A DNA stretch of 64,000 nucleotides from Gemmatimonadales bacterium (GTDB taxonomy: Bacteria > Gemmatimonadota > Gemmatimonadetes > Gemmatimonadales > GWC2-71-9), in contig JBBQFH010000002.1 of assembly GCA_038321865.1 (NCBI GenBank), positions 1 through 64,000 on the forward strand. The letters are read 5' to 3'. Made by a program: the position numbers and the translations under genes. Below, in pieces: positions 1 through 64,000 of this stretch. Every line of letters begins with the position of its first letter. The first letter of the stretch is position 1. Under the pieces are notes generated by a model. The model worked only from the letters and a program-made list of their open reading frames with translations. It ran no database searches and was not told where the DNA came from.

Positions 1-135
1 CAGTCCCGCGCCCCCTGAGATCTTCCGCACGGCCGGTTTCCCGCACACCGGGCAGACCGCGCGGGACTTGTCGCTCATCTTCTGCATTTTTTCGAACTGG
101 TGCCCCTCGGGGCAGGCGTACTCGTACGTCGGCAT
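1..135 (-). CDS. FmdB-family zinc-ribbon regulatory protein (5' part; runs off the window start)
   Basis: Absent from the ORF track. Manual translation from ATG at 135 gives MPTYEYACPEGHQFEKMQKMSDKSRAVCPVCGKPAVRKISGGAGL, the typical MPxYEY-C..H.FE...CPxCG pattern. Confidence 0.85.
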   Translation of the reverse strand, partial: MPTYEYACPEGHQFEKMQKMSDKSRAVCPVCGKPAVRKISGGAGL

Positions 136-168
136 CGGGCTCGGTTCGGTAAATGAAAACAGCTACGA

Positions 169-197
169 AACTTAGCGGGCGACAGGCGGCCGTTCAA
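169..197 (-). promoter_or_regulatory. Putative sigma70 promoter of the fmdB-like gene
   Basis: Minus strand TTGAAC-17 nt-TAAGTT in the intergenic gap, followed by an AT-rich leader. Confidence 0.55.
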
Positions 198-210
198 GAC
201 GGGGCGCAGC

Positions 211-1749
211 TCAGCGTGCGGGGTGGTAGACCCCCCACACCGCTCGAAGCGCATCGCTGATCTCCCCAACCGAGGCGCGCGCTCGGACGGCCGACAGAAT
301 CGCCGGCATCAGCGGCTCCGACCCGGCGCCGGCGGCCCTGACGGCGGCCAACGTCCGCGCGACATCCGCCGCGCTTCTCCCCGCCCTGACCTCGGCGAGT
401 CGGGAGCGTTGCTGCGTCTCCAGGCCCGAAAAGTCGGGCGTCTCCAGCGGTCGAGTTGGCTCATCTTCAGTGAACCGGTTTACCCCAACGACGACCGTCT
501 CGCCCGATTCCTGCGCCTGCTGCATCGCGTACGCACTGTCGGCGATCGTTTTCTGGAAGAAGCCGCGCTCGATCGCCGCCGCGGCGCCGCCCATCGCATC
601 AATTTCCTCGATGAGCGCCCGGGCACCAGCCTCGATTTCGTCTGTCAGGTGCTCGACATAATAGCTGCCGCCCAACGGGTCGACCGTCCGGGCGACACCA
701 CTCTCGTAGCCCAGGATCTGCTGGGTGCGCAGCGCCAGGGTGGCCGATTCGGCGGTCGGGAGCGACAGCGCCTCGTCATAGCCGTTGGTGTGCAACGACT
801 GCGTGCCGCCGAGGACTGCGGCCAGTCCCTGTACCGTGACGCGCACGACATTGTTGAGCGGCTGCCGGGCCTGGAGCGTAACGCCGCCGGTCTGGGTGTG
901 AAACCGGAGCCGGGCCGTGGCGTCGTCGCCATCGAATCGCTCGCGCACCAGCCGGGCCCAGAGGCGCCGCGCCGCGCGGAATTTGGCGGCCTCCTCGAAC
1001 AGGTCGTTGTGGCTGGCGAAGAAGAACGACAGCCGTGGGCCGAACGCGTTCACCGGCAGACCGGCCGCGACCGCGGTGCGCACATATTCGAGGGCGTTGG
1101 CCAGGGTGAACCCGACCTCCTGGATCGCCGTGGCGCCGGCCTCGCGCATGTGGTAGCCGCTGATCGAGATCGGGTTGAAGCTCATGCGCTCGTCGGAGAC
1201 GAACCGGAAGATGTCGGCGATCAGGCGGAGCGAGGGCGCGACCGGGTAGATGTACGTCCCGCGGGCGACGTACTCCTTCAGCACGTCGTTCTGGATGGTC
1301 CCGGTCAGCTTGTCACGTGGAACCCCCTGCTCTTCCCCGACCACGACGTACATTGCCAGCAGGATCGCGGCGGTGGCGTTGATGGTCATGGAGGTCGAGA
1401 CGCGGTCCAGTGGAATTTCCCGGAACAGGTCTGCGAGGTCCTCGACCGTGTCGATCGCCACGCCGACCCGGCCGACTTCTCCGTGCGCCATCGGGTGGTC
1501 CGAGTCGTACCCCATCTGGGTGGGCAGATCGAAGGCGGTGGAGAGGCCGGTCTGCCCCCGGGCCAGCAGGCGCCGAAAACGGGTGTTGGTCTCAGCCGCC
1601 GTCCCGAATCCGGCGTACTGCCGCATGGTCCAGAGGCGGCCGGTGTACATCGTCGGATGCACGCCCCGGGTGAACGGGAATTCTCCCGGCTGCGCGGGGT
1701 GCTCGACTGGATCAGCGGCCCAGTCGCCCGGGCCGTAGACGTACTTCAC
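211..1749 (-). CDS. Methylmalonyl-CoA mutase, N-terminal substrate-binding subunit (no B12-binding domain)
   Basis: [71 protein letters not shown]. Tyr in RQY and Arg in EYVARG fit MCM rather than isobutyryl-CoA mutase specificity. Confidence 0.92.
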
Positions 1750-2783
1750 AGCAGCGAGGCGGTGTGGGCGTTGCCCGGCCGCAGCTGCATGCGGCGCAGT
1801 GTGTCCGCGACGTAGCCGACGTCATGGCGCGAACCGATCACCAGCGGCGTGCGCTGGTGCAGGCTGGTGGGCTGGATGTCGAGGATCCGGTTGATGCCGT
1901 CGGTCGCCGATCCCTGCGCCTGTTCGGCGATGAAGGCCATCGGAGCCGCCTCGTACAGCAGCCGCAGCTTGCCGCGCGGATTCTTGGTGTCGGCCGGATA
2001 CAGAAAGATTCCTCCGGCGATGAGGTTCCGGTGAAAGTCGGCGACGAGCGAGCCGATGTACCGGCTGTTCTTGCCCTTGATCTCATCGGGGCGGTCGCCA
2101 TGGAATCCCCGGACGGCCGTCTGCACCGGCCGGTCCCAGCGTGCGAAGTTGCTTTCGTTGACGCTGTAGTACTTGCCGACCCTGGGGGTGACGATGCGTG
2201 GCGCGCAGAGCAGAAATTCACCGATCGTCGGATCGAGCGTGAAGCCGTGCACGCCCTGGCCGGTGGTGTAGACCATCATCGTACTCGACCCGTACATCAC
2301 GTAACCTGCCGCCACCTGCCGTACCCCCGGCTGCAGCACGTCCTCCAGCGTCCCGCGGCCCTCGCTCACGCGGCGGTAGATACTGAAAATCGTCCCCACC
2401 GCCGAATTGACGTCGATGTTGGACGAACCATCCAGCGGATCGAACAGCACCGCGTATTTCCCCGCCTCAAACTCGGCCGGCACCGGGATGAGGTGCTCTT
2501 CCTCCTCGGAGCCCATCACACACACCCGCCCAGTGTGGTTCAGGCAGTTCTTGATCGTTTCGTTCGCCAATACGTCAAGCTTCTGCTGCTCTTCGCCCTG
2601 AATGTTTTCGGCGTCCGCCGAGCCGAGGATGTTGACGAGGCCGGCCCGGCGGATGGACGCGGCGATGATCTTGGAGGCGAGCGCGATGTCGTAAAGCAGA
2701 TTCGACAGCTCGCCCGTCGCCTCGGGATAGCGGTCTTCCTGATCCAGAATGAAGCGCTCGATGGTCGTCACGGACGTCTGCAC
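1746..2783 (-). CDS. fbp: Fructose-1,6-bisphosphatase class 1
   Basis: [45 protein letters not shown]. Confidence 0.96.
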
Positions 2784-2796
2784 GATGGCGGCTCCC

Positions 2797-5031
2797 TCAC
2801 TCCACGGGGTAGGTGACCGACCCGCGCCGCGCGCGGACTGTCATGGTATGGCCGTCGGTGGTCACGGTGACGGTGCCTTCACGGTCGGTGCGCCAGATGT
2901 CCACGCCATGCTGCTGCAACCGCACCAGCGCTTCGGCGGCAGGGTGTCCGTAGCGGTTCCGCGCCCCGACGCTCACCACGGCTGCCCGGGGGCCCAACTC
3001 CGCGAGCCAGGCGTCCCCCGTCGCGCCCCGGCTTCCGTGGTGACCGACCTGGAGCAGATCCACCGGTCCCACATGGCCGGCCATCCGCGCCTCGGCGTGC
3101 AGGCCGGCGTCGCCGGCAAACAGCGCGCTGAATCCGCCATAATCGACCCGGAGCACCACCGAATCCTCGTTGAGATCCGCGTGCCACTCGGCCCAGCTCG
3201 TGTCGGGATGGAGGACCGTGAAGTGGACCCCATCAAGCTCAAAACTCATGTGGCGGCGTCCCGGATGCCACGGGATTCCCGACGTCGCGACGGCATCGAG
3301 AAAGCCGTAGTACACCGGGTCCGCGTAGAGCTCTCCCGGCTCCAGTATCGCGGCGGCGGGAACGCTGCGCAGGACGGCCGCCGCACCGCCGACATGATCG
3401 GCATGGGCATGGGACACGATCAAGGCCGAGAGCCGACGGACACCGTGGCGAACGAGAAACGGCGTTACGACGCGGCGGCCGGCGTCGTCGCCCGCCAGGA
3501 CCGGTCCCGCGTCGATGAGCACCCAGTGGCCGCCGGGGGTGCGAATGGCCGCGCCGTCACCCTGCCCCACATCGAGAAAATGTAACGTCAGCCCCGAGGC
3601 GGCGTCAGTCGCGGGCAGCCCGCGGACCAGCAGCACACCCCATGATCCCGCGGCCAGCAGCATGCTGCTCCGGCGCAGCGCCTCGCGGCGCGTATTTCGG
3701 CGGCCAATCGCCCAGAGCGTCACCGTGAGGGCGCCGGCCCAGGGCAGCGCCGCCTGCAGTCCGGCCACGACCAGCAGGTGCCCGCCCGGGACCGCGGCGC
3801 CCGCGCGCGCCAGCAGCTCGAGACCGTTCAGGGTGAGCCCCGCCCCCGCGGCGAGCGCGGCGCCAAGCGCGGGCCAGAGCGGAGCCGCGAGCAGGCTCGC
3901 CAGCACCCCGGGCACGCCGACCGCCGCGACCGGGATGGCGGCGAAATTGAGCGCGATGCCGATCGGGGCGACTGCGCCCAGCGCGGCGGCGGTGAGCGGG
4001 GCGGTGGCCAGAGTGGCACCGACCGACGAAAACAGCGTGCGCGGCCAGTAGCCCTCGCCAATGGCTCGATCGCTCCAGTGGGTAAATGTGGTCGCACCCC
4101 ACAGCGCCGCGGCGCTGAGCCACGCGCCGAGGTCGAGCACCGACCAGGGGTCGACGACCATGACGGCGAGGCAGCTGACAGCGAGCATCGCATCGGTCTG
4201 GACGCGCCGCTGTCGGGCCTGCGCCAGCGCCAGGATAGCGGCCAGCGCGGCTGCGCGAGTGGCCGGAGCGGGCCAGCCGAGGAAGGCCACGTACCCGGCG
4301 CCGACTGCGGCGCCGAGCGCCAGGGCGTGCGCCCGCGTCAGCCCAGCGCTCCGCCCCAGCAGGACGACCCACGCTGCGATCAACCCAACGTGAAAGCCGG
4401 AGATCGACAGGATATGCACCAGTCCCGACTGGGCGAACTGATTCCGGACATCGGCGTCCATTGCGCCGCGGCTGTTGAGCACCAGCGCGCTGACGATGGG
4501 CGCGCGGGTTCCGTACAGCTGGTGAATCGACCGGAATGCGCTCGAGCGGAGCCTGTCCCCCAGTCCACCGGCCATCCCGCGGATGCGGGCCCGGGTTGCC
4601 ACCAGCATACCGCCCGCGCGGCCGGTTTCGGCACGCGGGATCCAGCGCCCGTCGACCGCGACCACCGCACCCGCATCCAGCGTGTCGGCATCCGACCACC
4701 GCACGTCGATCGTTCCGGCACAGCTGGCGTCCGGGCGCGCAGCCCCGACCCCGCCCCCCTCGACCGGCTCGGCAGCACGGACGACCAGGGAGAGCGGCCC
4801 GGCGTTCAGCTGCGCCGCGCAAGCGTGCCCATCGGCCGCGCGGGCGAGTCCGCCGGCCGCCGCACCGAGCGCGCCGCAGCCGGCGACGACCGCCGCCAAC
4901 GGGCGGGTCCGCCTGGTCGCGAGCATGAGCAACACCGATATCGCGCCGGCCGGACCCGAGAAACGCAAAAGGCCGGTCGCGAGACCGGCCCCATAGCCGA
5001 GCGGAATCAGAATGGCCGGGCGCGGCCTCAC
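2797..5031 (-). CDS. comEC: DNA internalization competence protein ComEC/Rec2
   Basis: Competence domain [13 protein letters not shown], multiple TM helices, C-terminal metallo-beta-lactamase domain ([28 protein letters not shown]). Start set at GTG 5031; the ORF-track start at 5151 overlaps comFB. Confidence 0.93.
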
Positions 5032-5044
5032 CGGCCGTCCGGGA

Positions 5045-5332
5045 TCAGGCGGGCGTGCCGGGCTTTCGTCCGCACCGTGGCGCCAGCGAGACCCTGCGGA
5101 ACGCGTCGAGCAGCGTGACGTCGATCGTGGCCCGCGACTGGTCGTTTTCAAGATTGACTTCGGTGACGACGCTGCCCTTCAGATTCGACACGTACCGGGC
5201 AGGAATCCGGTTGAGTGCATACACCAGTACGTCACCACGGCAGACGGAGCAGCCGCAGAACTCGGGCACGTGCACCTTGAGCGTCTCGTAGGCGGCCAGC
5301 ACGTGCTCTTCGAGCAGGTTCTTGATGATCAT
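5045..5332 (-). CDS. comFB: ComFB-family protein (late competence development / c-di-NMP receptor family)
   Basis: KNLLEEHV...FCGCSVCRGDVLVYALNRIPARY matches the ComFB pattern N..E..V...C.C..C..D....ALN..P..Y. Confidence 0.85.
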   Translation of the reverse strand: MIIKNLLEEHVLAAYETLKVHVPEFCGCSVCRGDVLVYALNRIPARYVSNLKGSVVTEVNLENDQSRATIDVTLLDAFRRVSLAPRCGRKPGTPA

Positions 5333-6642
5333 AGGACGGCGAGCCCCGCGGCGACGACGGCGCCGGTGAAAGTCGAGCCGGTGGTTCCCGTCAGGCGCGC
5401 CATGTGATACGTCCCGATCGCGGAGGCCGGCAGGTCCAGCAGTACAAAATGGTTGCGGCGGGTGCGTCCGAGGGTGAGGTCGCCCCGCCGCGCGAGGCGC
5501 TCGACCAGGACCTCGTGCAGCTCGCCGACCCGAAGGGCGTTCTTGCGCCGGGTGCCGGCCCGGGCACAGTCGATGAGGCGCTGCAAGCGCTCGGACGCGA
5601 CGGCGTCCGGGACCTGATCCTTCAGCTTCGCGGCCGGGGTGCCGTCACGCATGGAATACTTGAACGTGTACGCGTCGTCGAAATCGGCTGCGCGCACCAG
5701 CTCGAGCGTCTCCTCGAACTGGGCGTCGGTTTCGCCCGGGAATCCGACGATCAGGTCGGTGGAGAGCGTCAGCCCCGGCAACGCGGCACGGAGCTCCGCC
5801 ACGACCTCGAGATAGCGCTCCCGGGTGTACCGACGGAGCATTCGACGGAGGACGGCGTTGGAGCCGCTCTGCGCCGGCAGGTGCACGTGCTCGCACACAG
5901 ACGGCGTGGTGGCCATCGCCTCGATGACGCGCGGCGTGAACTCCGTGGGGTACGGGCTGGTGAATCGCAGCCGCCGTATGCCGTCGACTGTGCCGACTGC
6001 GCGAAGCAGGTCGGCAAAGTCATGGGTGCCGTCGTCATAGCTGTTGACCGTCTGGCCAAGGAGGGTGACCTCGCTGGTTCCCGATTCCGCCAGCCGGGTC
6101 ACCTCGCGCACCACGTCCTGCAGCTTACGGCTCCGTTCCTCGCCGCGGGTGTACGGAACGATGCAGAAGGTGCACTTGAAATCGCATCCGCGCTGCACGG
6201 TGACGAAGGCTGTGGCGGTCGTCTCCCGTACGGCCGGTACGTCTTCGTAATGCTCCCAGGAGCGGAATTCCACGTCGGCAATGCGCCGCCCGGCGGTGGC
6301 CTGTCCGAGGAGCTCCGGCAGGTTGCGATACGCATCCGGGCCCACCACCAGATCCACCCGCGGCGCCTGCGCCAGCAGAGCGGAGCCCAGGCGCTGCGCC
6401 ATGCAGCCGACCACGCCCAGCACGTCGCCGGGCCGCTTGAACCGCTGCAGCTCCCCGACGCGCCCTACGACGCGCTGCTCCGCATTGTCGCGCACGGCGC
6501 AGGTGTTCACCAGCATGACCTCTGCGTCGTCCGGCGTCTCCACCCGCACATAGCCGTCACGGCCGAGCACGCCGAACATCAGCTCGGTATCGGCGACGTT
6601 CATCTGGCACCCGTAGGTCTCGATGTAGACGCGCTTGGTCAT
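5329..6642 (-). CDS. miaB: tRNA-2-methylthio-N6-dimethylallyladenosine synthase (radical SAM)
   Basis: TYGCQMN, NTCAVR, GCMAQR, CxxxCxxC (GCDFKCTFCIVP), DLIVGFPGET, C-terminal TRAM domain. Confidence 0.96.
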   Translation of the reverse strand: MTKRVYIETYGCQMNVADTELMFGVLGRDGYVRVETPDDAEVMLVNTCAVRDNAEQRVVGRVGELQRFKRPGDVLGVVGCMAQRLGSALLAQAPRVDLVVGPDAYRNLPELLGQATAGRRIADVEFRSWEHYEDVPAVRETTATAFVTVQRGCDFKCTFCIVPYTRGEERSRKLQDVVREVTRLAESGTSEVTLLGQTVNSYDDGTHDFADLLRAVGTVDGIRRLRFTSPYPTEFTPRVIEAMATTPSVCEHVHLPAQSGSNAVLRRMLRRYTRERYLEVVAELRAALPGLTLSTDLIVGFPGETDAQFEETLELVRAADFDDAYTFKYSMRDGTPAAKLKDQVPDAVASERLQRLIDCARAGTRRKNALRVGELHEVLVERLARRGDLTLGRTRRNHFVLLDLPASAIGTYHMARLTGTTGSTFTGAVVAAGLAVL

Positions 6643-6658
6643 GGGCGGCGGCGGGCGG

Positions 6659-7807
6659 TCACGGCTTGATCGTCACGCCGGCCGAGACCTGCCAGGCGCC
6701 CTCGCGATACCCGGAGCCCTCGCGCCGCCAGACGCGTTCGACGGCGAGGTCGAGTCCGGCCACCTCGCGCCGCGTGCGAGGCTCCAGAAACCGAATGCCG
6801 CTTCCGATCGCCACGCCGAACTCGCTGGGCCGCTCACCGGCCACGATCGGAAATGGAAGCTGGGTGTAGTGCGCCCCGAAGCGGATCGGGCGGCGATAGG
6901 GGCGGCGGAGGTCGGTCACGTATTCCCCGCCGAACGCGGCGCTCATAGCGCTTCGTGCCCCGGTGCCGCCTCCGGCGACGAGGGAGGGATCGGCCTGCGA
7001 CCATGAGCGATACACCGTCTGCGCGGCCACGTCGAGCCGGGCGCCTGCGTGATATCTCAGCCCGGCGCCGAATGTCGCGGGGAGCCCGACGGTACTGACT
7101 CGCGTCGAATCACGGTCGACACTGGCGCTGCCATCGGTGCGCGCGATGGCCGCCACCGTCAGCTTGCCGAGCGAGTACAGCAACCCGGCGGACACCCCTG
7201 ATCCCGCGTACGAGATTTCCGCCGACTGCGCGACCGACCCGAAGCTGGAATCCGAGAAGCTGCGGCGAAGCGTGGTGCGGGCTGATCCCGTGATGATGTG
7301 GAACGCCGCACCGAGCCGGAGCGCGCTGCCGCGGTAGGCCGCGCCGAGGCGAAGGTCGTTGAGCCCGCCACGCGAGGTGAGCGTGTCGAAGCTGGTGACC
7401 GGCACGCCCCGGAGCACCAGCGGGCTCTCCGTCGCGACGCTGAAATCGCGGTCGGTATAGTTCGAATAGCTCACGCCGACTCCGAACGGGCGGCGCCCGA
7501 CCGGCCCCGCGGCCGTGATCTGGGGGAAGCGCGTGTCCCGCCCCGACACCGTGCTTCCCGGCGCGGTCGAGCTCCGAAAGCTCTCAGTCCCGGTGAACGT
7601 CGCCGTCAGCACGTAGACGTCGGCCAGCGCCGCGGGATTGAGGCTGGAGGCCGGATCGAAGAGCGCGAACCCCCCGCCGCTCCCCAGTGACCGGACCGAT
7701 TGGGCTCGGCCGGGGAGGCCCAGGCCGCGAGTCCCGAACTCTGACGACTGCGCCGCCGCCGCGGCGGGCAGGGCAAGACCGAGCACCAGGGGAAGAAGTT
7801 GGCGCAC
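6659..7807 (-). CDS. Putative outer-membrane beta-barrel protein (FadL-like N-terminus)
   Basis: Signal peptide, an 'RSLGSGG...NPAAL' N-terminal motif and many alternating amphipathic beta-strands to the C-terminus. Confidence 0.6.
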   Translation of the reverse strand: MRQLLPLVLGLALPAAAAAQSSEFGTRGLGLPGRAQSVRSLGSGGGFALFDPASSLNPAALADVYVLTATFTGTESFRSSTAPGSTVSGRDTRFPQITAAGPVGRRPFGVGVSYSNYTDRDFSVATESPLVLRGVPVTSFDTLTSRGGLNDLRLGAAYRGSALRLGAAFHIITGSARTTLRRSFSDSSFGSVAQSAEISYAGSGVSAGLLYSLGKLTVAAIARTDGSASVDRDSTRVSTVGLPATFGAGLRYHAGARLDVAAQTVYRSWSQADPSLVAGGGTGARSAMSAAFGGEYVTDLRRPYRRPIRFGAHYTQLPFPIVAGERPSEFGVAIGSGIRFLEPRTRREVAGLDLAVERVWRREGSGYREGAWQVSAGVTIKP

Positions 7808-9019
7808 TTATGGCGTCTCGAATGGGTACGCGCCGACGTACGTCACCAGCAGACGCGGCGCGACGCCACGGCGGGTCGAACCGAACACGGCGCGGGAAAA
7901 GCTGGACCCTTCCGGCTGCAGCGCGAGGAAGAGCGACATCGGCAGCCGGCTGGGCGGCTGCCACAGCTTGACGAGCGATGTCACGTCCACGCGGAGCGTA
8001 TCGGCAAAGCCCACCGTCAGGTAGGCCAGCAGGATCTGCGATGAGTTGCTGGCCAGCCGCGGCGACTTGGCCCCGAGATCGGAAAGCAGCGCGCGCACGT
8101 CGAGCGCCAGGCTGTCGTTGGGCAAACCGGTCACCGGTGCAAGCGGCGTCAGCTCCAGCGTGGCGCGGATGATCGTCGTTGAATCGCGGATCCGGGCCGG
8201 CAACGCGAACCGGAGCAGCGCACGCGCCGACGGAATCCCGCCCACGGTGATTGTGGTCGAGTCGGTCGTCTCTGTCTGCGACGAGACGAAGCTGCTGAAG
8301 GCCACGATGCGGGGAAGCGCACGGTGCTGCAGCGCCGTGTCGGCTACGTTCGCGGTGAGGTACGTGACGAAGCTCGGCCCGGCAGACCCGGCGGCGGCGG
8401 ACCCGATGCGGAGCGCGGTGGTCGTCGGCGACACGAGGCGGTACGCCAGTGCCAGCACACCGGTGTCGGCCGCGGGAAGCTGGATCTGGGGAAGCGTGGC
8501 GCCCTTGAACACCACTTGCAGCGGACCGGAGCGAAGCCCGTCCGGCACCGGCACGGTCGCGAGCAGATTGCCGGGAGTCAGTGCGGCCTCGACCTGGGCG
8601 AAGGTGGTCGTGGAGTCGATGGTCGCCGGCTGCGGAAGGCGGTACAGCTCGACCGAGAGCCCGGTCGCGAGTGAGTCGCGACCCAGGACCGTGAATCCGA
8701 GCGAGACCGAATCGATGGCATAGCTCCTGAGCGTATCCCTGACGAGCACCGAGTCGTCACGCCGAACGAACCGGGCCATGCCCCGGGCCTGGGTGGCGTC
8801 GAGCCCATTGCTGAGCTGCAGGGAATTCCCCTCCCCGCGAGCCACGTAGCCGCCAAACGTCGAATCCTGGCCCGGCACCGCGGTGATGGCGGTATCGCTC
8901 ACGGCACTCCGGTCGCCGGGGCAGAGGCCCGGGCACTCTCCCGGCGTGGCCAGCTTTTCCTGGCAGCCGAGGAGGAGCGTCAGCGCCAGCGCCGTCATGG
9001 CGAGACGGGACCCTCTCAT
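7808..9019 (-). CDS. Hypothetical beta-rich lipoprotein
   Basis: ATG 9019 overlaps the cdd stop (ATGA). Lipobox LLLGC followed by CPGLCP. Confidence 0.7.
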
Positions 9020-9402
9020 GCCAGCTGCTCCGGGCCGAATGCCTCCGGAAGCAGCTCGCGGAGCGACCAGCGCGACGCGCGCGACGGCCCGATCGCCTCC
9101 ACCGTCAGGTCGGCGCCGAACTCGTTCAGCACCTGTCGGCATGCGCCGCACGGCGCGCCGGGAGGATCGGAATCAGTGATCACCACCGCCCGGCGGAAGC
9201 GGCGGGCACCTCCGGCTACCGCCGCCGCGAGCGCGGCGCGCTCCGCGCAGATCGTGAGGCCGTAGGATGCGTTCTCGACATTGCACCCGACGTAGATCGC
9301 GCCATCCTCCGCCTCGAGGGCCGCGCCCACGCGGTAGTGGGAGTAGGGTGCGTAGGCGCGCAGCTGGACGGCGCGGGCGGCTTCGATCAGGGAATCAGTC
9401 AC
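9016..9402 (-). CDS. cdd: Cytidine deaminase (homotetrameric type)
   Basis: [35 protein letters not shown] zinc motifs. Confidence 0.96.
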
Positions 9403-10564
9403 TCCATACCTCGTGCAGGAACGAGTCGCCCGCGGCGAGCGGCGCGGCTCCGAAAAATTCGGCTACCGTCTGTCCGATGTCGGCGAAGCTGTGGCGCCGG
9501 CCCAGGGCGACCGGCCGGACCCGGGGGCCGGTTACCAGGAGCGGCACGACTTCGCGCGCATGATCGGTGGACGCGGTGGTCGGGTCATTGCCGTGATCGG
9601 CCGTAAAGATAACGAGGTCGTCACGGCGGACCGGCTCGAGCAGGTCTGGCAGCGCCGCATCGAGCTCGAGCAGCCCGCGGTGAAATCCCGCCACGTCGTT
9701 CCGGTGTCCCCACGACTGATCGAACTCGATCACGTTGGCGAAGAGCAGTCCTGAGCTCATCGTCCGCAGGCCGTCGGCGATCAGGCGGTACGCGTCGCCG
9801 TTGGTCTCCGTATGCTCACTGGCGATTCCCCGGCCGGCGAAGAGATCATCCACCTTCCCGACCCCGACGCGCGGAATGCCGCCTTCCTCGAGCCGGTCCA
9901 GCAGGGTGGGTCCCGGTGGTGGCAGGCTGTAGTCTCGACGCCGGGGCGTCCGGGTCCACGCGCCGGGCACACCGGTAAACGGCCGAGCAATCACCCGCGA
10001 CACGCCATGCTGGCCCTGGAGCATCCGGCGCGCCGCCCCGCACGCGGCGTACAGCTCGACAAGCGGAACCACATCCTCGTGTGCCGCGATCTGAAAAACG
10101 CTGTCCGCCGACGTGTAGACGATCCATTGGCCCGTTCGCACGTGCTCGGCACCGAACGCCTCGAGCACGGCGGTGCCCGAGGCGGGGCGGTTGCACAGCA
10201 CGCCGCGTCCGGTCAGCTGCGCGAACTCCTCGATCACCACGTCCGGAAAACCAAGCGGATAAGTCGGAAACGCCGTCGCCAGCACCTGGCCGCAGAGCTC
10301 CCAGTGACCCGTCGTGCTGTCCTTCCCCGCCCCCTGCGGCTCACACACGCCATACGCGGCCCCGGGCGTTTCGGTTGCCGGAACGCCATCGATCGCGGCG
10401 CAGCACCCGAGCCCGAGCGCCTGGAAGTTCGGCATGCTCACGCCACCGACCGACCGGGCGACGTTCCCAAGCGTGTTGCTGCCCATATCGCCGTACGCGG
10501 CGCTGTCGTGCGCGGGGCCGATGCCGAGCCCATCGAGGACGATGATGGCGGCGCGACGGCTCAC
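9395..10564 (-). CDS. deoB: Phosphopentomutase
   Basis: [55 protein letters not shown]. Confidence 0.96.
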
Positions 10565-10577
10565 GCGGACCTCCGCA

Positions 10578-11666
10578 TCACGACCCGCCCGCGTAGCGTC
10601 GCGGCAGGCGGGCGCCGAGAGCCGTCAGCAGCTCGTAGGAGATCGTGCCCGCCAGCTCCGCTTCCTCGTCGAGCGTCACCTGGCCACCGAATACGGTCGC
10701 GACATCGCCGGCTGAAACCGACGGGGGAGCCTCGACCAGCGTCATGTCCATGGTGACCCGCCCCCGAATGGGAACGCGCGCCCCCGCCAGCTCGACCACA
10801 CCCCGATTGCTGAGCGAGCGCAGCAGCCCGTCCGCGTATCCGAGCGCCAGCGTCGCGATCCGAACGCCGCCGGGCGGGCGCCACGTCGCACCGTAGCTCA
10901 CTGACGCCCCGGAGGCGACATCGCGCACGGCCACCACCACCGCCCGCAGCGCCGCGACCGGCGTCGGGACAGCGCCGCCGGCCTGGCCGCCGTAGAGAAA
11001 AATCCCCGGCCGCACCAGATCACCGGGGTCGCCCCGCGCGGCGAGCGCCGCGGCGCTGTTGGCCGAATGCACCAGGGGCGGCCGCCGGCCCAGCGCGGCG
11101 ATCGTTTCCTCGAAACGCCTGCGCTGTGCATCGACCGAGGCCGGATCGGTGTCGGCCGAATGGAAATGCGTGCAGACCCCTTCGTATCCCGGCGCCTCGA
11201 CCAGGAGCTCCCGCAGCGCGGCAACCGACGCACGGTCGTCCCACGGGACACCCGCGCGGGCCATCCCGGTATCGACGCCGACGTGGAAGGGACGGCCGGG
11301 TGCGGTCTCGAGCCAGCGCCGCAGCGTTCGCGCGTCGCAGATGACGGGACGCAGCTCGGCCCGGAGCATTGCATCGATCCAGCCCCCGATCAGCGGCGTG
11401 AAAACGACGACCGGCCGGCCGATCCCGGCCGACCGGAGTGTTTCGCCCTCGTCCGTTGTCGCCACGCCGAAGCCCCAGGGGTCGAGCGCCTCCAGCGCCC
11501 GGGACACCTGCACGGCTCCGAGCCCGTAGCCGTTAGCTTTGACCATCGGAAGCAGCCGCGCGCCCGACACCTGCGCCACCCGGCGGCCGTTGGCGACGAC
11601 GGCGCCCAGATCCACATCCACCCAGGCGCGAGCGCCGGAATCGGCATCCACTGAAGTAAGCGTCAC
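10578..11666 (-). CDS. alr: Alanine racemase
   Basis: PLP-lysine motif MVKANGYGLG, VDTGMAR, VRPGIFLYG, GYADG, GTISYE. The ORF-track ATG at 11681 lies inside a -10 element, so GTG 11666 (or 11651) is the more likely start. Confidence 0.93.
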   Translation of the reverse strand: MTLTSVDADSGARAWVDVDLGAVVANGRRVAQVSGARLLPMVKANGYGLGAVQVSRALEALDPWGFGVATTDEGETLRSAGIGRPVVVFTPLIGGWIDAMLRAELRPVICDARTLRRWLETAPGRPFHVGVDTGMARAGVPWDDRASVAALRELLVEAPGYEGVCTHFHSADTDPASVDAQRRRFEETIAALGRRPPLVHSANSAAALAARGDPGDLVRPGIFLYGGQAGGAVPTPVAALRAVVVAVRDVASGASVSYGATWRPPGGVRIATLALGYADGLLRSLSNRGVVELAGARVPIRGRVTMDMTLVEAPPSVSAGDVATVFGGQVTLDEEAELAGTISYELLTALGARLPRRYAGGS

Positions 11667-11676
11667 GACGGCGGGA

Positions 11677-11706
11677 ATCATACCCGGCTCCGGAGACTAA
11701 ATGCAA
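11677..11706 (-). promoter_or_regulatory. Putative sigma70 promoter of the alr-deoB-cdd operon, overlapping the mazG start codon
   Basis: Minus strand TTGCAT-18 nt-TATGAT. Confidence 0.55.
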
Positions 11707-12450
11707 GACAATTCAGCGCTTGGGCGTGTCATGGACCTGGTCCGCGATCTCCGTGTGCGGTGCCCCTGGGACCGGGTGCAGACCCGTGAGACGCTGCGTC
11801 CATACCTGGTCGAGGAAGTGCTGGAGCTCGACCAGGCGCTTGGCGCGGGGAACGCCTTGGCGATCGCCGACGAGCTTGGCGACCTGCTGCTCCATCTCGC
11901 GTGGCAACTGGTGCTGGCCGAGGAGCTGGGCGAGTCCACTCCCGACGAGCTGGCGGCGCGTGTCGCGGCGAAAATGCATCGCCGGCACCCGCAGCTGTTC
12001 GACCTCGGCCCCGCGGACCGGTGGGAGGCGCTCAAGCGCCGGGAACGGACCGGCGGGACTCTCGACGGCCTGCCGCCGACGCTGCCCGATCTGCTCATGG
12101 CGTTTCGGCTGCAGGAGCGTGCCGCGTCGATCGGATTCGACTGGCCCGACACGAGCGGACCGGCAGCGAAGGTGCGAGAAGAGCTGGCAGAGGTCGAAGC
12201 CGAGCTTCAGGCCGGCGCGGCGGGTGGCGGGCTGCAGGAAGAGATCGGCGATCTGCTCTTTGCGGCCGTCAATCTGGCGCGAAAGGCCGGTGTGCAGCCG
12301 GGCAGTGCACTGGAGCGCGCCAATCGGAAATTCCGGGTCCGGTTCGCCGCCGTCGAACGGCTCGCCGAAGCCAGGGGCATGGCGCTCGAGCGCAGCGATC
12401 TTGCCTCGATCGATCGGTTGTGGGAGGAAGTAAAGTCGGCCGACGGCTGA
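11701..12450 (+). CDS. mazG: Nucleoside triphosphate pyrophosphohydrolase MazG (two-domain)
   Basis: CPWDRVQT, EEVLE..DELGDLL, GFDWP, EELAEV..EEIGDLLF, NRKFRVRF. Confidence 0.93.
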   Translation: MQDNSALGRVMDLVRDLRVRCPWDRVQTRETLRPYLVEEVLELDQALGAGNALAIADELGDLLLHLAWQLVLAEELGESTPDELAARVAAKMHRRHPQLFDLGPADRWEALKRRERTGGTLDGLPPTLPDLLMAFRLQERAASIGFDWPDTSGPAAKVREELAEVEAELQAGAAGGGLQEEIGDLLFAAVNLARKAGVQPGSALERANRKFRVRFAAVERLAEARGMALERSDLASIDRLWEEVKSADG

Positions 12451-12480
12451 CCCGTGTCCGGTCGGCCGGTGACGGCCCCG

Positions 12481-13776
12481 TCAGGGGAACAGTCGGTGAA
12501 TCTGGCGGGGAAAAGCGATGGCCTCGCGAATGTGCGGCAGTCCGCAGATCCAGGCGACGGTGCGCTCGAGGCCGAGCCCGAAGCCGGAGTGTACGAACGT
12601 GCCGTACCGTCGCAGGTCGAGGTACCAGCGATAGGCCTCTGGATCGAGCCCCTGCTCCTCGATCCGCGCCAGCAGCCGATCATAGTCGTCCTCCCGCTGC
12701 GAGCCGCCGATGATCTCACCGTAGCCTTCGGGTGCCAGGCAGTCGTTCCCCAGAATCGTGCGCGGGTCCTCGGGGTTCTCCTTCATGTAGAACGCCTTGA
12801 CCGCCTTCGGATAGTTGTAGACGAAGACCGGACGGTCATACTGTTTGGCGAGCAGTGTTTCGTCGTCCCCTCCCAGATCGCTGCCCCAGCTGATGTCGGA
12901 GCCGAGGGCTTTGAGCCTGGCGACCGCGTCGGTGTAGGAGATTCGCGGAAACGGTGCCCGCACCTGCTCGAGCGTCGTGGTGTCACGCTCCAGCTCCTTC
13001 AGCTCCGCGGAGCGCCGCTCCACGGCGCGGCCGACGATGTAGCTGACAAACTCCTCCTGCAGCTGCATGTTGTCGTTCGAATCGTTGAACGCCACCTCCG
13101 GCTCGACCATCCAGAATTCCGTCAGGTGCCGGCGTGTCTTCGATTTCTCGGCCCGAAAGGTCGGACCGAAGCAGTAGATCTTGCCGAGGGCGGCGGCGGC
13201 GGCCTCGCCGTACAGCTGCCCCGTCTGGGCCAGATAGGCCTTCCCGAGGTCGAAGTAGTCCGTCGCGAACAGGTTGCCGGCGTCTTCGCCGATTGACTCT
13301 GTCAGGATCGGCGTGTCTACCAGCGTGAATCCCCGGTCGTAGAAGAAGTCACGAATCGCCTGCTCGACTTCGTGGCGCACCCGGGCGATCGCCACCTGGC
13401 GCCGGCTTCGGAGCCACAGGTGTCTATGCTCGAAGAGGTAGGACGTCCCATGTTCTTTGGGAGTGATGGGGAAATCGACACTGCGGCCGAGCAGGTCCAG
13501 ATCGGTCAGGGTCAGCTCGAATCCGCCGGGCGCCCTGGCGTCCTCGCGCACCAGGCCGGTGGCGGACACGCTCGCCTCCTGCGTCAGCGCGCCGAAGCGC
13601 TCCCAGACTGTGTCCGGAACTTCTTTCCGGGCCAGGACGCCCTGCACGATGCCGGAGCCGTCACGCAGCACGAGAAATGCGATCTTGCCGCTCGACCGGG
13701 TGGTCACCACCCAGCCCCGCAGGGTGACCTGCTGGCCCACGAATTCTCCGAGCCCGCTGATGCGTACCGCCGCCAT
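12481..13776 (-). CDS. asnS: Asparagine--tRNA ligase
   Basis: OB-fold RDGSG, RHLWLRS, YLAQTGQLY, FRAEKSKTRRHLTEFWM, GEIIGGSQRE, HSGFGLGLER. Confidence 0.96.
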   Translation of the reverse strand: MAAVRISGLGEFVGQQVTLRGWVVTTRSSGKIAFLVLRDGSGIVQGVLARKEVPDTVWERFGALTQEASVSATGLVREDARAPGGFELTLTDLDLLGRSVDFPITPKEHGTSYLFEHRHLWLRSRRQVAIARVRHEVEQAIRDFFYDRGFTLVDTPILTESIGEDAGNLFATDYFDLGKAYLAQTGQLYGEAAAAALGKIYCFGPTFRAEKSKTRRHLTEFWMVEPEVAFNDSNDNMQLQEEFVSYIVGRAVERRSAELKELERDTTTLEQVRAPFPRISYTDAVARLKALGSDISWGSDLGGDDETLLAKQYDRPVFVYNYPKAVKAFYMKENPEDPRTILGNDCLAPEGYGEIIGGSQREDDYDRLLARIEEQGLDPEAYRWYLDLRRYGTFVHSGFGLGLERTVAWICGLPHIREAIAFPRQIHRLFP

Positions 13777-13785
13777 GCGTAATCC

Positions 13786-14862
13786 GTGCTGAGAAGAAGC
13801 GTGCGTTGGGGAACGTTGAGTCTAGTGGCCCTCCTGGGGAGCGTCAACGCGGGCTGCGTCAATTTTCATCCGGGTCCGCTCGCCATCGCCGGCGACTCGG
13901 CCGGCGCCGCGCCGCGGCTGCTCTGGTCACTTCATGCCGGCCGCGCCATCGGCGAGCCTCTCGCCGCGGACGCCGGCACGTTGTACGCGGCCGGCGTCGA
14001 CCGGGTCGTTCGGGCGATCTCGCTCGACAGTGGCCGCGTCCGCTGGGGGTTCCGGCTCACGGGGATCGTCCTGGGTGGCGTGATACGGGCCGATTCGTCG
14101 GTATACGTGGCCTCGGTGCGGCCGGTGGGCAACGTGCTTGCCCTGAGCGCGGCGAGCGGCCGGAAGCTCTGGAGCAGAAATGTGGGCGAGGTCGCCGCCT
14201 CCGTCTCACTCGTCAACGGCCTGCTGCTGGTCCCGACGCGCAAAGGCGACCTGTTGGGGCTGACGACGCGGGATGGCGTCATCCAGTGGCGGCGACGCGT
14301 GGGGTACGTGCGGAGCGGCGCGGTGAGCGCGGCTGGCGCGGCCGTCATCTCCTCACTCGACTCGATGTTCCGCATTTCCACTGCCAATGGCAATGTGCTG
14401 CAGCGCCGGACGGTGCCCGGTGCCATGCTGGCGGAATGGCGTCAGGCCGGTGCGCTGCTGATCGGCGCGACGACCGACTCGCTGCTGATCGCCGTGCGGG
14501 CGGCCGACCTGACGACGGTCTGGCAGGCGCGCCTCGATGCGCCAGTGTTCTCCACCCCGGCCGTCGCAGGCGACACGGTCTACGTCGCGACCCGCATCGG
14601 CAGCGTCTATCGGGTGCTGCTTCCCGGCGGCGGGACCACGCGCATTGCCCACCTCAACTGGGCGCTGACCTCCGGGCCGGTGCTGGCCGATGGGCTGCTG
14701 CTGGTGGGCGGGGCGGACGGCACGCTGCGCGGCCTCGATCACTCCGGGGCCGAGCGGTGGCGGGTGGCCGCATGGCGCCCGATCGACGTGCCGCCGATCG
14801 CGCTCACCGCGGGATTCATCGTTGTCGGCGGCAACGGGGACTTTCACCGGTACGCGCCATGA
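13786..14862 (+). CDS. PQQ-like beta-propeller lipoprotein (BamB-like repeats)
   Basis: Lipobox-like VNAGC and repeated 'ALxxxxG.xxW' blades. Confidence 0.75.
   Translation: MLRRSVRWGTLSLVALLGSVNAGCVNFHPGPLAIAGDSAGAAPRLLWSLHAGRAIGEPLAADAGTLYAAGVDRVVRAISLDSGRVRWGFRLTGIVLGGVIRADSSVYVASVRPVGNVLALSAASGRKLWSRNVGEVAASVSLVNGLLLVPTRKGDLLGLTTRDGVIQWRRRVGYVRSGAVSAAGAAVISSLDSMFRISTANGNVLQRRTVPGAMLAEWRQAGALLIGATTDSLLIAVRAADLTTVWQARLDAPVFSTPAVAGDTVYVATRIGSVYRVLLPGGGTTRIAHLNWALTSGPVLADGLLLVGGADGTLRGLDHSGAERWRVAAWRPIDVPPIALTAGFIVVGGNGDFHRYAP
13819..13847 (-). promoter_or_regulatory. Putative sigma70 promoter of asnS, inside the divergent lipoprotein gene
   Basis: Minus strand TTGACG-17 nt-TAGACT, 42 nt upstream of the asnS ATG. 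Confidence 0.65.
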
Positions 14863-15329
14863 AACGCATGCTGAGTGTGCTCCTGCTGCTGACGCTCGCC
14901 GCCGGACCGGTGGCAGCGCAGAATGTGGCTGCTTCCCGAATCCCCCCGCTGGTCAAGTACGGCAAGTGGGCCATGCTCGCTGGGGCCATCGGACTCAATC
15001 TTGCCGCGCTCCATCAGAACCACCTCGCGAACGACATCTTCGCGCAGCTGCAGGACCGCTGCTCGCCCGCCGGCCACGCACTGTGCACCACCGATCCGTC
15101 GGGCCACTACGTCGACGGAGAGAGTGAGGCCATCTACCAGGCTTCGCTCCGGGCGGACGGTCGCGCCCGTACCTGGCTGATCACCGGCGAGACGGTGCTG
15201 CTCGGCTCCGCGGCGATGTTCGTCTGGGAGCTCGCCCGTCCCAAGGGTTCCACGAAGAACATTCCATTCACGCCACGCGTCAGCGCCACCGATGGCCGCA
15301 CCACCGTTGGCCTCGTCGTAGCGTTCTGA
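14859..15329 (+). CDS. Hypothetical exported/membrane protein (156 aa)
   Basis: ATGA overlap with the upstream gene, signal peptide MKRMLSVLLLLTLAAGPVAAQ, two hydrophobic segments and a Cys pair. Confidence 0.7.
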   Translation: MKRMLSVLLLLTLAAGPVAAQNVAASRIPPLVKYGKWAMLAGAIGLNLAALHQNHLANDIFAQLQDRCSPAGHALCTTDPSGHYVDGESEAIYQASLRADGRARTWLITGETVLLGSAAMFVWELARPKGSTKNIPFTPRVSATDGRTTVGLVVAF

Positions 15330-15341
15330 CCAAGCGGCTCG

Positions 15342-17432
15342 CTAGCCGACGCGGAAGAGTTCGGCCGCCCGCGGGAACCGGCTGAGCGCGCGGTCCCGCA
15401 GCCGCTGGTTCTCCGGCCGCCGGAGCGACGGGTCGGCCGCGATCACGCCCCCGGCAAGCTCCCGCGCCCGCGCGAGCAGGTCCTCGTCCCCCGGAAGCCG
15501 TGCGTGCCGCACCTCGAACCCGCCGGATTGCCGCGCACCGATGAGGTCACCCATGCCACGCTCCGCGAGATCGAGCTCGGCGATCCTAAAGCCGTCGTCC
15601 GTCGCCGCGAAGGCGTGCAGGCGGTCGGGAATCGGGTCCTCCGCCATCAGCACACAGTAGCTGTTTTCGGCGCCGCGGCCGACCCGACCGCGGAGCTGGT
15701 GCAGCTGCGCCAGGCCGAACCGCTCGGGGTGTTCGATGACCATCGTGGTGGCGTTGGGCACATCGATGCCGACTTCGATCACGGTGGTCGCGACCAGGAC
15801 GTCCACCTCACCCGCGCGGAACCGGCGCATCACGTCGTCCCGCTCGAGCGGCTTCAGCCGGCCGTGCACCAGGCCGACGCGAAGGGACGGCCAGCGACCC
15901 GCCAGCGCGGCGGCCATCGTGCTCGCCGCGCGGAGATCGGCCCGCTCCGATTCCTCGATCACCGGCAACACGACGTAGCTCTGCCGGCCGGCCGACGCCT
16001 CCTGCTCGATAAAGCCCATCACGCGTTCGCGCTGCGCCGGCACCCGGACGGCGGTCCTGATCGTGCCTCGGCCGGGCGGCCGCTCACGCAGCGTGGATAC
16101 GTCGAGGTCGCCATACAGCGTCAGGGCGAGTGACCGGGGAATCGGCGTCGCGGTCAGGAGCAGCACGTCCGGCGCCGTCCCCTTCCCGATCAGCGCGGCA
16201 CGCTGCTCGACGCCGAACCGGTGCTGCTCGTCGATCACCACGAGCCCGAGCCGCCGGAACGAGGTGCTTTCCTGCACCAGCGCGTGCGTGCCGATGACGA
16301 GGCGAGCGGCTCCGGCCGAAATCGCCTTCCGCGCCGCTTTCTTCTCCGCGGCCGTCTGGCGTCCCAGCAGGAGCTGGGGCTTCACGCCGAGCGGCGTGAG
16401 CATCCCGTCCAGGGTCGCGGCGTGCTGTTCGGCCAGGAGCTCGGTCGGCGCCATCAGCGCAGCCTGATAGTCGTTCTCCAGCGCGAGCAGCATGGCCTGC
16501 AGCGCAACCACCGTCTTGCCGGTGCCGACGTCTCCCATGAGCAGGCGATGCATGCGTTGCGGGGCGGTCATGTCACTCATGATCTCGCCGATCGCGCGCT
16601 CCTGGTCCGCGGTGAGCGACCATGGGAGGGAGCGCCGCAGTCGTTCGGTCAGGTCATGCTTCGCCTCGAAGCTGACGCCGCTGCGCTGCCGCTTGGCCAG
16701 CTCGCGGGCCCTCGTCAGGGTGAGCTGGAGATCGAACAGCTCGTCGAACGCGAGCCGGCGCCGGCCCAGCTCCGCCTCCGCGGCCGAGGTCGGACGGTGC
16801 ACCGCGACAAGCGCGGCGCGAAGCGACGGCAGGCCAAGCGAAAGGCGGAGCGGTTCGGGGAGAAGATCGGGGGCGAGCAGGATCAGCGCATCGAGATGCC
16901 GATCGATCAGCGCGCGGACCACCTTGTGGCTCAGGCCCTCGGTGGCGGGGTAGACCGGAAGTACCTTGCCGGCCGCGAGCGGGTCGGCGTCGGCCTCGTC
17001 GTCCGCGAGGACGATGTATTCGCGCGGGGCCATCTGGCGGCCGTGGTAGAACCGGACCGGACCGGCCACCAGCAGTGTCTGCCCCACGGCGATCGTGCGG
17101 TCGAGGAACGCCTGCCCGGGCCAGACGCATTCGAGCACGCCTGAGTCATCCCGGAGCACCGCGTGAAAGATCCGGAGCCCGCGGCGCGTCGGCAGCACGC
17201 CCTTGGCGACCACGCGGCCCACGCATGCGACCTCGGTCCCGACCTCCGCCTTCACCAGTGGCGTGACGCTCGAGGCGTCCACATAGCGGTGCGGCAGATG
17301 CCACAGCAGGTCCTGCGCGGTGCGGATGTCCAGGCGCGCGAGCGCCTCGGCCCGGCGCTCGCCGATCCCCTTCAGGAACTTGACTGGTGTATCGAGCCGG
17401 ACAGGCCCGGCGGCGGGAGTGCGAGAAGGCAC
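15342..17432 (-). CDS. recG: ATP-dependent DNA helicase RecG
   Basis: Wedge domain, GDVGTGKT, APTELLAEQH, DEQHRFG, TATPIPRSL, QLRGRVGRG. Confidence 0.97.
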   Translation of the reverse strand: MPSRTPAAGPVRLDTPVKFLKGIGERRAEALARLDIRTAQDLLWHLPHRYVDASSVTPLVKAEVGTEVACVGRVVAKGVLPTRRGLRIFHAVLRDDSGVLECVWPGQAFLDRTIAVGQTLLVAGPVRFYHGRQMAPREYIVLADDEADADPLAAGKVLPVYPATEGLSHKVVRALIDRHLDALILLAPDLLPEPLRLSLGLPSLRAALVAVHRPTSAAEAELGRRRLAFDELFDLQLTLTRARELAKRQRSGVSFEAKHDLTERLRRSLPWSLTADQERAIGEIMSDMTAPQRMHRLLMGDVGTGKTVVALQAMLLALENDYQAALMAPTELLAEQHAATLDGMLTPLGVKPQLLLGRQTAAEKKAARKAISAGAARLVIGTHALVQESTSFRRLGLVVIDEQHRFGVEQRAALIGKGTAPDVLLLTATPIPRSLALTLYGDLDVSTLRERPPGRGTIRTAVRVPAQRERVMGFIEQEASAGRQSYVVLPVIEESERADLRAASTMAAALAGRWPSLRVGLVHGRLKPLERDDVMRRFRAGEVDVLVATTVIEVGIDVPNATTMVIEHPERFGLAQLHQLRGRVGRGAENSYCVLMAEDPIPDRLHAFAATDDGFRIAELDLAERGMGDLIGARQSGGFEVRHARLPGDEDLLARARELAGGVIAADPSLRRPENQRLRDRALSRFPRAAELFRVG

Positions 17433-17440
17433 GCGGCGGG

Positions 17441-18364
17441 CTACCCTCCGATGACGAGATTCTCCGCGAAGCGCTGCGCATCGAACGGGATGAGATCATC
17501 GGGCTGCTCGCCGAGGCCCACGAACCGGATCGGCAAATCGAGCTCCCGGCGGAGTGCCGCCACCGCGCCGCCGCGGGCGCTGCCATCGAGCTTGGTGACG
17601 ATCAGGCCCGTCGGCCGGACCGCCTGGCTGAACAGCCGCCCCTGCTGCACTGCGTTCTGGCCGACGGTCCCGTCGAGCACCAGCAGCGTCTCGTGGGGTG
17701 CGCCGGGCAGCTTGCGGGAGATGACCCGCACGACCTTCGTGAGCTCCTCCATCAGACCTTCCTGCGTGTGGAGGCGACCGGCGGTGTCGATGATCACCGT
17801 GTCGGCGCCGCGCGAGAGCGCCGCGGCGATGGCGTCGAACGCGACCGCCGCCGGGTCACCACCGGGTGCGCCGGCGACGCATTCGAGCCCGAGTCGCTCC
17901 GCCCAGACCTGCAGCTGGGCGATAGCCCCCGCGCGGTAGGTGTCCGCCGCGGCCAGCAGGACCCGGCGGCCTTCGCGCTGCAGCCGCCAGCCCAGCTTGG
18001 CTACCGTCGTCGTCTTGCCAACCCCGTTGACGCCGACGACGAGCACGACGGTCGGTCCCGACGCCGCGCGGGCGATCGTTCCCGGGTCACCCGGGCTCGC
18101 CAGCATCGCCCCGAGGCGGTCGGCCAGCGCACGGCGAAGGTCGGCCTCGGTCGTGAGCCGGCCGGCCCGAACCTCGGCCTCGAGGGCCTCGGTCAGCTCG
18201 AAGCTCGTGCCCACCCCGAAGTCCGCTTCGATGAGCATCCGCTCCATCGCGGCGAGATCGTCGGCGTTCAGTCCGCGCACCAGCGCGGCGACGTCCGTCA
18301 TGGCCAGGCGCTTGATGCGCGTCCACAGTCCCTGCTTCGCCTGCTCGCCGACCCGGTTCGCCAT
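17441..18364 (-). CDS. ftsY: Signal recognition particle receptor FtsY (NG domain only)
   Basis: GVNGVGKTTT, DTYRAGA, DTAGRLH, TKLDGSARGG. Start set at ATG 18364. Confidence 0.95.
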   Translation of the reverse strand: MANRVGEQAKQGLWTRIKRLAMTDVAALVRGLNADDLAAMERMLIEADFGVGTSFELTEALEAEVRAGRLTTEADLRRALADRLGAMLASPGDPGTIARAASGPTVVLVVGVNGVGKTTTVAKLGWRLQREGRRVLLAAADTYRAGAIAQLQVWAERLGLECVAGAPGGDPAAVAFDAIAAALSRGADTVIIDTAGRLHTQEGLMEELTKVVRVISRKLPGAPHETLLVLDGTVGQNAVQQGRLFSQAVRPTGLIVTKLDGSARGGAVAALRRELDLPIRFVGLGEQPDDLIPFDAQRFAENLVIGG

Positions 18365-18413
18365 TCGATCCTTCTTGAGATAACAGGGGCGGCCGTGCCG
18401 CCACCGCACGATT

Positions 18414-20216
18414 CTACCGCAGTCCGAGCCGTCTCCGCGCCAGCCACTCGGCCGACAGCGCCAGCACCGCGAGCCCGAACAGCCAGATCCAGTCACGCGC
18501 GGAGCTGCGCGTCGGGGCGCGAATCGGCCTGGCTTCGTGCGCCGTGAGCGTGACGGGGCGTGGCAGCCATTCGTCGGAATACTCTTCGACCGCGACGGTG
18601 CCGCTGCCTCCATCGTCCAGGCGGTAACGGTACTCGCCTACCGGCAGCCACGCCACCGCGCGCCCCGAGCCATCGAAGCGAAGCGTATCGGTCCGGGTGT
18701 GTCCGGACCCCGTCAGCAAGACGGGCAGGTTTCGTGGATTTCCTCCGGCCACCCATTCGAAGGTCAGCGGACGGCCGTTCTGGACCACGGCGCGCATGGG
18801 ACGCGCCGACCCGCGCGCGCTGTCCGCTCCCGCCAGCAGCCAGCTGACCGTCGCCGCGGTCCAGGCTCGGTAGGACTGCTCGCTCGCGCCCCCGCGAAAG
18901 GCCCAGCGCCAGAGGCCGTCGGCCGCGACGGTCACCCGGCGGACGCGCCCGCCGTCATGCCCGACCACGATGGGCCGCTCCGCTCCGCGCCGGTTCTCCT
19001 GCGCCGTGAGCGCCACCCAGTCGCCCGGCGCAGGCTGGACGGGCGTGATGCGGGTGGCCGGGGCAAAGGAGTCGACCGGCTGTCCGAGAAACGCCCCGGC
19101 GACCGGCGAGGATGAGCCGGGGGAGACGTACCAATCGCCGGTGAGGAGAGTCTCGCCTCCCTCACCGCTGGGCCAGAACCAGAGCCCGCGCGCGCGGCTG
19201 CCGGTCGCGAATGCGCCGGCAGCGCCCTTCAGGACCAGCAGATCGGCCTGCGCCGCCGCCGCGCGAACCTCCGCCAGGGGAACGACGGCGAGATCCCGCA
19301 TCGAGCGCCAGCGATCGCCCTCCACGCGGACGTAGCCCCGCACGGGAAGCGCCGCGACGTCACGGATCGCCCGGTAGAGAAACCGGCCGTCCCAATCGCC
19401 CGGCGACGCCAGCACGACGATGCCGGGTGTGGTCGCGACCGTAACCAGGTGCACGCGGCTGTCGGTGCGCGGCTCGGCGTCGTTCGCCGCAACCAGGGCA
19501 ACGCGAAGGAGGTGGTCGCCCGCGGCGAGGCCGGCCGTGGGGACGGCGACGGGGACGGGTCGCCCATCGGCAGCGGAGACCCGACGTCGCGCCAACCGAC
19601 GTTCGCCCGTGGTCACTTCGAGCGTGACGCTGTCTGCGGCGGCGACCCCGAACCCGCGCACGCCGATGTCGAGGCGCAGTGAATCACCGGCAGTGATGCG
19701 TGCCGGCCCTTCGATGCTCACCACGGCGATATCGCGGCGCGGCGGGCGCGCAAGCAGGCGAACTCCAGCCCGGGCCAGGAGATCAGCGGGCAGGTCTGGC
19801 GCATCCTCGATCTCGCCGTCGGTCACGACGATCACCGGCCGTTCGGAGGCCGAGGCGGCAGCCAGCGCTGGCGTGAGGAGTGAGCGACCGCGGGAAGGCG
19901 TCGTGTCGGCGGGGTTCCGGTCGTCGCCGAAGATCCGTACGTCGCCGAGCCGAGTCGCCAGAGCGCGCGCATCGGCCCATGCAACTCCGCCGGCGGCCAT
20001 GCTGAGCGATCCGTCGAGCAGTACGAGGGGGCGGAGCATGACGGGCGCACGGGGACAGCTGACGTTGACCAGCAGCACGCCGAGCGCGGCCCAGGCGACC
20101 GCGCGGCACGCGAGCGGTAGCGCGCCCCGGCGCCCGAGGCGCTCGAGCACCAGATAGGTATAGGCGGCGAGCCCCGCCGCCGCGGCTGCAATGAGCAGCA
20201 CGACGACGAGGCTCAT
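18414..20216 (-). CDS. Hypothetical membrane protein with vWA/MIDAS-like motif and Ig-like domains
   Basis: Two N-terminal TM helices, LLDGSLSM (DxSxS) plus VVTDGE, and a C-terminal TM ending in EWLARRRLGLR. Confidence 0.65.
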   Translation of the reverse strand: MSLVVVLLIAAAAAGLAAYTYLVLERLGRRGALPLACRAVAWAALGVLLVNVSCPRAPVMLRPLVLLDGSLSMAAGGVAWADARALATRLGDVRIFGDDRNPADTTPSRGRSLLTPALAAASASERPVIVVTDGEIEDAPDLPADLLARAGVRLLARPPRRDIAVVSIEGPARITAGDSLRLDIGVRGFGVAAADSVTLEVTTGERRLARRRVSAADGRPVPVAVPTAGLAAGDHLLRVALVAANDAEPRTDSRVHLVTVATTPGIVVLASPGDWDGRFLYRAIRDVAALPVRGYVRVEGDRWRSMRDLAVVPLAEVRAAAAQADLLVLKGAAGAFATGSRARGLWFWPSGEGGETLLTGDWYVSPGSSSPVAGAFLGQPVDSFAPATRITPVQPAPGDWVALTAQENRRGAERPIVVGHDGGRVRRVTVAADGLWRWAFRGGASEQSYRAWTAATVSWLLAGADSARGSARPMRAVVQNGRPLTFEWVAGGNPRNLPVLLTGSGHTRTDTLRFDGSGRAVAWLPVGEYRYRLDDGGSGTVAVEEYSDEWLPRPVTLTAHEARPIRAPTRSSARDWIWLFGLAVLALSAEWLARRRLGLR

Positions 20217-20285
20217 ACAGCGGCGCGGTCTATTGCCGGGTAGATATCCACTGCCGGAAGGTACGGCTGCCCCGCGGGGCGTGTT

Positions 20286-21545
20286 TCAGCTGGCGCGTTG
20301 CGCGACCATGACGGGGGCGGGCCGGTACAGCAGTGCGTCGAGGCGAGCGCGCTCGGCATCGAAATGGCGGAGTTCGCTTCCAGTGAGCGGCGGGCCGTTG
20401 CCCAGATTGACGCGTCGCGAGTCCTGGGCGACGCCGTTCACGCGAAACTCGTAGTGCAGGTGCGGGCCGGTGGCGAGCCCGGTCGCCCCGACGTAGCCGA
20501 TCTGCTGGCCCTGGCGCACGTGCATGCCGGCACGGACCCCGGAGGCGAAGGCGCGAAGATGTCCGTACCGTGTGGTGATGCCGTTACGATGGCGGAGCTC
20601 GATCAGGTTGCCATAGCCGCCCGCTCGGCCCGCCCGGAGGACGACACCTTCTCCCGCCGCACGTACCGGGGTGCCCGGCGCCGCCGCGTAGTCGGTGCCT
20701 TCGTGCTTCCGCGTAATGCCGAGCACCGGATGAAAGCGGGATCGGGTGAAGGCTGAGGAAATTCTGCGAAACTCGAGCGGGGCTCGGAGGAAGGCGAGCT
20801 TCAGGGAATTGCCGCGAGCATCGTAGAAGCTCGAGCCGGCGCCGAATCGGAAGGCCGTAAGCTTCCGGCCGCCAACCGAGAGATCGCTCGCGAGGATGCG
20901 GCCGAAGCGGACGTCACCCTCCGCCGAGACCAGGCGCTCGAGGACCACCTGGAAGTGATCACCCGGCTGAATGTCCCGCGTAAAGTCCACCTGCCAGTCG
21001 TAGACATCCGCCAGGGCCCATGCCAGGCCGGTCCGCTCCGCTCCGGCGAGCAGGGAGTCCGGGACCTGCAGATCCAGTGCCTCATAGAGCGAGTTCTCGA
21101 TATTCCCTTCGATGCGGACGACGTCGGGCCGCCACTCGATCGGCTGCGCCACCGCGTCCCAGCCGTTTGCCACCCGGCTGAACAGCACCCGCTGTTCCGG
21201 GCTGGTCCGGACGGTGATCGCCTCGGGCGATGAATCCGCCGCCGCGTGACGGAAATTGAAGACCAGGCCTGCCCGCAACCGCCGCGGGTCGAACGAAAGC
21301 TTCCTGCTGAGCGTTGCCAGATCGAGACCGTCCACGCCGTGCCGCGCGAAGAGGGCCGAGACCGTCTCGCCCCGGTGGAGCGTATCGAGCGACTCGGTAT
21401 GGGAGGCCGGGACCAGAATCGCCGCCGGCAACGCGCGCGCCGTTGCGGGAACGCTGAGCCGTTGCCAGGGCCACCTGCCGCTCGCCGAGAAGTAGGCGGC
21501 GGCGCCGAAGACGAGGAGCGCCAGCGGAAGCCTGATCCGTCGCAT
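20286..21545 (-). CDS. M23-family peptidoglycan endopeptidase (MepM/Csd3-like)
   Basis: N-terminal TM, DFTRDIQPGD, HEGTD (HxxxD), YGHL, TGPHLHYE. TGATG overlap with the ftsZ stop. Confidence 0.92.
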   Translation of the reverse strand: MRRIRLPLALLVFGAAAYFSASGRWPWQRLSVPATARALPAAILVPASHTESLDTLHRGETVSALFARHGVDGLDLATLSRKLSFDPRRLRAGLVFNFRHAAADSSPEAITVRTSPEQRVLFSRVANGWDAVAQPIEWRPDVVRIEGNIENSLYEALDLQVPDSLLAGAERTGLAWALADVYDWQVDFTRDIQPGDHFQVVLERLVSAEGDVRFGRILASDLSVGGRKLTAFRFGAGSSFYDARGNSLKLAFLRAPLEFRRISSAFTRSRFHPVLGITRKHEGTDYAAAPGTPVRAAGEGVVLRAGRAGGYGNLIELRHRNGITTRYGHLRAFASGVRAGMHVRQGQQIGYVGATGLATGPHLHYEFRVNGVAQDSRRVNLGNGPPLTGSELRHFDAERARLDALLYRPAPVMVAQRAS

Positions 21546-22726
21546 CAATCCATCTGCCGGCGAATGAACGTTGGAATTTCCATGTCGGGCATCTCGAACG
21601 TGCCCGGTGCGCTGGGCGGTGGTGTCTGGGGCGCCGCCGTCCGCGGCTGGGCCCGCGGCTGCACCGGCGTGCCGACCGGCGTGGCGTTGGGCAGCGACGG
21701 GCGCTTCTGAGGGAAGGTCAGGACGCTGGCGCTGTTGCGGCCGCCGGTCGTCGGTTCGGTGCCGACCTGGCGGTCGAACCCGGTGGCGATGACCGTGACG
21801 CGGATCTCGCCATGCATGGCCGGATCGTTGCCGGCGCCGAAGATGATCTCGGCATCGTCGCCGACGGCGTCGTGGATGATATCGTTGATCTGCGTGGTCT
21901 CGCCCAGCGTCAGATCGTCCCCGCCGATGATGTTGATCAGCACGCCCGTGGCGCCGGCGATCGACACGTTGTCGAGCAGCGGGCTGGAAATGGCCTGCTG
22001 GGCGGCTTCGAGCGCGCGGTTCTCGCCGCGACCGATACCGGTGCCCATCAGCGCCGCGCCACCGTTCTGCATGACGGTCCGCACATCGGCGAAGTCCACG
22101 TTGATGATGCCGGTCGATGTGATCAGGCTGGCGATGCCCTGGGTGGCGTGCAGCAGCACCTCGTCGGCCTTCTTGAGGGCGTCCTGGAACGGGATTCCCT
22201 TCCCGACGACGGCGAGCAGCCGCTCGTTCGGTACGACGATCATCGTGTCCACGCTCTTGCGCATCTCCCCGATTCCCATTTCGGCCTGGCGCATGCGGCG
22301 CCGGCCCTCGAACAGGAACGGCTTGGTCACGATCCCGACGGTCAGGGCGCCGGATTCGCGGGCCATCTGGGCCACGATCGGCGCCGCGCCGGTACCAGTG
22401 CCGCCGCCCATGCCGCAGGTGACGAAGACCATGTCGGCGCCCTGGAGCAGCGGCATGATCTCGTCACGGTTCTCCTCGATCGCCTGCCGGCCGATCTCGG
22501 GCCGCGCGCCGGCGCCGAGTCCCCGCGTCAGCTTCTTGCCGATCTGGATCTTGATGTCGGACCGGGAGGTGCTCAGTGCCTGCGAATCGGTGTTCACCGA
22601 GATGAACTCGACGCCCTGCAGGCCTTCCTCGATCATGCGGTTGACGGCGTTGCCGCCGCCGCCGCCGACACCCACGACCTTCATGCGGGCGTTCTGGGCG
22701 GCGCTCTCTTCCAGCTCAAAGATCAT
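21545..22726 (-). CDS. ftsZ: Cell division protein FtsZ
   Basis: [26 protein letters not shown]-terminal [11 protein letters not shown]. Confidence 0.99.
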
Positions 22727-22747
22727 GACGTTTCCTCTCGGCCCGAC

Positions 22748-24004
22748 TCAAAAGAAATCCTGGAGCCAGCGTTTCACCGGGTTGATCAGCTTCTCCACGG
22801 CCTGCGACGATCGCCGGCCTCCTGCCCCGACTCCGTTGCCCGCGGCCGTCTGTCGCGCCCCGTAGAGCAGCAGGCCGACCGGCACGGACATGACCGGCGA
22901 CTCGACACTGTCGGCCAGACCCCGCAGACGCTGCCCCGGCACCCCGATCCGGGCCGGCGCCGCGAACACGTCGCGCGCCAGCTCGACAATGCCGGGGGCC
23001 TGGGCGCCTCCGCCGGTCAGGATCACTCCGGCAGGCAGCCGCTGGTGATAGCCGGCTCGAGTCACCTCATCCAGGGCGTACTCCAGGATTTCCTGGAGCC
23101 GCATGTGCATGATATGCGCCAGCACGCGCCGTTGCGCGTTCCGCGGTCCCTGCGCAGGCGTACTGGGCAGGTCGAACAGGTCCGCCTCGGGCACCAGCGG
23201 CTCGTAGGCCGCCCCAAACCGCTCCTTGAGGCGTTCGGCATCGTGCTGCGTGACCTGGAGCCCGTGCACGATATCGGCCGTTACGTGCCCGCCCGCGCAG
23301 AGGAGCGAGCCCGTGTGCCGGATTTTGCCATTGTGGAAGATAGATACGTTGGTCGATCCACCGCCCAGCTCGACGATCGCACAGCCCAGCTCCCGCTCGT
23401 CGGGCGTCAGGACCGCCAGCGACGCCGCGAGTGATTCCAGCACGAACTCGCCCACGTGATACCCGGCGCGCTCGACGCATTTCCGCAGGTTCTGCAGCGC
23501 GCTCGTCAGCACCGTCACCAGATAGACCTCGGCCTCGAGCCGTGAGCCGGTCATGCCGATCGGCTCGCTGATGCCGGGCTGCTGGTCGATCAGGTAATCC
23601 TGCGGGATCGCATGGAGCAGCTCGTGGTCGCGGCCGAAGGAGACGTTGCTGGCCATGTCGTTGACGCGGGCCACATCGCCGGTACGGATTTCGTCGCCGG
23701 TGACGCTGACCATCCCATGGGAGCTCCGGCCCGCCACGTGCTCCCCGGCGATACCGCAATACACGGTGCCGACCTCGACGCCGGCCATCCGCTGGGCGTC
23801 CTTCATCGCTTTCGAAATCGCGCGGGTCGTCTCCTCGATGTCCCGGACCACGCCGCGCCGGACGCCGCTGCTCCGCTCAACCCCGAGCCCGAGGATCTTC
23901 ACGGTTGGATCCCGGGCGTCGCCGGTGACTTCCGCGATCAGCGCGGTCACCTTGGTCGAGCCGAGATCGAGTGCGGCAACCAGTTGGTGGGGCTGCGCGC
24001 TCAC
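22748..24004 (-). CDS. ftsA: Cell division protein FtsA
   Basis: LDLGSTK, ELGGGST, AERLK, LTGGGA, amphipathic C-terminus VKRWLQDFF. Confidence 0.97.
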   Translation of the reverse strand: MSAQPHQLVAALDLGSTKVTALIAEVTGDARDPTVKILGLGVERSSGVRRGVVRDIEETTRAISKAMKDAQRMAGVEVGTVYCGIAGEHVAGRSSHGMVSVTGDEIRTGDVARVNDMASNVSFGRDHELLHAIPQDYLIDQQPGISEPIGMTGSRLEAEVYLVTVLTSALQNLRKCVERAGYHVGEFVLESLAASLAVLTPDERELGCAIVELGGGSTNVSIFHNGKIRHTGSLLCAGGHVTADIVHGLQVTQHDAERLKERFGAAYEPLVPEADLFDLPSTPAQGPRNAQRRVLAHIMHMRLQEILEYALDEVTRAGYHQRLPAGVILTGGGAQAPGIVELARDVFAAPARIGVPGQRLRGLADSVESPVMSVPVGLLLYGARQTAAGNGVGAGGRRSSQAVEKLINPVKRWLQDFF

Positions 24005-24672
24005 GCGCCACCCCGGACGATCACCTGGCCGGCGAACCGTCCATCGAGCTCCCGATAGCTCCGGCCAGTGCTGCTGAGCTTGTCTTCGACTGCCGTGACC
24101 AAACGCATGTCCTCCGCCGACGCGTCAGGCCTGAACCGCAGGCTCTTTCCGCCGACATCCAGTACCACGTCCTGCTGCTCCCGACGCGCTGTCGCCACCC
24201 GCTCGAACAGCGTCGGATCGAACTCCTGAACCCGCGCCAGCAACCGCGCGACCACCGCATCCACCGTCTCCGCGACCGGGAGATCGGCCCCGCTCCGCGC
24301 CGGATCGAACGGCAGCAGCCGCCCCCGCGCATCCAGCAGCCGCATGGCATCGCCGACCGGGGTCACCGCCACTGCCGCCATTTCGTCCACTTCGATCCGA
24401 AGGGTGCCTGGCAGCCGGCGACCGACCGTCACGCGTGCCACACCGCGAATCGCCCGGGCCCGCGCCGCGATGCTCCGTGTGTCGTCGAATACACTCATCG
24501 ACGCCGGAATCCGCAGCGCCGGCAGGAGTTCGGCCGGTGCCGCGTAGCGGAGGCCGACGAACTCGACCCGGCGCACGCGGAAAAAGCTCATTCGCTTTGC
24601 GAGGGCCGGCGCCCCGGCTCCCACGCCCGCGGCGGCCGCTACGATACCGAATGCGATCCACCCCGGCTTCAT
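24001..24672 (-). CDS. ftsQ: Cell division protein FtsQ/DivIB (POTRA)
   Basis: TM helix, F.VRRVEFVG POTRA, RRLPGTLRIEVDE, ELDGRF; position between murC and ftsA. Confidence 0.85.
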   Translation of the reverse strand: MKPGWIAFGIVAAAAGVGAGAPALAKRMSFFRVRRVEFVGLRYAAPAELLPALRIPASMSVFDDTRSIAARARAIRGVARVTVGRRLPGTLRIEVDEMAAVAVTPVGDAMRLLDARGRLLPFDPARSGADLPVAETVDAVVARLLARVQEFDPTLFERVATARREQQDVVLDVGGKSLRFRPDASAEDMRLVTAVEDKLSSTGRSYRELDGRFAGQVIVRGGA

Positions 24673-26042
24673 GCCGCCGCGAGCAACGCCGCGAGCTCGG
24701 GCCCGAGCCGCGTGATATCGCCGGCGCCAAGGGTCAGGACCACGTCACCCGGCCGAAGCAGCGCCAGAACGCGGTGGCTGAGGCTGGCGCGGTCCGGCTC
24801 AAACAGCACCTCGGCCCCCGCCCGCGCCGCCGCCTCCGCAACCTGGCGGCCGCTCACCCCGGGAATCGGCGCTTCCCGGGCGGCGTAGATCTCGGTGACC
24901 ACCGCCAGATCCGCCGCGGCCAGCGCGACGCCCATCGCGGCGGCGTGCTGCTCGGTGCGGGAGTAGAGGTGCGGCTGGAAAACGGCCACGAGCCGGCGCC
25001 CCGGATAGGCCTGCCGTGCCGCGGCGAGCGTCGCCACCAGCTCGGACGGGTGATGCGCGTAGTCGTCCACCAGCTCGACCCCCCCCGACTCGCCCAATCG
25101 GTCGAAGCGGCGACCCACTCCCTCGTACGCTGCGAGCGCCTCCAGCGCCGGCTCGATCGGCGCGTCGAGCGCGAGGACCGCTCCGAGCGCACCGACGGCG
25201 TTTCGCAGATTGTGCATGCCCGGCACGCGGAGTCGAAGCACGACCTGTCGTCCCCCAGGCAGGGTAATGCTGGCGCAGGTACCACCCGGCGTCTGCTCTA
25301 CGTCCGAAATGCGGAGCGCGGCATCGGCCGCAGTCCCGAAGCGCCATACCCGGTTGCCGAGCCGATTGGCAACCCGTCGGGCTCCCGCATCATCGCCGCC
25401 GACGAGCGCGATCTCCGCCCGGCCGGCGAACTCGACAAACGCGCCCTCCAGTGCGTCGACCGACCCGTAGCACTCCAGGTGATCGGCTTCGACGTTGTTG
25501 ACGATTGCGATGGTCGGATGAAGCGTCAGAAAGGCCTGGTCGAACTCATCGGCTTCGACCACGAACAGGGCATCGCCGGCCAGCTTCGCGTTTCCGCCCC
25601 ATCCACGCACTCGGCCTCCGGCCAGGCCGGTCGGCTGCAGGCCCCCTGCCGTCAGGGCCTCGGTCGTCATGACCGTTGTCGTCGTCTTGCCGTGCGTCCC
25701 CGCGGCCGCGACGGTCCGCGCACCGGCGATCAGTGCGGCCAGCGCTTCCTTGCGCGGGACCACCGGCACGCCGGTCGCACGGGCCTGGACCAGCTCGGGA
25801 TGATCGGACCTGACCGCCGCCGTGACGATCACCGCGCGGGCACCCGCCACGTGCGCTGCGTCGTGTCCCTGCTGGACGGCGACGCCCAGACTGGTCAGAT
25901 CGGCAGCGCCGGACACATCGTTGTCGCAGCCGGTGACCGGAATCCCCCGACGGCATGCAATGAGCGCAAGCGCGCTCATTCCCGCGCCGCCGATCCCCAT
26001 GAAATGCACCGGCCGCCGGTCATCGCTATCGAATAATTCCAT
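24669..26042 (-). CDS. murC: UDP-N-acetylmuramate--L-alanine ligase
   Basis: HFMGIGGAGMSAL, GTHGKTTTT, EADE, DDYAHHP, FQPHLYSRT. Confidence 0.97.
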   Translation of the reverse strand: MELFDSDDRRPVHFMGIGGAGMSALALIACRRGIPVTGCDNDVSGAADLTSLGVAVQQGHDAAHVAGARAVIVTAAVRSDHPELVQARATGVPVVPRKEALAALIAGARTVAAAGTHGKTTTTVMTTEALTAGGLQPTGLAGGRVRGWGGNAKLAGDALFVVEADEFDQAFLTLHPTIAIVNNVEADHLECYGSVDALEGAFVEFAGRAEIALVGGDDAGARRVANRLGNRVWRFGTAADAALRISDVEQTPGGTCASITLPGGRQVVLRLRVPGMHNLRNAVGALGAVLALDAPIEPALEALAAYEGVGRRFDRLGESGGVELVDDYAHHPSELVATLAAARQAYPGRRLVAVFQPHLYSRTEQHAAAMGVALAAADLAVVTEIYAAREAPIPGVSGRQVAEAAARAGAEVLFEPDRASLSHRVLALLRPGDVVLTLGAGDITRLGPELAALLAAA

Positions 26043-26052
26043 CTATCCCTGC

Positions 26053-27183
26053 TCAAGTTAAAATATTGCCCCGGTTCGCGAAAGGCCGCGGTTGTCCGGC
26101 AAGTGTCAAAAGAAGTGACACAATCTCCCGTGCCGCGTCCGGCCGGCCGCGCATCAGGGCCCCGCCAGCCATTTCCCGTCGCTCCCCGGGATCCGCGATG
26201 AGGGCCCCGACCGACGGCGCCAGCCCCTCGGCGACCATCCGTTCCTGCGGGAGATACCGGGCGGCGCCGGCGTCCGCCATCGCCCGGGCATTGTGGGTCT
26301 GGTGGTCAGCCGCCGCCGTCGGGAGCGGCACCAGCACGCTCGGGAGGCCCCAGGCGCACACCTCCGCCACGGTGATCATCCCCGCCCTCGACAGTACCAG
26401 ATCAGCCACCGCGTAGGCGTCGGCCATCGGGTCGAGAAAGTCGATGACCCAGACCATGGGCGGACGGTGGTAGCGCGCAAATTCTTCGTGGGTACCGCGG
26501 CCGGTCAACCAGATCACCGTCGTGCCGGCGGCACCCCCACCGTCGATCCACTCGGCAACGGCGCGATTGATCGCCAGGGCCCCCTGGCTGCCGCCGGTCA
26601 CGAGCAGGACCGGACCGGAGCCGGCAATCCCGAACCGCCCCAGCGCACCGGCGCGACGATCCGGCGTCGGCGGCACGATCGGATTGCCGGTGTCGACCAC
26701 CAGGGTATCGCGTCCCGGCCGCAGCCGCCTTCGGGCCTCGGGCAGCCCCAGGTAGATATGCCGCACCCTGCCGCTCAGCCAGCGCGTGGTGAGGCCCGGA
26801 TAGGCGTTCTGCTCCTGGATCGCGGTCGGGATGCCGCGGCGAGTAGCGGCCCAGACGACCGGCCCGGACGCGTATCCGCCCGTGCCAATGACTGCCGCCG
26901 GCTGCTCCGTCTCGAACAATCGGTCCAGCTGCCGGAGGAGCCGCCACGTGATCAGCGGCCAGCGCGCGTTCTTCCACCAGGTACGTCGGTAGATCGGCTC
27001 GGCCGCCAGCAAGTGAAAACGGAAATCGCGTGCCGGCAGGAGCCGGGCCTCGACGCCTCGAGTCGCCCCGACCAGGACGGGCTCGAAACCGCCCCCGGCC
27101 CCCCGGAGCGTGGCGGCAATGGCGAGGGCGGGCATCAGATGTCCGCCGGTGCCTCCGCCGGCGATGAGGATGCGGCCGCTCAC
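26053..27183 (-). CDS. murG: Lipid II GlcNAc transferase MurG
   Basis: GGGTGGH, GTGGYASGP, EQN, GNP, GGSQGA, HQTHNA. Start is GTG 27183 or 27192. Confidence 0.97.
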   Translation of the reverse strand: MSGRILIAGGGTGGHLMPALAIAATLRGAGGGFEPVLVGATRGVEARLLPARDFRFHLLAAEPIYRRTWWKNARWPLITWRLLRQLDRLFETEQPAAVIGTGGYASGPVVWAATRRGIPTAIQEQNAYPGLTTRWLSGRVRHIYLGLPEARRRLRPGRDTLVVDTGNPIVPPTPDRRAGALGRFGIAGSGPVLLVTGGSQGALAINRAVAEWIDGGGAAGTTVIWLTGRGTHEEFARYHRPPMVWVIDFLDPMADAYAVADLVLSRAGMITVAEVCAWGLPSVLVPLPTAAADHQTHNARAMADAGAARYLPQERMVAEGLAPSVGALIADPGERREMAGGALMRGRPDAAREIVSLLLTLAGQPRPFANRGNILT

Positions 27184-27207
27184 GCACGGCACCCGTCGGC
27201 GTCGAGC

Positions 27208-28377
27208 CTACGCGGCATGACGATCCCGTGGCGGCGTCTTTTCCGGGACCCTCTTGCCGCGGAGCCGGCCGATATTGATCAGGATGCCGGTGCCGAGCAG
27301 CGAGATGACGAGGCTGCTGCGGCCGTAGGACATGAACGGCAGCGTGAGGCCGGTGGTCGGCATCATGCCCAGCGTGACACCCATGTGCATCAGCGCCGTG
27401 ACCCCGACCGTCGCCGTGAGCCCGACCGCGAGGTATTGCCCAAACGGGTCGGATGCCGTGCGCGCGATCCGGAATCCGAGCCAGCAGAAGGTCGCGTAGA
27501 GTGCGATGATCACGCATGCGCCGAGGAATCCCCACTCCTCGCCAATGGTGCTGAAGAGAAAGTCGGAGGTCGCTTCCGGCAGGTAGCCCAGTTTCTGCTG
27601 CCCCTGCCCGAAGCCGACGCCCAGGATCCGCCCCGACCCGATGCCGACCAGCGAGTTGTGAATCTGGTACGCCTTGTCCGAGCTAGCCGAGCCGGCGTTC
27701 ATGAAGGTCATATAGCGGGCCACCCGGTACTGAGCGCCCTGAATGCGATTGTACGCCAGGAGCGCGCCGGCCACCGTGAGCAGGATGGCGTGGCCGATGC
27801 GGATCCCGGCGGTGAAGAGCACGATGCCGCCGAGGAGCGCGACCAGCGTCGCCATCGACAGGTTCGGTTCGAGCAAAATGAGGAGGGAGATGCCGCCCAG
27901 CACCACGACGAACGGCAGCACGCCACGCTTGAACTCGCGCACCTGGGTGCCCTTCTTCGTGGCCAGCATGGCGCACCAGATGACCACCACCAGCCGGGCC
28001 ACCTCGGACGGCTGGAAGTTGAAGCTGCCGACCTGAATCCAGCGGCGCGCGCCATTGAGCACCGGCGACCAGCGGTGGGTGAAGGGCAGAACCGGCACCA
28101 GAAGCAACGCGGCGGTCAGCAGCAGCAGGGGCCATGCGAGCTGGCGCCACCGGTAGTAGTCCACGCGGGAGGCAATCAGCAGCAGCACACCGCCGAGCAC
28201 GGCGCCGAGCACCTGCCGCAGGGCGAAGCCGATCCCGATGATGTGCCCCTTCGAGCTCATCACGCTGGTCGCGCTGTACGTGGTCACCAGGCCGACCACC
28301 AGCAGCGTCAGCGTGATGACGCCGAGCAGGCGGGTCTCCCAGCGGAGCTCGCCGGGATGGCGCACCGCCCTGGTCAT
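27208..28377 (-). CDS. ftsW: SEDS peptidoglycan glycosyltransferase FtsW
   Basis: NGARRWI, FQPSE, LPEATSDF, EEWGF, PTTGLTLPFMSYG. Confidence 0.96.
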   Translation of the reverse strand: MTRAVRHPGELRWETRLLGVITLTLLVVGLVTTYSATSVMSSKGHIIGIGFALRQVLGAVLGGVLLLIASRVDYYRWRQLAWPLLLLTAALLLVPVLPFTHRWSPVLNGARRWIQVGSFNFQPSEVARLVVVIWCAMLATKKGTQVREFKRGVLPFVVVLGGISLLILLEPNLSMATLVALLGGIVLFTAGIRIGHAILLTVAGALLAYNRIQGAQYRVARYMTFMNAGSASSDKAYQIHNSLVGIGSGRILGVGFGQGQQKLGYLPEATSDFLFSTIGEEWGFLGACVIIALYATFCWLGFRIARTASDPFGQYLAVGLTATVGVTALMHMGVTLGMMPTTGLTLPFMSYGRSSLVISLLGTGILINIGRLRGKRVPEKTPPRDRHAA

Positions 28378-29726
28378 GACATCCCTTCGACGGCGGCGCG
28401 GAACGCGGCGCCTCGCTCCTCATAGTTCAGGAACATGTCGTAGCTCGAGCAGGCGGGCGAGAGCAGTACGGCATCGCCCGGCCGGGCCAGCGCCGCGGCG
28501 TGGCGGAGCACGTCATCGAAGTCACCGGCCTCGACGATCGGCACGGTGCCGGCCAGGTCATGCACGATGACGCTTCGCGCTTCCCCGTACGCGACGACCG
28601 CCCGGCAGCGATCGACGAGCAGGGGCGCCACGCGCGAATACGGCTCGCCCTTGTGCCGCCCCCCCAGCAGCAGGACGAACGGCCGGTCGACCGCGGCGAT
28701 CGCGACTTCGGTCGACGTGATGTTGGTCGACTTGGAATCGTTGACCCAGAGGACGCCCCGCACCTCGCGCACCGGCTCGACCCGGTGCGCGATCGAGTGG
28801 AAGGTCCGGAGCCCCGCAGCGACCCGCTCGATCGTTCCACCGAGCGAGTCGCACACCAGGATGGCCGCCAGCGCGTTGGCGATGTTGTGGTCGCCCAGCA
28901 GGTGGAGCTCCGCGCGATCGAGCACGGGCAGGTCACCCAGCATCAGCGCATTGGCGTCGCGATCGTACCAGGCGTCGGCTCGCGTCGCGATTGAAAACCG
29001 CCGGTGCGATCCGGGGACCGAATGCGCCATGGCCTCCACCGCGAGGTCGTCTGCGTTCGTGATCCAGATGGAATCGGCGCTCGCATTCCGGAACATGAGC
29101 GCCTTGTCGCCGTAGTAGGCCGCCAGGGAGCTGTAGCGATCCAGATGATTGGGGGCGAGGTTGGTGAGGAGCCCGATGTCGGGATGCAGGTGCGGCGCGT
29201 CGTGCAGCTGGAAGGACGACAGCTCGAGCGCCAGCCAGCCGGGCGGATCGCTCATCCGGGCGACGTCGCACAGCGGGCGCCCGATGTTGCCGGCGGTCTC
29301 GGCGCGAAGGCCCATCGCCGTCATCAGATGCGCGATCAAGGACGTGGTCGTCGTCTTGCCGTTTGTCCCGGTGATCGCGACGCACCGGGTGCGGGTCAGC
29401 GACACGAACCCCAGGTCCACCTCGGCGTAGATCGGGATCCCGGCGCGCCTGGCCGTTTCCAGGGGCGGAACCTCCGGTGGAACGCCGGGCGCGACGACGA
29501 CGGCCACCGCCCGGGCGATGCGATCGAGGTCGTGCGAGCCAAGCTCCACATCGGCGCCCGCGGCCCGAAGCGGTGTTGCCCACTCCTCGAACCGCACGCC
29601 GGTGCCGGTGTCCGAGGCGTAGACCGGCACGAGATGGTCGCGCAGCAAGAGCGTCGCCGCGACCCCGCTCCGCCCCAGCCCGACGACCGCGACCTCCCTG
29701 CCGCTGGCCCGCCACTGTTCGATCAT
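28374..29726 (-). CDS. murD: UDP-MurNAc-L-Ala--D-glutamate ligase
   Basis: GLGRSG, TGTNGKTTT, GNIG, ELSSFQL, NDSKSTN, LLSPACSSYDMF. Confidence 0.97.
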   Translation of the reverse strand: MIEQWRASGREVAVVGLGRSGVAATLLLRDHLVPVYASDTGTGVRFEEWATPLRAAGADVELGSHDLDRIARAVAVVVAPGVPPEVPPLETARRAGIPIYAEVDLGFVSLTRTRCVAITGTNGKTTTTSLIAHLMTAMGLRAETAGNIGRPLCDVARMSDPPGWLALELSSFQLHDAPHLHPDIGLLTNLAPNHLDRYSSLAAYYGDKALMFRNASADSIWITNADDLAVEAMAHSVPGSHRRFSIATRADAWYDRDANALMLGDLPVLDRAELHLLGDHNIANALAAILVCDSLGGTIERVAAGLRTFHSIAHRVEPVREVRGVLWVNDSKSTNITSTEVAIAAVDRPFVLLLGGRHKGEPYSRVAPLLVDRCRAVVAYGEARSVIVHDLAGTVPIVEAGDFDDVLRHAAALARPGDAVLLSPACSSYDMFLNYEERGAAFRAAVEGMS

Positions 29727-30853
29727 CACCGGACCTTGAGCGTCGAGAGCGCCAGCAGCGCGCACAGCAGCCCGATTATGTAGAACCGGGTGACGACCGT
29801 CGTCTCGGCCCAGCCCAGCTTCTCGAAATGATGGTGCAGCGGCGCCATGCGGAAGACCCGGTGGGAGTCGGCGTATTCCTTGCCGCGCGTCCGCTTGAAC
29901 CACTTGTACACCGATGTCTGCAGCATCACGGACACCGTCTCCGCCGCGAACACGCCGCCGATGAGCAGCAGCAGGAACTCCGCCTTGAGCAGGATCGCGA
30001 CCGTGCCAAACGCGCCGCCGATCGCCAGGCTTCCGGTGTCACCCATGAAGACCTGCGCGGGATGGGCGTTGAACCACAGGAATCCGACGCATCCGCCAGT
30101 CAGAGCGGCACAGAAGATCGCGAGCTCGCCAGCCCCCGGCAGATAGAAGAGGTTCAGATACGTGGTGAGGTCGACCCGGCCCAGCAGGTAGGCGAAGATG
30201 GCGAACGCGAAGGCCGCGATGGCGCCGAGTCCCGTCGCGAGCCCATCGAGCCCGTCAGTGAGGTTGACCGCGTTGCTGCTCCCGATCGTGACCGTGGTAA
30301 CGAACAGGATGAACACCGGCACCGTGAAGTGGACCACCAGGTACTTGAAGAACGGGAGGGTCGTGGCCGTGGCGGGAATGATGTCCGGCGACACGACCGG
30401 CTTGAGCACCAGCAGCAGGCCCAGCAGGAGGCCGAATGAGCATTGGCCCACCAGCTTCCACTTGGCCACCAGCCCGCGCGACTTCCCCTGAACGATCTTG
30501 AGGTAGTCGTCAATGAAACCGATGCAGCCCATCCACAGCATGGCCAGCATCGCCACGATCACGAATCGATTCTCGAGCTGGGCCCAGAGGAGCGTCGGGA
30601 CGATCGTCGCGAGGAGGATGATGAGGCCGCCCATGGTCGGCGTGCCCCGCTTGGCCTGATGGCTCGCGGGGCCTTCCGCGCGGATCACCTGCCCCACCTT
30701 GTGGGCCCGCAGCCGGTCGATGATCGCCGGCCCGATGACGAACGCCAGCAGCAGCGCCGTGACCGTCGCGCCGGCCGCCCGAAAGCTGATGTAGTTGAAG
30801 AGGTTGAAAATGATGTACTTCTTGCCGAGCGGGGCAAGCAGGTAGTAGAACAT
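29726..30853 (-). CDS. mraY: Phospho-N-acetylmuramoyl-pentapeptide transferase
   Basis: GTPTMGG, GFIDDY, NAVNLTDGLDGL, VFMGDTGS, MAPLHHHFE. Confidence 0.98.
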   Translation of the reverse strand: MFYYLLAPLGKKYIIFNLFNYISFRAAGATVTALLLAFVIGPAIIDRLRAHKVGQVIRAEGPASHQAKRGTPTMGGLIILLATIVPTLLWAQLENRFVIVAMLAMLWMGCIGFIDDYLKIVQGKSRGLVAKWKLVGQCSFGLLLGLLLVLKPVVSPDIIPATATTLPFFKYLVVHFTVPVFILFVTTVTIGSSNAVNLTDGLDGLATGLGAIAAFAFAIFAYLLGRVDLTTYLNLFYLPGAGELAIFCAALTGGCVGFLWFNAHPAQVFMGDTGSLAIGGAFGTVAILLKAEFLLLLIGGVFAAETVSVMLQTSVYKWFKRTRGKEYADSHRVFRMAPLHHHFEKLGWAETTVVTRFYIIGLLCALLALSTLKVR

Positions 30854-32211
30854 CAGGCCTCGGGCGCGCTCGTCGTGGGGGCGGAAAGGAACGGAAGTAT
30901 ACGCTCAAGGGCGACGCCGCGGGATGCCTTCAGGATGACGAGCTCGTCGCCCCGGAGTCGCGGTCGGAGGAGGCGGCCGAGCGTGGCGACGTCGTCCGCG
31001 CGAATCAGCTGGTCGCCCAGGGCGCCGGCATAATTCCCCAGCGCCGGGACGAACTCGCCGGTGACCGCCAGGAGGTCGGGCCCCAGCGCGACCAGCTGGC
31101 GCGCCACGTCGGCGTGCAGCCGGGCCGACTCGGCGCCCAGTTCGCGCATGGTGCCGGCCACCACGACGAGCCGGCGGCCGGCGCGCATCGCTCCCGCAGT
31201 CGCGATCACCGAGGCGAAGGACTGCGGGTTCGCGTTGTAGCAGTCGTTGAGCACCGTCAGCCCGCCGAACTGCGTCATCTCCGTGCGTCCGCCCGGCAGG
31301 GTCAGCGTGCCGAGCGCCGACGCGGCGGCTTTGGGATCGAGCGCCAGCTCCTGCACGACGGCCCACGCCAGCAGCGCGTTGGCCGCCAGGTGGGCACCAG
31401 GATACGGCAGCGTCACGCGCTCCCCATCCACGCTGAACGCCGCCCGCCCCATGGTGTCGATCGTGAGATCGCTCGCAACCCGGTCGGCACCGGCGAGTCC
31501 GGCGGTGATCACCCGCCTCGCGAGCGACCGCGCGCCCTCAGCCAGCGCCCGCGGATCGGTCCCCACGACCGCGAGAGGGACATCACGGGCCAGCGCGAGC
31601 TTCTCGCGGAGCACCCCCTCGAGCGAGCCGAACCCTTCCAGATGCCCCGCCCCCACGTTGGTAATGATGGTCACGGTCGGCTCGATCACCTCGCGATAGC
31701 GGGCAATCTCCCCTGGAAGATTGGCGCCGGCCTCCACCACCAGCGCCTCGGTGTCCGCCGGGGATTCCAGGATCGTCAGCGGGACGCCGACGAGGTTGTT
31801 GAGATTGGCACGGGTCGCGTGCACCCGGTAGTGCGTCCGCAGCACTGCGGCCACCATCTCCTTGGTGCTCGTCTTGCCGTTCGTTCCGGTGATCGCGATG
31901 ACCGGACCGACCAGCTCGCGGCGTCGGGCGAGCGCGAGGTCGCCATAGGCCCGGAGCGTGTCGTCCACCTCGAGGAGAGCCAGCCCGGGAACCGGCGGAG
32001 TTCCGCGGCGCACCACGGCCGCGATGGCGCCGGCCGCCCGCGCGGCGCCGAGGTGGTCATGTCCATCGAAGCGCTCGCCGCTCAGCGCGACGAACAGCGC
32101 GCCCGCCTGAAGCGTGCGGGTGTCGGTCGAGATCTGGGAGAAGCCGGCGGGGCCGAAGCAGGAAGGCTGGTTCAGCGCGCGCGCGATAAATGCGCCCGGC
32201 CAGCGCATCAC
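30853..32211 (-). CDS. murF: UDP-MurNAc-tripeptide--D-Ala-D-Ala ligase
   Basis: GERFDGH, TGTNGKTSTKE, NLNNLVGVP, NDCYNANP, KASRG. Confidence 0.96.
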   Translation of the reverse strand: MMRWPGAFIARALNQPSCFGPAGFSQISTDTRTLQAGALFVALSGERFDGHDHLGAARAAGAIAAVVRRGTPPVPGLALLEVDDTLRAYGDLALARRRELVGPVIAITGTNGKTSTKEMVAAVLRTHYRVHATRANLNNLVGVPLTILESPADTEALVVEAGANLPGEIARYREVIEPTVTIITNVGAGHLEGFGSLEGVLREKLALARDVPLAVVGTDPRALAEGARSLARRVITAGLAGADRVASDLTIDTMGRAAFSVDGERVTLPYPGAHLAANALLAWAVVQELALDPKAAASALGTLTLPGGRTEMTQFGGLTVLNDCYNANPQSFASVIATAGAMRAGRRLVVVAGTMRELGAESARLHADVARQLVALGPDLLAVTGEFVPALGNYAGALGDQLIRADDVATLGRLLRPRLRGDELVILKASRGVALERILPFLSAPTTSAPEA

Positions 32212-33665
32212 CGGCCGGCCACGAGACGCGCGACGATCTCGCGCTCGTCGAACGGGAGCTTCTCGGTGCCGATCACCTGGTACGTCTCGTGACCCTTGCC
32301 GGCGAGCAGCACCGTATCGTCCGGCCCCGCCTCCTCGAGGGCACGCGCAATCGCGTCCCGCCGATCGGCCAGCCGGATATAGGCACTCCCGCTCATGCCG
32401 GTGACGACGTCGTCGATGATGGCCTCGGGATCCTCGGTGCGCGGATTGTCGGAGCTCACGATGGCGAGTTCCGCACCTGCCGCGGCCACCTGTCCCATGA
32501 TCGGGCGCTTTCCGCGGTCGCGATCACCGCCGCAGCCGAACACGACGATCAGGCGACCACGGGTGAGCGGGCGGAGACTCGCGAGCGCCCGCTCGAGCGC
32601 ATCGGGCGTGTGGGCGTAGTCGCGCAGCACCACACAGGGCGCATCGGCGATCCGTTCCATGCGTCCCGGCACCTGCGGCGCCTGGGCCAGCCGCGTCACC
32701 ACGTCGTTGAGCGTGCGGCCCATCGCCAGCGCCGTAGCGGCGGCAGCGAGGCCATTCGACACGTTGAACTCACCCAGAAGAGGAAGGTGGACCGGTGTGG
32801 TTCCCCAGCGCGAGACCAGCAGGAAGCGGCTGCCCGACGCATCCAGCTGCAGCTCGGCCGCCCGCACGTGGGCGCCGCGGCCCAGGCCGAACGTGAGGCG
32901 CTGGGGGCGCGGCGGAAGCGCGTGCCAGGCCTCGTCGTCCTCGTTCACGATTTCGATGCCGGCCAGGCTGAGGTAGCTCGACAGTTTCAGCTTGGCGCTC
33001 AGGTACGACTCCATCGTCCCGTGATAATCGAGGTGATCGCGCGTGAGGTTGGTGAACACCGCCGCACCGAAGGTGAGCCCATCGAGGCGGCCCTGATCCA
33101 GGCTGTGCGACGACGTTTCCATCACGACCGTGCGGGTGCCCCGATCGCGCAGCGCGGCGAGCGTCGCCTGAAGGTCGATCGGCCCGGGCGTGGTCAGCGA
33201 GCCGGCGGTCGAAGTCACGGGCTCGCCTCGCCCGTCGAACGCGCCAAGCGTCCCGATACTCGCGACGTCGCCGGCGGCATTGAGCAGGTGACGCACCAAT
33301 CCGGTCGTCGTCGTCTTGCCGTTGGTGCCGGTGATGCCGACGAGGACCATGCCCCGGCCCGGATCGCCGTACCACGCCCGCGCGACGGCCAGCGCGGCCG
33401 CTCGCCCGTCGCGGACGATCACCTGCGGCACCTCGGTATCCTGTGCCGTCTCGACGATCAGTGCCGCGGCACCGAGCGCGAGCGCGGCGGGGACGAAGCG
33501 GTGGCCATCGGCCTGCGTGCCTCGTACCGCGAGGTAGAGGTCGCCCGGCCCGATCGTCCGGCTGTCGCTCGATATCGATCGCAGGACCGGCGCATCGGCC
33601 GGCGCGCTCACGACGAGATCTTCGCGGCGCAGCGCGGCGACGAGTTCCGGAAGCGTTGGCGGCAT
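32208..33665 (-). CDS. murE: UDP-MurNAc-L-Ala-D-Glu--meso-DAP ligase
   Basis: TGTNGKTTT, METSSH, RDHLDYH, DYAHTPD, DNPR (DAP-type), AGKGHE. Start set at ATG 33665. Confidence 0.96.
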   Translation of the reverse strand: MPPTLPELVAALRREDLVVSAPADAPVLRSISSDSRTIGPGDLYLAVRGTQADGHRFVPAALALGAAALIVETAQDTEVPQVIVRDGRAAALAVARAWYGDPGRGMVLVGITGTNGKTTTTGLVRHLLNAAGDVASIGTLGAFDGRGEPVTSTAGSLTTPGPIDLQATLAALRDRGTRTVVMETSSHSLDQGRLDGLTFGAAVFTNLTRDHLDYHGTMESYLSAKLKLSSYLSLAGIEIVNEDDEAWHALPPRPQRLTFGLGRGAHVRAAELQLDASGSRFLLVSRWGTTPVHLPLLGEFNVSNGLAAAATALAMGRTLNDVVTRLAQAPQVPGRMERIADAPCVVLRDYAHTPDALERALASLRPLTRGRLIVVFGCGGDRDRGKRPIMGQVAAAGAELAIVSSDNPRTEDPEAIIDDVVTGMSGSAYIRLADRRDAIARALEEAGPDDTVLLAGKGHETYQVIGTEKLPFDEREIVARLVAGR

Positions 33666-33672
33666 GGGGTGG

Positions 33673-35649
33673 CTAGCGCTCCGCCCAGACGGTGATGGTC
33701 GAGCCGGCGGAGGCGGTGTCGCCGGCAGCCGGCTCGGTGCGGCTGACGACACCAAATCCGTGCAGCGCGACCGTGAACCCCCGGCGATGGAGCGCCGCCG
33801 CCGCGGCGCGCACACTGGCGCCGCTCACATCCGGGATCGGGCCCGGGGGCGTCGCGTCCCGCCGGCCACGATACGGCCACGGGACGGCGATGACGGTGGC
33901 GGGTGCGGTACGCGCGGCGGGAACCGCCGGTGCGGCGAGATGGACATCGGAACTGTCCACGCGGCCGGCGAACAGGTTGCGGTTGAGCACACCGGTGCGC
34001 GACGCGAGCGCCTCGAAGAGAATCTCCTTGACGAGCGGCGCCGCCGTCTGACCGCCGAAGTATGACGCACTGCCGGGCGCGTCGACGACCACGACCGCGA
34101 CGAGAATCGGCTTGTTGGCGGGAAAGAGAGCGGCAAACGAGGCGGTATACCGGTCGACGTAGCGCCCATTCTCGAGCTGATGCGACGTGCCGGTCTTGCC
34201 GATCAGCAGGTAGCGCTTCAGCTGCGCGGCCTCACCCGTGCCGCCCTTGCCGACGGCTCGGAGCAGATACTGCCGGAGCCGGGCCGCCACCTCAGGCGAA
34301 ATGACCCGCCGTACCGGCTCCGGGCGATGCCGGTAGAGGACCGTACCGTCCGGGCCGCGCACTTCACGCACCAGCGTGGGGGTCATCAGCACGCCGTCGT
34401 ACGCGATCGCCCCGTACGCGCTGGCGAGCTGGAGTGCCGTCACGGAGAACTCGTAGCCCATGGCACGGCTGGCCAGGGGATAGTCGGGACTGGTCGTGCC
34501 GTCGGGCAACCTCAGCGCGCCAGTGACCTCCGAAAACTCGACACCGGTCTTCGAGCCGAACCCGAAGGCGCGCAGCATGTCGTACTGCTCCTCGAGGCCA
34601 AGCCGCTGGGAGAATTTTGCCATCCCGATGTTGCTCGAGACCTGAATCGTCGATTCGAGGGTGAGCGGCTCGTGCTCGGCATGGGCGTCCGTGATCTCAC
34701 GCGTCGTCGGCCGCTTTCCGCGAATGGGCATCTGCCAGGCGCCGCCCTCCGGGTCGATGGTATCAGTGCTGTCCACCCGCTTGAGCTGAAGCAGCGCGGC
34801 GGCGGTGAAGAGTTTGGCCGTCGAACCCGGCTCGAACGTCGAGTTCAGGAACCCGGCGCTCACCTGACCGTCGGACCGGCGCGTCGCGATCGCCAGAATT
34901 TCGCCGTTCCGCGGGTCGAGAAAGACCGCATCGGCGCTCCGCGCCTTGAGCTCGACGAGGGAATGGTCCAGCGCCCGCTCGGCAATCTCCTGCAGGCCGG
35001 CGTCGACAGTGAGGAATACGTCGTTCCCGGCGACCGGCTCGCGCACCAGCCGCCTGGGCGACTGGATCTGGGTGCCGCGCGGATCCCGCAGATTGACGGC
35101 CTCACCCGGCACGCCACGCAATAACGGGTCGAGCACCGCCTCGAGTCCGGAGACGCCCGAGTCCCCGACGGCGAGCCCGATCGCCCCGCGCGCGACCACC
35201 GGAGCCGGGTACACCCGCTCGTGAATCGGCTCAAGGTCGACGCCCTTCGCGGCCCTCAGGCGCTCCACCTCCATGGCGGAATAGGTGCCCGGAAACGGGA
35301 TCCACGGATCATCGCTCCGGAAGCTGCGCTCGATGGATGCCTGGGTCCGCTTGACCCGGTCGAGCGACCGGACGATCAGCCCGGCGAGGGCGTGCGGATC
35401 ATCTACGCGATTCGTGGCAACGGCGACGCGGTAGGACTCGCGAGTATCGGCCAGCCGAAGCCCGTTCCGATCGGCGATCACCCCGCGAGCGGCGGGCAGC
35501 GCCACGAGCCGGGTGCGCTCGGCCCGCGCGATCGTGGCGTACTTGGCGCCCTGGAACACCTGCACCTGCGCCGCCCGCGCAACCACCGCGAGGATGACCA
35601 GTGACACGACACCCTGGACAAATCCGATGCGCGCGGTCGGCTTGGCCAT
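33673..35649 (-). CDS. ftsI: Class B penicillin-binding protein FtsI with C-terminal PASTA domain
   Basis: RGVIADRNG, EPGSTAK (SxxK), SSN, GKTGT, C-terminal IPDVSG PASTA repeat. Confidence 0.93.
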   Translation of the reverse strand: MAKPTARIGFVQGVVSLVILAVVARAAQVQVFQGAKYATIARAERTRLVALPAARGVIADRNGLRLADTRESYRVAVATNRVDDPHALAGLIVRSLDRVKRTQASIERSFRSDDPWIPFPGTYSAMEVERLRAAKGVDLEPIHERVYPAPVVARGAIGLAVGDSGVSGLEAVLDPLLRGVPGEAVNLRDPRGTQIQSPRRLVREPVAGNDVFLTVDAGLQEIAERALDHSLVELKARSADAVFLDPRNGEILAIATRRSDGQVSAGFLNSTFEPGSTAKLFTAAALLQLKRVDSTDTIDPEGGAWQMPIRGKRPTTREITDAHAEHEPLTLESTIQVSSNIGMAKFSQRLGLEEQYDMLRAFGFGSKTGVEFSEVTGALRLPDGTTSPDYPLASRAMGYEFSVTALQLASAYGAIAYDGVLMTPTLVREVRGPDGTVLYRHRPEPVRRVISPEVAARLRQYLLRAVGKGGTGEAAQLKRYLLIGKTGTSHQLENGRYVDRYTASFAALFPANKPILVAVVVVDAPGSASYFGGQTAAPLVKEILFEALASRTGVLNRNLFAGRVDSSDVHLAAPAVPAARTAPATVIAVPWPYRGRRDATPPGPIPDVSGASVRAAAAALHRRGFTVALHGFGVVSRTEPAAGDTASAGSTITVWAER

Positions 35650-35936
35650 CAGCGCGCCCCGGCCGGTGCCGGCGAGATGAAGTCCTCCTCCGCGTCAGTC
35701 GGAACATGGAGCCCGAGGGCCTCCGCCTTCGGCAGCAGCACGCGCCGGCTGGAGCCCTCGCCGATCTTGCGGATGAGCTCCTGGCGGGTCGCGTCGAGCT
35801 CCTGGCGCCGCTTCCGGAGCAGGCCCGTCTGCCGCGAGAGCGCGTAGGCCTTCAGCTGCCGCGTCTCGACGATCACGGCGACGACCAGAAACGCCGCGAG
35901 CCACAGGATGACCCAGTGCCGGCCTCTAAGCTGCAT
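35649..35936 (-). CDS. ftsL: Cell division protein FtsL (by position and structure)
   Basis: Short protein with one TM helix then a leucine coiled coil ending AEALGL, lying between rsmH and ftsI. Confidence 0.7.
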   Translation of the reverse strand: MQLRGRHWVILWLAAFLVVAVIVETRQLKAYALSRQTGLLRKRRQELDATRQELIRKIGEGSSRRVLLPKAEALGLHVPTDAEEDFISPAPAGAR

Positions 35937-36846
35937 GGTCAACACGAAAAATTCTCAGCTTCGCGCTCCTCGCCCTGGGGTTCGCCGCGACTTCCGCGTC
36001 GTCGGCAACGATCGGCTTCCGGGGAACGGCCGATCCGTACGCGTGGGGTGCGCAGGTGCATACCGGTTGGCGAGGCGGGCAGACGCAGGCGCCCTCCCAC
36101 GCGCGAAAGAGGTGCTTGACCAGTCGGTCCTCACCGGAGTGATAGCTCATGACCGCGAGCGCGCCGCCGGGCTCCAATGCCGCGCGGAAGGCTGGAAGCG
36201 CCACCGCCAGCCCCCCAAGCTCATCGTTGACCGCGATGCGAACCGCCTGAAACAGGCGCGCGAAGTCTCCGGGTCCGGTTCGCGGCCCCAGCGCGCCACG
36301 AATCGCGTTGACAAGGTCGTCGCTGGTGGCGAACGGCTGGCGCTGCCGCCGGCGCACGATCTCGCGCGCCAGCCGACGGGCCCGGCGCTCGTCGCCGTAC
36401 TCGTCGAACACTGCGGCCAGCGAAGCTTCATCCGACTGATTGAGGAGATCGGCGGCACCCGCTCCGCTGGAGCTCATGCGCATGTCGAGCACCGCGCCCG
36501 GGCGGAAGGTGAACCCACGCGCTTCCTCGTCGAGCTGCGCCGACGACACGCCCAGATCGAGCAGGATGAAGTCAGGCGCGAACCGGGCCACTGCCTCGAG
36601 CGCCGGTCGAGCCGCGTATGGCGACACAAGATAGCGAATTTGCGCGTCGCCGAGGCGTGCCCGCGCTCGCGCGACCGCGGAGGGATCCCGGTCGATGCCC
36701 AGCATCGCGACACCAGCCGCCAGCAGCGCCTCGGCGTGACCCCCATCGCCGAGCGTGACGTCGGCGGCCCGGCGCGCGCCGCGCGCCGCCGCCAGTACCT
36801 GCCGCAGCAGCACCGGGACGTGGTAGGTCGGCATGGGGTCAGACAT
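35926..36846 (-). CDS. rsmH: 16S rRNA m4C1402 methyltransferase
   Basis: HVPVLL, TLGDGGH, DLGVSSAQLD, FQAVRIAVNDE, YHSGEDRLVK, NPRARSAKLR. Confidence 0.97.
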   Translation of the reverse strand: MSDPMPTYHVPVLLRQVLAAARGARRAADVTLGDGGHAEALLAAGVAMLGIDRDPSAVARARARLGDAQIRYLVSPYAARPALEAVARFAPDFILLDLGVSSAQLDEEARGFTFRPGAVLDMRMSSSGAGAADLLNQSDEASLAAVFDEYGDERRARRLAREIVRRRQRQPFATSDDLVNAIRGALGPRTGPGDFARLFQAVRIAVNDELGGLAVALPAFRAALEPGGALAVMSYHSGEDRLVKHLFRAWEGACVCPPRQPVCTCAPHAYGSAVPRKPIVADDAEVAANPRARSAKLRIFRVDHAA

Positions 36847-36866
36847 GGTGGGCCCGCACAGGGTGG

Positions 36867-36899
36867 AAACGCAACACCCCGTCCGGCCGGGACGGGGTG
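36867..36899 (-). terminator. Putative intrinsic terminator downstream of tRNA-Asp
   Basis: Perfect 10-bp stem CACCCCGTCC/GGACGGGGTG (36875-36899) with a 5-nt loop, followed on the minus strand by the imperfect U-tract TTGCGTTT. Confidence 0.6.
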
Positions 36900-36917
36900 A
36901 CGCGATCTCGAGACGAA

Positions 36918-36992
36918 CGGGGCTGACGGGGCTCGAACCCGCGACCTCCGCAGTGACAGTGCGGCACTCTAACCAAGCTGAGCTACAGCCCC
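36918..36992 (-). tRNA. tRNA-Asp (GTC), CCA not encoded
   Basis: GGGGCTG acceptor stem, anticodon arm CCGCA-CT-GTC-AC-TGCGG, T-loop TTCGAGC, discriminator G. Confidence 0.97.
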
Positions 36993-37008
36993 CTGCTGTG
37001 GCGGGCTG

Positions 37009-37037
37009 AATATAGAGACGCCGCAGTCGGGTTGGAA
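37009..37037 (-). promoter_or_regulatory. Putative sigma70 promoter of tRNA-Asp
   Basis: Minus strand TTCCAA-17 nt-TATATT, 16 nt upstream of the tRNA. Confidence 0.6.
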
Positions 37038-37041
37038 GTCC

Positions 37042-38799
37042 CTACTTGCAGTACGCCTTGAGCAGCGAAGCAGTATGCGGTTTGTACTTCTCGATCACCG
37101 CGAGCTGAGCGGCTGACTCGGTCGGCTTCACCGCTTTCGCGATGTTGAACGCCACCTCCGCCTCCTTGAGCAGAGCGTCCTCCTGCCGGGATAGTTCGCA
37201 GGACTTCTTGGCGACCGCCTGCGCGTCGATCGGCGGCACCTGAGAGAAGGTCGCGATGCCGAACAGATAGTTCGCCGTCGGCATGAAACGGGCAGTCGGA
37301 GCGAGCTTGATCGCCTGGCGCAGCAGGTCGGCCGCGCCCTTGTCGTCGCGCGGTGTGGACTGGAGCATCGGTACGGCCGCCGTCACGAGCAGGCCGGCGG
37401 TCTTTTCCCGATACGAGGCCGAGTCCGCCGACGCACCGGCGCGGCGGATGGCGAAGTCGATGAACGGTTGTGCCTCCGGGATCCGCTTCGCGGTGTAGAG
37501 GGCCTGTGCGGCGTTGAGCGCCGGCAGGACGTTGGCGCTGTCAATCGCCATCAGGCGCCGCGTCACGCTGAGGCTGCTGTCGACCTGGCCGGAGTAGGAA
37601 TACGCCTTATTGAGATTCTGCAGCATGGTGATGTTGGTCGGATAGCGGCGCGACGCCTTGTTGGCCCACAGGACATACGTGGCGGTATCGGCCGCCGTGG
37701 CCCGGGGAAGACTGTCGGACAGCCGCTGCTCCGCCGCGGCCCCGATCTTGGCGAAGAACAGGGTGTCCGCCCGGGTCGAGTCGGTCTCGTAGGCCTTGGC
37801 AAGCACGTCGACGGCGCACTTGTAGTTGCCCGCGAAGAGGCAGGCGTTGCTCTTCAGATCGTACAGATCCCAGTTGAACGGATCGAGACGCAAACCCTCG
37901 TCGGCCACCTGAATGGCGGCGTCGGTGTGCCCCGAGCTCAGAAAGTAGCGGAAGGCGCTCTGACGGAGCTCTTGGTCGCTCGGCGCAGCCCGGAGCATCT
38001 GCTGCAGGGTCGCCACCGCCTTCGCCGTATCGCCGCGCTGCTGGTAGGCCTGGGCCAGCTGGCGGAGCGCAATCACGCTCAGCGAATCGCCGGCGATCGC
38101 AGCGTCCAGCTGCTGCACCTTGTCGCCGATCGAGTGCGCAGAATCGGCGATGATGGCGAGGCAGTAGTGTGCCAGGCCGTTTGTCGGAAGGAGCTTCAGC
38201 GCCTTGTTGGCGGATTCTATCGCCTTGGCCCGGTTAGCAATGCGCTGGTCCATGCAGCTCCGTGCATCCGCGAGGGAGCGGAGCGCCGGCTGGAGGGCAT
38301 CGGCGGCGCGCGCCGCAAGCTCGTCCAGCGGCTGGCCCGAGGCCTGGGAGACCCGAACGACATTACCGACATCGTCGTTGGTACCGGACAGCCGGGCCAC
38401 GATGGCGCGAGATCCGTCGGGCAGCTTCGACATCGTGGAGGTGACCACGACGCGCGTGCCCGGCAGGTTCTTCGCCAGGGTACGCGCGTAGGTCGGACTC
38501 AGGATGGCATCCTTCCAGAAGCCGAACTGCAGCAACGCGCTGTTCATCAGCGTGTCGGCGGCGACGGTGTATTCGGAACTGACGGTACGGTCGAGTCGCT
38601 TGCGCATCACGTCGCCGACGTGCACCGCTACGGCGGAATCGCTCGCGGCGAAGACGTAGGGATTGGCGACGAGAATGCGGGTGCGGGACGCATTGGCATT
38701 CGCGGCGATTCTCCCGCCGCGCGGGATGCCCTGGGCCGAGAGTGGTGCGGCGAGGGCAGTGCCGAGAAGCATCAGACTGATTGTGCGCGAAACAGGCAT
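37042..38799 (-). CDS. Exported TPR-repeat protein
   Basis: SD GGAGG/AAGGA, signal peptide ending PLSA-Q, and helical TPR-like repeats (AIESANKALKLLP, KAVATLQQMLRAAP). Confidence 0.75.
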   Translation of the reverse strand: MPVSRTISLMLLGTALAAPLSAQGIPRGGRIAANANASRTRILVANPYVFAASDSAVAVHVGDVMRKRLDRTVSSEYTVAADTLMNSALLQFGFWKDAILSPTYARTLAKNLPGTRVVVTSTMSKLPDGSRAIVARLSGTNDDVGNVVRVSQASGQPLDELAARAADALQPALRSLADARSCMDQRIANRAKAIESANKALKLLPTNGLAHYCLAIIADSAHSIGDKVQQLDAAIAGDSLSVIALRQLAQAYQQRGDTAKAVATLQQMLRAAPSDQELRQSAFRYFLSSGHTDAAIQVADEGLRLDPFNWDLYDLKSNACLFAGNYKCAVDVLAKAYETDSTRADTLFFAKIGAAAEQRLSDSLPRATAADTATYVLWANKASRRYPTNITMLQNLNKAYSYSGQVDSSLSVTRRLMAIDSANVLPALNAAQALYTAKRIPEAQPFIDFAIRRAGASADSASYREKTAGLLVTAAVPMLQSTPRDDKGAADLLRQAIKLAPTARFMPTANYLFGIATFSQVPPIDAQAVAKKSCELSRQEDALLKEAEVAFNIAKAVKPTESAAQLAVIEKYKPHTASLLKAYCK

Positions 38800-38866
38800 T
38801 CCTTAACCTCCGCAACGGGATCGGCCAACGGAATCGTGAAGCGTCGCGCGACCCCGCGCGACCCAA

Positions 38867-38941
38867 TGGGCGAAGAGGGATTCGAACCCCCGACATCCTG
38901 CGTGTAAGGCAGGCGCTCTGAACCAGCTGAGCTATTCGCCC
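38867..38941 (-). tRNA. tRNA-Val (TAC), CCA not encoded
   Basis: GGGCGAA/TTCGCCC acceptor stem, anticodon arm CCTGC-CT-TAC-AC-GCAGG, T-loop TTCGAAT. Confidence 0.97.
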
Positions 38942-39014
38942 GGTCGTGTTGGAGTGGCGACAGCCCGAATATGACGGCAATGCATGCGCCGTGCCGTGGC
39001 GCGCGTCACGCCAG

Positions 39015-39206
39015 CTACAGTGCGATGCCCAACGGGAGTAGGACGCAGTAACCCAGCACGAGCAACACCGCGGCCAGGGTAGGATGTCCGGCGCCGAGAA
39101 TGCCGTAGCCGGCCGCGAGCGTCAGGACGCCGGCACCAAGGATGAGCAGGTTCCGGCGCCCCAGGAGGGGCCGGCGCGTCGGAGTGGATGCGCGGGGCGT
39201 AGCCAT
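39015..39206 (-). CDS. Small two-TM membrane protein (DUF3098-like)
   Basis: RRNLLILGAG..GY...LAAVLLVLGYCVLLPLGI pattern. Confidence 0.65.
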   Translation of the reverse strand: MATPRASTPTRRPLLGRRNLLILGAGVLTLAAGYGILGAGHPTLAAVLLVLGYCVLLPLGIAL

Positions 39207-39220
39207 AGCGGTAGAGGCTA

Positions 39221-40243
39221 CTACGGTACCCGACCCGGGTCAAGTTCCGGCGGCGCCTCATCTTCGCTCGGAATCACCCACCCCTCATCCAGCGCGGCAC
39301 GGCGGGGCCCGTCCGCCCGGCGGCGGATTCCGCCGAGCGCCAGCACCAGCGTCGCAATGACGCTCCAGACGCCGCCGGCGGCGATCCAGGTCGCCAGCCC
39401 ATACCGGCGCCGCACCGTTCCCATCCAGTCGCGAGCGAACTGTCCCACGTTGAGGCCCGTCGTCTGCCGCAGGGCGTCCTCAAACGGAACACCAGCTTCC
39501 AGGCGGGCCATCAGCGGGTCCAGCTTGCGGGTGGGATTGAGCTCGGCCAGCCGGGCCACCGCGGCCATGGAGAGCGCGTAGGCCGGACCGGCGGCGCCCT
39601 CATTCCCCCGCAGCTCGCCATCGAGGTCGTCCAGCTCGGGGACGCCGCCACGCGCGACCGACAAGTTGAGCGACAGTGCCGCGAGGCGATCCCATTCGCC
39701 GGCCGCCCACGCGGCGTAGCCTTCGTCGAACCAGCGCGGCACGCGCACCCGCACCGCGCCATGCAGTACAAGGTGAGCGAGCTCATGCCGCAGGGTTCGT
39801 TCGAGATCTCCCACATCGGCACGAAGCAGGATGGTGTGGGCCCCGGGCATCGCGATGCCGGCGCCCCACGTGGGCGCGCGTCCCCCGGTCATTTGCCGGT
39901 ATCGGGCCGCATCAGGGACCAGGATGAGCCGCATCGGCCCCGCCGAGCGGCGACCCAGACCGGGCCAGTATGCGGCCTGGTCCGCCGCTTCGGCCAGCGA
40001 CGCAGCCATGCCGAGCTGCGGGGGCCACGCGACCGCCACCACGTCGCCGACTCGCACCACGCGCGGAGGCGTCTGAGCAAACAGCAGGACGAATGCTACG
40101 AAAACCGAGTACGCGGGATCTCTCCACCCGAAGCCGCCAGGGCGACGAGCTCGCCGCAGCGCCTGGCCCAGGGGTTGAACTTGTTGGCCTTCTGCCCGTC
40201 GGTCCACGTCTGAACGGCGCCAGCCCGATCGCCGGCGAGCCAC
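39221..40243 (-). CDS. Peptidase MA-clan (gluzincin-like) membrane-anchored metalloprotease; start codon uncertain
   Basis: HELAH (HExxH), VPRWFDEGYA, C-terminal TM. The signal-like SVFVAFVLLFAQ near 40110 has no adjacent ATG/GTG. Confidence 0.75.
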   Translation of the reverse strand: MARRRSGWRRSDVDRRAEGQQVQPLGQALRRARRPGGFGWRDPAYSVFVAFVLLFAQTPPRVVRVGDVVAVAWPPQLGMAASLAEAADQAAYWPGLGRRSAGPMRLILVPDAARYRQMTGGRAPTWGAGIAMPGAHTILLRADVGDLERTLRHELAHLVLHGAVRVRVPRWFDEGYAAWAAGEWDRLAALSLNLSVARGGVPELDDLDGELRGNEGAAGPAYALSMAAVARLAELNPTRKLDPLMARLEAGVPFEDALRQTTGLNVGQFARDWMGTVRRRYGLATWIAAGGVWSVIATLVLALGGIRRRADGPRRAALDEGWVIPSEDEAPPELDPGRVP

Positions 40244-40974
40244 TGCGCCCCACCCAGCTGCAGGTACGCCTCGATCAGGTTGGGGCCGAGCCGAAGCGTC
40301 TTCCGGAAAAAGCTCTGCGCATCGTCGTACATGTCGCGCTCGAGGTACACCAGCCCAAGATAATAATGTGCGTAGAGGGTGGCCTTGCGGTCGTTGTCGA
40401 GCCGGATGGCCTTGGAGAGGTGCTCGATCGCTTCGCCGAAGATTCGCTTCTTCAGGCAGATGTAGCCGACGTTGATTCGGGCCAGGGCGTTTGCGGGCTC
40501 ATTCATCAGCACCTTGGAAAAGGTGCCCAGCGCATCGTCGTACTCCTCATGCAGCATCTGCGCCCACCCGAGCAGCGACAGCGCTTCCACCGCGCCGGGC
40601 GACAGCTCCAGCGCCCGCGAGAGCACCTGTATCGCGCCGGCATGGTCGCCGAGAGAAATGAGGCTCCAGCCCTTCTCGATGAAGGTCGACGCTCCGATAT
40701 GATCATCGTGCACCACCGGCCGGGCATCCGTAAATGCGGGAGCCTGCGCAGTCGCGGCTGACGCCGAGACCTGCTTGTAGCGGTCCACCAGCAGACGGAT
40801 GTCTTCCTTGAGCTGCGTAACCTCCGCCAGCGCCGTATCGACTTTCTTGAAGAACGCGATGATCTCCCGCTTGGCCGCGTCGCGCCCCGATGCGTCGGCC
40901 GCGGCATCGAGCCGCGATGCGATCGTCGCGTATTCGCTCCTGAGCGGTGCCGTCAGCGACTCGTCTGCCGTCAT
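40096..40974 (-). CDS. Coiled-coil plus TPR protein at the end of the che/mgl operon
   Basis: ATG 40974 in ATGA overlap with cheW, N-terminal coiled coil, about 5 TPRs (e.g. AHYYLGLVYLERDMYDDA). Confidence 0.85.
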   Translation of the reverse strand: MTADESLTAPLRSEYATIASRLDAAADASGRDAAKREIIAFFKKVDTALAEVTQLKEDIRLLVDRYKQVSASAATAQAPAFTDARPVVHDDHIGASTFIEKGWSLISLGDHAGAIQVLSRALELSPGAVEALSLLGWAQMLHEEYDDALGTFSKVLMNEPANALARINVGYICLKKRIFGEAIEHLSKAIRLDNDRKATLYAHYYLGLVYLERDMYDDAQSFFRKTLRLGPNLIEAYLQLGGAQWLAGDRAGAVQTWTDGQKANKFNPWARRCGELVALAASGGEIPRTRFS

Positions 40975-41435
40975 GTCACTACTGCCGCTTCGAGGGCCTG
41001 CCGCTCCGTCGAGCTGAGGAGCCGGAGCGCGTTCAGCAGAACCACGGCCCGATCCCCTTCCGTGAGGATCCCGGCGATGTACGTCGCGGCCAGGCCGCGG
41101 ACCATGGGAGGCGGCGCGGTGATCGTGGTGCTGTCCACCCGCATCACCTCGCGGACCTGGTCGACCAGCATGCCGATGCGCTGCCCGTCGAGATTGAGGA
41201 CCATGAGGCGGGTTTCCTCCGTTACTCCGGCCTCCAGCTCGAGCCGCTTCCGGAGATCCACCACCGGAATCGCCGTTCCGGCGTAGCGAACGACGCCCTC
41301 GAGAAACGCCGGTGCCTTGGGCAGCGCCGACGGCTTCTCGTAGCGCAGGATGCGCTCCACCTGGGAAATATCGAGCGCGAACTCCTGCGAGCCCACGCGG
41401 AACGTGACCACCTGCATGTCGTCGCCAGTGTTCAT
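40971..41435 (-). CDS. cheW: Chemotaxis coupling protein CheW (copy 3)
   Basis: VVTFRVGSQEFALDI, FLEGVVRY.G.AIPVVDLR, IGMLVDQV. Confidence 0.92.
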   Translation of the reverse strand: MNTGDDMQVVTFRVGSQEFALDISQVERILRYEKPSALPKAPAFLEGVVRYAGTAIPVVDLRKRLELEAGVTEETRLMVLNLDGQRIGMLVDQVREVMRVDSTTITAPPPMVRGLAATYIAGILTEGDRAVVLLNALRLLSSTERQALEAAVVT

Positions 41436-41860
41436 GTGTCGATTCCCCTTTCCGCGAGCCGCGCACCAAGCGCAGTGAGATCAAGCAGGGGCACCAGTCC
41501 GTCCGCGCGCCGGACGACCGCGCGCGCCCAGGGAAGGGCGGAGCTCGGCGGGAGCGGCAGCGTCGCCTCCCGCACGACCACGTCCGCCTCCTCGACCTCG
41601 AGACAGAGCCGGATACCGCCAACCGAGATGACCACCGCGACCTCACTCACCCGGGGTGGGTACGCCTCGCCGGCCAGCAGGGCGCCGAGGTGAAGCACCG
41701 GCATCATTTCTCCCCGCACGTTCGCCACGCCGCGGAGCGCGGCCTCCGTGCTCGGAACCGGGTGCGCCGGGCCAGCGTCCGCGACCGCGACGACCTGCTC
41801 CACCGGAAGGCCGACCAGGCGACCTCCGGCGCGCACGAGCAGGAAGGACGCCTCGCTCAT
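41432..41860 (-). CDS. cheW: CheW-domain protein (copy 2, divergent)
   Basis: [33 protein letters not shown]. Confidence 0.85.
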
Positions 41861-42939
41861 CGTGACGCCAGCGCGGCAAGCGCCACCTGTATCTGCGCCG
41901 CCATGTCGCGGATCGACGCCACACGGTCGGCTCCGCCGGCCTGGGCCGCAGCGTTGGGCATGCCGTATACGGTGGAGCTTTCACGATCCTGCGCCAGCCC
42001 GAATCCGCCGGCATCGTGGATTGCCTTCAGTCCGTCGGCCCCGTCACGCCCGAGACCGGTAAGCACCACCCCGATCGCACCGGGGCCGAACGCAACGGCT
42101 ACCGAGCGGAACAGGGGGTCGGCCGCGGGTCGGACCCCCCAGAGCGTGGGGCCACGATCGAGCACGAGGCACAGACCGCCGTCCACCGCCGGCATGACCT
42201 GCATGTGAAAATCACCTGGTGCCACGTACGCGGTGTCCGCCAGCAGCGGCGTCCGATCCTCGGCCTCCACCACCGCGAGGCGACTCTGCGAGGCCAGCCG
42301 CTCGGCGAGGCTTCGTGTGAACTTCGGCGGCATGTGCTGGACGATCACGACCGCCGCGCCGCTGCCGAGCTGGAGGCGCGGAACCACTTCGGCGAGTGCG
42401 CGCGGGCCGCCGGTGGATGCGGCGATCGCCACGCAGAACCGCGCGCGTCCCGGCAAGGCGAACAACCGCTCGGGCGGCGCGTCGCTCCGCCCCGGGCGGG
42501 CCAGCACCGGCAGTCGGTGAATGTTGGCTTCGCTCGCGCCTCGAAGCGCCGCGAGGACCCGCTCGCCGAGGCGATGCGAGGCCTCTGCGCCGCGATCATC
42601 CTCCTTGGCGACCAGGTCCACGGCACCAAGCTCCAGTGCCCGAATGGCCCCGGCGGTCCCGGGTCCCGCGTAGGCACTGACCACGACGATGGGGCGCGGC
42701 GACTCCGACATGATGTAGCCGATCGCGCCCAGCCCGTCGAGCTCAGGCATCTCCAGGTCCATCAGCACGAGGTCGGGCGCAAGGCGATGCACCTTCTGGA
42801 GCGCGTCCATCCCGTTCCGCGCCGTGCCGGCGAGCGCGAACTCCGCAGACCCGGTGACGGCATCGCCGAGGACGTGGCGGAAGAAAGGACTGTCGTCCAC
42901 CACGAGGACGGTGCGGCGCTCAGAGTGACTGGATCCCAT
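41857..42939 (-). CDS. cheB: Chemotaxis methylesterase/deamidase CheB (REC + CheB)
   Basis: VLVVDDS, MDLEMP receiver. Catalytic ASTGGP, VQHMP and LTGLGRDG are intact. Start ATG 42939. Confidence 0.95.
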
Positions 42940-43402
42940 GCGCCACCGAAGACACCTCGAGCCGGCCGTCCGCGACGTACAGCCGCACCGTCCGGCCGTA
43001 GTCGCCGCCGACTGACTCGCCCACCAGCGGAATGCCGTTGACATTGAGGACGTGCCGCGTCGCTACGACGTTGCGTTCTCCCATCTGGATGGCGCCATGG
43101 GGAGCGAGGTTCGCGAACATGCTGGCGCCTCCAGCGATGCGGGCGACGGTCCGCTTCGGATTGGCCCCGCCTTCGACCATGAGCGCCAGGAGCCGGGGCA
43201 CGGCCAGCTGGGGAAACTTGGCCGGATTATCCGCGTTCCGGCTGAGCGCCGGCGAGGGCAGAAGTATGTGAGCCAGGCCGCCGATCCGCGCGCTCGCATC
43301 ATGCAACGCGATCGCGACACAGCTGCCCAGCCCGACCGTGACGAGGACGTCGCCGGCGGTCCCGACATTCAGATCAGCGACCCGTACGATGATGTCGGTC
43401 AC
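42920..43402 (-). CDS. cheD: Chemoreceptor glutamine deamidase CheD
   Basis: [34 protein letters not shown]. Confidence 0.95.
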
Positions 43403-44220
43403 GCCGCGCGCCGATAAATGCGTTCCCGGGCATCCACCAGGTGGAGCCGATCCCGGGCCGGGCCGAGCAGCGTCTCGACCTTGCCCAGGACGAGGACACC
43501 GCCCGGAGAGAGCCGTGAAGCGAACGTGAGGAAAAGCCGCTCCTGCATCGGGCGATCGAAGTAGATCACAACATTCCGGCAGAGAATGAGGTCATAGGCC
43601 GGGCGAAGCGGCGGGTCGGCCCCGAGATCCAGGCGGCTGACCGTGACGCGGCGGATTAGCTCAGGCACCACACGATATCCTTCGGTTTCCGGCACGAGAT
43701 AACGCGCGGCCAGGTCGGCCGGGAGCTCGGTAATGGCGTCCGGGCGGTAGCGCGCGCTGACGGCGCGCTCCAGACTGGCGCGATCCACGTCGGTGGCGTC
43801 AATCTCCAGCCGGTCCAGCCGCTCGGCGTGCCCCGCGGCACGATCGGCCTCCGCGACGAGCATCGCCACCGTGTAGGCCTCTTCACCCGAAGCGCAGCCG
43901 GCGCTCCACGCTGCGATACGACCCTCGCGTGCGGCGACCAGCTCAGGCACGATCGAGCCGCGGAGCAGGTCCCAGGTTTCGCGGTTGCGGTAGAATCGAG
44001 TCACGTTGATGGTGAGCGCGTCACGCAGCCGCTCGCACTCCGGCGGCACGCGTTGGAGTACCGCGAGGTAATCCGTGTATGTGTGTACTCCGCAGGCGCG
44101 CATGCGCACGGCGATCCGCCGACGCAAACATTTGTCCTTGTAGACGTCGGGCGTGAGCCCGGCCGCGTCGGTGATCCGCCGCGAGAGGGCGGCGGTCAGC
44201 GCGTCGTCGGCGGCCGTCAC
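43399..44220 (-). CDS. cheR: Chemotaxis methyltransferase CheR
   Basis: YKDKCLRRRI, INVTRFYRN, WSAGCASGEEAYT, ATDVD, ILCRNVVIYF. Confidence 0.95.
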   Translation of the reverse strand: MTAADDALTAALSRRITDAAGLTPDVYKDKCLRRRIAVRMRACGVHTYTDYLAVLQRVPPECERLRDALTINVTRFYRNRETWDLLRGSIVPELVAAREGRIAAWSAGCASGEEAYTVAMLVAEADRAAGHAERLDRLEIDATDVDRASLERAVSARYRPDAITELPADLAARYLVPETEGYRVVPELIRRVTVSRLDLGADPPLRPAYDLILCRNVVIYFDRPMQERLFLTFASRLSPGGVLVLGKVETLLGPARDRLHLVDARERIYRRAA

Positions 44221-45836
44221 GATTGCCGATCCAGCATGTCGAGATTGGCCCGCGCGAGCTGATGCCCTGGGTTCAGCTCGGTCGCGCGCTGCCAGCTCGT
44301 CCGGGCCCGGGCGGGGTCCCGCCGCTTGAACGCGATGTTGCCCATCTTGAAATACAGGTCATCGCCGAGATCCGGCGCGAGACGCGCCGCGCGCTCGTAG
44401 GCCTCGAACGCCTCATCGTAGCGCCCGCCCCGGTACAGCAGGTCGGCGAGATTCTTCGAGGTCTGCGGCAGCGATGCGTCTTCGGCCAGCGCGGAGCGCA
44501 GCATGATCTCCGCCGCGGCCACGTCACCGCCGAGCTCCAGCAGCACGCCGAGATTGTTCCGCAACACGGGCTCGGCCACGTGGGCCTCGACGCCGGCGCG
44601 CGCCAGGGCAACGGCCGAGTCCGCATCATCGCAACCCGCGGCGGCGAGCGTGGCGGCCCAGAACCACAGCGGCGGGGGCGTCCGGTCGCCATGCAGTTCG
44701 CGGGCGCGGGTCAACCGTGCCTGGGCGGTCTGAAAGTCACCGCGCTTGAGCGCCACCACGCTCCAGCCGGTCTGGATCCGGGCATCGTCGCGCGCGCGCC
44801 CGGCGGCTTCGCCGTACGCGGCTTCGGCCTCGTCAAGCCGCCCAAGCTGCTCGAGCGCGAACGCCAGGTTATGCAGCGCTGCCGGACGCGGGCCGCCGCG
44901 CTCGACCGCCTGCCGCAATGCATCCGCCGCCGCCTGCCACCGCGCCTGGCGAAGCGCGATGAGCCCCAGAAAGAACGGTGCCGTTCCCTCGGACGGCCGC
45001 AGATCGGCCACGCGCCGGAACTCCCGCAGCGCCTCGTCCAGCATGCCGGTCTTGTAGAACGCGATCCCGAGATTTCGATGCTCCTCGATCCTGCTGTCAT
45101 TCATCTTGGGCACCGCGGCCGCCGCCGATGAGCCGGCACGGTGGGCGAACCCTGCCGCAATCAGCCCGTAGAGCGCCTTGCCGACCTCGAACTCCACCAG
45201 CCCGGAATCTTCGACGACCTGCTGCACGTCGCGGGTTCCGTCCAGCAGCGGAAGCAGCCGCTGCTGGACGGCCGAGAGACTGACGCCGGCGGATTCCATG
45301 TGCGTCCGGTCAAGCGAAAAAATCAGGTCAAAGGAAGGAATCTTTTTGGCGATCAGGCTCCACTCGTCCACCCGGCGCGCGCCTTCGAGGAGCAGCGACT
45401 CGGCGTTGATCTGGACCAGGAAGTCTTCCCGTTCCGGCCGAACGCCCGCCTCGAAATTGAACGTCCCGCTCGACCAGGTGAACAGGTAGTACACGGCCTC
45501 CTCGATCTGGAGTCGCATGTACTCCTCGAGTGCCGCCCGTGGCAGCGCTCCCGACTCCACGAGCAGTTCTCCGAGCTTCCGCTCGCGGTCGACGCTCTGC
45601 GCCTGGACCGCCTCCTCGAGCTGTGCCGCGCTGATGCGGCCGCTCTTGACCAGGATATCTCCCAGCCGGTCACGCCGATTCACGATGGAGGCGTAGGAAA
45701 TACGCCCGGCATCGAAGTAGACGTAGCCGAAGTTCTGCCGGTCAGCCACGGCGAGGCAGCCGGTTCGGCGCCCCAATGTCAGCAGCTGAATGACATCCGG
45801 AAGGCTGGCCTCCTTGAGACTGCCCTTGATCGCCAT
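44217..45836 (-). CDS. DUF4388 (PATAN-like) protein with inserted MshEN-like motif and C-terminal TPRs
   Basis: KGSLKEASLPDVIQLL..RRTGCL, FTWSSGTFNF, LLLEGARRVDEW, tandem RLG motif, TPRs (EHRNLGIAFYKTGM). Confidence 0.85.
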   Translation of the reverse strand: MAIKGSLKEASLPDVIQLLTLGRRTGCLAVADRQNFGYVYFDAGRISYASIVNRRDRLGDILVKSGRISAAQLEEAVQAQSVDRERKLGELLVESGALPRAALEEYMRLQIEEAVYYLFTWSSGTFNFEAGVRPEREDFLVQINAESLLLEGARRVDEWSLIAKKIPSFDLIFSLDRTHMESAGVSLSAVQQRLLPLLDGTRDVQQVVEDSGLVEFEVGKALYGLIAAGFAHRAGSSAAAAVPKMNDSRIEEHRNLGIAFYKTGMLDEALREFRRVADLRPSEGTAPFFLGLIALRQARWQAAADALRQAVERGGPRPAALHNLAFALEQLGRLDEAEAAYGEAAGRARDDARIQTGWSVVALKRGDFQTAQARLTRARELHGDRTPPPLWFWAATLAAAGCDDADSAVALARAGVEAHVAEPVLRNNLGVLLELGGDVAAAEIMLRSALAEDASLPQTSKNLADLLYRGGRYDEAFEAYERAARLAPDLGDDLYFKMGNIAFKRRDPARARTSWQRATELNPGHQLARANLDMLDRQS

Positions 45837-47827
45837 CAGCGCCACTCCTCGATCAGGCGGGCGGCGACGTCGGGCCAGTCCCAGACCATCTTTTCCCGGC
45901 TGCGAATGCCGCCGGCCGTCGGTGCGAGCACGCCGCTGGACCGGGAGCCCGTCCGCCTGGGCGCGCGGATGACGGGGCCTTCGAGTACTTCACGTGCGAG
46001 CGCGGCTGTCGGGTGGGCCTGCTGCGCTTCGGCCGCGTTCAGCACCCGCTGGACCAGGCCGAGCGCGCTGCGCATCGAGTCGGCCGGCCGGGCGGCGATG
46101 TACGCGGCGAGCTCGGGATCCACACCATCGAGCCGCGCCCCCAGCAGCCGCTCGATGGCTCGCTGGCGCAGCTCCCGATCGGGTGCGGGGAGGTCCACCA
46201 CCAGACCACCCTCGAGCCTGGTCAGCAGCCGCGGCTCGACCCCGGTCAACTCCGCCAGCGGGAGCGCGCACGAGAAGACCATCTGCCTGCCCTGCTCCAG
46301 CAGGTGGTTGAACAGGAGGAACAGCTCGTCCTGGCTCCGGTCCTTGCCGGCGATGAGGTGGACATCATCAAGGAGGAGCGCATCCACCTTCCGGTACCGG
46401 GCGCGCCAGAGCGGAACGGCATTGCGATCGATCGCGGAGATCAGCTCCTCGATGAACTCGCTGGTGCCGAGGCAAGCCACGGTGCCTGCCGGTGCCAGCG
46501 CATTCCCGAGGCCATGCAGCAGATGTGTCTTGCCATTACCGCTCGCACCCACGATGACGAGCGGATTGTACTTCGCACCAGGCTCAGCGGCGACGGCCGT
46601 GGCGGCGCGTACGGCCATCCGGTTGGATCCGCTCTCCAGGACGTCGCCAAGCCTCCAGTGCGGCGACGGTCCCGGGGGGGCCGCCGCACCGGCCTGCGCC
46701 CGCTCCAGCAGCCCCGCCGCCGCCGCCACATCATCCGGATCCTGCAGCAGCGCCGACCCAGCGAGCTCGGGCGCGATGCTCGCGAGCTCGTCGGCGATCG
46801 AGCGAAGGCGGTTGACATCGGCCTCGAACGCTCTCAATGCTGCGTCGGGATCCGCGAGTGCGTCGTCGTTGAGCAGCGCGGCCAGCCGCGCGACGCGATA
46901 GCCCTCCCCTTCCCATCGCACCATGGCCTCGCCCACCCGCGAGCGCCACGACTCGACCTGGTGGGTGACCGTCGCGGACACCTCGAGCAGGAAATCGGCG
47001 AACTCGTCCCGCTCCTCCGGCGCCTCCGCTGGCGCGGGCTCCCTCTGCTCCGGCGACGGGTGCGGTGCTTCCGGCAGGGCGTTGGCCAGGCGAACGGCAT
47101 CGGGCGCGTCACGACCGCCCACGAGGAGGCGCGCCTGGCCGGCGTCGAGGAGATCAGGGCTGATCGCCTGGTAGGCGATGAGGCGGTTCAGCGCTCCGAT
47201 GAGCTCCCGGACGTTGTCGATGTCCACCGAGGCGACGGCTTCGAGCACGCCGGCGCCGAAGGCCGCACCGCGTGCTTCCGCCCGGCGCCGGAGAATGGCG
47301 ACCCGCGTCTCATAGTCGGGTGCCGAAATGTCGATCACGAGGCCGCCCGCAAAACGGCGAATCAGCCGTTCGTCGAGCGCCTCGATTTCCGACGGTGGAC
47401 GATCGCTGGTGAGCACGATCTGACGGCCCCCGCGCTGCAGCGTATCCACCAGTCGGAGCAGTTCCGCCTGCATCTCGCGTCGCTGACTCAGAAATTGCAC
47501 ATCGTCGAGCAGCAACAGCTGGGTGTCCGCGAATCGGTGGCGATACGCATCGCCCTGGCCGCCGGCCACGGCGGCATTGACCGCCTCGACCAGCTCGTCG
47601 AGCGTCAGGTATTCCACCGCCAGGCGGGGATCGATCGCGCGAGCGGCGTGACCGATCGCCATGAGCAGATGGGTCTTCCCCAGCCCCGGCCCTGCGTAGA
47701 TGAACAGCGGGTTGTAGCCGCTGCCCGGGGCCTCGGCCACGGCATGTGCCGCCGTCGCCGCCAGGCGATTCGAGGCGCCCACGACGAGTGTCTCGAAGCG
47801 GAATTGCTCCGGCAGCGCTCTGGTCAC
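45836..47827 (-). CDS. Tandem double DnaA-type AAA+ ATPase (DnaA/Hda family) lacking DnaA domains I and IV
   Basis: Two copies of SNR.A..AA.AVA..PG..YNPL.I. with Walker A (AGPGLGKT / GASGNGKT), Walker B (LLLLDDVQ / LLLDDVH) and Arg-finger box ([10 protein letters not shown] / [10 protein letters not shown]). GTG 47827 overlaps the mglA stop. Confidence 0.88.
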
Positions 47828-48426
47828 TCGGCGACACCCCCGACGGCGAGCTTCCGAAGCACCAGCTCGGAGATCCCCTTCAGCGTCTCGAAGACGCCGC
47901 TTCCGTGCAGTGCATCGGCCGTGAAGCACTGTACGCCGCGAAAATTGAGGGCGTCGTCAAGCTCTTCCCGATTCAGCACCAGATCCGCCGGAAGGTCCTG
48001 CTTGTTGTACTGAAAGACGACCGGGAGCTGCCGCACGTCGACGCCCTGATCAAGAAGGTTCTCCTGCAGATTCTGCAGGCTCTCCAGGTTGTCCTCGAAC
48101 CGCCTCGCCTGACTGTCGGCCACGAACACCACGCCATCCGCGCCCTGCAGCACCAGCTTTCGGGTCGCGTTGTAGTAGCTCTGCCCTGGCACGGTATAAA
48201 GCTGAAAGCGCGTCGCGAACCCGGAAATCGAGCCGAGATCGATCGGCAGAAAGTCGAAGAACAGCGTGCGGTCGCCGTGGGTGGCCAGTGATACCATGCG
48301 CCCGCGCCGGGTCTCGGGAACGCGGCCGAAGATGTACTGCAGGTTAGTCGTCTTGCCCGACCGTCCCGGCCCGTAATAGACGATCTTGCAGGTGATTTCA
48401 CGCGCCGTGAAATTCACGAGAGACAT
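47824..48426 (-). CDS. mglA: MglA-family small Ras-like GTPase
   Basis: [24 protein letters not shown] (intrinsic Arg), [24 protein letters not shown]. Confidence 0.95.
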
Positions 48427-48429
48427 GGG

Positions 48430-48891
48430 TTACCGTCCGAAGAGCGCGCGAAGGCTCGCATTGAGGTCGTGCTCGAAGTTTTCTGCCAGGACCGGGCCAT
48501 GCGGCTCCGCCGGAGGTGCCGCCGCACCGATTTCCTCGGCAAACTGCTGGAAGAAGAGCTGGACGAGCCCGACCGAGGTGTCCGGGCCGAACACGACCAG
48601 GCCGATCCAGCGGCCGCGGGGCGTATCGAATCCGCTCAGCAGCATCCCCTGCTCCGCACCCTGGTGGACCAGCACGCCGAACCGTGGCGATCCCATGATG
48701 CGCGCCAGCTCCGCCGTCGACGCCATGATCGCGGCCCCGAGCGCGGCGGCGGACATGACATCGACCGAACGGGTGAAGCCGTGCTGGGCCACGACCTGTC
48801 CGGAAGTCGTCATGAGCAGGACAAGTCGGGCCGCCGATTCGTCGAGAAATCGCTCCAGTGGAGCGCCGACCCAACTTTCCAGCACTCGCAT
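48430..48891 (-). CDS. mglB: MglB-like Roadblock/LC7 protein (putative GAP of MglA)
   Basis: Directly upstream of mglA; AALGAA..ASTAELARI.G..F..L.HQG, VVFGPDTSVGLV pattern and a C-terminal helix. Confidence 0.8.
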   Translation of the reverse strand: MRVLESWVGAPLERFLDESAARLVLLMTTSGQVVAQHGFTRSVDVMSAAALGAAIMASTAELARIMGSPRFGVLVHQGAEQGMLLSGFDTPRGRWIGLVVFGPDTSVGLVQLFFQQFAEEIGAAAPPAEPHGPVLAENFEHDLNASLRALFGR

Positions 48892-49238
48892 CAGCCGAGC
48901 ACCCGGGCCGCTTCGAGCAGCTCCAGACGGGCCAGGCCCACGTTCGCCCCGCGGTCGGCGACCGCGACCACGAGCATGTCGTTGGGCGCAGGCACGGCCA
49001 GCAGCACTCCCTCCTCCCCGCGCAGATGCACCACACCGGGAACACCAAGGCCTGCGCTCGTGGTAGCGCGGCGGAGCCGGGCGCACAGGCTGGCGGCGAG
49101 CGCGGCAACCGCACGCCCATCCACATCCTCCATGGACACGTCGGCCACCACCAGGCCGTCGGAGGCGGATACCAGCATGACCCCGCGAATCCCCCGGACC
49201 GCGCTCACCCGGCGAAGCGCCTGCTCGTGCTGGCTCAT
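48891..49238 (-). CDS. Roadblock/LC7 domain protein
   Basis: GIRGVMLVSASDGLVV, AVAALAASL, LVVAVADRGANVGLARLEL. Confidence 0.88.
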   Translation of the reverse strand: MSQHEQALRRVSAVRGIRGVMLVSASDGLVVADVSMEDVDGRAVAALAASLCARLRRATTSAGLGVPGVVHLRGEEGVLLAVPAPNDMLVVAVADRGANVGLARLELLEAARVLG

Positions 49239-50104
49239 GAGAGTCCCTCGAGCCATCGGCGAGCGGCCTGTGCCGCGCGGTCTGCCAGCAAAGCCAGCCG
49301 GCCGGCCGGCACCCCGATGTCGCGCACAGTGAGCAGCACCGTCTCCGGAGTGGGCGCCACCAGGTGCATGTTGCCGTCAGGACACTCCACCGACACGCTC
49401 TGCCAGGCGCCGAGGCCGAGCAGTCGTCCGGCGCGGGCGGCCTCGCGGGACACACCGGCAAGATGGGCCGCGACAGTGTCGGCGACATCGGTGCCATCGC
49501 CATCCCGCAGGCCGCCGCCGAGCCGCAGGCCATGCTGATCGAGCAGCAGGAGCCCATCGCGCGCGCCTTCGAGTCCGGCAAAGAGCTCGGCATCATCGGG
49601 CAGCGACGAATCGACGTCCAGCGAGAAGGGCATCGGGGGCGATGCAGTCGCCACGCTGTCCTCCGCGCGCGGCTGCGTCTGCGGCGGGACCGGTTCCGGA
49701 GCGGTCGAGGCGGCGCGCATGCGCAGGATCGCGGCGGCGAGGCCGGCATCAGCCGCCGCACCCGCGGCGGCGGCTTCGAGGTGCCGAAGCGCACGGGGCG
49801 CGTCGCCGGCCCGATAGTAGAGAAAGCCGAGGCCCTTGTGCGCACTGCGATCAGCCGGGTCGAGGCGCAGCGCCGTCATCCAGCCGTCGAACGCCGCATC
49901 GCCATGGCCGGCATCGGCCAGGATCCGCGCGTGCAGCGAATGCGCCTCCGCCATGTCCGGGTATCGTGCCAGCCCGTTCGCCGCGACCGTCAATGCCGGC
50001 CCCAGCTGGCCGCGTTGCCGCAACAACTCGGCCAGGTCGAGAAAGGCGAGACTCGACCCGTCGGCGGCGAGCTGTGCGGTCAGCGTCCGGACGTCGTCAC
50101 TCAT
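49235..50104 (-). CDS. TPR + C-terminal Roadblock/LC7 fusion protein
   Basis: N-terminal TPRs (AFLDLAELLRQRG, AHKGLGFLYYRAGD), Pro-rich linker, then LLLDQHGL..VAAHLAGVSREA..VPAGRLALL. Confidence 0.8.
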   Translation of the reverse strand: MSDDVRTLTAQLAADGSSLAFLDLAELLRQRGQLGPALTVAANGLARYPDMAEAHSLHARILADAGHGDAAFDGWMTALRLDPADRSAHKGLGFLYYRAGDAPRALRHLEAAAAGAAADAGLAAAILRMRAASTAPEPVPPQTQPRAEDSVATASPPMPFSLDVDSSLPDDAELFAGLEGARDGLLLLDQHGLRLGGGLRDGDGTDVADTVAAHLAGVSREAARAGRLLGLGAWQSVSVECPDGNMHLVAPTPETVLLTVRDIGVPAGRLALLADRAAQAARRWLEGLS

Positions 50105-51245
50105 GCGCCGTCCGGGTTCCTTCCACAAGCGTCATCGCCGCGGCACGGAGGCGGCTCACCGACCCACCCAATGCATCCTCGGCCGGTGGTCTCGCATCCA
50201 GGCGGCTCCACGCATCCCAGGACTCCACGGCCTGCTCCAGCTGGCCGGCCCTCGCCTGGCACACGCCGAGCATCCTTCGCGCGGGAGCCAGCATCGGATC
50301 GATCCGCAGGGACTCCTGAAATGCATCCCCCGCTTCACCGTGCCGCCCGGAGGCGAGCAGGGCGCGTCCAAGCGTGACATGAGCCTCCGCATGGTCGGGC
50401 CGCGCCGCGACGACGTCGAGTGCGGCCACGCGAGCCGCCTCCGGATCTCCGGCGGCGAGCGCCGTCCGGGCGCGGAGCAGCAGCTCGTTCAGCTCGGCCC
50501 CGATCGGCGCGGGCGCCAGGGCGCGGCGTGGGTCATCCAGGACGATGACCCCGGCGGCGGCGAGGCCGAAGAGCGTCCGCGCGATTTCGAAATCCGAGCG
50601 CCCGACCGCAGCCGCGACGCCGTGTACATCGCGGGTGCCGTCGACGGCGCCAAGCACTTGCCATTCCGCCGGCAACAGATCAAGCCGTGTGGTGCCGCCG
50701 GCATCCGGCGGCACCAGCTCCGGCACCATCCCCAGATGCGGAATCCGGCTCTCGATGCGCGCCCACTCGTCGATCCGCCGCGCAGCCTCCATCAGCAGCG
50801 CCTCGGTGGGGATGCGCACCTGGCCGGGCCCGGAAGGCGCCGGCGGCGTTTCCGAGAAGGAGAAGTAGCCTTCGGACCAGCTCATGAGCTCGAAGATTAC
50901 CTCCTCGACCTGCGCCCGTGCCTGACGTTCCAGCTCCCGGCGGCCGACCGCACCCATGGCGAGCAGGATGTCGCCGAGGCGCCGGCCGTCGCCCCCCTCC
51001 TGCATCGCCAGGGCCCTCGCAAAATCCTCCTCGCTCAGCTTGCCGCTTCGCAACAACAGCGTCCCCAGCGGATGCGGATTGGTGCGGATCTCGGCCGCGA
51101 CCACCCCGCCCTGCTCGAACTGCACGGTTCCGGCGTTCTGCCTGAGGTCCGACGTGATCCGCAGCGTGCCGGTCTTCCGCGCCAGATCGAGCAGCTGGAA
51201 GACATCGTGAATCGACAGCTCCTTGAGCGGGCCTTCGATCGGCAT
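50097..51245 (-). CDS. DUF4388 (PATAN-like) protein with MshEN-like insert and C-terminal TPRs
   Basis: EGPLKELSIHDVFQLL..RKTGTL, MSWSEGYFSF, LLMEAARRIDEW. Confidence 0.85.
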   Translation of the reverse strand: MPIEGPLKELSIHDVFQLLDLARKTGTLRITSDLRQNAGTVQFEQGGVVAAEIRTNPHPLGTLLLRSGKLSEEDFARALAMQEGGDGRRLGDILLAMGAVGRRELERQARAQVEEVIFELMSWSEGYFSFSETPPAPSGPGQVRIPTEALLMEAARRIDEWARIESRIPHLGMVPELVPPDAGGTTRLDLLPAEWQVLGAVDGTRDVHGVAAAVGRSDFEIARTLFGLAAAGVIVLDDPRRALAPAPIGAELNELLLRARTALAAGDPEAARVAALDVVAARPDHAEAHVTLGRALLASGRHGEAGDAFQESLRIDPMLAPARRMLGVCQARAGQLEQAVESWDAWSRLDARPPAEDALGGSVSRLRAAAMTLVEGTRTAHE

Positions 51246-51247
51246 GG

Positions 51248-53917
51248 CTAGCCCGCCGTCGTGGCGAAGATGTGCTGCAGGTCGCGCGCGGATCGCGCGC
51301 GGGCGCGGGCCTGCGCGGCGAGATCTCCGGCGGGTTCGAGCTGCACCACTCGGTCCCAGGCCGTGACCGCGTCAGCGAAATGGCGTTCCCGTGCAAGGGC
51401 GACGCCCCGATGGAAGAGCGCGGCAGCGTCATTCGGGTCGAACCGGAGTACCCGGTCGAACGCCTCGAGTGCGCAGCTCGTCCGGCCGTCCTCGAGCAGG
51501 ATCCGCCCGAGGAGCGTCAGGGCCGCCAATTCGTAGGGGTCCACCGAAAGTGTCCGCACCAGGACGTCGATGCCCGCGCTCGCGGATTCGGTCCGGGCGA
51601 GGAGGTCCGCCAGCGCCATGGCGGCATCGGTGAAGGTCGGGAGCAGCTGGAGCGCCCGCTCGTACGCTGCGCGCGCGGCCGCCCAGTTGGCCCGTGCCTC
51701 TTCCAGGCCGCCGAGCTCGTACCAGACCTGCACCAGCGAACCGTCGAGTTGCAGCGCCACCTGGCAGGCCTCGAGCGCAGCGTCGATGTCGCCGAGTTGG
51801 CCGGCGATCACCGCCTGGAGCTGGTACAGATCGGGCCGGCCGGGCGCCGCGCGCTGGGCCGCGCGCACTGCGGCCATGGCGGCGGCCGCGTCGCCGGTCG
51901 CGTGGAGCACGCGCGCATGGGCCAGCAGCACGTCCGCATCACCGGGTGCGCGCCGAGCAAGCGCTCCCGCGACTTCGACCGCCTCGCTCGCACGGCCAAG
52001 CGCCACCAGACTGCGTATCTCGCCCAAGGCGGGTCCCAGCTCGCCCGGCGCAGCCGCGCGCGCTTCGGCAAAGCGCTCGAGGGCTTCGCCATGCAGGCCC
52101 CGCCGGGCGAAGATGGCGCCCCAGAGCGCTGCCGCATGTGCCGGTGTCACGCCCCGGCCACGCAAGCGCTCAAGCTCGGCGGCGGCAAGCTCCAGCAGCC
52201 CCTTGGCCACGTAGTCGCGCGCCAGCGCCAGCGGGTCGGGTTCGTGCGGTTCGACCACGTCCGCCCGTGCCGGCGCCAGCTCGTCGAACAGCCGATCGAG
52301 CGCCGTCGGATCGAAGGCGAACTCGCCGGCGAGCGTCGAACCGCTGAGCTCCGCCTTCAGTGCCGGTGCCACGGCGATGGTCGGATCCTCGAACTGAAGG
52401 TCGATTGCCAGCACGTATTTCTGGGGCACGTAGTACGGCTCCAGCTCGAGCGCCTGTTTAGTGGCCCTCAGCGCCGCATCGAAGTCGCCCAGCTGGCTCA
52501 ACGTAAAGCTCAGGTTGTAGTGCGCCGCCGCCAGCGTGGGGTCCGCTTCCACCGCGCGGCCAAAGGCGTTCCTTGCATCGGAAAACCGCTTGAGCTCCAT
52601 CAGCACGAGCCCCACTCCATTCCACGCGATGGCGCTGCCGGGAACCTCCGCGAGTACACGCCGATACCCCTCCAGCGCCTGCTGGATCTCCTGCCGCTGG
52701 AAATGCAGCAGCGCCAGGTTGAGGCGGGCGGTGAGCGGCGGCCGCGTGCCCTGCGTTGCACGGCGGAAGGCCTCAAGGGCGGCGGCGTCCGCCGGATTCT
52801 GGGCCCGGAGGACGCCCAGATTGTTCCAGGCCAGCGCGTAGGCCGGGTCGAGATCGACCGAGCGCGCGTACGACGCCGCGGCCTGGTCCAGCCGGCCGAC
52901 CTGATGCAGGCAGACGCCGCGTTCGTTCCAGAGCTTCGGCGAATCACCAAACTGCTGCACCAGCGTCTCGTAGAGCTCGAGCGCCGCGGCGAGGTCATGC
53001 CGCAGCAGCTGGACCTCGGCCATCGCCTGCAAGGCGTGTCGCCGATCGTCACCGGCATCCAGCGCCAGCCGGTACTCACGCAACGCCTCGGCGTAGTAGC
53101 CCTTCTGCCGGAACGCCAGGCCGAGCGCGAAGTGCGCCAGGGCGCCGTGTCTCACGACCTTCGGCCCCTCCGCGGCGGGCTGCCGCGCCGGCTCCGGCTG
53201 ACCGAGAGCGAGGTTGGCCTGGGCGCGGGCGAGCAGCGGGTTCAGCTCGATGGCGCGCCTGGCGGAGCTTCGGGCCGCTTCCTGGTCACCGATGTCGCCG
53301 TACACGAAGGCAAGCAGGTAATGCGCGTCGGCGTATTCCGGATTGCGGGCAATTGCGGCCTGAAGCGCCGTGCGCGCAGGCTCGTTGAGGCCGCGATTGT
53401 AGAGCGCTTCGCCATAGGCGAAGAGGGCGACGGGGCTCTCGGGATCGCGTTGGCACGCCTGACGAAACCATTCGACCGCCGCGTCGATGTTGCCGCGCGC
53501 CTTCTCCGCGAGCCCGATCTGCACCAGCGCCGCCGCATCGCCCGGCTCCGCCGCCAGCAGCGCCTCGAACTCGTGCACGGCCTCGTCGTGGTGCCCCAGC
53601 GCGGCGTAGGCACGGCCCAGCTCCCAGCGCGCGTCGCGGTCGCGCGGAGAGCTCCGGAGCCGCTCCCGCAGCTCTGCCACGCGGCGGTCGTAGTGCCCGT
53701 TCTCCCGGTAGGCGAGCTCCAGGTTGGTCTGGGCCACCTGCATCTTCGGATCGAGCTCGAGCGCGCGCGCGAAACCAGCCACGGCCTCTGCGATGAGGCC
53801 CTTCTGGTAGTAGAGCACGCCGAGATTGTTGTGCGCGCCGGCGTCGGACGGATCGATCCGGGTGGCGAACGACCGGAGCGCGGCGAGATCGCGCTCGGAA
53901 AGCACGGGGGCCGGCAT
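51248..53917 (-). CDS. Large cytoplasmic TPR-repeat protein (889 aa)
   Basis: Many canonical TPRs (AHNNLGVLYYQKG, AWNNLGVL, AWNGVGLVLMEL) and no signal peptide. Start ATG 53917. Confidence 0.88.
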   Translation of the reverse strand: MPAPVLSERDLAALRSFATRIDPSDAGAHNNLGVLYYQKGLIAEAVAGFARALELDPKMQVAQTNLELAYRENGHYDRRVAELRERLRSSPRDRDARWELGRAYAALGHHDEAVHEFEALLAAEPGDAAALVQIGLAEKARGNIDAAVEWFRQACQRDPESPVALFAYGEALYNRGLNEPARTALQAAIARNPEYADAHYLLAFVYGDIGDQEAARSSARRAIELNPLLARAQANLALGQPEPARQPAAEGPKVVRHGALAHFALGLAFRQKGYYAEALREYRLALDAGDDRRHALQAMAEVQLLRHDLAAALELYETLVQQFGDSPKLWNERGVCLHQVGRLDQAAASYARSVDLDPAYALAWNNLGVLRAQNPADAAALEAFRRATQGTRPPLTARLNLALLHFQRQEIQQALEGYRRVLAEVPGSAIAWNGVGLVLMELKRFSDARNAFGRAVEADPTLAAAHYNLSFTLSQLGDFDAALRATKQALELEPYYVPQKYVLAIDLQFEDPTIAVAPALKAELSGSTLAGEFAFDPTALDRLFDELAPARADVVEPHEPDPLALARDYVAKGLLELAAAELERLRGRGVTPAHAAALWGAIFARRGLHGEALERFAEARAAAPGELGPALGEIRSLVALGRASEAVEVAGALARRAPGDADVLLAHARVLHATGDAAAAMAAVRAAQRAAPGRPDLYQLQAVIAGQLGDIDAALEACQVALQLDGSLVQVWYELGGLEEARANWAAARAAYERALQLLPTFTDAAMALADLLARTESASAGIDVLVRTLSVDPYELAALTLLGRILLEDGRTSCALEAFDRVLRFDPNDAAALFHRGVALARERHFADAVTAWDRVVQLEPAGDLAAQARARARSARDLQHIFATTAG

Positions 53918-53921
53918 GGCC

Positions 53922-54542
53922 TTACGGCAGGCGGATCGCGTCGAAAATGGCGCGCAGCGATGGCATGTCTGGCAGCAGCAGGAAATGTCCTTCGAGCTGT
54001 TCACTGGCGCCGCCGACGTGGAAGGCCGTCTCCACGCAGAAGACGAAGTCGCGCTCGTGGCCGAAGTTCAGGTACGTCGTGGTGAGAATCGCCGCCGACT
54101 GGTCAATGACGAGACTCGGCACCGACGGAACCAGCATCATTCCCATGAAGTCGCTGAGCGCGTTCATGTACGCGCTGACCAGAATGTTGCCGACCTCCTT
54201 CAGGCCCGACTGTTCCATTTCGCCGAAGGCGGTCGTCGTGCCGCGGGCGCGCCCCAGCAGCATGTCACAGACTGCGAGCGCTGACTCTTCGGGAAACAGC
54301 ACGAGCGTGCGCCCGGTCAGGTCGCCCATCATCTGCATCAGCACCGCGGCGATCACCGCATCCGGCGGGCCCAGGAGATCGGTGACCTCCTCGAGCGGCC
54401 GGACATTGATCTCGGGCACGCTGATCATGATCTTCTGATTGGTCATCTGCGACAGCGCGGTCGCCGCGTGGCCCGCCCCGATATTGGCGACCTCGCGCAG
54501 CGCGTCCAGCTGCAGCTCCTTCAATCCGCGGGCGTCGTCCAT
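53922..54542 (-). CDS. cheC: CheC-family CheY-P phosphatase
   Basis: Two active-site motifs, DALREVANIG and SGLKEVGNIL. SD GAGGAG before ATG 54542. Confidence 0.93.
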   Translation of the reverse strand: MDDARGLKELQLDALREVANIGAGHAATALSQMTNQKIMISVPEINVRPLEEVTDLLGPPDAVIAAVLMQMMGDLTGRTLVLFPEESALAVCDMLLGRARGTTTAFGEMEQSGLKEVGNILVSAYMNALSDFMGMMLVPSVPSLVIDQSAAILTTTYLNFGHERDFVFCVETAFHVGGASEQLEGHFLLLPDMPSLRAIFDAIRLP

Positions 54543-54555
54543 TCGCTCCTCGCTC

Positions 54556-56400
54556 CTACAACAGTGCGGCCGCGTCCAGAATGAGCGCGGGCGACCCGTC
54601 CGCCAGAATCGTCGCCCCGCCGAAGAATGACGGCATGCCAAGCGGCGCGTCGAACGGTTCCACCACGATGTCCTGCTGGCCAAGCAGCGCGTCGACCACC
54701 AGCGCCGCCCGGCGATCACCAACCTCGAGGATCACGGTGGGACGCCGAACTGGGGGCGGTCCCCCGCGCAGCGCGACCAGGTCACGAAGATGCACAGTCG
54801 GGATGGCCTGATCGCGCACCACCAGCGCCTCCCGGTCGCGTACCGCGGTGACGGCACGGCCGTCGAACTCCACCGTCTCCGCCACGTAGGCGAGCGGAAT
54901 GGCATAGCGTTCGGCGCCCACGGACGTCAGCAGCGCCCGGACAATGGCGAGCGTAAGCGGGACACGCACCACAAACGTCGTACCCTGCCCCGCCACCGAC
55001 TCGATCGCCAGCGTGCCGCCCAGCGTCCGTACCCGGGTCGCCACGACATCCACGCCGACGCCGCGGCCGGACACGCCGCTCACCTGTGTGGCGGTGCTGA
55101 ACCCCGGCCGGGCGAGGGTCTTGAGCAGGCTGTCGTCTGTCAGCGCCTCGACCGCCGCGTCGAGAATCCCTTCCTGCCGGGCCTTCGCCAGAATGGCGGC
55201 CCGATCGATGCCTCGGCCGTCATCGGAGACCCGGATGGCCACGCTATTCCGTTCCCGCGCCGCCGACAGCAGGATCCGACCCTGCGGCGGCTTGCCGGCG
55301 GCCACCCTCGTCTCCGGCGTTTCCAGCCCGTGGTCCATCGCATTCCGGATGAGGTGCAGGAGCGGATCGCCGATTTCGTCGAGAATCGCACGGTCGAGCT
55401 CGATCCCTTCGCCCTCGATTTCGAACCGCACCTGCTTCCCCAGGTCGCGGGACAGATCCCGCACCAGTCGCGGAAACCGGTCGAACACTTCTCCGACCGG
55501 CGTCATCCGGGCCTGAATGACCTCCACCTGCAGATCGGTGACCAGCCGGGCGATCCGCTCCGTGACGGTCTCCAGCTCCGGCGCCGCGCCAGTCCGCACC
55601 AGATCGACGAGGCGGTTCCGCGCCACGACCAGCTCACCGACCTGCTTCATCATGGTGTCGAGCCGGCGCAGGTCGACGCGGATCTGCCGGCCGCGCACAG
55701 TCGGCTCGGTACGCTCCGGCGCGATCTCGTCGAAGGTGATGCCGTCCACGTCACCGGCGGAGCGGATCGCGACCCTGACGTCCTCGTCCGATGCGGCGGA
55801 CTCGAGCCGGAAACTGAACTTCCCGTCGAAGTCTTCCCGTTCGAACGCTGCGGCCGCCGGCCGGAGCGCAGTCACCGTGCCCAGCTGCTCGGCCCGACGG
55901 AGCGCCAGCATCGCCCGGCCCCCTCGCATCTGCGCGCCGGCGCGGATCGCCACGCTCACCGCCCGCCCCGACGGCTGAATGAGGTGCACCGCAAATTCGG
56001 CTGTCTGCGCACTGACGAGGCCGCCGGCCGCGGCACGGTCGAGCGCGGTGATGAGGTCACCGTCCGCCGTATTCGCCGGTTGACCCGCGGCGGCTCGCTC
56101 GACGCCCCCTGCGATCTCGTCGACGGCGCCGAACAGCAGCTGGAACAGCTCCGGGGCGGCCGCGACCCGACCGGTCCGCAACGCGTCGAGCAGGTTCTCC
56201 GCGCTGTGGGCGACGCGGGCCACGCCCTCGTACCCCATGGTCGCCGCCATGCCCTTGATCGTGTGGATGGCCCGGAAGAGGCCGTCCACCGGCTCCGGAG
56301 CCGCCGGGTCACGCTCCCACTCGAGCAGACACTGATTGCACGCGGCGAGGTGCTCCCGGCTCTCAGCCAGGAAGAGCGCGGCGTACTTGGCAAGATCCAT
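54556..56400 (-). CDS. cheA: Chemotaxis histidine kinase CheA (P1-P2-P3-P4-P5)
   Basis: FRAIHTIKG (Hpt His), IRVDLRRLD, HLIRNAMDHG, DDGRGID, PGFSTA, SGRGVG, C-terminal CheW domain. Confidence 0.96.
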   Translation of the reverse strand: MDLAKYAALFLAESREHLAACNQCLLEWERDPAAPEPVDGLFRAIHTIKGMAATMGYEGVARVAHSAENLLDALRTGRVAAAPELFQLLFGAVDEIAGGVERAAAGQPANTADGDLITALDRAAAGGLVSAQTAEFAVHLIQPSGRAVSVAIRAGAQMRGGRAMLALRRAEQLGTVTALRPAAAAFEREDFDGKFSFRLESAASDEDVRVAIRSAGDVDGITFDEIAPERTEPTVRGRQIRVDLRRLDTMMKQVGELVVARNRLVDLVRTGAAPELETVTERIARLVTDLQVEVIQARMTPVGEVFDRFPRLVRDLSRDLGKQVRFEIEGEGIELDRAILDEIGDPLLHLIRNAMDHGLETPETRVAAGKPPQGRILLSAARERNSVAIRVSDDGRGIDRAAILAKARQEGILDAAVEALTDDSLLKTLARPGFSTATQVSGVSGRGVGVDVVATRVRTLGGTLAIESVAGQGTTFVVRVPLTLAIVRALLTSVGAERYAIPLAYVAETVEFDGRAVTAVRDREALVVRDQAIPTVHLRDLVALRGGPPPVRRPTVILEVGDRRAALVVDALLGQQDIVVEPFDAPLGMPSFFGGATILADGSPALILDAAALL

Positions 56401-56404
56401 GGAG

Positions 56405-56767
56405 CTAGCCGAGGACGCGCTGAACGGCCTCGAGCACGCGGGATGGCTGGAACGGCTTGACGACGAAGTCCTTCGCACCGGCCTGAATGGCCTCGACGAC
56501 CAGGGCCTGCTGGCCCATGGCACTACACATCAGCACCTTTGCGTCGGGATCGCCTCGGCAGATTTCCCGCACCGCATCGATGCCGCCCATGTCGGGCATC
56601 ACGATATCCATGGTGTCGAGGTCGGGCTTGAGCTGGCGGTTCGTCTCGACCGCCTGCACGCCGGACTCGGCCTCGCCGACGATCTCGAATCCGGCCTGGC
56701 TCAGGATGTCGCTGATCATCGTGCGCATGAAGATGGCATCATCGCAGACGAGAACCGTATGACTCAC
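56405..56767 (-). CDS. cheY: Single-domain response regulator CheY (DifD/F1-like)
   Basis: SD GGAGG and GTG 56767; VLVCDDAIFMR, MD54IVMP, MCSAMGQ, DFVVKPF. Confidence 0.93.
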   Translation of the reverse strand: MSHTVLVCDDAIFMRTMISDILSQAGFEIVGEAESGVQAVETNRQLKPDLDTMDIVMPDMGGIDAVREICRGDPDAKVLMCSAMGQQALVVEAIQAGAKDFVVKPFQPSRVLEAVQRVLG

Positions 56768-56822
56768 TAGCCCACCTCCGTGCGATTTCGTAGACGCGGG
56801 CCGGACGGCGCCGCGAGTGGAG

Positions 56823-57260
56823 TCAGCTGCCGAGCATCGGCGCGAGGAGCGCCTCGATGTCGAGAATGACGAAGTGTTCGTCGCCCCGGCGTCCCACCGC
56901 CAGGACGATCCGGGGATCCACGCCCGGAAGCTGATCCCGCTCCGCCACTGCCGTCGTCGGCAGTTCGACAAAATCGCTCACTTCGCCGACCAGCAGCCCG
57001 TACGTCCGTTGCCCGACGTCCATGACGATGACGGCACCCTCGTCCGCGTCGCGTCGCGTCTGACCCAGCAGCCGGTGCCCATCCACCACGGTCAGCAGTG
57101 CTCCCCGCACATTGATCAGCCCCTCCACGGCCCCGGCGACACCGGGAATGCGGGTAGCCGGGAGCGGCGGCAGGATCTCTCGCACAATCCCTGCCGGGGC
57201 GGCGCAGACCAGGTCGCCGACGCGAAACACGACGGCATGGAGGGTCGGGGAATCAGGCAT
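56823..57260 (-). CDS. cheW: CheW (copy 1)
   Basis: VVFRVG, VEGLINVRGALLTVVD, YGLLVGEV, ILDIEALL. Confidence 0.9.
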   Translation of the reverse strand: MPDSPTLHAVVFRVGDLVCAAPAGIVREILPPLPATRIPGVAGAVEGLINVRGALLTVVDGHRLLGQTRRDADEGAVIVMDVGQRTYGLLVGEVSDFVELPTTAVAERDQLPGVDPRIVLAVGRRGDEHFVILDIEALLAPMLGS

Positions 57261-58248
57261 CTCTATTGAAGAAAAGAAGATACCGAAGGGGTTGGGATTG
57301 GGCAACGATTCCCTGGTCAGTCAGGAGCGCGAGTGCAGGCAGGAGGTCGGCTGGCCACTCGCTCTCGAACCTAAGGCGTTCTCCGCTAACAGGATGGCGA
57401 AATGCGAGGGACGCCGCGTGCAGGGCCTGGCGCGGGGTAATGCGCTCCAGTGCTTCCGCCCTGGGCCGGCCGGCGCCGGAGATGCGACGCGCGCCGCCAC
57501 CGGCGTAGACCGGATCGCCGACGATCGGGTGCCCGATGTGCTCGAGATGAACCCTGATCTGGTGCGTCCGGCCGGTGTGCAGCTCGAGACGAAGCAGCTC
57601 GGCAACCTCGAAGCGGGCGATGACGAACGCGTCGGTCCGAGCGGCCCGGCCGCCGGCCTGGACGCTCATCCGCTTGCGGTCCGCCGGATGCCGGGCCAGC
57701 GCGGCGTCGATGGTGGTCGGACTGGCATCCTGATGGCCCCATGCCAGTGCTGCATAGGTTCGCTGAACCCGGCGGGCGGCAAGCGCGGCGCCGAGTCGCC
57801 GGTGCGCCAGATCGGTCTTGGCGACGACCATGAGGCCGGAGGTATCGCGGTCGAGTCGGTGCACGATCCCGGGCCGGCCTTCGGCGCCGCCGGACAGCGT
57901 GGTGCCGCGGGCGATGAGCGCATTGACGAGAGTGTCGTCCCAGTGGCCCGGTGCCGGGTGCACGACGAGTCCGGCGGGCTTGTCGATGACGGCGAGATCA
58001 TCGTCCTCATAGACGACCACGAGATCGATGGCAGCGGGGCGCAGGGTCCGTGGCGGCTCGTCGACGGGAAACCCGACCACGACGTCGTCACCTCGCGCGA
58101 GCAGCCGCGAGGCGCGAGCGACGGTGCCGTTGACGCTCACCGTCTTGCCGGCGACGATGCGCGCGGCCTGTGTGCGAGAGAGCTGGAGCTGGTCGGCGAG
58201 GAAGCGGTCGAGGCGCTCGGTAGCCGGCACCGCCACCGAAAAGCGCAC
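57253..58248 (-). CDS. rluD: RluA/RluD-family 23S rRNA pseudouridine synthase with S4 domain
   Basis: RLDRFL, DKPAGLVVHP, GIVHRLDRDTSGL, TGRTHQIRVH, RQALHA. Confidence 0.93.
   Translation of the reverse strand: MRFSVAVPATERLDRFLADQLQLSRTQAARIVAGKTVSVNGTVARASRLLARGDDVVVGFPVDEPPRTLRPAAIDLVVVYEDDDLAVIDKPAGLVVHPAPGHWDDTLVNALIARGTTLSGGAEGRPGIVHRLDRDTSGLMVVAKTDLAHRRLGAALAARRVQRTYAALAWGHQDASPTTIDAALARHPADRKRMSVQAGGRAARTDAFVIARFEVAELLRLELHTGRTHQIRVHLEHIGHPIVGDPVYAGGGARRISGAGRPRAEALERITPRQALHAASLAFRHPVSGERLRFESEWPADLLPALALLTDQGIVAQSQPLRYLLFFNRDA
57277..57305 (-). promoter_or_regulatory. Putative sigma70 promoter of the che/mgl operon, inside the rluD 3' end
   Basis: Minus strand TTGCCC-17 nt-TATCTT followed by an AT-rich leader of 16 nt to the cheW ATG. 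Confidence 0.55.
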
Positions 58249-58261
58249 CTCGCCACCGCGG

Positions 58262-58771
58262 TCAGACAGGGGCGGCCGGCTCGGGCGCGGCCCGGCGCGT
58301 GTCTTCGCGCCAGAGGGAAAGCGCGAGGGCGATCGCCCCGCAACTTACCGCGATATCGGCGACGTTGAAGGTCGGCCAGCGAAGGGTCCCGATGCCGACA
58401 TCGAGAAAGTCCACCACGCCGCGCCCGCTTCGGATCCGGTCCACCAGATTGCCCGCGGCGCCGCCCGCCACCAGGCCCAGCGCCAGCTGCCGGAACCGGT
58501 CACCAATGGGGCTCTCGCGCGACATCCGGATCAGGACGACCACGGCGACGACCGCCACCGCCAGAAACACCCATCGCGAAAACGTCCCGACGTGCAAGCC
58601 GAACGCCGCGCCGCGGTTGTAGACCAGGCGCAGCTGAAACCACTCGCCGAAGACCGGCACGGCGGAGGTGCGGAGCAGCGCCGATTCAGCCACCAGCTTG
58701 GTCACGAAATCGACGACGACCACTGACAGCGCCGCCGTCCAGAACACGCGGCGGTCAGCGGCGCTTGGCAT
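58262..58771 (-). CDS. lspA: Lipoprotein signal peptidase II
   Basis: DFVTK, NRGAAFG, GAAGNLVDR, VVDFL, WPTFNVAD. Confidence 0.96.
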   Translation of the reverse strand: MPSAADRRVFWTAALSVVVVDFVTKLVAESALLRTSAVPVFGEWFQLRLVYNRGAAFGLHVGTFSRWVFLAVAVVAVVVLIRMSRESPIGDRFRQLALGLVAGGAAGNLVDRIRSGRGVVDFLDVGIGTLRWPTFNVADIAVSCGAIALALSLWREDTRRAAPEPAAPV

Positions 58772-59138
58772 CCTCTTCCTTTTCCTTGCACGAGATGCAG
58801 AGCCGCGCGTGAGGCAGCGCGTCCAGCCGCTCGAAGTTGATCTCGGCACCACACTGGTGACAATGGCCGAACTTGTCCGGCGTGCCGTACAGGCGGCGCA
58901 GCGCTTCATTCACGTGCCAGAGATAGCGTCCCTCCTGCGAGGCGAAGAGGAACTGCTTCTCACGCTCCATCGCGTCGGTACCCTGGTCGGCCATGTGGAA
59001 CGAATACGAGGACAGGTCGCCGTCCGAGGACTGGAGGGTCGCGTTGAACGATTCGTCGTAGTATCCGAGCTCCTTCATGACGCGCGCCCGCTCTTCGAGA
59101 AGCCGCTTCTCGAGATGCGTCAGCTGTTTCTTGTTCAT
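58755..59138 (-). CDS. TraR/DksA C4-type zinc-finger protein
   Basis: Coiled coil with HMADQG tip, then CHQC...ERL.ALP..RLCISC. Confidence 0.9.
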   Translation of the reverse strand: MNKKQLTHLEKRLLEERARVMKELGYYDESFNATLQSSDGDLSSYSFHMADQGTDAMEREKQFLFASQEGRYLWHVNEALRRLYGTPDKFGHCHQCGAEINFERLDALPHARLCISCKEKEEDAKRR

Positions 59139-59151
59139 GCCAAATCCTGCG

Positions 59152-62100
59152 TTAGGGTGCGACCGGCGACCGGCCGTCATCGAAGCGACGTACTCCCACC
59201 ACCATCTGCACTCCGTCGAGCTCCAGCGTCTGCTCCAGATCGGGGCTCGGCGCGCGGGCGCCGAGGTGAATCTCGCGGGCCAGCACTTCGTCGCGGAGAA
59301 AGTTCTCGAATCCGCGGGCGGCGTCAAGCGCCGAGGGATCGCCGTCGACCCAGAGACCGATACGCGTGGTGAATTCGTATCCGGCCTCCTTGCGGAGCCG
59401 CTGCACCCGGCTGACCAGCTCCCGCACCAGTCCCTCCGCCCGAAGGCCGGCATCGAGGGCGGGATCGAGAGCGACGACGAAGGGACCGGCGCTCTGGACG
59501 ATCCATTCGCTGGTGACCTCGCGCTCGACCACGAGATCCTCCGGCAGGATTGTCAGCTCGTCGTCCCCCAGGCGCAGCTGCACCGGCTCGCCGCCTTCGA
59601 GTACGCGCAGCTGCGCCGGCGAAAGCCCGGCGCACGCCGCCGCGACGTCGGGTGTGCGCTTGCCGAACCGCTTCCCGAGCGAACGAAAGTTCGCCTTGCC
59701 CCGAAGCCGCACGAGGTCGGTATCCGACTGTGCGACCTCGATCGATCGCACGTTCACCTCCGAGCGGAGCAGCTCGAGCAGCTGATCGAACGCCGGACCC
59801 CGGACCGCCGCGGGCACGGCGACCTGCATTCGCGCGAGCGGCTGCCGGACCTTGAGTCTGGCCTCCTCACGTGCGGCGCGCGCGAGCGAGGCGAGGCGTC
59901 GCACCGCATCCATGGCAAGTTCCAGCGAGATCTCGCGCTCGGCGCCAGCCACGGGAAACAGCGCCAGGTGGACGGAGGTTCCCGCGATGGCCCGATGCAG
60001 CCAGTCACTCGCGAACGGTGCCGCCGGCGCCAGCAGCCGGCTGACGGTGAGCAGCGCGGTACGGAGCGTGAGGAGCGCCGCCGGGTCGGCGTCGCGGTCA
60101 GGCGCCCAGAATCGAGCCCGGTTGGTGCGAACATACCAGTTGGACAGGTCGTCCACCACGAAGTCCATCAGTGCCCGCGCCCCGGTCGTCACGTCGTACC
60201 CGTTCCAGGCGGTCACCACGGCATCGACCGTGGCCTGCAGGCGGCTCGCCACCCACCGGTCGGCCGGCGTCGCGTCCGGCGGCTCGACAGGTTCCGCGAC
60301 CCCCTCGGCGTAGCGACGGTAGAACTCGTAGGTATTTCGCAGGGTATTGAAGAAGCCGCCCGCGACCTCGGGAATGGTGCGCCGATCGAAACGCTTCGGC
60401 AGCCAGACCTGGCTCGACGCGACCAGGTAGAGGCGGATCGTGTCGGCGCCGAACTCGCTGATCGCGTCCCATGGGTTGACGACGTTGCCCCGGCTCTTCG
60501 ACATCTTGAGCCCGTCGGCATCCAGCACCAGCTCGTTCACGATGACATGCCGGTATGCCAGCGTATCGAACGCCGCCGTGCCGATGGCGAGCAGCGAGTA
60601 GAACCATCCCCGCGTCTGGTCGATCCCCTCGCAGATGTAATCAGCCGGAAAGTGCGCGGCGAACTCGTCCTCGTGTTCGAATGGATAGTGCCACTGCGCG
60701 TAGGGCATCGAGCCCGAATCGAACCAGGTGTCGATGACCTCCGGCGTCCGTCGCATCCGCCCGCCGCAGGCACAGGCCCAGTCGTAACCGTCGATGAACG
60801 GCTTGTGCGGATCGAAACCCTCCGGCAGCGCCTGCCCCCACCGCTCGGCGAGCTGGCCGTAACTCCCGACGACCTCGACGTGCGTGGCATCGCGGTCGCA
60901 TACCCACACCGGCAATGGCGTGCCCCAGTAGCGATCGCGGGACAACGCCCAGTCGACGTTGTTCTCCAGCCACGCGCCGAAGCGGCCGGGCCCGACCTCG
61001 GGCGGATGCCAGTCCACCTGCGCGTTCAGCTCCAGCATGCGCTGCTTGAGCGCCGACGTCCGCACGAACCAGGAGTCGCGGGCGTAGTAGATCAGCGGGC
61101 GCGAGCAGCGCCAGCAATGCGGGTAGCTGTGGGTATAGGGGACCGTGAGATGCCAGCGGCCATCATCCTTCAGGCGGCGGATGATGAGGTCGTTGGTCTC
61201 CCGCGCGGTGACCAGCCTGCCCTCCAGCTCGGGCCACTCGAGCCCCACGAACGTGCCGTCGCCGGCGACCGGCCGCAGCAGCGCGAGCGAATGCTCCTGG
61301 CCTGCCGCGTAGTCGTCCGCACCGAATGCCGGGGCCATGTGCACAATCCCCGAGCCGTCATCGGCGGTGACGAAGGTACCTGGGATCACCACGCGGGACA
61401 CGGCATCGACGGGCAGCGGCACGACCTCGAACGGCCGCTCGTACCGAAGCCCGACCAGCTCGCGGCCCGAAAAGGTGCGGACCGGCCCGACATCGGCGAA
61501 GGTCCCCGCGCCCTTCTGCCCGGAGCTCGGCAGCGCCGCCCGGGCGGTGGCCAGGACCAGCCGGCGCTCGCCGATCAGGTATTCGCCATACTCCAGGTCA
61601 GGGTTGATCGCGAGCGCCACATTCGACAGCAGCGTCCAGGGTGTGGTGGTCCACACCAGCAGCTCGCGTCCGGACCCGTCGGCCAGCGGGAACGTGAGGT
61701 ACACCGAATTCGTCGTAACCGTCTCATAGCCCTGAGCCAGCTCGTGGCTCGACAGAACGGTGCCGCACCGAGGGCAGTACGGAAGCACGCGATGACCCCG
61801 ATAGAGCAGGTCCCGCTCCCGCAGCCGGCGGAGCAGCCACCAGACGGACTCCACGTAGTCATTGCTGTAGGTGACGTACGGATGCTCGTAGTCGAGCCAG
61901 TAGCCGATGCGGTCGCTGAGGTTCTCCCACTCCTCCTGGTATCGGAAGACGCTCTTCCGGGCACGCGCATTGAACTCGGCGACACCAAAACGCTCGATGT
62001 CCCGCTTCCCGCCGACGAGCTTCAACTCCTTCTCGACTTCGATTTCGACGGGCAGGCCGTGCGTATCCCACCCGGCGATGCGGGTCACCGACCGGCCCTG

Positions 62101-62322
62101 CATGGCGCGAAAGCGGCAGATCAGGTCCTTGATCGTGCGCGAGAAGACGTGATGAATGCCCGGCCGGCCGTTCGCGGTCGGCGGCCCCTCATAGAACACG
62201 AACGGCTCGCCGCCGCGCGTGGCCTCGAGCGTCCGCCGGAACAGGCCTTCCGATTTCCAGAGCGCGAGCTGCTGCTGCTCCAGCTCGTCGGCGGAAAGAT
62301 CGGGCCAGGGACTGAACGGCAT
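59152..62322 (-). CDS. ileS: Isoleucine--tRNA ligase, type 2
   Basis: YEGPPTANG.PGIHH, GWDTHGLP, WTTTPWTL, WALSRDRYWGTP, DQTRGWF, KMSKS, IleRS2-type C-terminus without the IleRS1 Zn finger. Confidence 0.96.
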   Translation of the reverse strand: MPFSPWPDLSADELEQQQLALWKSEGLFRRTLEATRGGEPFVFYEGPPTANGRPGIHHVFSRTIKDLICRFRAMQGRSVTRIAGWDTHGLPVEIEVEKELKLVGGKRDIERFGVAEFNARARKSVFRYQEEWENLSDRIGYWLDYEHPYVTYSNDYVESVWWLLRRLRERDLLYRGHRVLPYCPRCGTVLSSHELAQGYETVTTNSVYLTFPLADGSGRELLVWTTTPWTLLSNVALAINPDLEYGEYLIGERRLVLATARAALPSSGQKGAGTFADVGPVRTFSGRELVGLRYERPFEVVPLPVDAVSRVVIPGTFVTADDGSGIVHMAPAFGADDYAAGQEHSLALLRPVAGDGTFVGLEWPELEGRLVTARETNDLIIRRLKDDGRWHLTVPYTHSYPHCWRCSRPLIYYARDSWFVRTSALKQRMLELNAQVDWHPPEVGPGRFGAWLENNVDWALSRDRYWGTPLPVWVCDRDATHVEVVGSYGQLAERWGQALPEGFDPHKPFIDGYDWACACGGRMRRTPEVIDTWFDSGSMPYAQWHYPFEHEDEFAAHFPADYICEGIDQTRGWFYSLLAIGTAAFDTLAYRHVIVNELVLDADGLKMSKSRGNVVNPWDAISEFGADTIRLYLVASSQVWLPKRFDRRTIPEVAGGFFNTLRNTYEFYRRYAEGVAEPVEPPDATPADRWVASRLQATVDAVVTAWNGYDVTTGARALMDFVVDDLSNWYVRTNRARFWAPDRDADPAALLTLRTALLTVSRLLAPAAPFASDWLHRAIAGTSVHLALFPVAGAEREISLELAMDAVRRLASLARAAREEARLKVRQPLARMQVAVPAAVRGPAFDQLLELLRSEVNVRSIEVAQSDTDLVRLRGKANFRSLGKRFGKRTPDVAAACAGLSPAQLRVLEGGEPVQLRLGDDELTILPEDLVVEREVTSEWIVQSAGPFVVALDPALDAGLRAEGLVRELVSRVQRLRKEAGYEFTTRIGLWVDGDPSALDAARGFENFLRDEVLAREIHLGARAPSPDLEQTLELDGVQMVVGVRRFDDGRSPVAP

Positions 62323-62329
62323 CAGCGCG

Positions 62330-63049
62330 TCAACTCCGGCTTCCGGATGGAATGATTGGCTCACCCCCGGTCCGCTCGCCGAACAGCGACGTGCCGAGGC
62401 GCAGCATGGTGGCACCCTCCTCCACGGCCGCCGGGAAATCCCCGGACATCCCCATGGACAGCTCCGGCAGTTGAACGCCGTGCGCTTCGGCGCGGTCCCG
62501 CAGCCCTCGCAGGCTGGCGAAGGTGCGGCGCTGAAGCGCCTCGTCGGCATCGTAGGCCGCCATCGTCATCAGCCCCTGCACCTCGAGTCGATCCAGCGGA
62601 CCGAGTGCATCGAGAAGCCGGAGAAGATCGCCCGGCTCGACCCCGCCCTTCTGCGGCTCGGCCGAGCAGTTGACCTGCACCAGAACCGGCTGCCGGGTAC
62701 CTGCCGGGCACCGCCGCTGGAGTTCGACGGCCAGCTCGATACGGTCAACCGACTGGATGAGGGCGAACACCCCGACTATCTGCCGGACCTTGTTGCGCTG
62801 CAGTCCGCCCACCAGATGCCAGCGCATCGCGGCGTCCGCGGAATGCGCCAGCTTCGGCAGCGCCTCCTGGACGCGGTTTTCCCCGACGTCGGTCAGGCCG
62901 ACCCGCGCGGCCGCTCGCACCGCGTCGGCCCCATGCGTCTTGGTGATCGCGACGATTCGGACGGCGTGGCCCAGCCCGGACCGGTGCTGTCGGTCGGCGA
63001 CAGTCTCACGCACCTTCGCAAGTCGCTCCGCCAGCTCCGGGAAATCCAT
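62330..63049 (-). CDS. yggS: PLP homeostasis protein YggS/PLPBP
   Basis: VAITK, GENRVQE, LQRNK, GLMTM, LSMGMSGDF, RLGTSLFG. Confidence 0.95.
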   Translation of the reverse strand: MDFPELAERLAKVRETVADRQHRSGLGHAVRIVAITKTHGADAVRAAARVGLTDVGENRVQEALPKLAHSADAAMRWHLVGGLQRNKVRQIVGVFALIQSVDRIELAVELQRRCPAGTRQPVLVQVNCSAEPQKGGVEPGDLLRLLDALGPLDRLEVQGLMTMAAYDADEALQRRTFASLRGLRDRAEAHGVQLPELSMGMSGDFPAAVEEGATMLRLGTSLFGERTGGEPIIPSGSRS

Positions 63050-63096
63050 AGCCCTCAAATTTATCCGGGCGCGAGGCCGAACGGGAGCCGCGACGG

Positions 63097-64000
63097 CTAC
63101 CGGGACGGGAGCGCCGGGACCGGCGCGATCGGGAATCGGCCCTGCCGCATGGCATCGAGCGCCGCCTGCAGCGCCGGATTCGGCCGCAGCGCCAGCGAGC
63201 GCGCGAGGTTCCGGACAACCTCAGCGGTATCGCCGTGAGCCTCTGCCTCGGCCGCCAGCTGCCCGAATGGGGCCGCCAGGCTGGCCGCGATCGAAGCGGC
63301 CGTGCTTTCGAGCTCGCGCGCGGGTCCATTGTCGAGGCCCGAGTAGCGGTACGTCTCCCAGAGGAGGCGCCGCGTCGCGGGCACGTCCATGGCGGGACCG
63401 CCGAATGACCCCGGGACGACGCCCGGTGCCGTCGTATCGGGGCGGGCAGTGAGCTGCGTGAAGCCGATACCGCGCTGCAGTACATAGTCGCCGAGGCCGC
63501 CGAAATCGCGCCCGGTGGTGGCCGCCCAGACGATCGGACGCCGGGTCAGGTTCTGCTGCACGATGCGGATCGCGGCGATCTGGTTCGGCTCGAGGAAGGT
63601 GTTGGGAGGATAGGTGTGGCTGAACGGACCGAAGTTGACCGTGAATCCTGGCCGCCCGAGCGCCACGATGGTGGACGGGTCGAACGCTGCTGCAATCTGT
63701 TCGTCGGTCATGGAATGCAGCGGACCGCTCGGCTTCACCGGATGAAGTCCGCGCCAGATCGCCGGGGCACGAGCCTCGTCGAACTGGCGGATCGGCGCCT
63801 CGCGCAGCTGCCGGAGGTACCAGTCGGTGTTGGCGAGTGCCAGGCACACGACCGTTACGTCCTGCCGGACCCCTTCCGCTTCCTGCGCCCACCACACCGG
63901 AAAGGTGTCGTTGTCGCCGTAGAGGAACAGCACGCCGTACGGCGGCACCGAGTTGAGCAGATCGTAGGCGAAGTCGGCTGCCAGCCGCGCGTCAGGGCCC
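63097..64000 (-). CDS. DUF2723-family membrane protein, C-terminal part (runs off the window end)
   Basis: Frame is open to the window edge: FAYDLLNSVPPYGVLFLYGDNDTFPVWWAQEAEGVRQDV...LANTDWY. Confidence 0.75.
   Translation of the reverse strand, partial: GPDARLAADFAYDLLNSVPPYGVLFLYGDNDTFPVWWAQEAEGVRQDVTVVCLALANTDWYLRQLREAPIRQFDEARAPAIWRGLHPVKPSGPLHSMTDEQIAAAFDPSTIVALGRPGFTVNFGPFSHTYPPNTFLEPNQIAAIRIVQQNLTRRPIVWAATTGRDFGGLGDYVLQRGIGFTQLTARPDTTAPGVVPGSFGGPAMDVPATRRLLWETYRYSGLDNGPARELESTAASIAASLAAPFGQLAAEAEAHGDTAEVVRNLARSLALRPNPALQAALDAMRQGRFPIAPVPALPSR

Follow-up and report, generated by a model that had tools for sequence, protein, structure and literature searches.

A conserved Che-MglA-PATAN-DnaA2 gene string in Gemmatimonadales and a likely signalling hub of PAT539 and short DnaA2 motifs

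The Frz chemosensory pathway of Myxococcus xanthus uses a CheA-REC hybrid kinase (FrzE), and the F1 class of chemosensory systems (Bacillus, Thermotoga, archaea) combines a CheA with P2, CheC and CheD, a stand-alone CheY, and 44H receptors. The P-loop, the DRTL arginine, and the TVPGQ residues of MglA have a catalytic role. As stated in PMC11580455, MglA recruits the 14-TPR protein SgmX, activating pili. How the chemosensory pathway reaches the MglA switch is an open link in Myxococcus; according to the Fig. 4 legend in PMC4316618, a direct step from FrzZ to RomR is yet to be shown. In Table S2 of the same paper, Gemmatimonas aurantiaca has an 'MglB>MglA>' entry plus GAU_1409, another locus, given as 'PATAN>MglA>-PATAN>'; the parts of the paper covered here mention no che, DnaA-like, or TPR genes at GAU_1409, and its main text has no match to DnaA or TPR. 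PATAN domains bind PilB1 and PilC, as given in bioRxiv 10.1101/2021.06.11.447907. The locus described here offers a candidate wiring from chemosensory pathway to MglA in one gene string.

The window, the whole stretch of 64,000 nucleotides that was analysed, holds 18 co-oriented genes on the minus strand (40096..57260), and Pfam and NCBIfam matches confirm their identities and the order given in the original prediction: cheW1 (145 aa, 56823..57260, PF01584), cheY (120 aa, 56405..56767), cheA (614 aa, 54556..56400; Hpt, P2, dimer, HATPase, and CheW domains, closest solved structures 3ja6/1b3q), the phosphatase gene cheC (206 aa, 53922..54542, PF04509 and NF041093), the large TPR protein TPR889 (889 aa, 51248..53917), PAT382 (382 aa, 50097..51245; PATAN/DUF4388, a degenerate MshEN-like insert, and TPRs), a TPR + Roadblock protein (289 aa, 49235..50104), a Roadblock/LC7 protein (115 aa, 48891..49238), an MglB-like roadblock protein and predicted GAP (153 aa, 48430..48891), the MglA paralog MglA2 (200 aa, 47824..48426), DnaA2 (663 aa, 45836..47827; two Bac_DnaA matches, that is, two DnaA domain-III AAA+ modules), PAT539 (539 aa, 44217..45836; PATAN/DUF4388, a tandem MshEN insert at aa 55-110, and TPRs), cheR (43399..44220), cheD (42920..43402), cheB (REC and methylesterase, 41857..42939), cheW2 (41432..41860), cheW3 (40971..41435), and the TPR protein TPR292 (292 aa, 40096..40974). 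From cheC onward each junction is, as had been noted, an overlap or a gap of at most 4 nt, distances that rest on the start codons chosen in this analysis; cheD and cheB overlap by 20 nt. The genes and their order recur at the loci examined in related genomes, far beyond chance.

The proposed promoter at 57277-57305 was not confirmed: the interval falls within the coding region of an rluD-family pseudouridine synthase (58248-57253, minus strand). The stop of this gene and the start of cheW1 (57260) share an overlap of 8 nt. A sigma-70 scan of 38500-58400 gave no sites (shuffle mean 1.1). The rluD gene is present in 60 of 65 loci. Upstream the string runs on as yggS-ileS-dksA-lspA-rluD and downstream as a peptidase MA-family gene (39221..40099, minus strand, approximate start); as it extends past both borders, we do not take 40096-57305 as transcript ends. 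The peptidase gene is also kept in genomes that have no operon and is therefore regarded as flanking, not as a member of the system.

No gene of the string is as constant as PAT539, which occurs in 100 of the 104 sampled Gemmatimonadales genomes. The suggestion that the arrangement might be a feature of the phylum holds for this main order, but in neighbouring lineages it is scattered and not phylum-wide. Literature searches found no study of a Che-MglA-PATAN-DnaA2 locus, which thus appears to be uncharacterised, as predicted, although an MglA-PATAN neighbourhood has been published before (PMC4316618). Losses differ between lineages: some have shed the che genes together with the unlinked receptors, some the MglA/roadblock genes, and some both sets. 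The whole operon is missing from G043, G085, G091, and G089. PAT539 and the C-terminal tail motif of DnaA2 (EKxxWxWPxxxxRxxEE, 45839..45895, minus strand) are kept where all che genes are lost (L015, L055), where the stretch from TPR889 to mglA is lost (L050, L051), and where both are lost (L040). The tail motif lies directly upstream of PAT539 in all 59 loci that keep PAT539 (56 of the 57 parsed loci and the other three loci from further analyses). At six loci DnaA2 is reduced to an ORF of 60-73 aa in which the tail and an acidic amphipathic 'EFxxFL' helix (aa 275-283, 46979..47005, minus strand) are all that is left; this form arose independently at least twice, and the ATPase domains can thus be dispensed with there. 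PAT539 at these six loci measures 430-477 aa, compared to 537-587 in 50/51 other parsed loci, and MshEN is absent from it in 5/6 compared to 0/51. The locus is accordingly conserved, but the genes do not form one indivisible module as had been proposed: some lineages have lost che, others MglA/roadblock, MshEN, or the ATPase domains, with the remainder still in place. Since the natural deletions spare only PAT539 and the two DnaA2 motifs, we suggest that this pair is likely to be the signal-passing hub, with its output probably directed to type IV pili. In most loci the DnaA2 stop and the PAT539 start overlap, and the co-retention could be owed partly to translational coupling; such coupling accounts for neither the conservation of Trp, Arg, and Glu in the tail nor the upstream helix. 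In our preferred model, F1-like Che, MglA2/MglB, and predicted c-di-GMP sensing converge on PAT539 and the DnaA2 motifs, tuning a polar type IV pilus motor, a proposal that we judge evenly poised between right and wrong.

The chemosensory genes comprise the F1 set, as that class is defined above, and the best NCBIfam matches are to Halobacteria models for CheA and CheY and to a Thermotogales model for CheC. CheA, the sole one found in this genome, has P2 and, by domain search, no REC domain. The genome also encodes three MCPs, unlinked to the string and all with predicted TM helices, whose C-arms measure 154, 154, and 156 residues; the 154-residue pair is of 44H type and has methylation-like sites. 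Receptors with 44H are also of the F9 type (PMC9321776), and 44H alone is therefore not diagnostic for F1. MCPs are absent from 7 of 71 family genomes, all 7 among the 8 genomes with no CheA match (G093 has two MCPs yet no CheA match), and this co-loss leads us to infer that receptors and CheA are paired. Control of flagella or archaella is expected of the F1 class; FlhA occurs in 26 of the 104 order genomes but was not found in the other 78, nor in this genome, which is 90% complete. The best reading is that the chemosensory part is F1-like and non-flagellar. In several flagellated genomes (G122, G045, G010, G096, G099) a second cheA lies about 20 kb from flhA, and in nine with a single CheA match (G021, G027, G029, G050, G095, G107, G126, G140, G148) the pathway may also serve flagella. 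These nine, which show no CheA but that of the string, would also fit a history in which two or three separate units (F1-like che, MglA/roadblock/PATAN, and housekeeping) were interleaved once and then inherited together, with no biochemical cross-talk among them; che could in that case be a relic or a part-time flagellar pathway. The independent loss of the che and MglA parts and the unrelated housekeeping genes joined to the string (ileS, lspA, rluD) point the same way. However, PAT539 and the tail are retained with either part, and most genomes without flagella still have che and receptors (CheA in 63/71, FlhA in 13/71). Because the che set is kept without flagella and CheY, encoded by the most conserved che gene, is 75-90% identical across relatives, a non-flagellar target is needed. 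We consider the separate-units history unlikely.

DnaA2 matches 8bv3 in fold (Z 31), and its modules are 44% and 36% identical to the DnaA of its own genome, encoded by a canonical dnaA on contig C6; both branch with the phylum's own DnaA. Among 41 full-length orthologs, the two modules conserve the Walker A lysine (41/41 and 40/41), the first Asp of Walker B (41/41 and 40/41), the arginine finger (34/41 and 40/41), and the sensor II arginine (39/41 and 38/41), with the sensor I Asp at 36/41 in module 1 and 10/41 in module 2. The middle domain (about aa 293-379, 46691..46951, minus strand) is a nameless helical repeat of ~90 residues with no Pfam match, common to multi-repeat Thermoplasmata proteins, some of which are fused to DnaA-type ATPases. 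The tail motif has low confidence in the monomer model. Conservation of the ATPase motifs and the kinship with DnaA could suggest coupling to the cell cycle, with PATAN/MglA2 marking the division site or new pole and DnaA2 contacting DnaA or the divisome; a dcw cluster (rsmH to ftsZ) lies ~3 kb downstream on the same strand, here and in 9/10 relatives tested, and bioRxiv 10.1101/2021.06.11.447907 places Anabaena PatA at division sites. However, rluD-rsmH synteny survives in 4/5 genomes without the operon, so that position may be inherited context. Domain searches matched neither Bac_DnaA_C (domain IV, DnaA-box binding) nor DnaA_N (domain I) in DnaA2, and the first 40 residues of the 41 orthologs hold no Hda-type clamp-binding motif (0/41, QL[SD]LF-type pattern). 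Loss of the whole operon is tolerated (G043, G085, G091, G089), and six loci have only the two short motifs. The cell-cycle link drawn in the original prediction is consequently weak, and we regard it as unlikely; the hub model treats the AAA+ modules as an optional layer.

MglA2 is a group 1 MglA by full-length match to 5ymx (E 1.5e-71); it keeps the GKT, DRTL, and TVPGQ motifs, with NKQD replacing NKRD. The adjoining MglB-like gene product matches the Thermus MglB model NF052242 weakly (E 1.9e-8, 34.5 bits compared to a cut-off of 200), and the gene is lost in some MglA-positive loci (L027, L030, L037, L061, L046). A canonical mglBA pair adjoins recR on another contig of the genome, making MglA2 a second paralog; that pair could be the real pilus-polarity switch. 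The architecture of TPR889 resembles that of the MglA effector SgmX.

The PATAN domains are clear (PF14332, E 1e-36 and 3e-31), and domain searches of both proteins found TPRs in place of a fused REC domain. The predicted c-di-GMP sensors find support: the tandem MshEN RLG motif of PAT539 exceeds the NF053729 cut-off (44.6 bits, cut-off 38) and also matches PilF (6f8l), but the PAT382 insert falls just under it (36.1 bits) with the first arginine missing. In this genome the MshEN profile matches PAT539, PAT382, and PilB alone. The genome has pilB-pilT-pilC, and PilM is found in 101 of 104 order genomes and 144 of 151 in the whole sample, so near-universal that co-occurrence with pili has little power. 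Operon and pili are lost together in one genome only (G043, 99% complete), which has neither PilM nor PilB over the cut-off and a PilT with an in-frame stop; G091 and G089 keep PilB/PilT/PilM, and G085 keeps PilM and PilT. For the predicted motility output, a non-flagellar pilus output is plausible, but a gliding machine of the Myxococcus type (Agl-Glt) was not found: GltG, the sole marker used, stayed under the cut-off in 5/5 genomes, with matches in short stretches only. A non-motor output (adhesion, exopolysaccharide, or secretion by an alternative-cellular-function pathway under c-di-GMP control) would suit the two MshEN-type inserts, the seven GGDEF matches of this genome, the existence of further PilB/GspE- and PilT-like ATPases, and the two to three genomes with pili and no operon, but is improbable given that the string holds no transcription factor, cyclase, or polysaccharide gene, that GGDEF proteins are still encoded where tested (G036, G072, G052) although MshEN is gone from five loci, and that the PATAN and MglA outputs given in bioRxiv 10.1101/2021.06.11.447907 and PMC11580455 are pilus-related.

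In the preferred model, the unlinked 44-heptad receptors would signal through CheW/CheA to CheY, with adaptation by CheR/B/D and reset by CheC. CheY-P would act on the PATAN proteins, a putative arrangement in which two genes take the part of PatA with its PATAN-REC fusion. DnaA2 would dock on PAT539 via the acidic helix and/or the tail, as their co-retention suggests, its ATP-binding AAA+ modules and repeat presumably forming an optional assembly or timing layer. By analogy with MglA-SgmX, MglA2, MglB, the roadblock proteins, and TPR889 may supply pole position, and PATAN, to judge from Synechocystis, may touch PilB/PilC and set the place and time of pilus extension. A bolder version is possible but doubtful: the ATPase domain of DnaA was recruited twice, once in Gemmatimonadota and once in Thermoplasmata, into a repeat-based signalling scaffold whose two-motif peptide docks on a PATAN-MshEN-TPR hub joining CheY-P, MglA2, and c-di-GMP to steer pili. 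If true, an F1-like pathway operates without flagella by a new output route and a genetically hard-wired Che-to-GTPase link, and a replication-initiator ATPase has taken on a role in signalling, paralleled at the domain level in archaea. The host order is abundant in soil, the natural deletions point to an irreducible hub, and the minimal forms found in nature, at 60-73 aa, keep the central binding test small in scale and low in cost.

DnaA2 is like DnaA domain III and Hda in fold and sequence but is tandem, lacks domains I/IV and the clamp motif, carries a repeat and tail, and is dispensable in some lineages. PATAN as a chemosensory output domain is shared with the cyanobacterial PatA-type (PATAN-REC) pilus regulators (bioRxiv 10.1101/2021.06.11.447907), whereas at this locus PATAN is joined to MshEN and TPRs, CheY is a separate gene, and contact with PilB/PilC is putative. 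The F1 class is alike in CheA with P2, CheC and CheD, stand-alone CheY, and 44H receptors; here, in contrast, three quarters of carriers have no flagellum and the che genes are interleaved with an MglA/PATAN core. That core has the same pattern as GAU_1409 (Wuichet & Sogaard-Andersen 2014), likened by listed gene pattern alone, with a listed GTPase length of 229 compared to 200 for MglA2. With Myxococcus xanthus Frz-MglA/MglB(/RomR-RomX/MglC)-SgmX, the locus shares a chemosensory pathway, a group 1 MglA, roadblock proteins, a large TPR protein, and pili. It differs from Frz in its stand-alone CheY, CheC/CheD, and P2-type CheA in place of a CheA-REC hybrid, and in that the receptors have predicted TM helices whereas the Frz receptor is cytoplasmic; in Gemmatimonadales the genes all stand in one string, the MglA is a second paralog, and a DnaA-derived protein is added.

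The operon consists of 18 minus-strand genes (approximately 40096-57260) in the order of the original prediction, each with domain support, and with the start codons that we chose, the predicted coupling also stands: every junction from cheC onward overlaps or leaves a gap of 4 nt or less. The proposed promoter at 57277-57305 did not survive; these positions lie inside the coding sequence of rluD, and our scan of 38500-58400 found no sigma-70-like site. rluD overlaps cheW1 by 8 nt and closes the 5' flank, yggS-ileS-dksA-lspA-rluD. Tandem duplicates of lspA occur 5' of rluD in seven of the loci that we fetched (L023, L024, L026, L027, L030, L035, and L061). The other flank holds a peptidase gene, two tRNA genes and the complete dcw cluster (rsmH, ftsI, murE/F, mraY, murD, ftsW, murG, murC, ftsA, and ftsZ; 21548-36846, minus strand), which lies about 3 kb downstream of the operon. 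Between tRNA-Val (38867-38941) and tRNA-Asp (36918-36992), the minus strand encodes a 585-residue, signal-peptide-like TPR protein (37042-38799), whose gene is conserved directly upstream of rsmH in many relatives.

We fetched 65 loci, 40 by their match to DnaA2 (the 663-residue operon protein with two DnaA domain-III AAA+ modules), 20 mostly for their deviant look and five for absence of the operon. The full 18-gene set is present at full length in 16 of these 65, which are a selected set and not a random sample; many others deviate only in the assignment of the downstream cheW copies or by ending at the fetched edge. Apparent gene swaps in five loci (L002, L003, L007, L018, and L026) are probably an artefact of sorting on stop-to-stop ORF ends. 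The losses are of several kinds. The che genes are absent from L015 and L055, and those downstream of PAT539 (the larger of the two PATAN-TPR proteins with an MshEN-type insert) from L053, all three loci retaining the MglA core; L050 and L051 lack the stretch from the large TPR gene, TPR889, to mglA and retain the che genes. In L040, rluD and the peptidase gene enclose just DnaA2 and PAT539, and L064-L068 lack the whole system. DnaA2 itself can be reduced: L039 and L049 retain a single AAA+ module of it, and L047 a partial one. In six loci (L044, L045, L046, L050, L051, and L052), its position is taken by an ORF of 60-73 residues, two of the six being identical, that comprises only the acidic EFxxF helix and the C-terminal W-R-EE tail (within residues 273-295 and 640-663, respectively, of the full-length DnaA2). 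A three-gene tree places L050/L051 with full-length lineages (support 0.98), separate from L044/L045/L052, and DnaA2 has therefore been reduced at least twice. PAT539 is C-terminally shorter in all six micro-ORF loci and has lost the MshEN insert in five of them. The W-R-EE tail directly precedes PAT539 in all 59 PAT539-bearing loci. In L046, the 108-nt spacer (approximately 10985-11092) between micro-ORF (10778-10984) and PAT539 (11093-12523) contains a short tandem repeat, (MRDAS)n. From these sequences, we infer that tail and helix are putative binding motifs, with PAT539 the putative partner. Covariation of helix and tail with six candidate partners (92-114 pairs, effective number approximately 55-60) was uninformative and singled out no partner.

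The alignment-based model of DnaA2 has a pLDDT of 88, versus 39 from the single sequence. Both DnaA domain-III modules are modelled at pLDDT >90; the middle domain is helical, the linker disordered and the tail of low confidence. In the 41 full-length orthologs, both modules retain Walker A, Walker B, the arginine finger, and sensor II, and sensor I is mostly gone from module 2; DnaA2 has neither domain I nor domain IV nor the clamp motif. In trees, the two modules group together beside the phylum's own DnaA. With the whole model as query, fold searches gave AAA+ matches only and hardly probed the middle repeat.

A profile of the middle domain matched 393 representatives at E ≤0.001. The 150 matches listed include 23 large multi-repeat proteins, four of which end in a DnaA-type AAA+ domain; other multi-repeat proteins are fusions to DUF835 or KaiC-like domains. 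The multi-repeat proteins with taxon names (P0209, P0168, and cluster mates of P0210) are from Thermoplasmata or Thermoplasmatota. The AAA+ domains of the four fusions cluster at full support with that of P0312, a protein by name from a Thermoplasmata archaeon and devoid of DnaA domains I and IV. In the reverse direction, a profile of 78 archaeal-type repeat copies found DnaA2 as the sole match among 22,679 source-genome ORFs (E 2.4e-16), a search that is partly circular as the copies were gathered with the bacterial profile. P0139, P0167, P0187, P0212, P0294-P0302, P0312, and P0313 are one family, probably of Thermoplasmata, with an uncharacterised N-terminal domain, at least six helical repeats, an AAA+ domain of the bacterial DnaA type, whose nearest match is DnaA of Bacillota (approximately 69%), and lastly a zinc ribbon and lysine-rich tail; DnaA domain IV is absent. 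This family and both DnaA2 modules have G in place of W in the RFEWG motif. A PATAN-like N-terminal domain in the archaeal repeat-DnaA proteins, a fusion that would have favoured the proposed hub of PAT539 and DnaA2 motifs, could not be established (hhalign probability <1%); one of four such domains matched DUF2226 (E 0.042). The best trees keep the signalling AAA+ domains of the archaea apart from those of Gemmatimonadota, and the AU test did not reject a single clade of the two (p 0.072; 53 of 76 rows, with six long-branch rows dropped and 17 thinned, and outgroups mostly Bacillota). For genomic context of the archaeal proteins, a first scan gave no contigs and a second gave one of 2.5 kb.

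The search for the DnaA-like protein returned 80 loci, 79 of them with Gemmatimonadota titles. The other, L070, comes from a MAG with a Bacillota title, probably through mis-binning; its 7.4-kb contig encodes a DnaA2 that is 75% identical. We also searched 151 genomes of the phylum with the N-terminal part of PAT539. Within the order Gemmatimonadales, it was found in 70 of the 71 genomes of the family, and the other members gave 28 of 31 and 2 of 2; outside the order, it was found in all four genomes of three small families, in one of the 16 from a further family and in none of the remaining 26. Four genomes (G044, G069, G090, and G093) carry a PAT539-like gene, their third, outside the operon, with 53-61% identity over this part. 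In the ESM Atlas, PAT539 matches a 526-residue PATAN-TPR cluster that is most frequent in candidate division WOR-3, a hint that a counterpart of the system may exist beyond Gemmatimonadota.

The cheA, cheB, cheR, cheC, cheD, and cheW genes of the operon are the sole copies found in the source genome. CheA contains P2 but lacks REC; together with CheC, CheD, and the 44-heptad receptors, it gives the chemosensory part an F1-like look. The operon contains no chemoreceptor gene; three are found elsewhere in the source genome, one of which (contig C1, 148987-151071, minus strand) encodes approximately six predicted transmembrane helices and a GAF-like region, and is almost devoid of methylation-like sites. 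Seven of the 71 family genomes are receptor-free and have no CheA match either; the eighth genome without a CheA match (G093) is the exception and has receptors. FlhA was not found in the source genome and is present in 26 of the 104 genomes sampled from the order; a second cheA lies near flhA in five of the flagellated genomes, and nine have a single CheA match.

MglA2, the MglA of the operon, aligns over its full length with Myxococcus xanthus MglA and retains the main motifs. The source genome also has a canonical mglBA pair, next to recR on contig C45, which makes MglA2 a second paralog; most genomes of the order have two MglA matches. In the diverged operons of L018 and L056 (genus g11), MglA2 is only 38-42% identical, TPR889 is truncated, PAT382 (the smaller PATAN-TPR protein) is degenerate, and cheR, cheD, and cheB are lost; DnaA2 and PAT539 are intact.

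Starting from the observed genes, order, motifs, losses and co-losses, we suggest as the most likely reading, at even odds, a non-flagellar chemosensory system in which the signal would pass through the PATAN proteins to the motor of the type IV pili; MglA2, c-di-GMP, and the DnaA2 ATPase modules would feed in as optional inputs. Consistent with this are the published links of PATAN to PilB/PilC (bioRxiv 10.1101/2021.06.11.447907) and of MglA to SgmX (PMC11580455). Within the source genome, the MshEN of the operon proteins (residues 55-110 in PAT539) is shared only with PilB (contig C4, 104328-106226), and operon and pilus genes are lost together once, in G043. Against it, pili are near universal (PilM is present in 101 of the 104 order genomes) and are kept in the operon-less G089 and G091. 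A non-motor output is one rival, and inherited interleaving alone of the gene sets is another. A role in division or the cell cycle, the third rival, is suggested by the dcw cluster, which adjoins in 9 of 10 relatives, but the same adjacency is seen in four of five operon-less genomes. Apart from the operon, the source genome encodes a PilB/GspE-like ATPase with a C-terminal receiver domain (contig C9, 90161-92488, plus strand, 776-residue frame), possibly a direct phospho-input to a pilus-type ATPase; homologs of similar length occur in operon-less genomes, G043 included.

Our literature search, which had most subscription journals outside its coverage, turned up no account of the locus as a whole, of the protein with tandem DnaA modules and its micro-ORF versions, or of the repeat; PMC13747009 gave no match to the term Gemmatimonad. 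Each of the parts is known, and PMC4316618 already reports that PATAN genes are linked with group 1 MglA; its Table S2 gives a Gemmatimonas aurantiaca locus as 'PATAN>MglA>-PATAN>'. The main new result is the series of natural deletions.

Follow-up and report, generated by a model that had tools for sequence, protein, structure and literature searches.

A double DnaA-type ATPase in chemosensory and mglA operons of Gemmatimonadota is a candidate signaling switch

Introduction

To our knowledge, ATPases of the DnaA clade (DnaA, Hda, DnaC, IstB) are known almost solely from DNA transactions. The surface with which DnaA contacts single-stranded DNA (ssDNA) also forms its oligomer interface. In Bacillus subtilis, residues K222, R202, E228, I190 and I193 touch the DnaA-trio strand (PMC10721633). 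The MglA-MglB/SgmX system of Myxococcus and the MglA-TPR hub of Bdellovibrio combine MglA, Roadblock and TPR proteins with a chemosensory system (PMC7519303, PMC3983030); no DnaA-type ATPase appears in the accessible portions of these texts, and in PMC11580455 the word "DnaA" occurs 0 times. It is already known that mglA and mglB lie near PATAN genes (PMC4316618), and the PATAN domains of Synechocystis have PilB1/PilC as binding partners (10.1101/2021.06.11.447907). We found no publication on the family described here in the literature outside subscription papers; table S2 of PMC4316618 (mglA neighborhoods) may include the locus. The window analyzed here is a 64,000-nucleotide stretch of a Gemmatimonadales genome (GenBank assembly GCA_038321865.1, contig JBBQFH010000002.1, positions 1 to 64,000), in which an initial annotation had pointed to a protein with two tandem DnaA ATPase modules encoded beside mglA.

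Results

Architecture of the double-DnaA protein

Positions 45836-47827 (minus strand) of the window form a stop-free frame of 663 aa, with a GC content at codon positions 1, 2 and 3 (0.78, 0.49 and 0.83) that fits a real gene. The GTG start overlaps the mglA stop by 4 nt; at the other end, the stop shares 1 nt with the start of the downstream DUF4388 gene. The gene, its parts and its downstream partner are as follows (all on the minus strand; basis of assignment in parentheses).

45836..47827, minus: gene of the double DnaA-AAA+ protein (P0001), 663 aa (translation, Pfam, AlphaFold model)
47108..47812, minus: module 1, aa ~6-240, DnaA domain III (residue comparison, Foldseek to 8bv3)
46946..47008, minus: motif A, EFxxFLxEVxxxVxxxVExW, aa 274-294 (mini-protein comparison)
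46673..47005, minus: helical middle domain, aa 275-385 (homology to a repeat of large proteins)
45974..46660, minus: module 2, aa ~390-618, DnaA domain III (residue comparison)
45839..45898, minus: C-terminal tail, EKxVWxWP...R.IEE.R, aa 644-663 (family comparison)
44217..45836, minus: partner gene, DUF4388/PATAN plus MshEN-type c-di-GMP motif plus TPR repeats (domain search, locus comparison)

The translation contains SNRLA/SNRMA, YNPL (twice), AGPGLGKT and a 12-residue stretch (twice), along with two 10-residue stretches and a 21-residue tail. Pfam recovered Bac_DnaA in two stretches (E = 1.5e-87) and neither Bac_DnaA_C nor DnaA_N at E ≤ 0.01, the pattern that the initial annotation had expected; domain I (PF11638) was not found by Pfam, and the first module begins at residue 6. 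In the AlphaFold model (mean pLDDT 88.5, pTM 0.52) residues 627-649 have a pLDDT of <50 and are followed by a single helix (654-662), and the C-terminal region therefore has no domain IV fold. The DH[ST][ST]V motif occurred in 0/51 family members. Translation, Pfam, model and motif search thus confirm two domain III modules carrying the motifs originally named, with no domain I or IV, and the last three rule out a hidden domain IV. The best 120 database matches are 600-697 aa long with 92 to 100% query coverage, none listing PF08299, and such full-length homologues exclude a fusion artefact. The proposal of a "pre-fused dimer" fared less well: the model, with its pTM of 0.52, leaves the modules unfixed relative to each other, and single-module family forms are common. 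Two features had escaped the initial annotation: module 2 has lost sensor I, and a folded helical domain (275-385) lies between the modules. In two loci (L112, L114) the frame changes in or after module 1 and a third (L082) has a fragment pattern of the same sort, reflecting either sequencing errors or real splits; all three are excluded from the residue counts below.

Walker, sensor and arginine-finger residues were numbered from the comparison with B. subtilis DnaA. Module 1 (Foldseek rmsd to 8bv3, 1.6 Å) has intact Walker A/B, sensor I, arginine finger and sensor II (K157, D214/D215 and R313 in 57/57 each, D248 in 55/57, R264 in 54/57), and its ssDNA-contact positions I190, K222, T225 and R206 are changed. 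Module 2 retains Walker A/B, the arginine finger and most of the DnaA oligomer/ssDNA face and has lost sensor I, with R264 in 56/57 and D248 in just 11/57. Face positions kept in module 2, out of 57, are I190 in 54 (I in 48, V in 6), I193 in 43, R202 in 56, R206 in 53, K222 in 39 (plus R in 6), T225 in 35 (plus S in 14), Q226 in 56 and E228 in 57; N187 and E183 are not retained. Module 2 is 34% identical to the DnaA of the same genome and has been lost or has degenerated in several lineages. In phylogenies neither module 1 nor module 2 falls among the DnaA sequences, each forming a group of its own; their relation to each other was resolved in one of three trees, where they fall together with support of 80. 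Grouping of module 2 with the modules of the repeat-type fusions (below) was not rejected (p-AU 0.11).

Relation to DnaA, Hda and loader ATPases

A canonical 458-aa DnaA (DnaA_N, Bac_DnaA, Bac_DnaA_C) is encoded on contig C6 of the same genome, so the gene is not the sole dnaA, and its reading as a repurposed paralogue rather than an initiator gains support. Of the counter-findings that the initial annotation had listed (a domain IV, status as the only dnaA, homologues as separate genes), none was encountered. The protein scores 420 against TIGR00362 (DnaA; cut-off 343.9) and mislabeling as dnaA is therefore to be expected, as had been predicted; many homologues are named dnaA by JGI. Against TIGR03420 (Hda) it reaches 155.4 bits (cut-off 194.8), and HdaA models lie far under their cut-offs. 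A beta-clamp-binding motif was found in 0/51 family members with three motif patterns. A domain III profile matched just this gene and dnaA in the source genome, revealing no separate Hda-like module. An ATPase of the IstB/DnaC loader type was rejected on scores below cut-off (NF038214 for IstB, 95.7 against 200; DnaC and DnaI models likewise under) and on neighbors that are signaling genes, not transposase or helicase genes.

DnaA fusions without domain IV occur in three other types: a repeat type (P0242-P0244), a HEAT/DUF835 type (P0246) and a TPR type (P0245/P0247-P0265). A PATAN-like N-terminus in repeat-type proteins is in register and not significant (scores of 16.0 and 18.1, exceeded by 4/30 and 1/30 shuffles). 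A metagenome scan for the gene context of P0242 found nothing.

Middle domain, tail and natural deletions

The middle domain had no match in Pfam or the ESM Atlas and none by Foldseek against the PDB at E ≤ 0.001. It is homologous to a repeat of large proteins, one of them named as a Thermoplasmata DUF835 protein. Joined to the tail, it also follows other N-termini, namely an Fe-hydrogenase-like domain in P0419 and, in P0426, a TPR domain with 47% identity to the TPR-Roadblock protein of the operon. Motif A is the beginning of the middle domain's first helix, and the C-terminal tail is the sole element kept across all family forms examined. In seven genomes both ATPase modules are gone and the slot holds only a 60- to 78-aa mini-protein made of the motif A helix and the W...EE tail, with invariant Trp and Glu; examples are encoded at L160:8778-8987 and L161:8744-8926. 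Mini-protein forms nest among ATPase-bearing relatives and are therefore deletions, arising in one or two events. Two mini-protein genes differ by 7 synonymous and 0 nonsynonymous codons; judged from such codon differences, the mini-protein is under purifying selection.

A candidate TPR partner downstream of the tail

Wherever a locus extends far enough to tell, the PATAN-MshEN-TPR gene, or its TPR part alone, lies downstream. A tail-bearing frame is present in 109 of 133 loci (L032-L164), most of them close kin and hence not independent; a DUF4388b-like gene starts at -11 to +105 nt in 103 of the 109 (1-nt overlap in 77), and the remaining 6 run off the locus end. In families f11 and f12 the pair lies near or downstream of dapF with neither a PATAN domain nor an adjacent mglA, and all readable partners (4/4) are TPR-only with a family-specific GxAF[YFL][KR]TxM signature. 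The universally kept part of the partner is the TPR region (about residues 245-350 in the window's partner), not PATAN, and a conserved motif at the extreme C terminus persists together with a TPR partner, as would be expected of a TPR-binding peptide adaptor. No true fusion was present among 24 longer matches, which is weak evidence; two apparent DUF4388 fusions (P0289, P0367) were judged to be frameshift read-throughs, the sequence between or after their parts being out of frame.

Operon and wider context

The double-DnaA gene is widespread in Gemmatimonadota, where it lies within a che-mglB-mglA-DUF4388 operon. In the window its neighbors, assigned by domain search, are as follows.

47824..48426, minus: mglA small GTPase
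48430..50122, minus: two Roadblock/LC7 (MglB-like) genes and a TPR-Roadblock gene
50097..53941, minus: second DUF4388-MshEN-TPR gene and a long TPR gene
53922..57266, minus: cheC, cheA, cheY and cheW, the upstream half of the chemosensory cluster
40096..44220, minus: cheR, cheD, cheB, two cheW and a TPR gene, the downstream half

Neither a chemoreceptor nor dnaN was detected among the 22 ORFs scanned around the gene (35.9-58.2 kb), and E. coli-type DnaA boxes numbered 0 in 34-60 kb, a weak test given only 11 in the whole genome; both results agree with the earlier statement that no dnaN or oriC-like region is nearby. Directly upstream, mglA is found in 73/80 loci (the other 7 start at a contig edge) and in 16/16 more distant ones. 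It is missing there from 6/12 distant loci (L128, L129, L132-L134, L137), from 5/5 further loci (L155-L159), from L166 and from one of five mini-protein loci (L161), the other four keeping it. The cluster continues into a peptidase MA gene, a TPR gene and rsmH/mraW, and the minimal locus of family f7 reads rluA-gene-partner-peptidase MA; no chemoreceptor was found in two single-contig genomes carrying this minimal locus (G247, G222). In families f6 (0/23) and f10 (0/11) this query recovered no double-DnaA gene. The gene pilM is present in the source genome and in 282/301 genomes, including those of f6 (20/23) and f10 (11/11); being near-universal in the phylum, it does not discriminate. Flagellin was not found in the source genome (89.85% complete) or in G222 and is present in 3/5 genomes.

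Discussion

We favor, with a probability of about 0.5, a reading in which the tail docks on the neighboring protein's TPR repeats and the DnaA modules serve as a nucleotide-dependent clustering switch in pilus/polarity signaling, not in replication initiation. Deletions in relatives drop both cores but keep the tail beside the same TPR-protein gene; the cores are therefore likely an optional switch on a signaling adaptor. From comparison of the loci, docking of the tail on the partner's TPR repeats is likely, and its first repeats would be the site, with motif A perhaps binding either PATAN or a different protein of the operon. ATP in module 1, with an arginine finger supplied by a neighboring module, would drive assembly into DnaA-like head-to-tail oligomers, clustering the tails or exposing them; module 2 would act as a slower or noncatalytic structural protomer. 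The partner might then combine the oligomer state with c-di-GMP (through its MshEN motif) and, where these are present, with MglA/MglB and Che. Its output may be type IV pili, by analogy only with PATAN domains in cyanobacteria. Since the f11/f12 pair near dapF lacks PATAN and mglA, the ancestral role may not have been polarity.

Retention of ssDNA-contact positions in module 2 is accounted for by the clustering switch only as conservation of the oligomer interface. That the protein physically bridges the replication initiator and cell polarity, with module 2 entering ATP-DnaA filaments or binding ssDNA through the DnaA face it has kept and the tail passing this state on to the PATAN-TPR protein, which would bind c-di-GMP, and to the MglA/Che switch, is possible but unlikely. 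If it were true, the DnaA motor would have been domesticated for signaling several times independently, with this protein as one case. We likewise consider it unlikely, by a shade more, that the protein senses replication state, with module 2 joining ATP-DnaA filaments or binding ssDNA through its DnaA face and the tail relaying to the TPR/PATAN partner and polarity system: all five DnaA-trio contact residues named above are largely kept, but N187 and E183 have been lost, oligomer contacts are made by this very surface, domain IV for reaching oriC is missing, and module 2, which shares just 34% identity with the DnaA of its genome, is lost or degenerate in several lineages. An Hda-like or dominant-negative regulator that caps or inactivates DnaA oligomers under chemosensory/polarity control would fit the arginine fingers kept in both modules and the lack of a separate Hda-like module in the source genome; the absent clamp-binding motif, the Hda score under cut-off, the failure of this query to recover the gene in f6 and f10, and the seven genomes in which the locus persists with no ATPase module at all make it very improbable, and the last also weakens the earlier suggestion of a co-polymerizing DnaA regulator as the core function.

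MglA had been put forward as key partner, and its place directly upstream in 73/80 and 16/16 loci, the 4-nt overlap and its persistence in 4/5 mini-protein loci would suit a direct MglA effector or regulator. The gene nevertheless persists without adjacent mglA in the thirteen loci listed above, while the TPR gene is always downstream; such an effector is distinctly doubtful, and MglA is probably the wrong partner. A tail-TPR pair serving cell division or envelope growth, with che and mgl genes as later additions, draws on the run into peptidase MA, TPR and rsmH/mraW genes, on the minimal f7 locus in genomes with no chemoreceptor found and on the copies downstream of dapF. That neighborhood may be mere conserved gene order, and the main-class partner carries PATAN and MshEN signaling domains, so we give this role little credence.

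If the clustering switch is right, an initiator motor has been reused for signaling, and the family concerned is conserved in much of a phylum that is prominent in soil and water. Because the deletion series reduces the system to a tail of ~20 residues and a TPR domain, the mechanism is testable with a peptide and one soluble domain. Proteins that pass the DnaA equivalog cut-off and are publicly named dnaA can also mislead origin and marker-gene work in Gemmatimonadota.

Compared with described systems, the modules share with DnaA domain III (PF00308; B. subtilis 8bv3/8btg) the AAA+ initiator-clade fold (rmsd 1.4-1.6 Å, 42% identity) and Walker A/B and arginine finger in both copies, but the module is doubled, domains I and IV are missing, a helical domain and tail are added, and the gene is not at oriC. 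Hda is likewise a DnaA-like AAA+ module with an arginine finger and without domain IV; the present protein differs in being nearer DnaA, under the Hda family cut-off, free of a clamp-binding motif, doubled and set in a signaling operon. In the other fusions, too, a DnaA module lacking domain IV is built into a large scaffold-like protein, and the helical middle domain recurs in the repeat type (HHalign 96.6%, E = 6.6e-10), but these fusions are single-module and tail-less, with modules that fall among canonical DnaAs or in their own group. The partner resembles PatA-type PATAN pilus regulators in its N-terminal DUF4388 domain, with MshEN and TPR repeats in place of their receiver domain. The components as a whole recall the MglA systems of Myxococcus and Bdellovibrio; unlike in those systems, all parts here are in one operon.

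Architecture of the double DnaA protein

The frame at 45836-47827 (-) encodes 663 residues and has a coding-type GC pattern. A Pfam scan of its product (the double DnaA protein, comprising module 1, a middle domain, module 2 and a C-terminal tail) returned Bac_DnaA twice, with no DnaA_N or Bac_DnaA_C, exactly the outcome predicted by the initial annotation. Against NCBIfam models the protein scored 420 for the DnaA equivalog (cut-off 343.9) and fell below the cut-offs for Hda, IstB, DnaC and DnaI. An AlphaFold model built from 51 sequences has two AAA+ modules, a single terminal helix and a helical domain modelled with confidence (residues 275-381); confidence is low at 243-272 and 627-649, and the pTM of 0.52 means that the model does not define how the domains are placed relative to one another. 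DnaA domain III structures were the top Foldseek matches of the model (rmsd 1.4-1.9 Å). The best 120 database relatives were 600-697 aa long (92-100% query coverage), and had no domain IV family in their annotations; where a taxon was named, it was Gemmatimonadales or Gemmatimonadota, except one labelled Bacillota. The description of tandem DnaA modules lacking domains I and IV stands. The source genome encodes one further DnaA-type module, that of a three-domain DnaA (458 aa; contig C6), so that a canonical dnaA does lie elsewhere. In two genomes (L112:7362-9943 and L114:6851-8991) the frame shifts within the flexible linker that follows module 1, which may reflect a sequencing error or a real split. 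Public databases name the family "DnaA/Hda family protein" or dnaA, and literature searches found no paper on it, though the locus may figure in table S2 of PMC4316618, which covers mglA neighbourhoods. The family is real, conserved and uncharacterised.

Residues were counted over 57 tandem proteins, with Bacillus subtilis numbering taken from an ungapped alignment to 8btg_A; the positions labelled here are those we take to be sensor I, sensor II and the arginine finger. Module 1 keeps the entire nucleotide site, with substitutions at I190 (mostly H), K222 (R or Q), T225 (mostly M) and R206 (altered). Module 2 has the Walker A lysine in 54/57 proteins, the Walker B positions in 54/57 and 53/57, the arginine finger in 56/57 and sensor II in 47/57 (lid absent in 8), and has lost sensor I (residue present in just 11/57). 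It retains R206 and T225, and not N187 or E183. Degeneration goes further in the nine single-module forms (sensor II arginine in 4/9). In the protein studied here, sequence identity is 32% between the two modules; with the DnaA of the same genome it is 42% for module 1 and 34% for module 2. Quick trees gave three separate groups (module 1 with the single forms, module 2, and Gemmatimonadota DnaA), and an origin of the two modules by duplication is weakly favoured (support 80).

Gene neighborhood and distribution

The gene order is rluA-cheW-cheY-cheA-cheC-TPR-DUF4388-TPR/Roadblock-mglB-mglB-mglA, then the double DnaA gene, followed by DUF4388/TPR (the "partner")-cheR-cheD-cheB-cheW-cheW-TPR-peptidase MA. 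Features of the window around the gene are:

35926-40105, where the cluster runs on: peptidase MA gene, TPR gene and rsmH/mraW
36918-36992, tRNA-Asp
38867-38941, tRNA-Val
40096-57266 (-), complete chemosensory core: cheA, cheY, three cheW, cheC, cheD, cheR and cheB
44217-45836 (-), partner, a DUF4388/PATAN-MshEN-TPR protein
50097-51245, the other DUF4388 protein

Across 80 loci this order was conserved for the length of contig available, with mglA upstream in 73/80 and the partner downstream in 77/80 (the remainder being cut by contig ends), and both genes were present in 16/16 more distant loci. The protein-gene order of 35926-40105 is kept in most long loci. In both DUF4388 proteins the PATAN domain is interrupted by a tandem c-di-GMP motif of MshEN type (MshE-related motif scores of 44.6 and 36.1 against a cut-off of 38; one passes, one is close). 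No chemoreceptor was found among 22 ORFs scanned around the gene, the three of the genome all lying outside them, and no flagellin was found in the genome (89.85% complete).

Distribution was established over 301 genomes drawn from Gemmatimonadota, which include kin, so counts are not independent, and four unpublished genomes (G055, G095, G155 and G180), on no one of which alone any claim hangs. Canonical DnaA by itself scores E 1e-45 to about 5e-60 with the double DnaA query; paralogues were called at best E < 1e-60, a cut that misses divergent forms. The partner followed the same pattern across families as the paralogue.

Genomes with paralogue and partner, by family (f1-f12)
Family; paralogue (best E < 1e-60); partner (E <= 1e-20); divergent paralogues found by hand
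f1; 122/125; 123/125; -
f2; 53/70; 67/70; -
f3; 3/3; 3/3; -
f4; 5/6; 5/6; -
f5; 1/1; 1/1; -
f6; 0/23; 0/23; -
f7; 8/48; 12/48; G219
f8; none; 4/4; 2/2 examined
f9; none; 0/3; -
f10; none; 0/11; -
f11; none; 0/3; 3/3
f12; none; 3/3; 3/3

Reduced loci

Four f7 genomes have a minimal locus, rluA-gene-partner-peptidase MA, that lacks adjoining che or mgl genes, and two of the four, both single-contig genomes, gave no chemoreceptor match. Single-module forms occur in f2, f5, f8, f11 and f12. In 7 f2 genomes (four genera) both modules are absent and the slot holds a 60-78-aa frame (start positions not all certain) with motif A (residues 274-294, the start of the middle domain) and the tail, abutting or overlapping the partner start in 6/7. 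One pair of these mini-genes differs at 7 codons, all synonymous. On the partner tree, six mini-protein genomes form one group (support 99) with the seventh apart, all seven nest among ATPase-bearing relatives, and one origin was not rejected (p-AU 0.50). The partner MshEN segment is also cleanly deleted in 6/7, perhaps through one event. At L160:8988-9092 (G112), mini-gene and partner are separated by a 15-nt unit repeated about five times.

The f11/f12 partners are TPR-only, matching partner positions 243 onward, and keep the first-repeat signature of the other partners (4/4 readable; L158 and L128 left out). Because mini-protein loci keep the tail and these partners are TPR-only, the intersection of every form is the tail plus the partner TPR region. 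Among 133 loci scanned (15 of them canonical dnaA loci; a few divergent tails fall below the score cut), 109 had a tail-bearing frame, and the partner started within -11 to +105 nt in 103/109. At L128:187-3883 (G006, f12), a single-module/TPR pair is followed ~3 kb downstream by genes for a response regulator-GGDEF protein, cheR-TPR and two cheW; these were not seen at the matching G015 locus.

Other fusions of the middle domain and DnaA module

Among the best 150 of 435 middle-domain profile matches, 34 were module-middle-module-tail and 14 module-middle-tail. Two single sequences, each without context, fuse middle and tail to another domain: in P0426 this is a TPR domain with a relative in the operon's TPR-Roadblock protein, and in P0419 it resembles Fe-hydrogenase. 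The domain joined in P0419 is related to the N-terminal region of L173:781-2535 (-) on contig C21 of the source genome, a protein that by eye combines an Fe-hydrogenase-like region with ferredoxin-like cysteines and ends in a GGDEF-like part. Database proteins of 1250-1420 aa (P0242-P0244, P0282, P0316, P0321 and P0341) begin with a series of about 8 middle-domain homologues, followed by an ATPase module that is very DnaA-like and lacks domain IV; most end in C-terminal zinc ribbons. The repeat is shared by a Wallbacteria protein and a named Thermoplasmata DUF835 protein. About 20 others (P0245, P0247-P0265; mostly ~1360 aa) consist of a long TPR array and, at the C-terminus, a DnaA ATPase module, again with no domain IV. 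Their 7 tested modules form one group, and this type is a separate domestication. P0246 combines HEAT repeats, a DnaA module, DUF835 and a zinc ribbon. As domain-IV-less DnaA modules also sit in unrelated large proteins, their reuse looks recurrent.

Possible function

The most economical reading, to which we give a probability of about 0.5, has the tail and the TPR region form a docking pair, with input domains that can be exchanged and an output on pili or polarity. TPR domains commonly bind C-terminal acidic peptides, and DnaA domain III forms ATP-dependent head-to-tail oligomers. The tail would dock on the partner TPR, with the DnaA modules as the usual input domain; DnaA-like oligomers of the modules might cluster the tails and, through them, the partner. 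The output is suggested by analogy with PATAN proteins, whose domains bind PilB1 and PilC in Synechocystis (10.1101/2021.06.11.447907); group 1 mglA genes, with Gemmatimonadetes among the hosts, sometimes adjoin PATAN genes (PMC4316618). Against this reading, pilM fails to separate carriers from non-carriers of the gene, and the deepest forms have neither PATAN nor an adjacent mglA.

A replication-state sensor linked to DNA or DnaA is unlikely. The main evidence for such a link is that module 2 keeps I190, I193, R202, K222 and E228, which, together with N187 and E183, are ssDNA contacts of B. subtilis DnaA (PMC10721633); a conserved oligomer interface would explain this conservation equally well. 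Some lineages do without the ATPase modules, which makes a bridge between replication and polarity the less likely reading. Direct partnership with MglA, whose gene adjoins, is more doubtful still, and we consider an Hda-like regulator and a division or envelope role both improbable. The family would surprise replication and polarity specialists, and it is cheap to test.

Comparison with known systems

The double DnaA protein belongs with the AAA+ proteins of the DnaA/Hda kind and probably serves in signalling. With DnaA it shares an engine of the same type, but it fails membership, domains I and IV being absent; from Hda it differs in having no clamp motif and a score below the cut-off, and it fails membership there as well.
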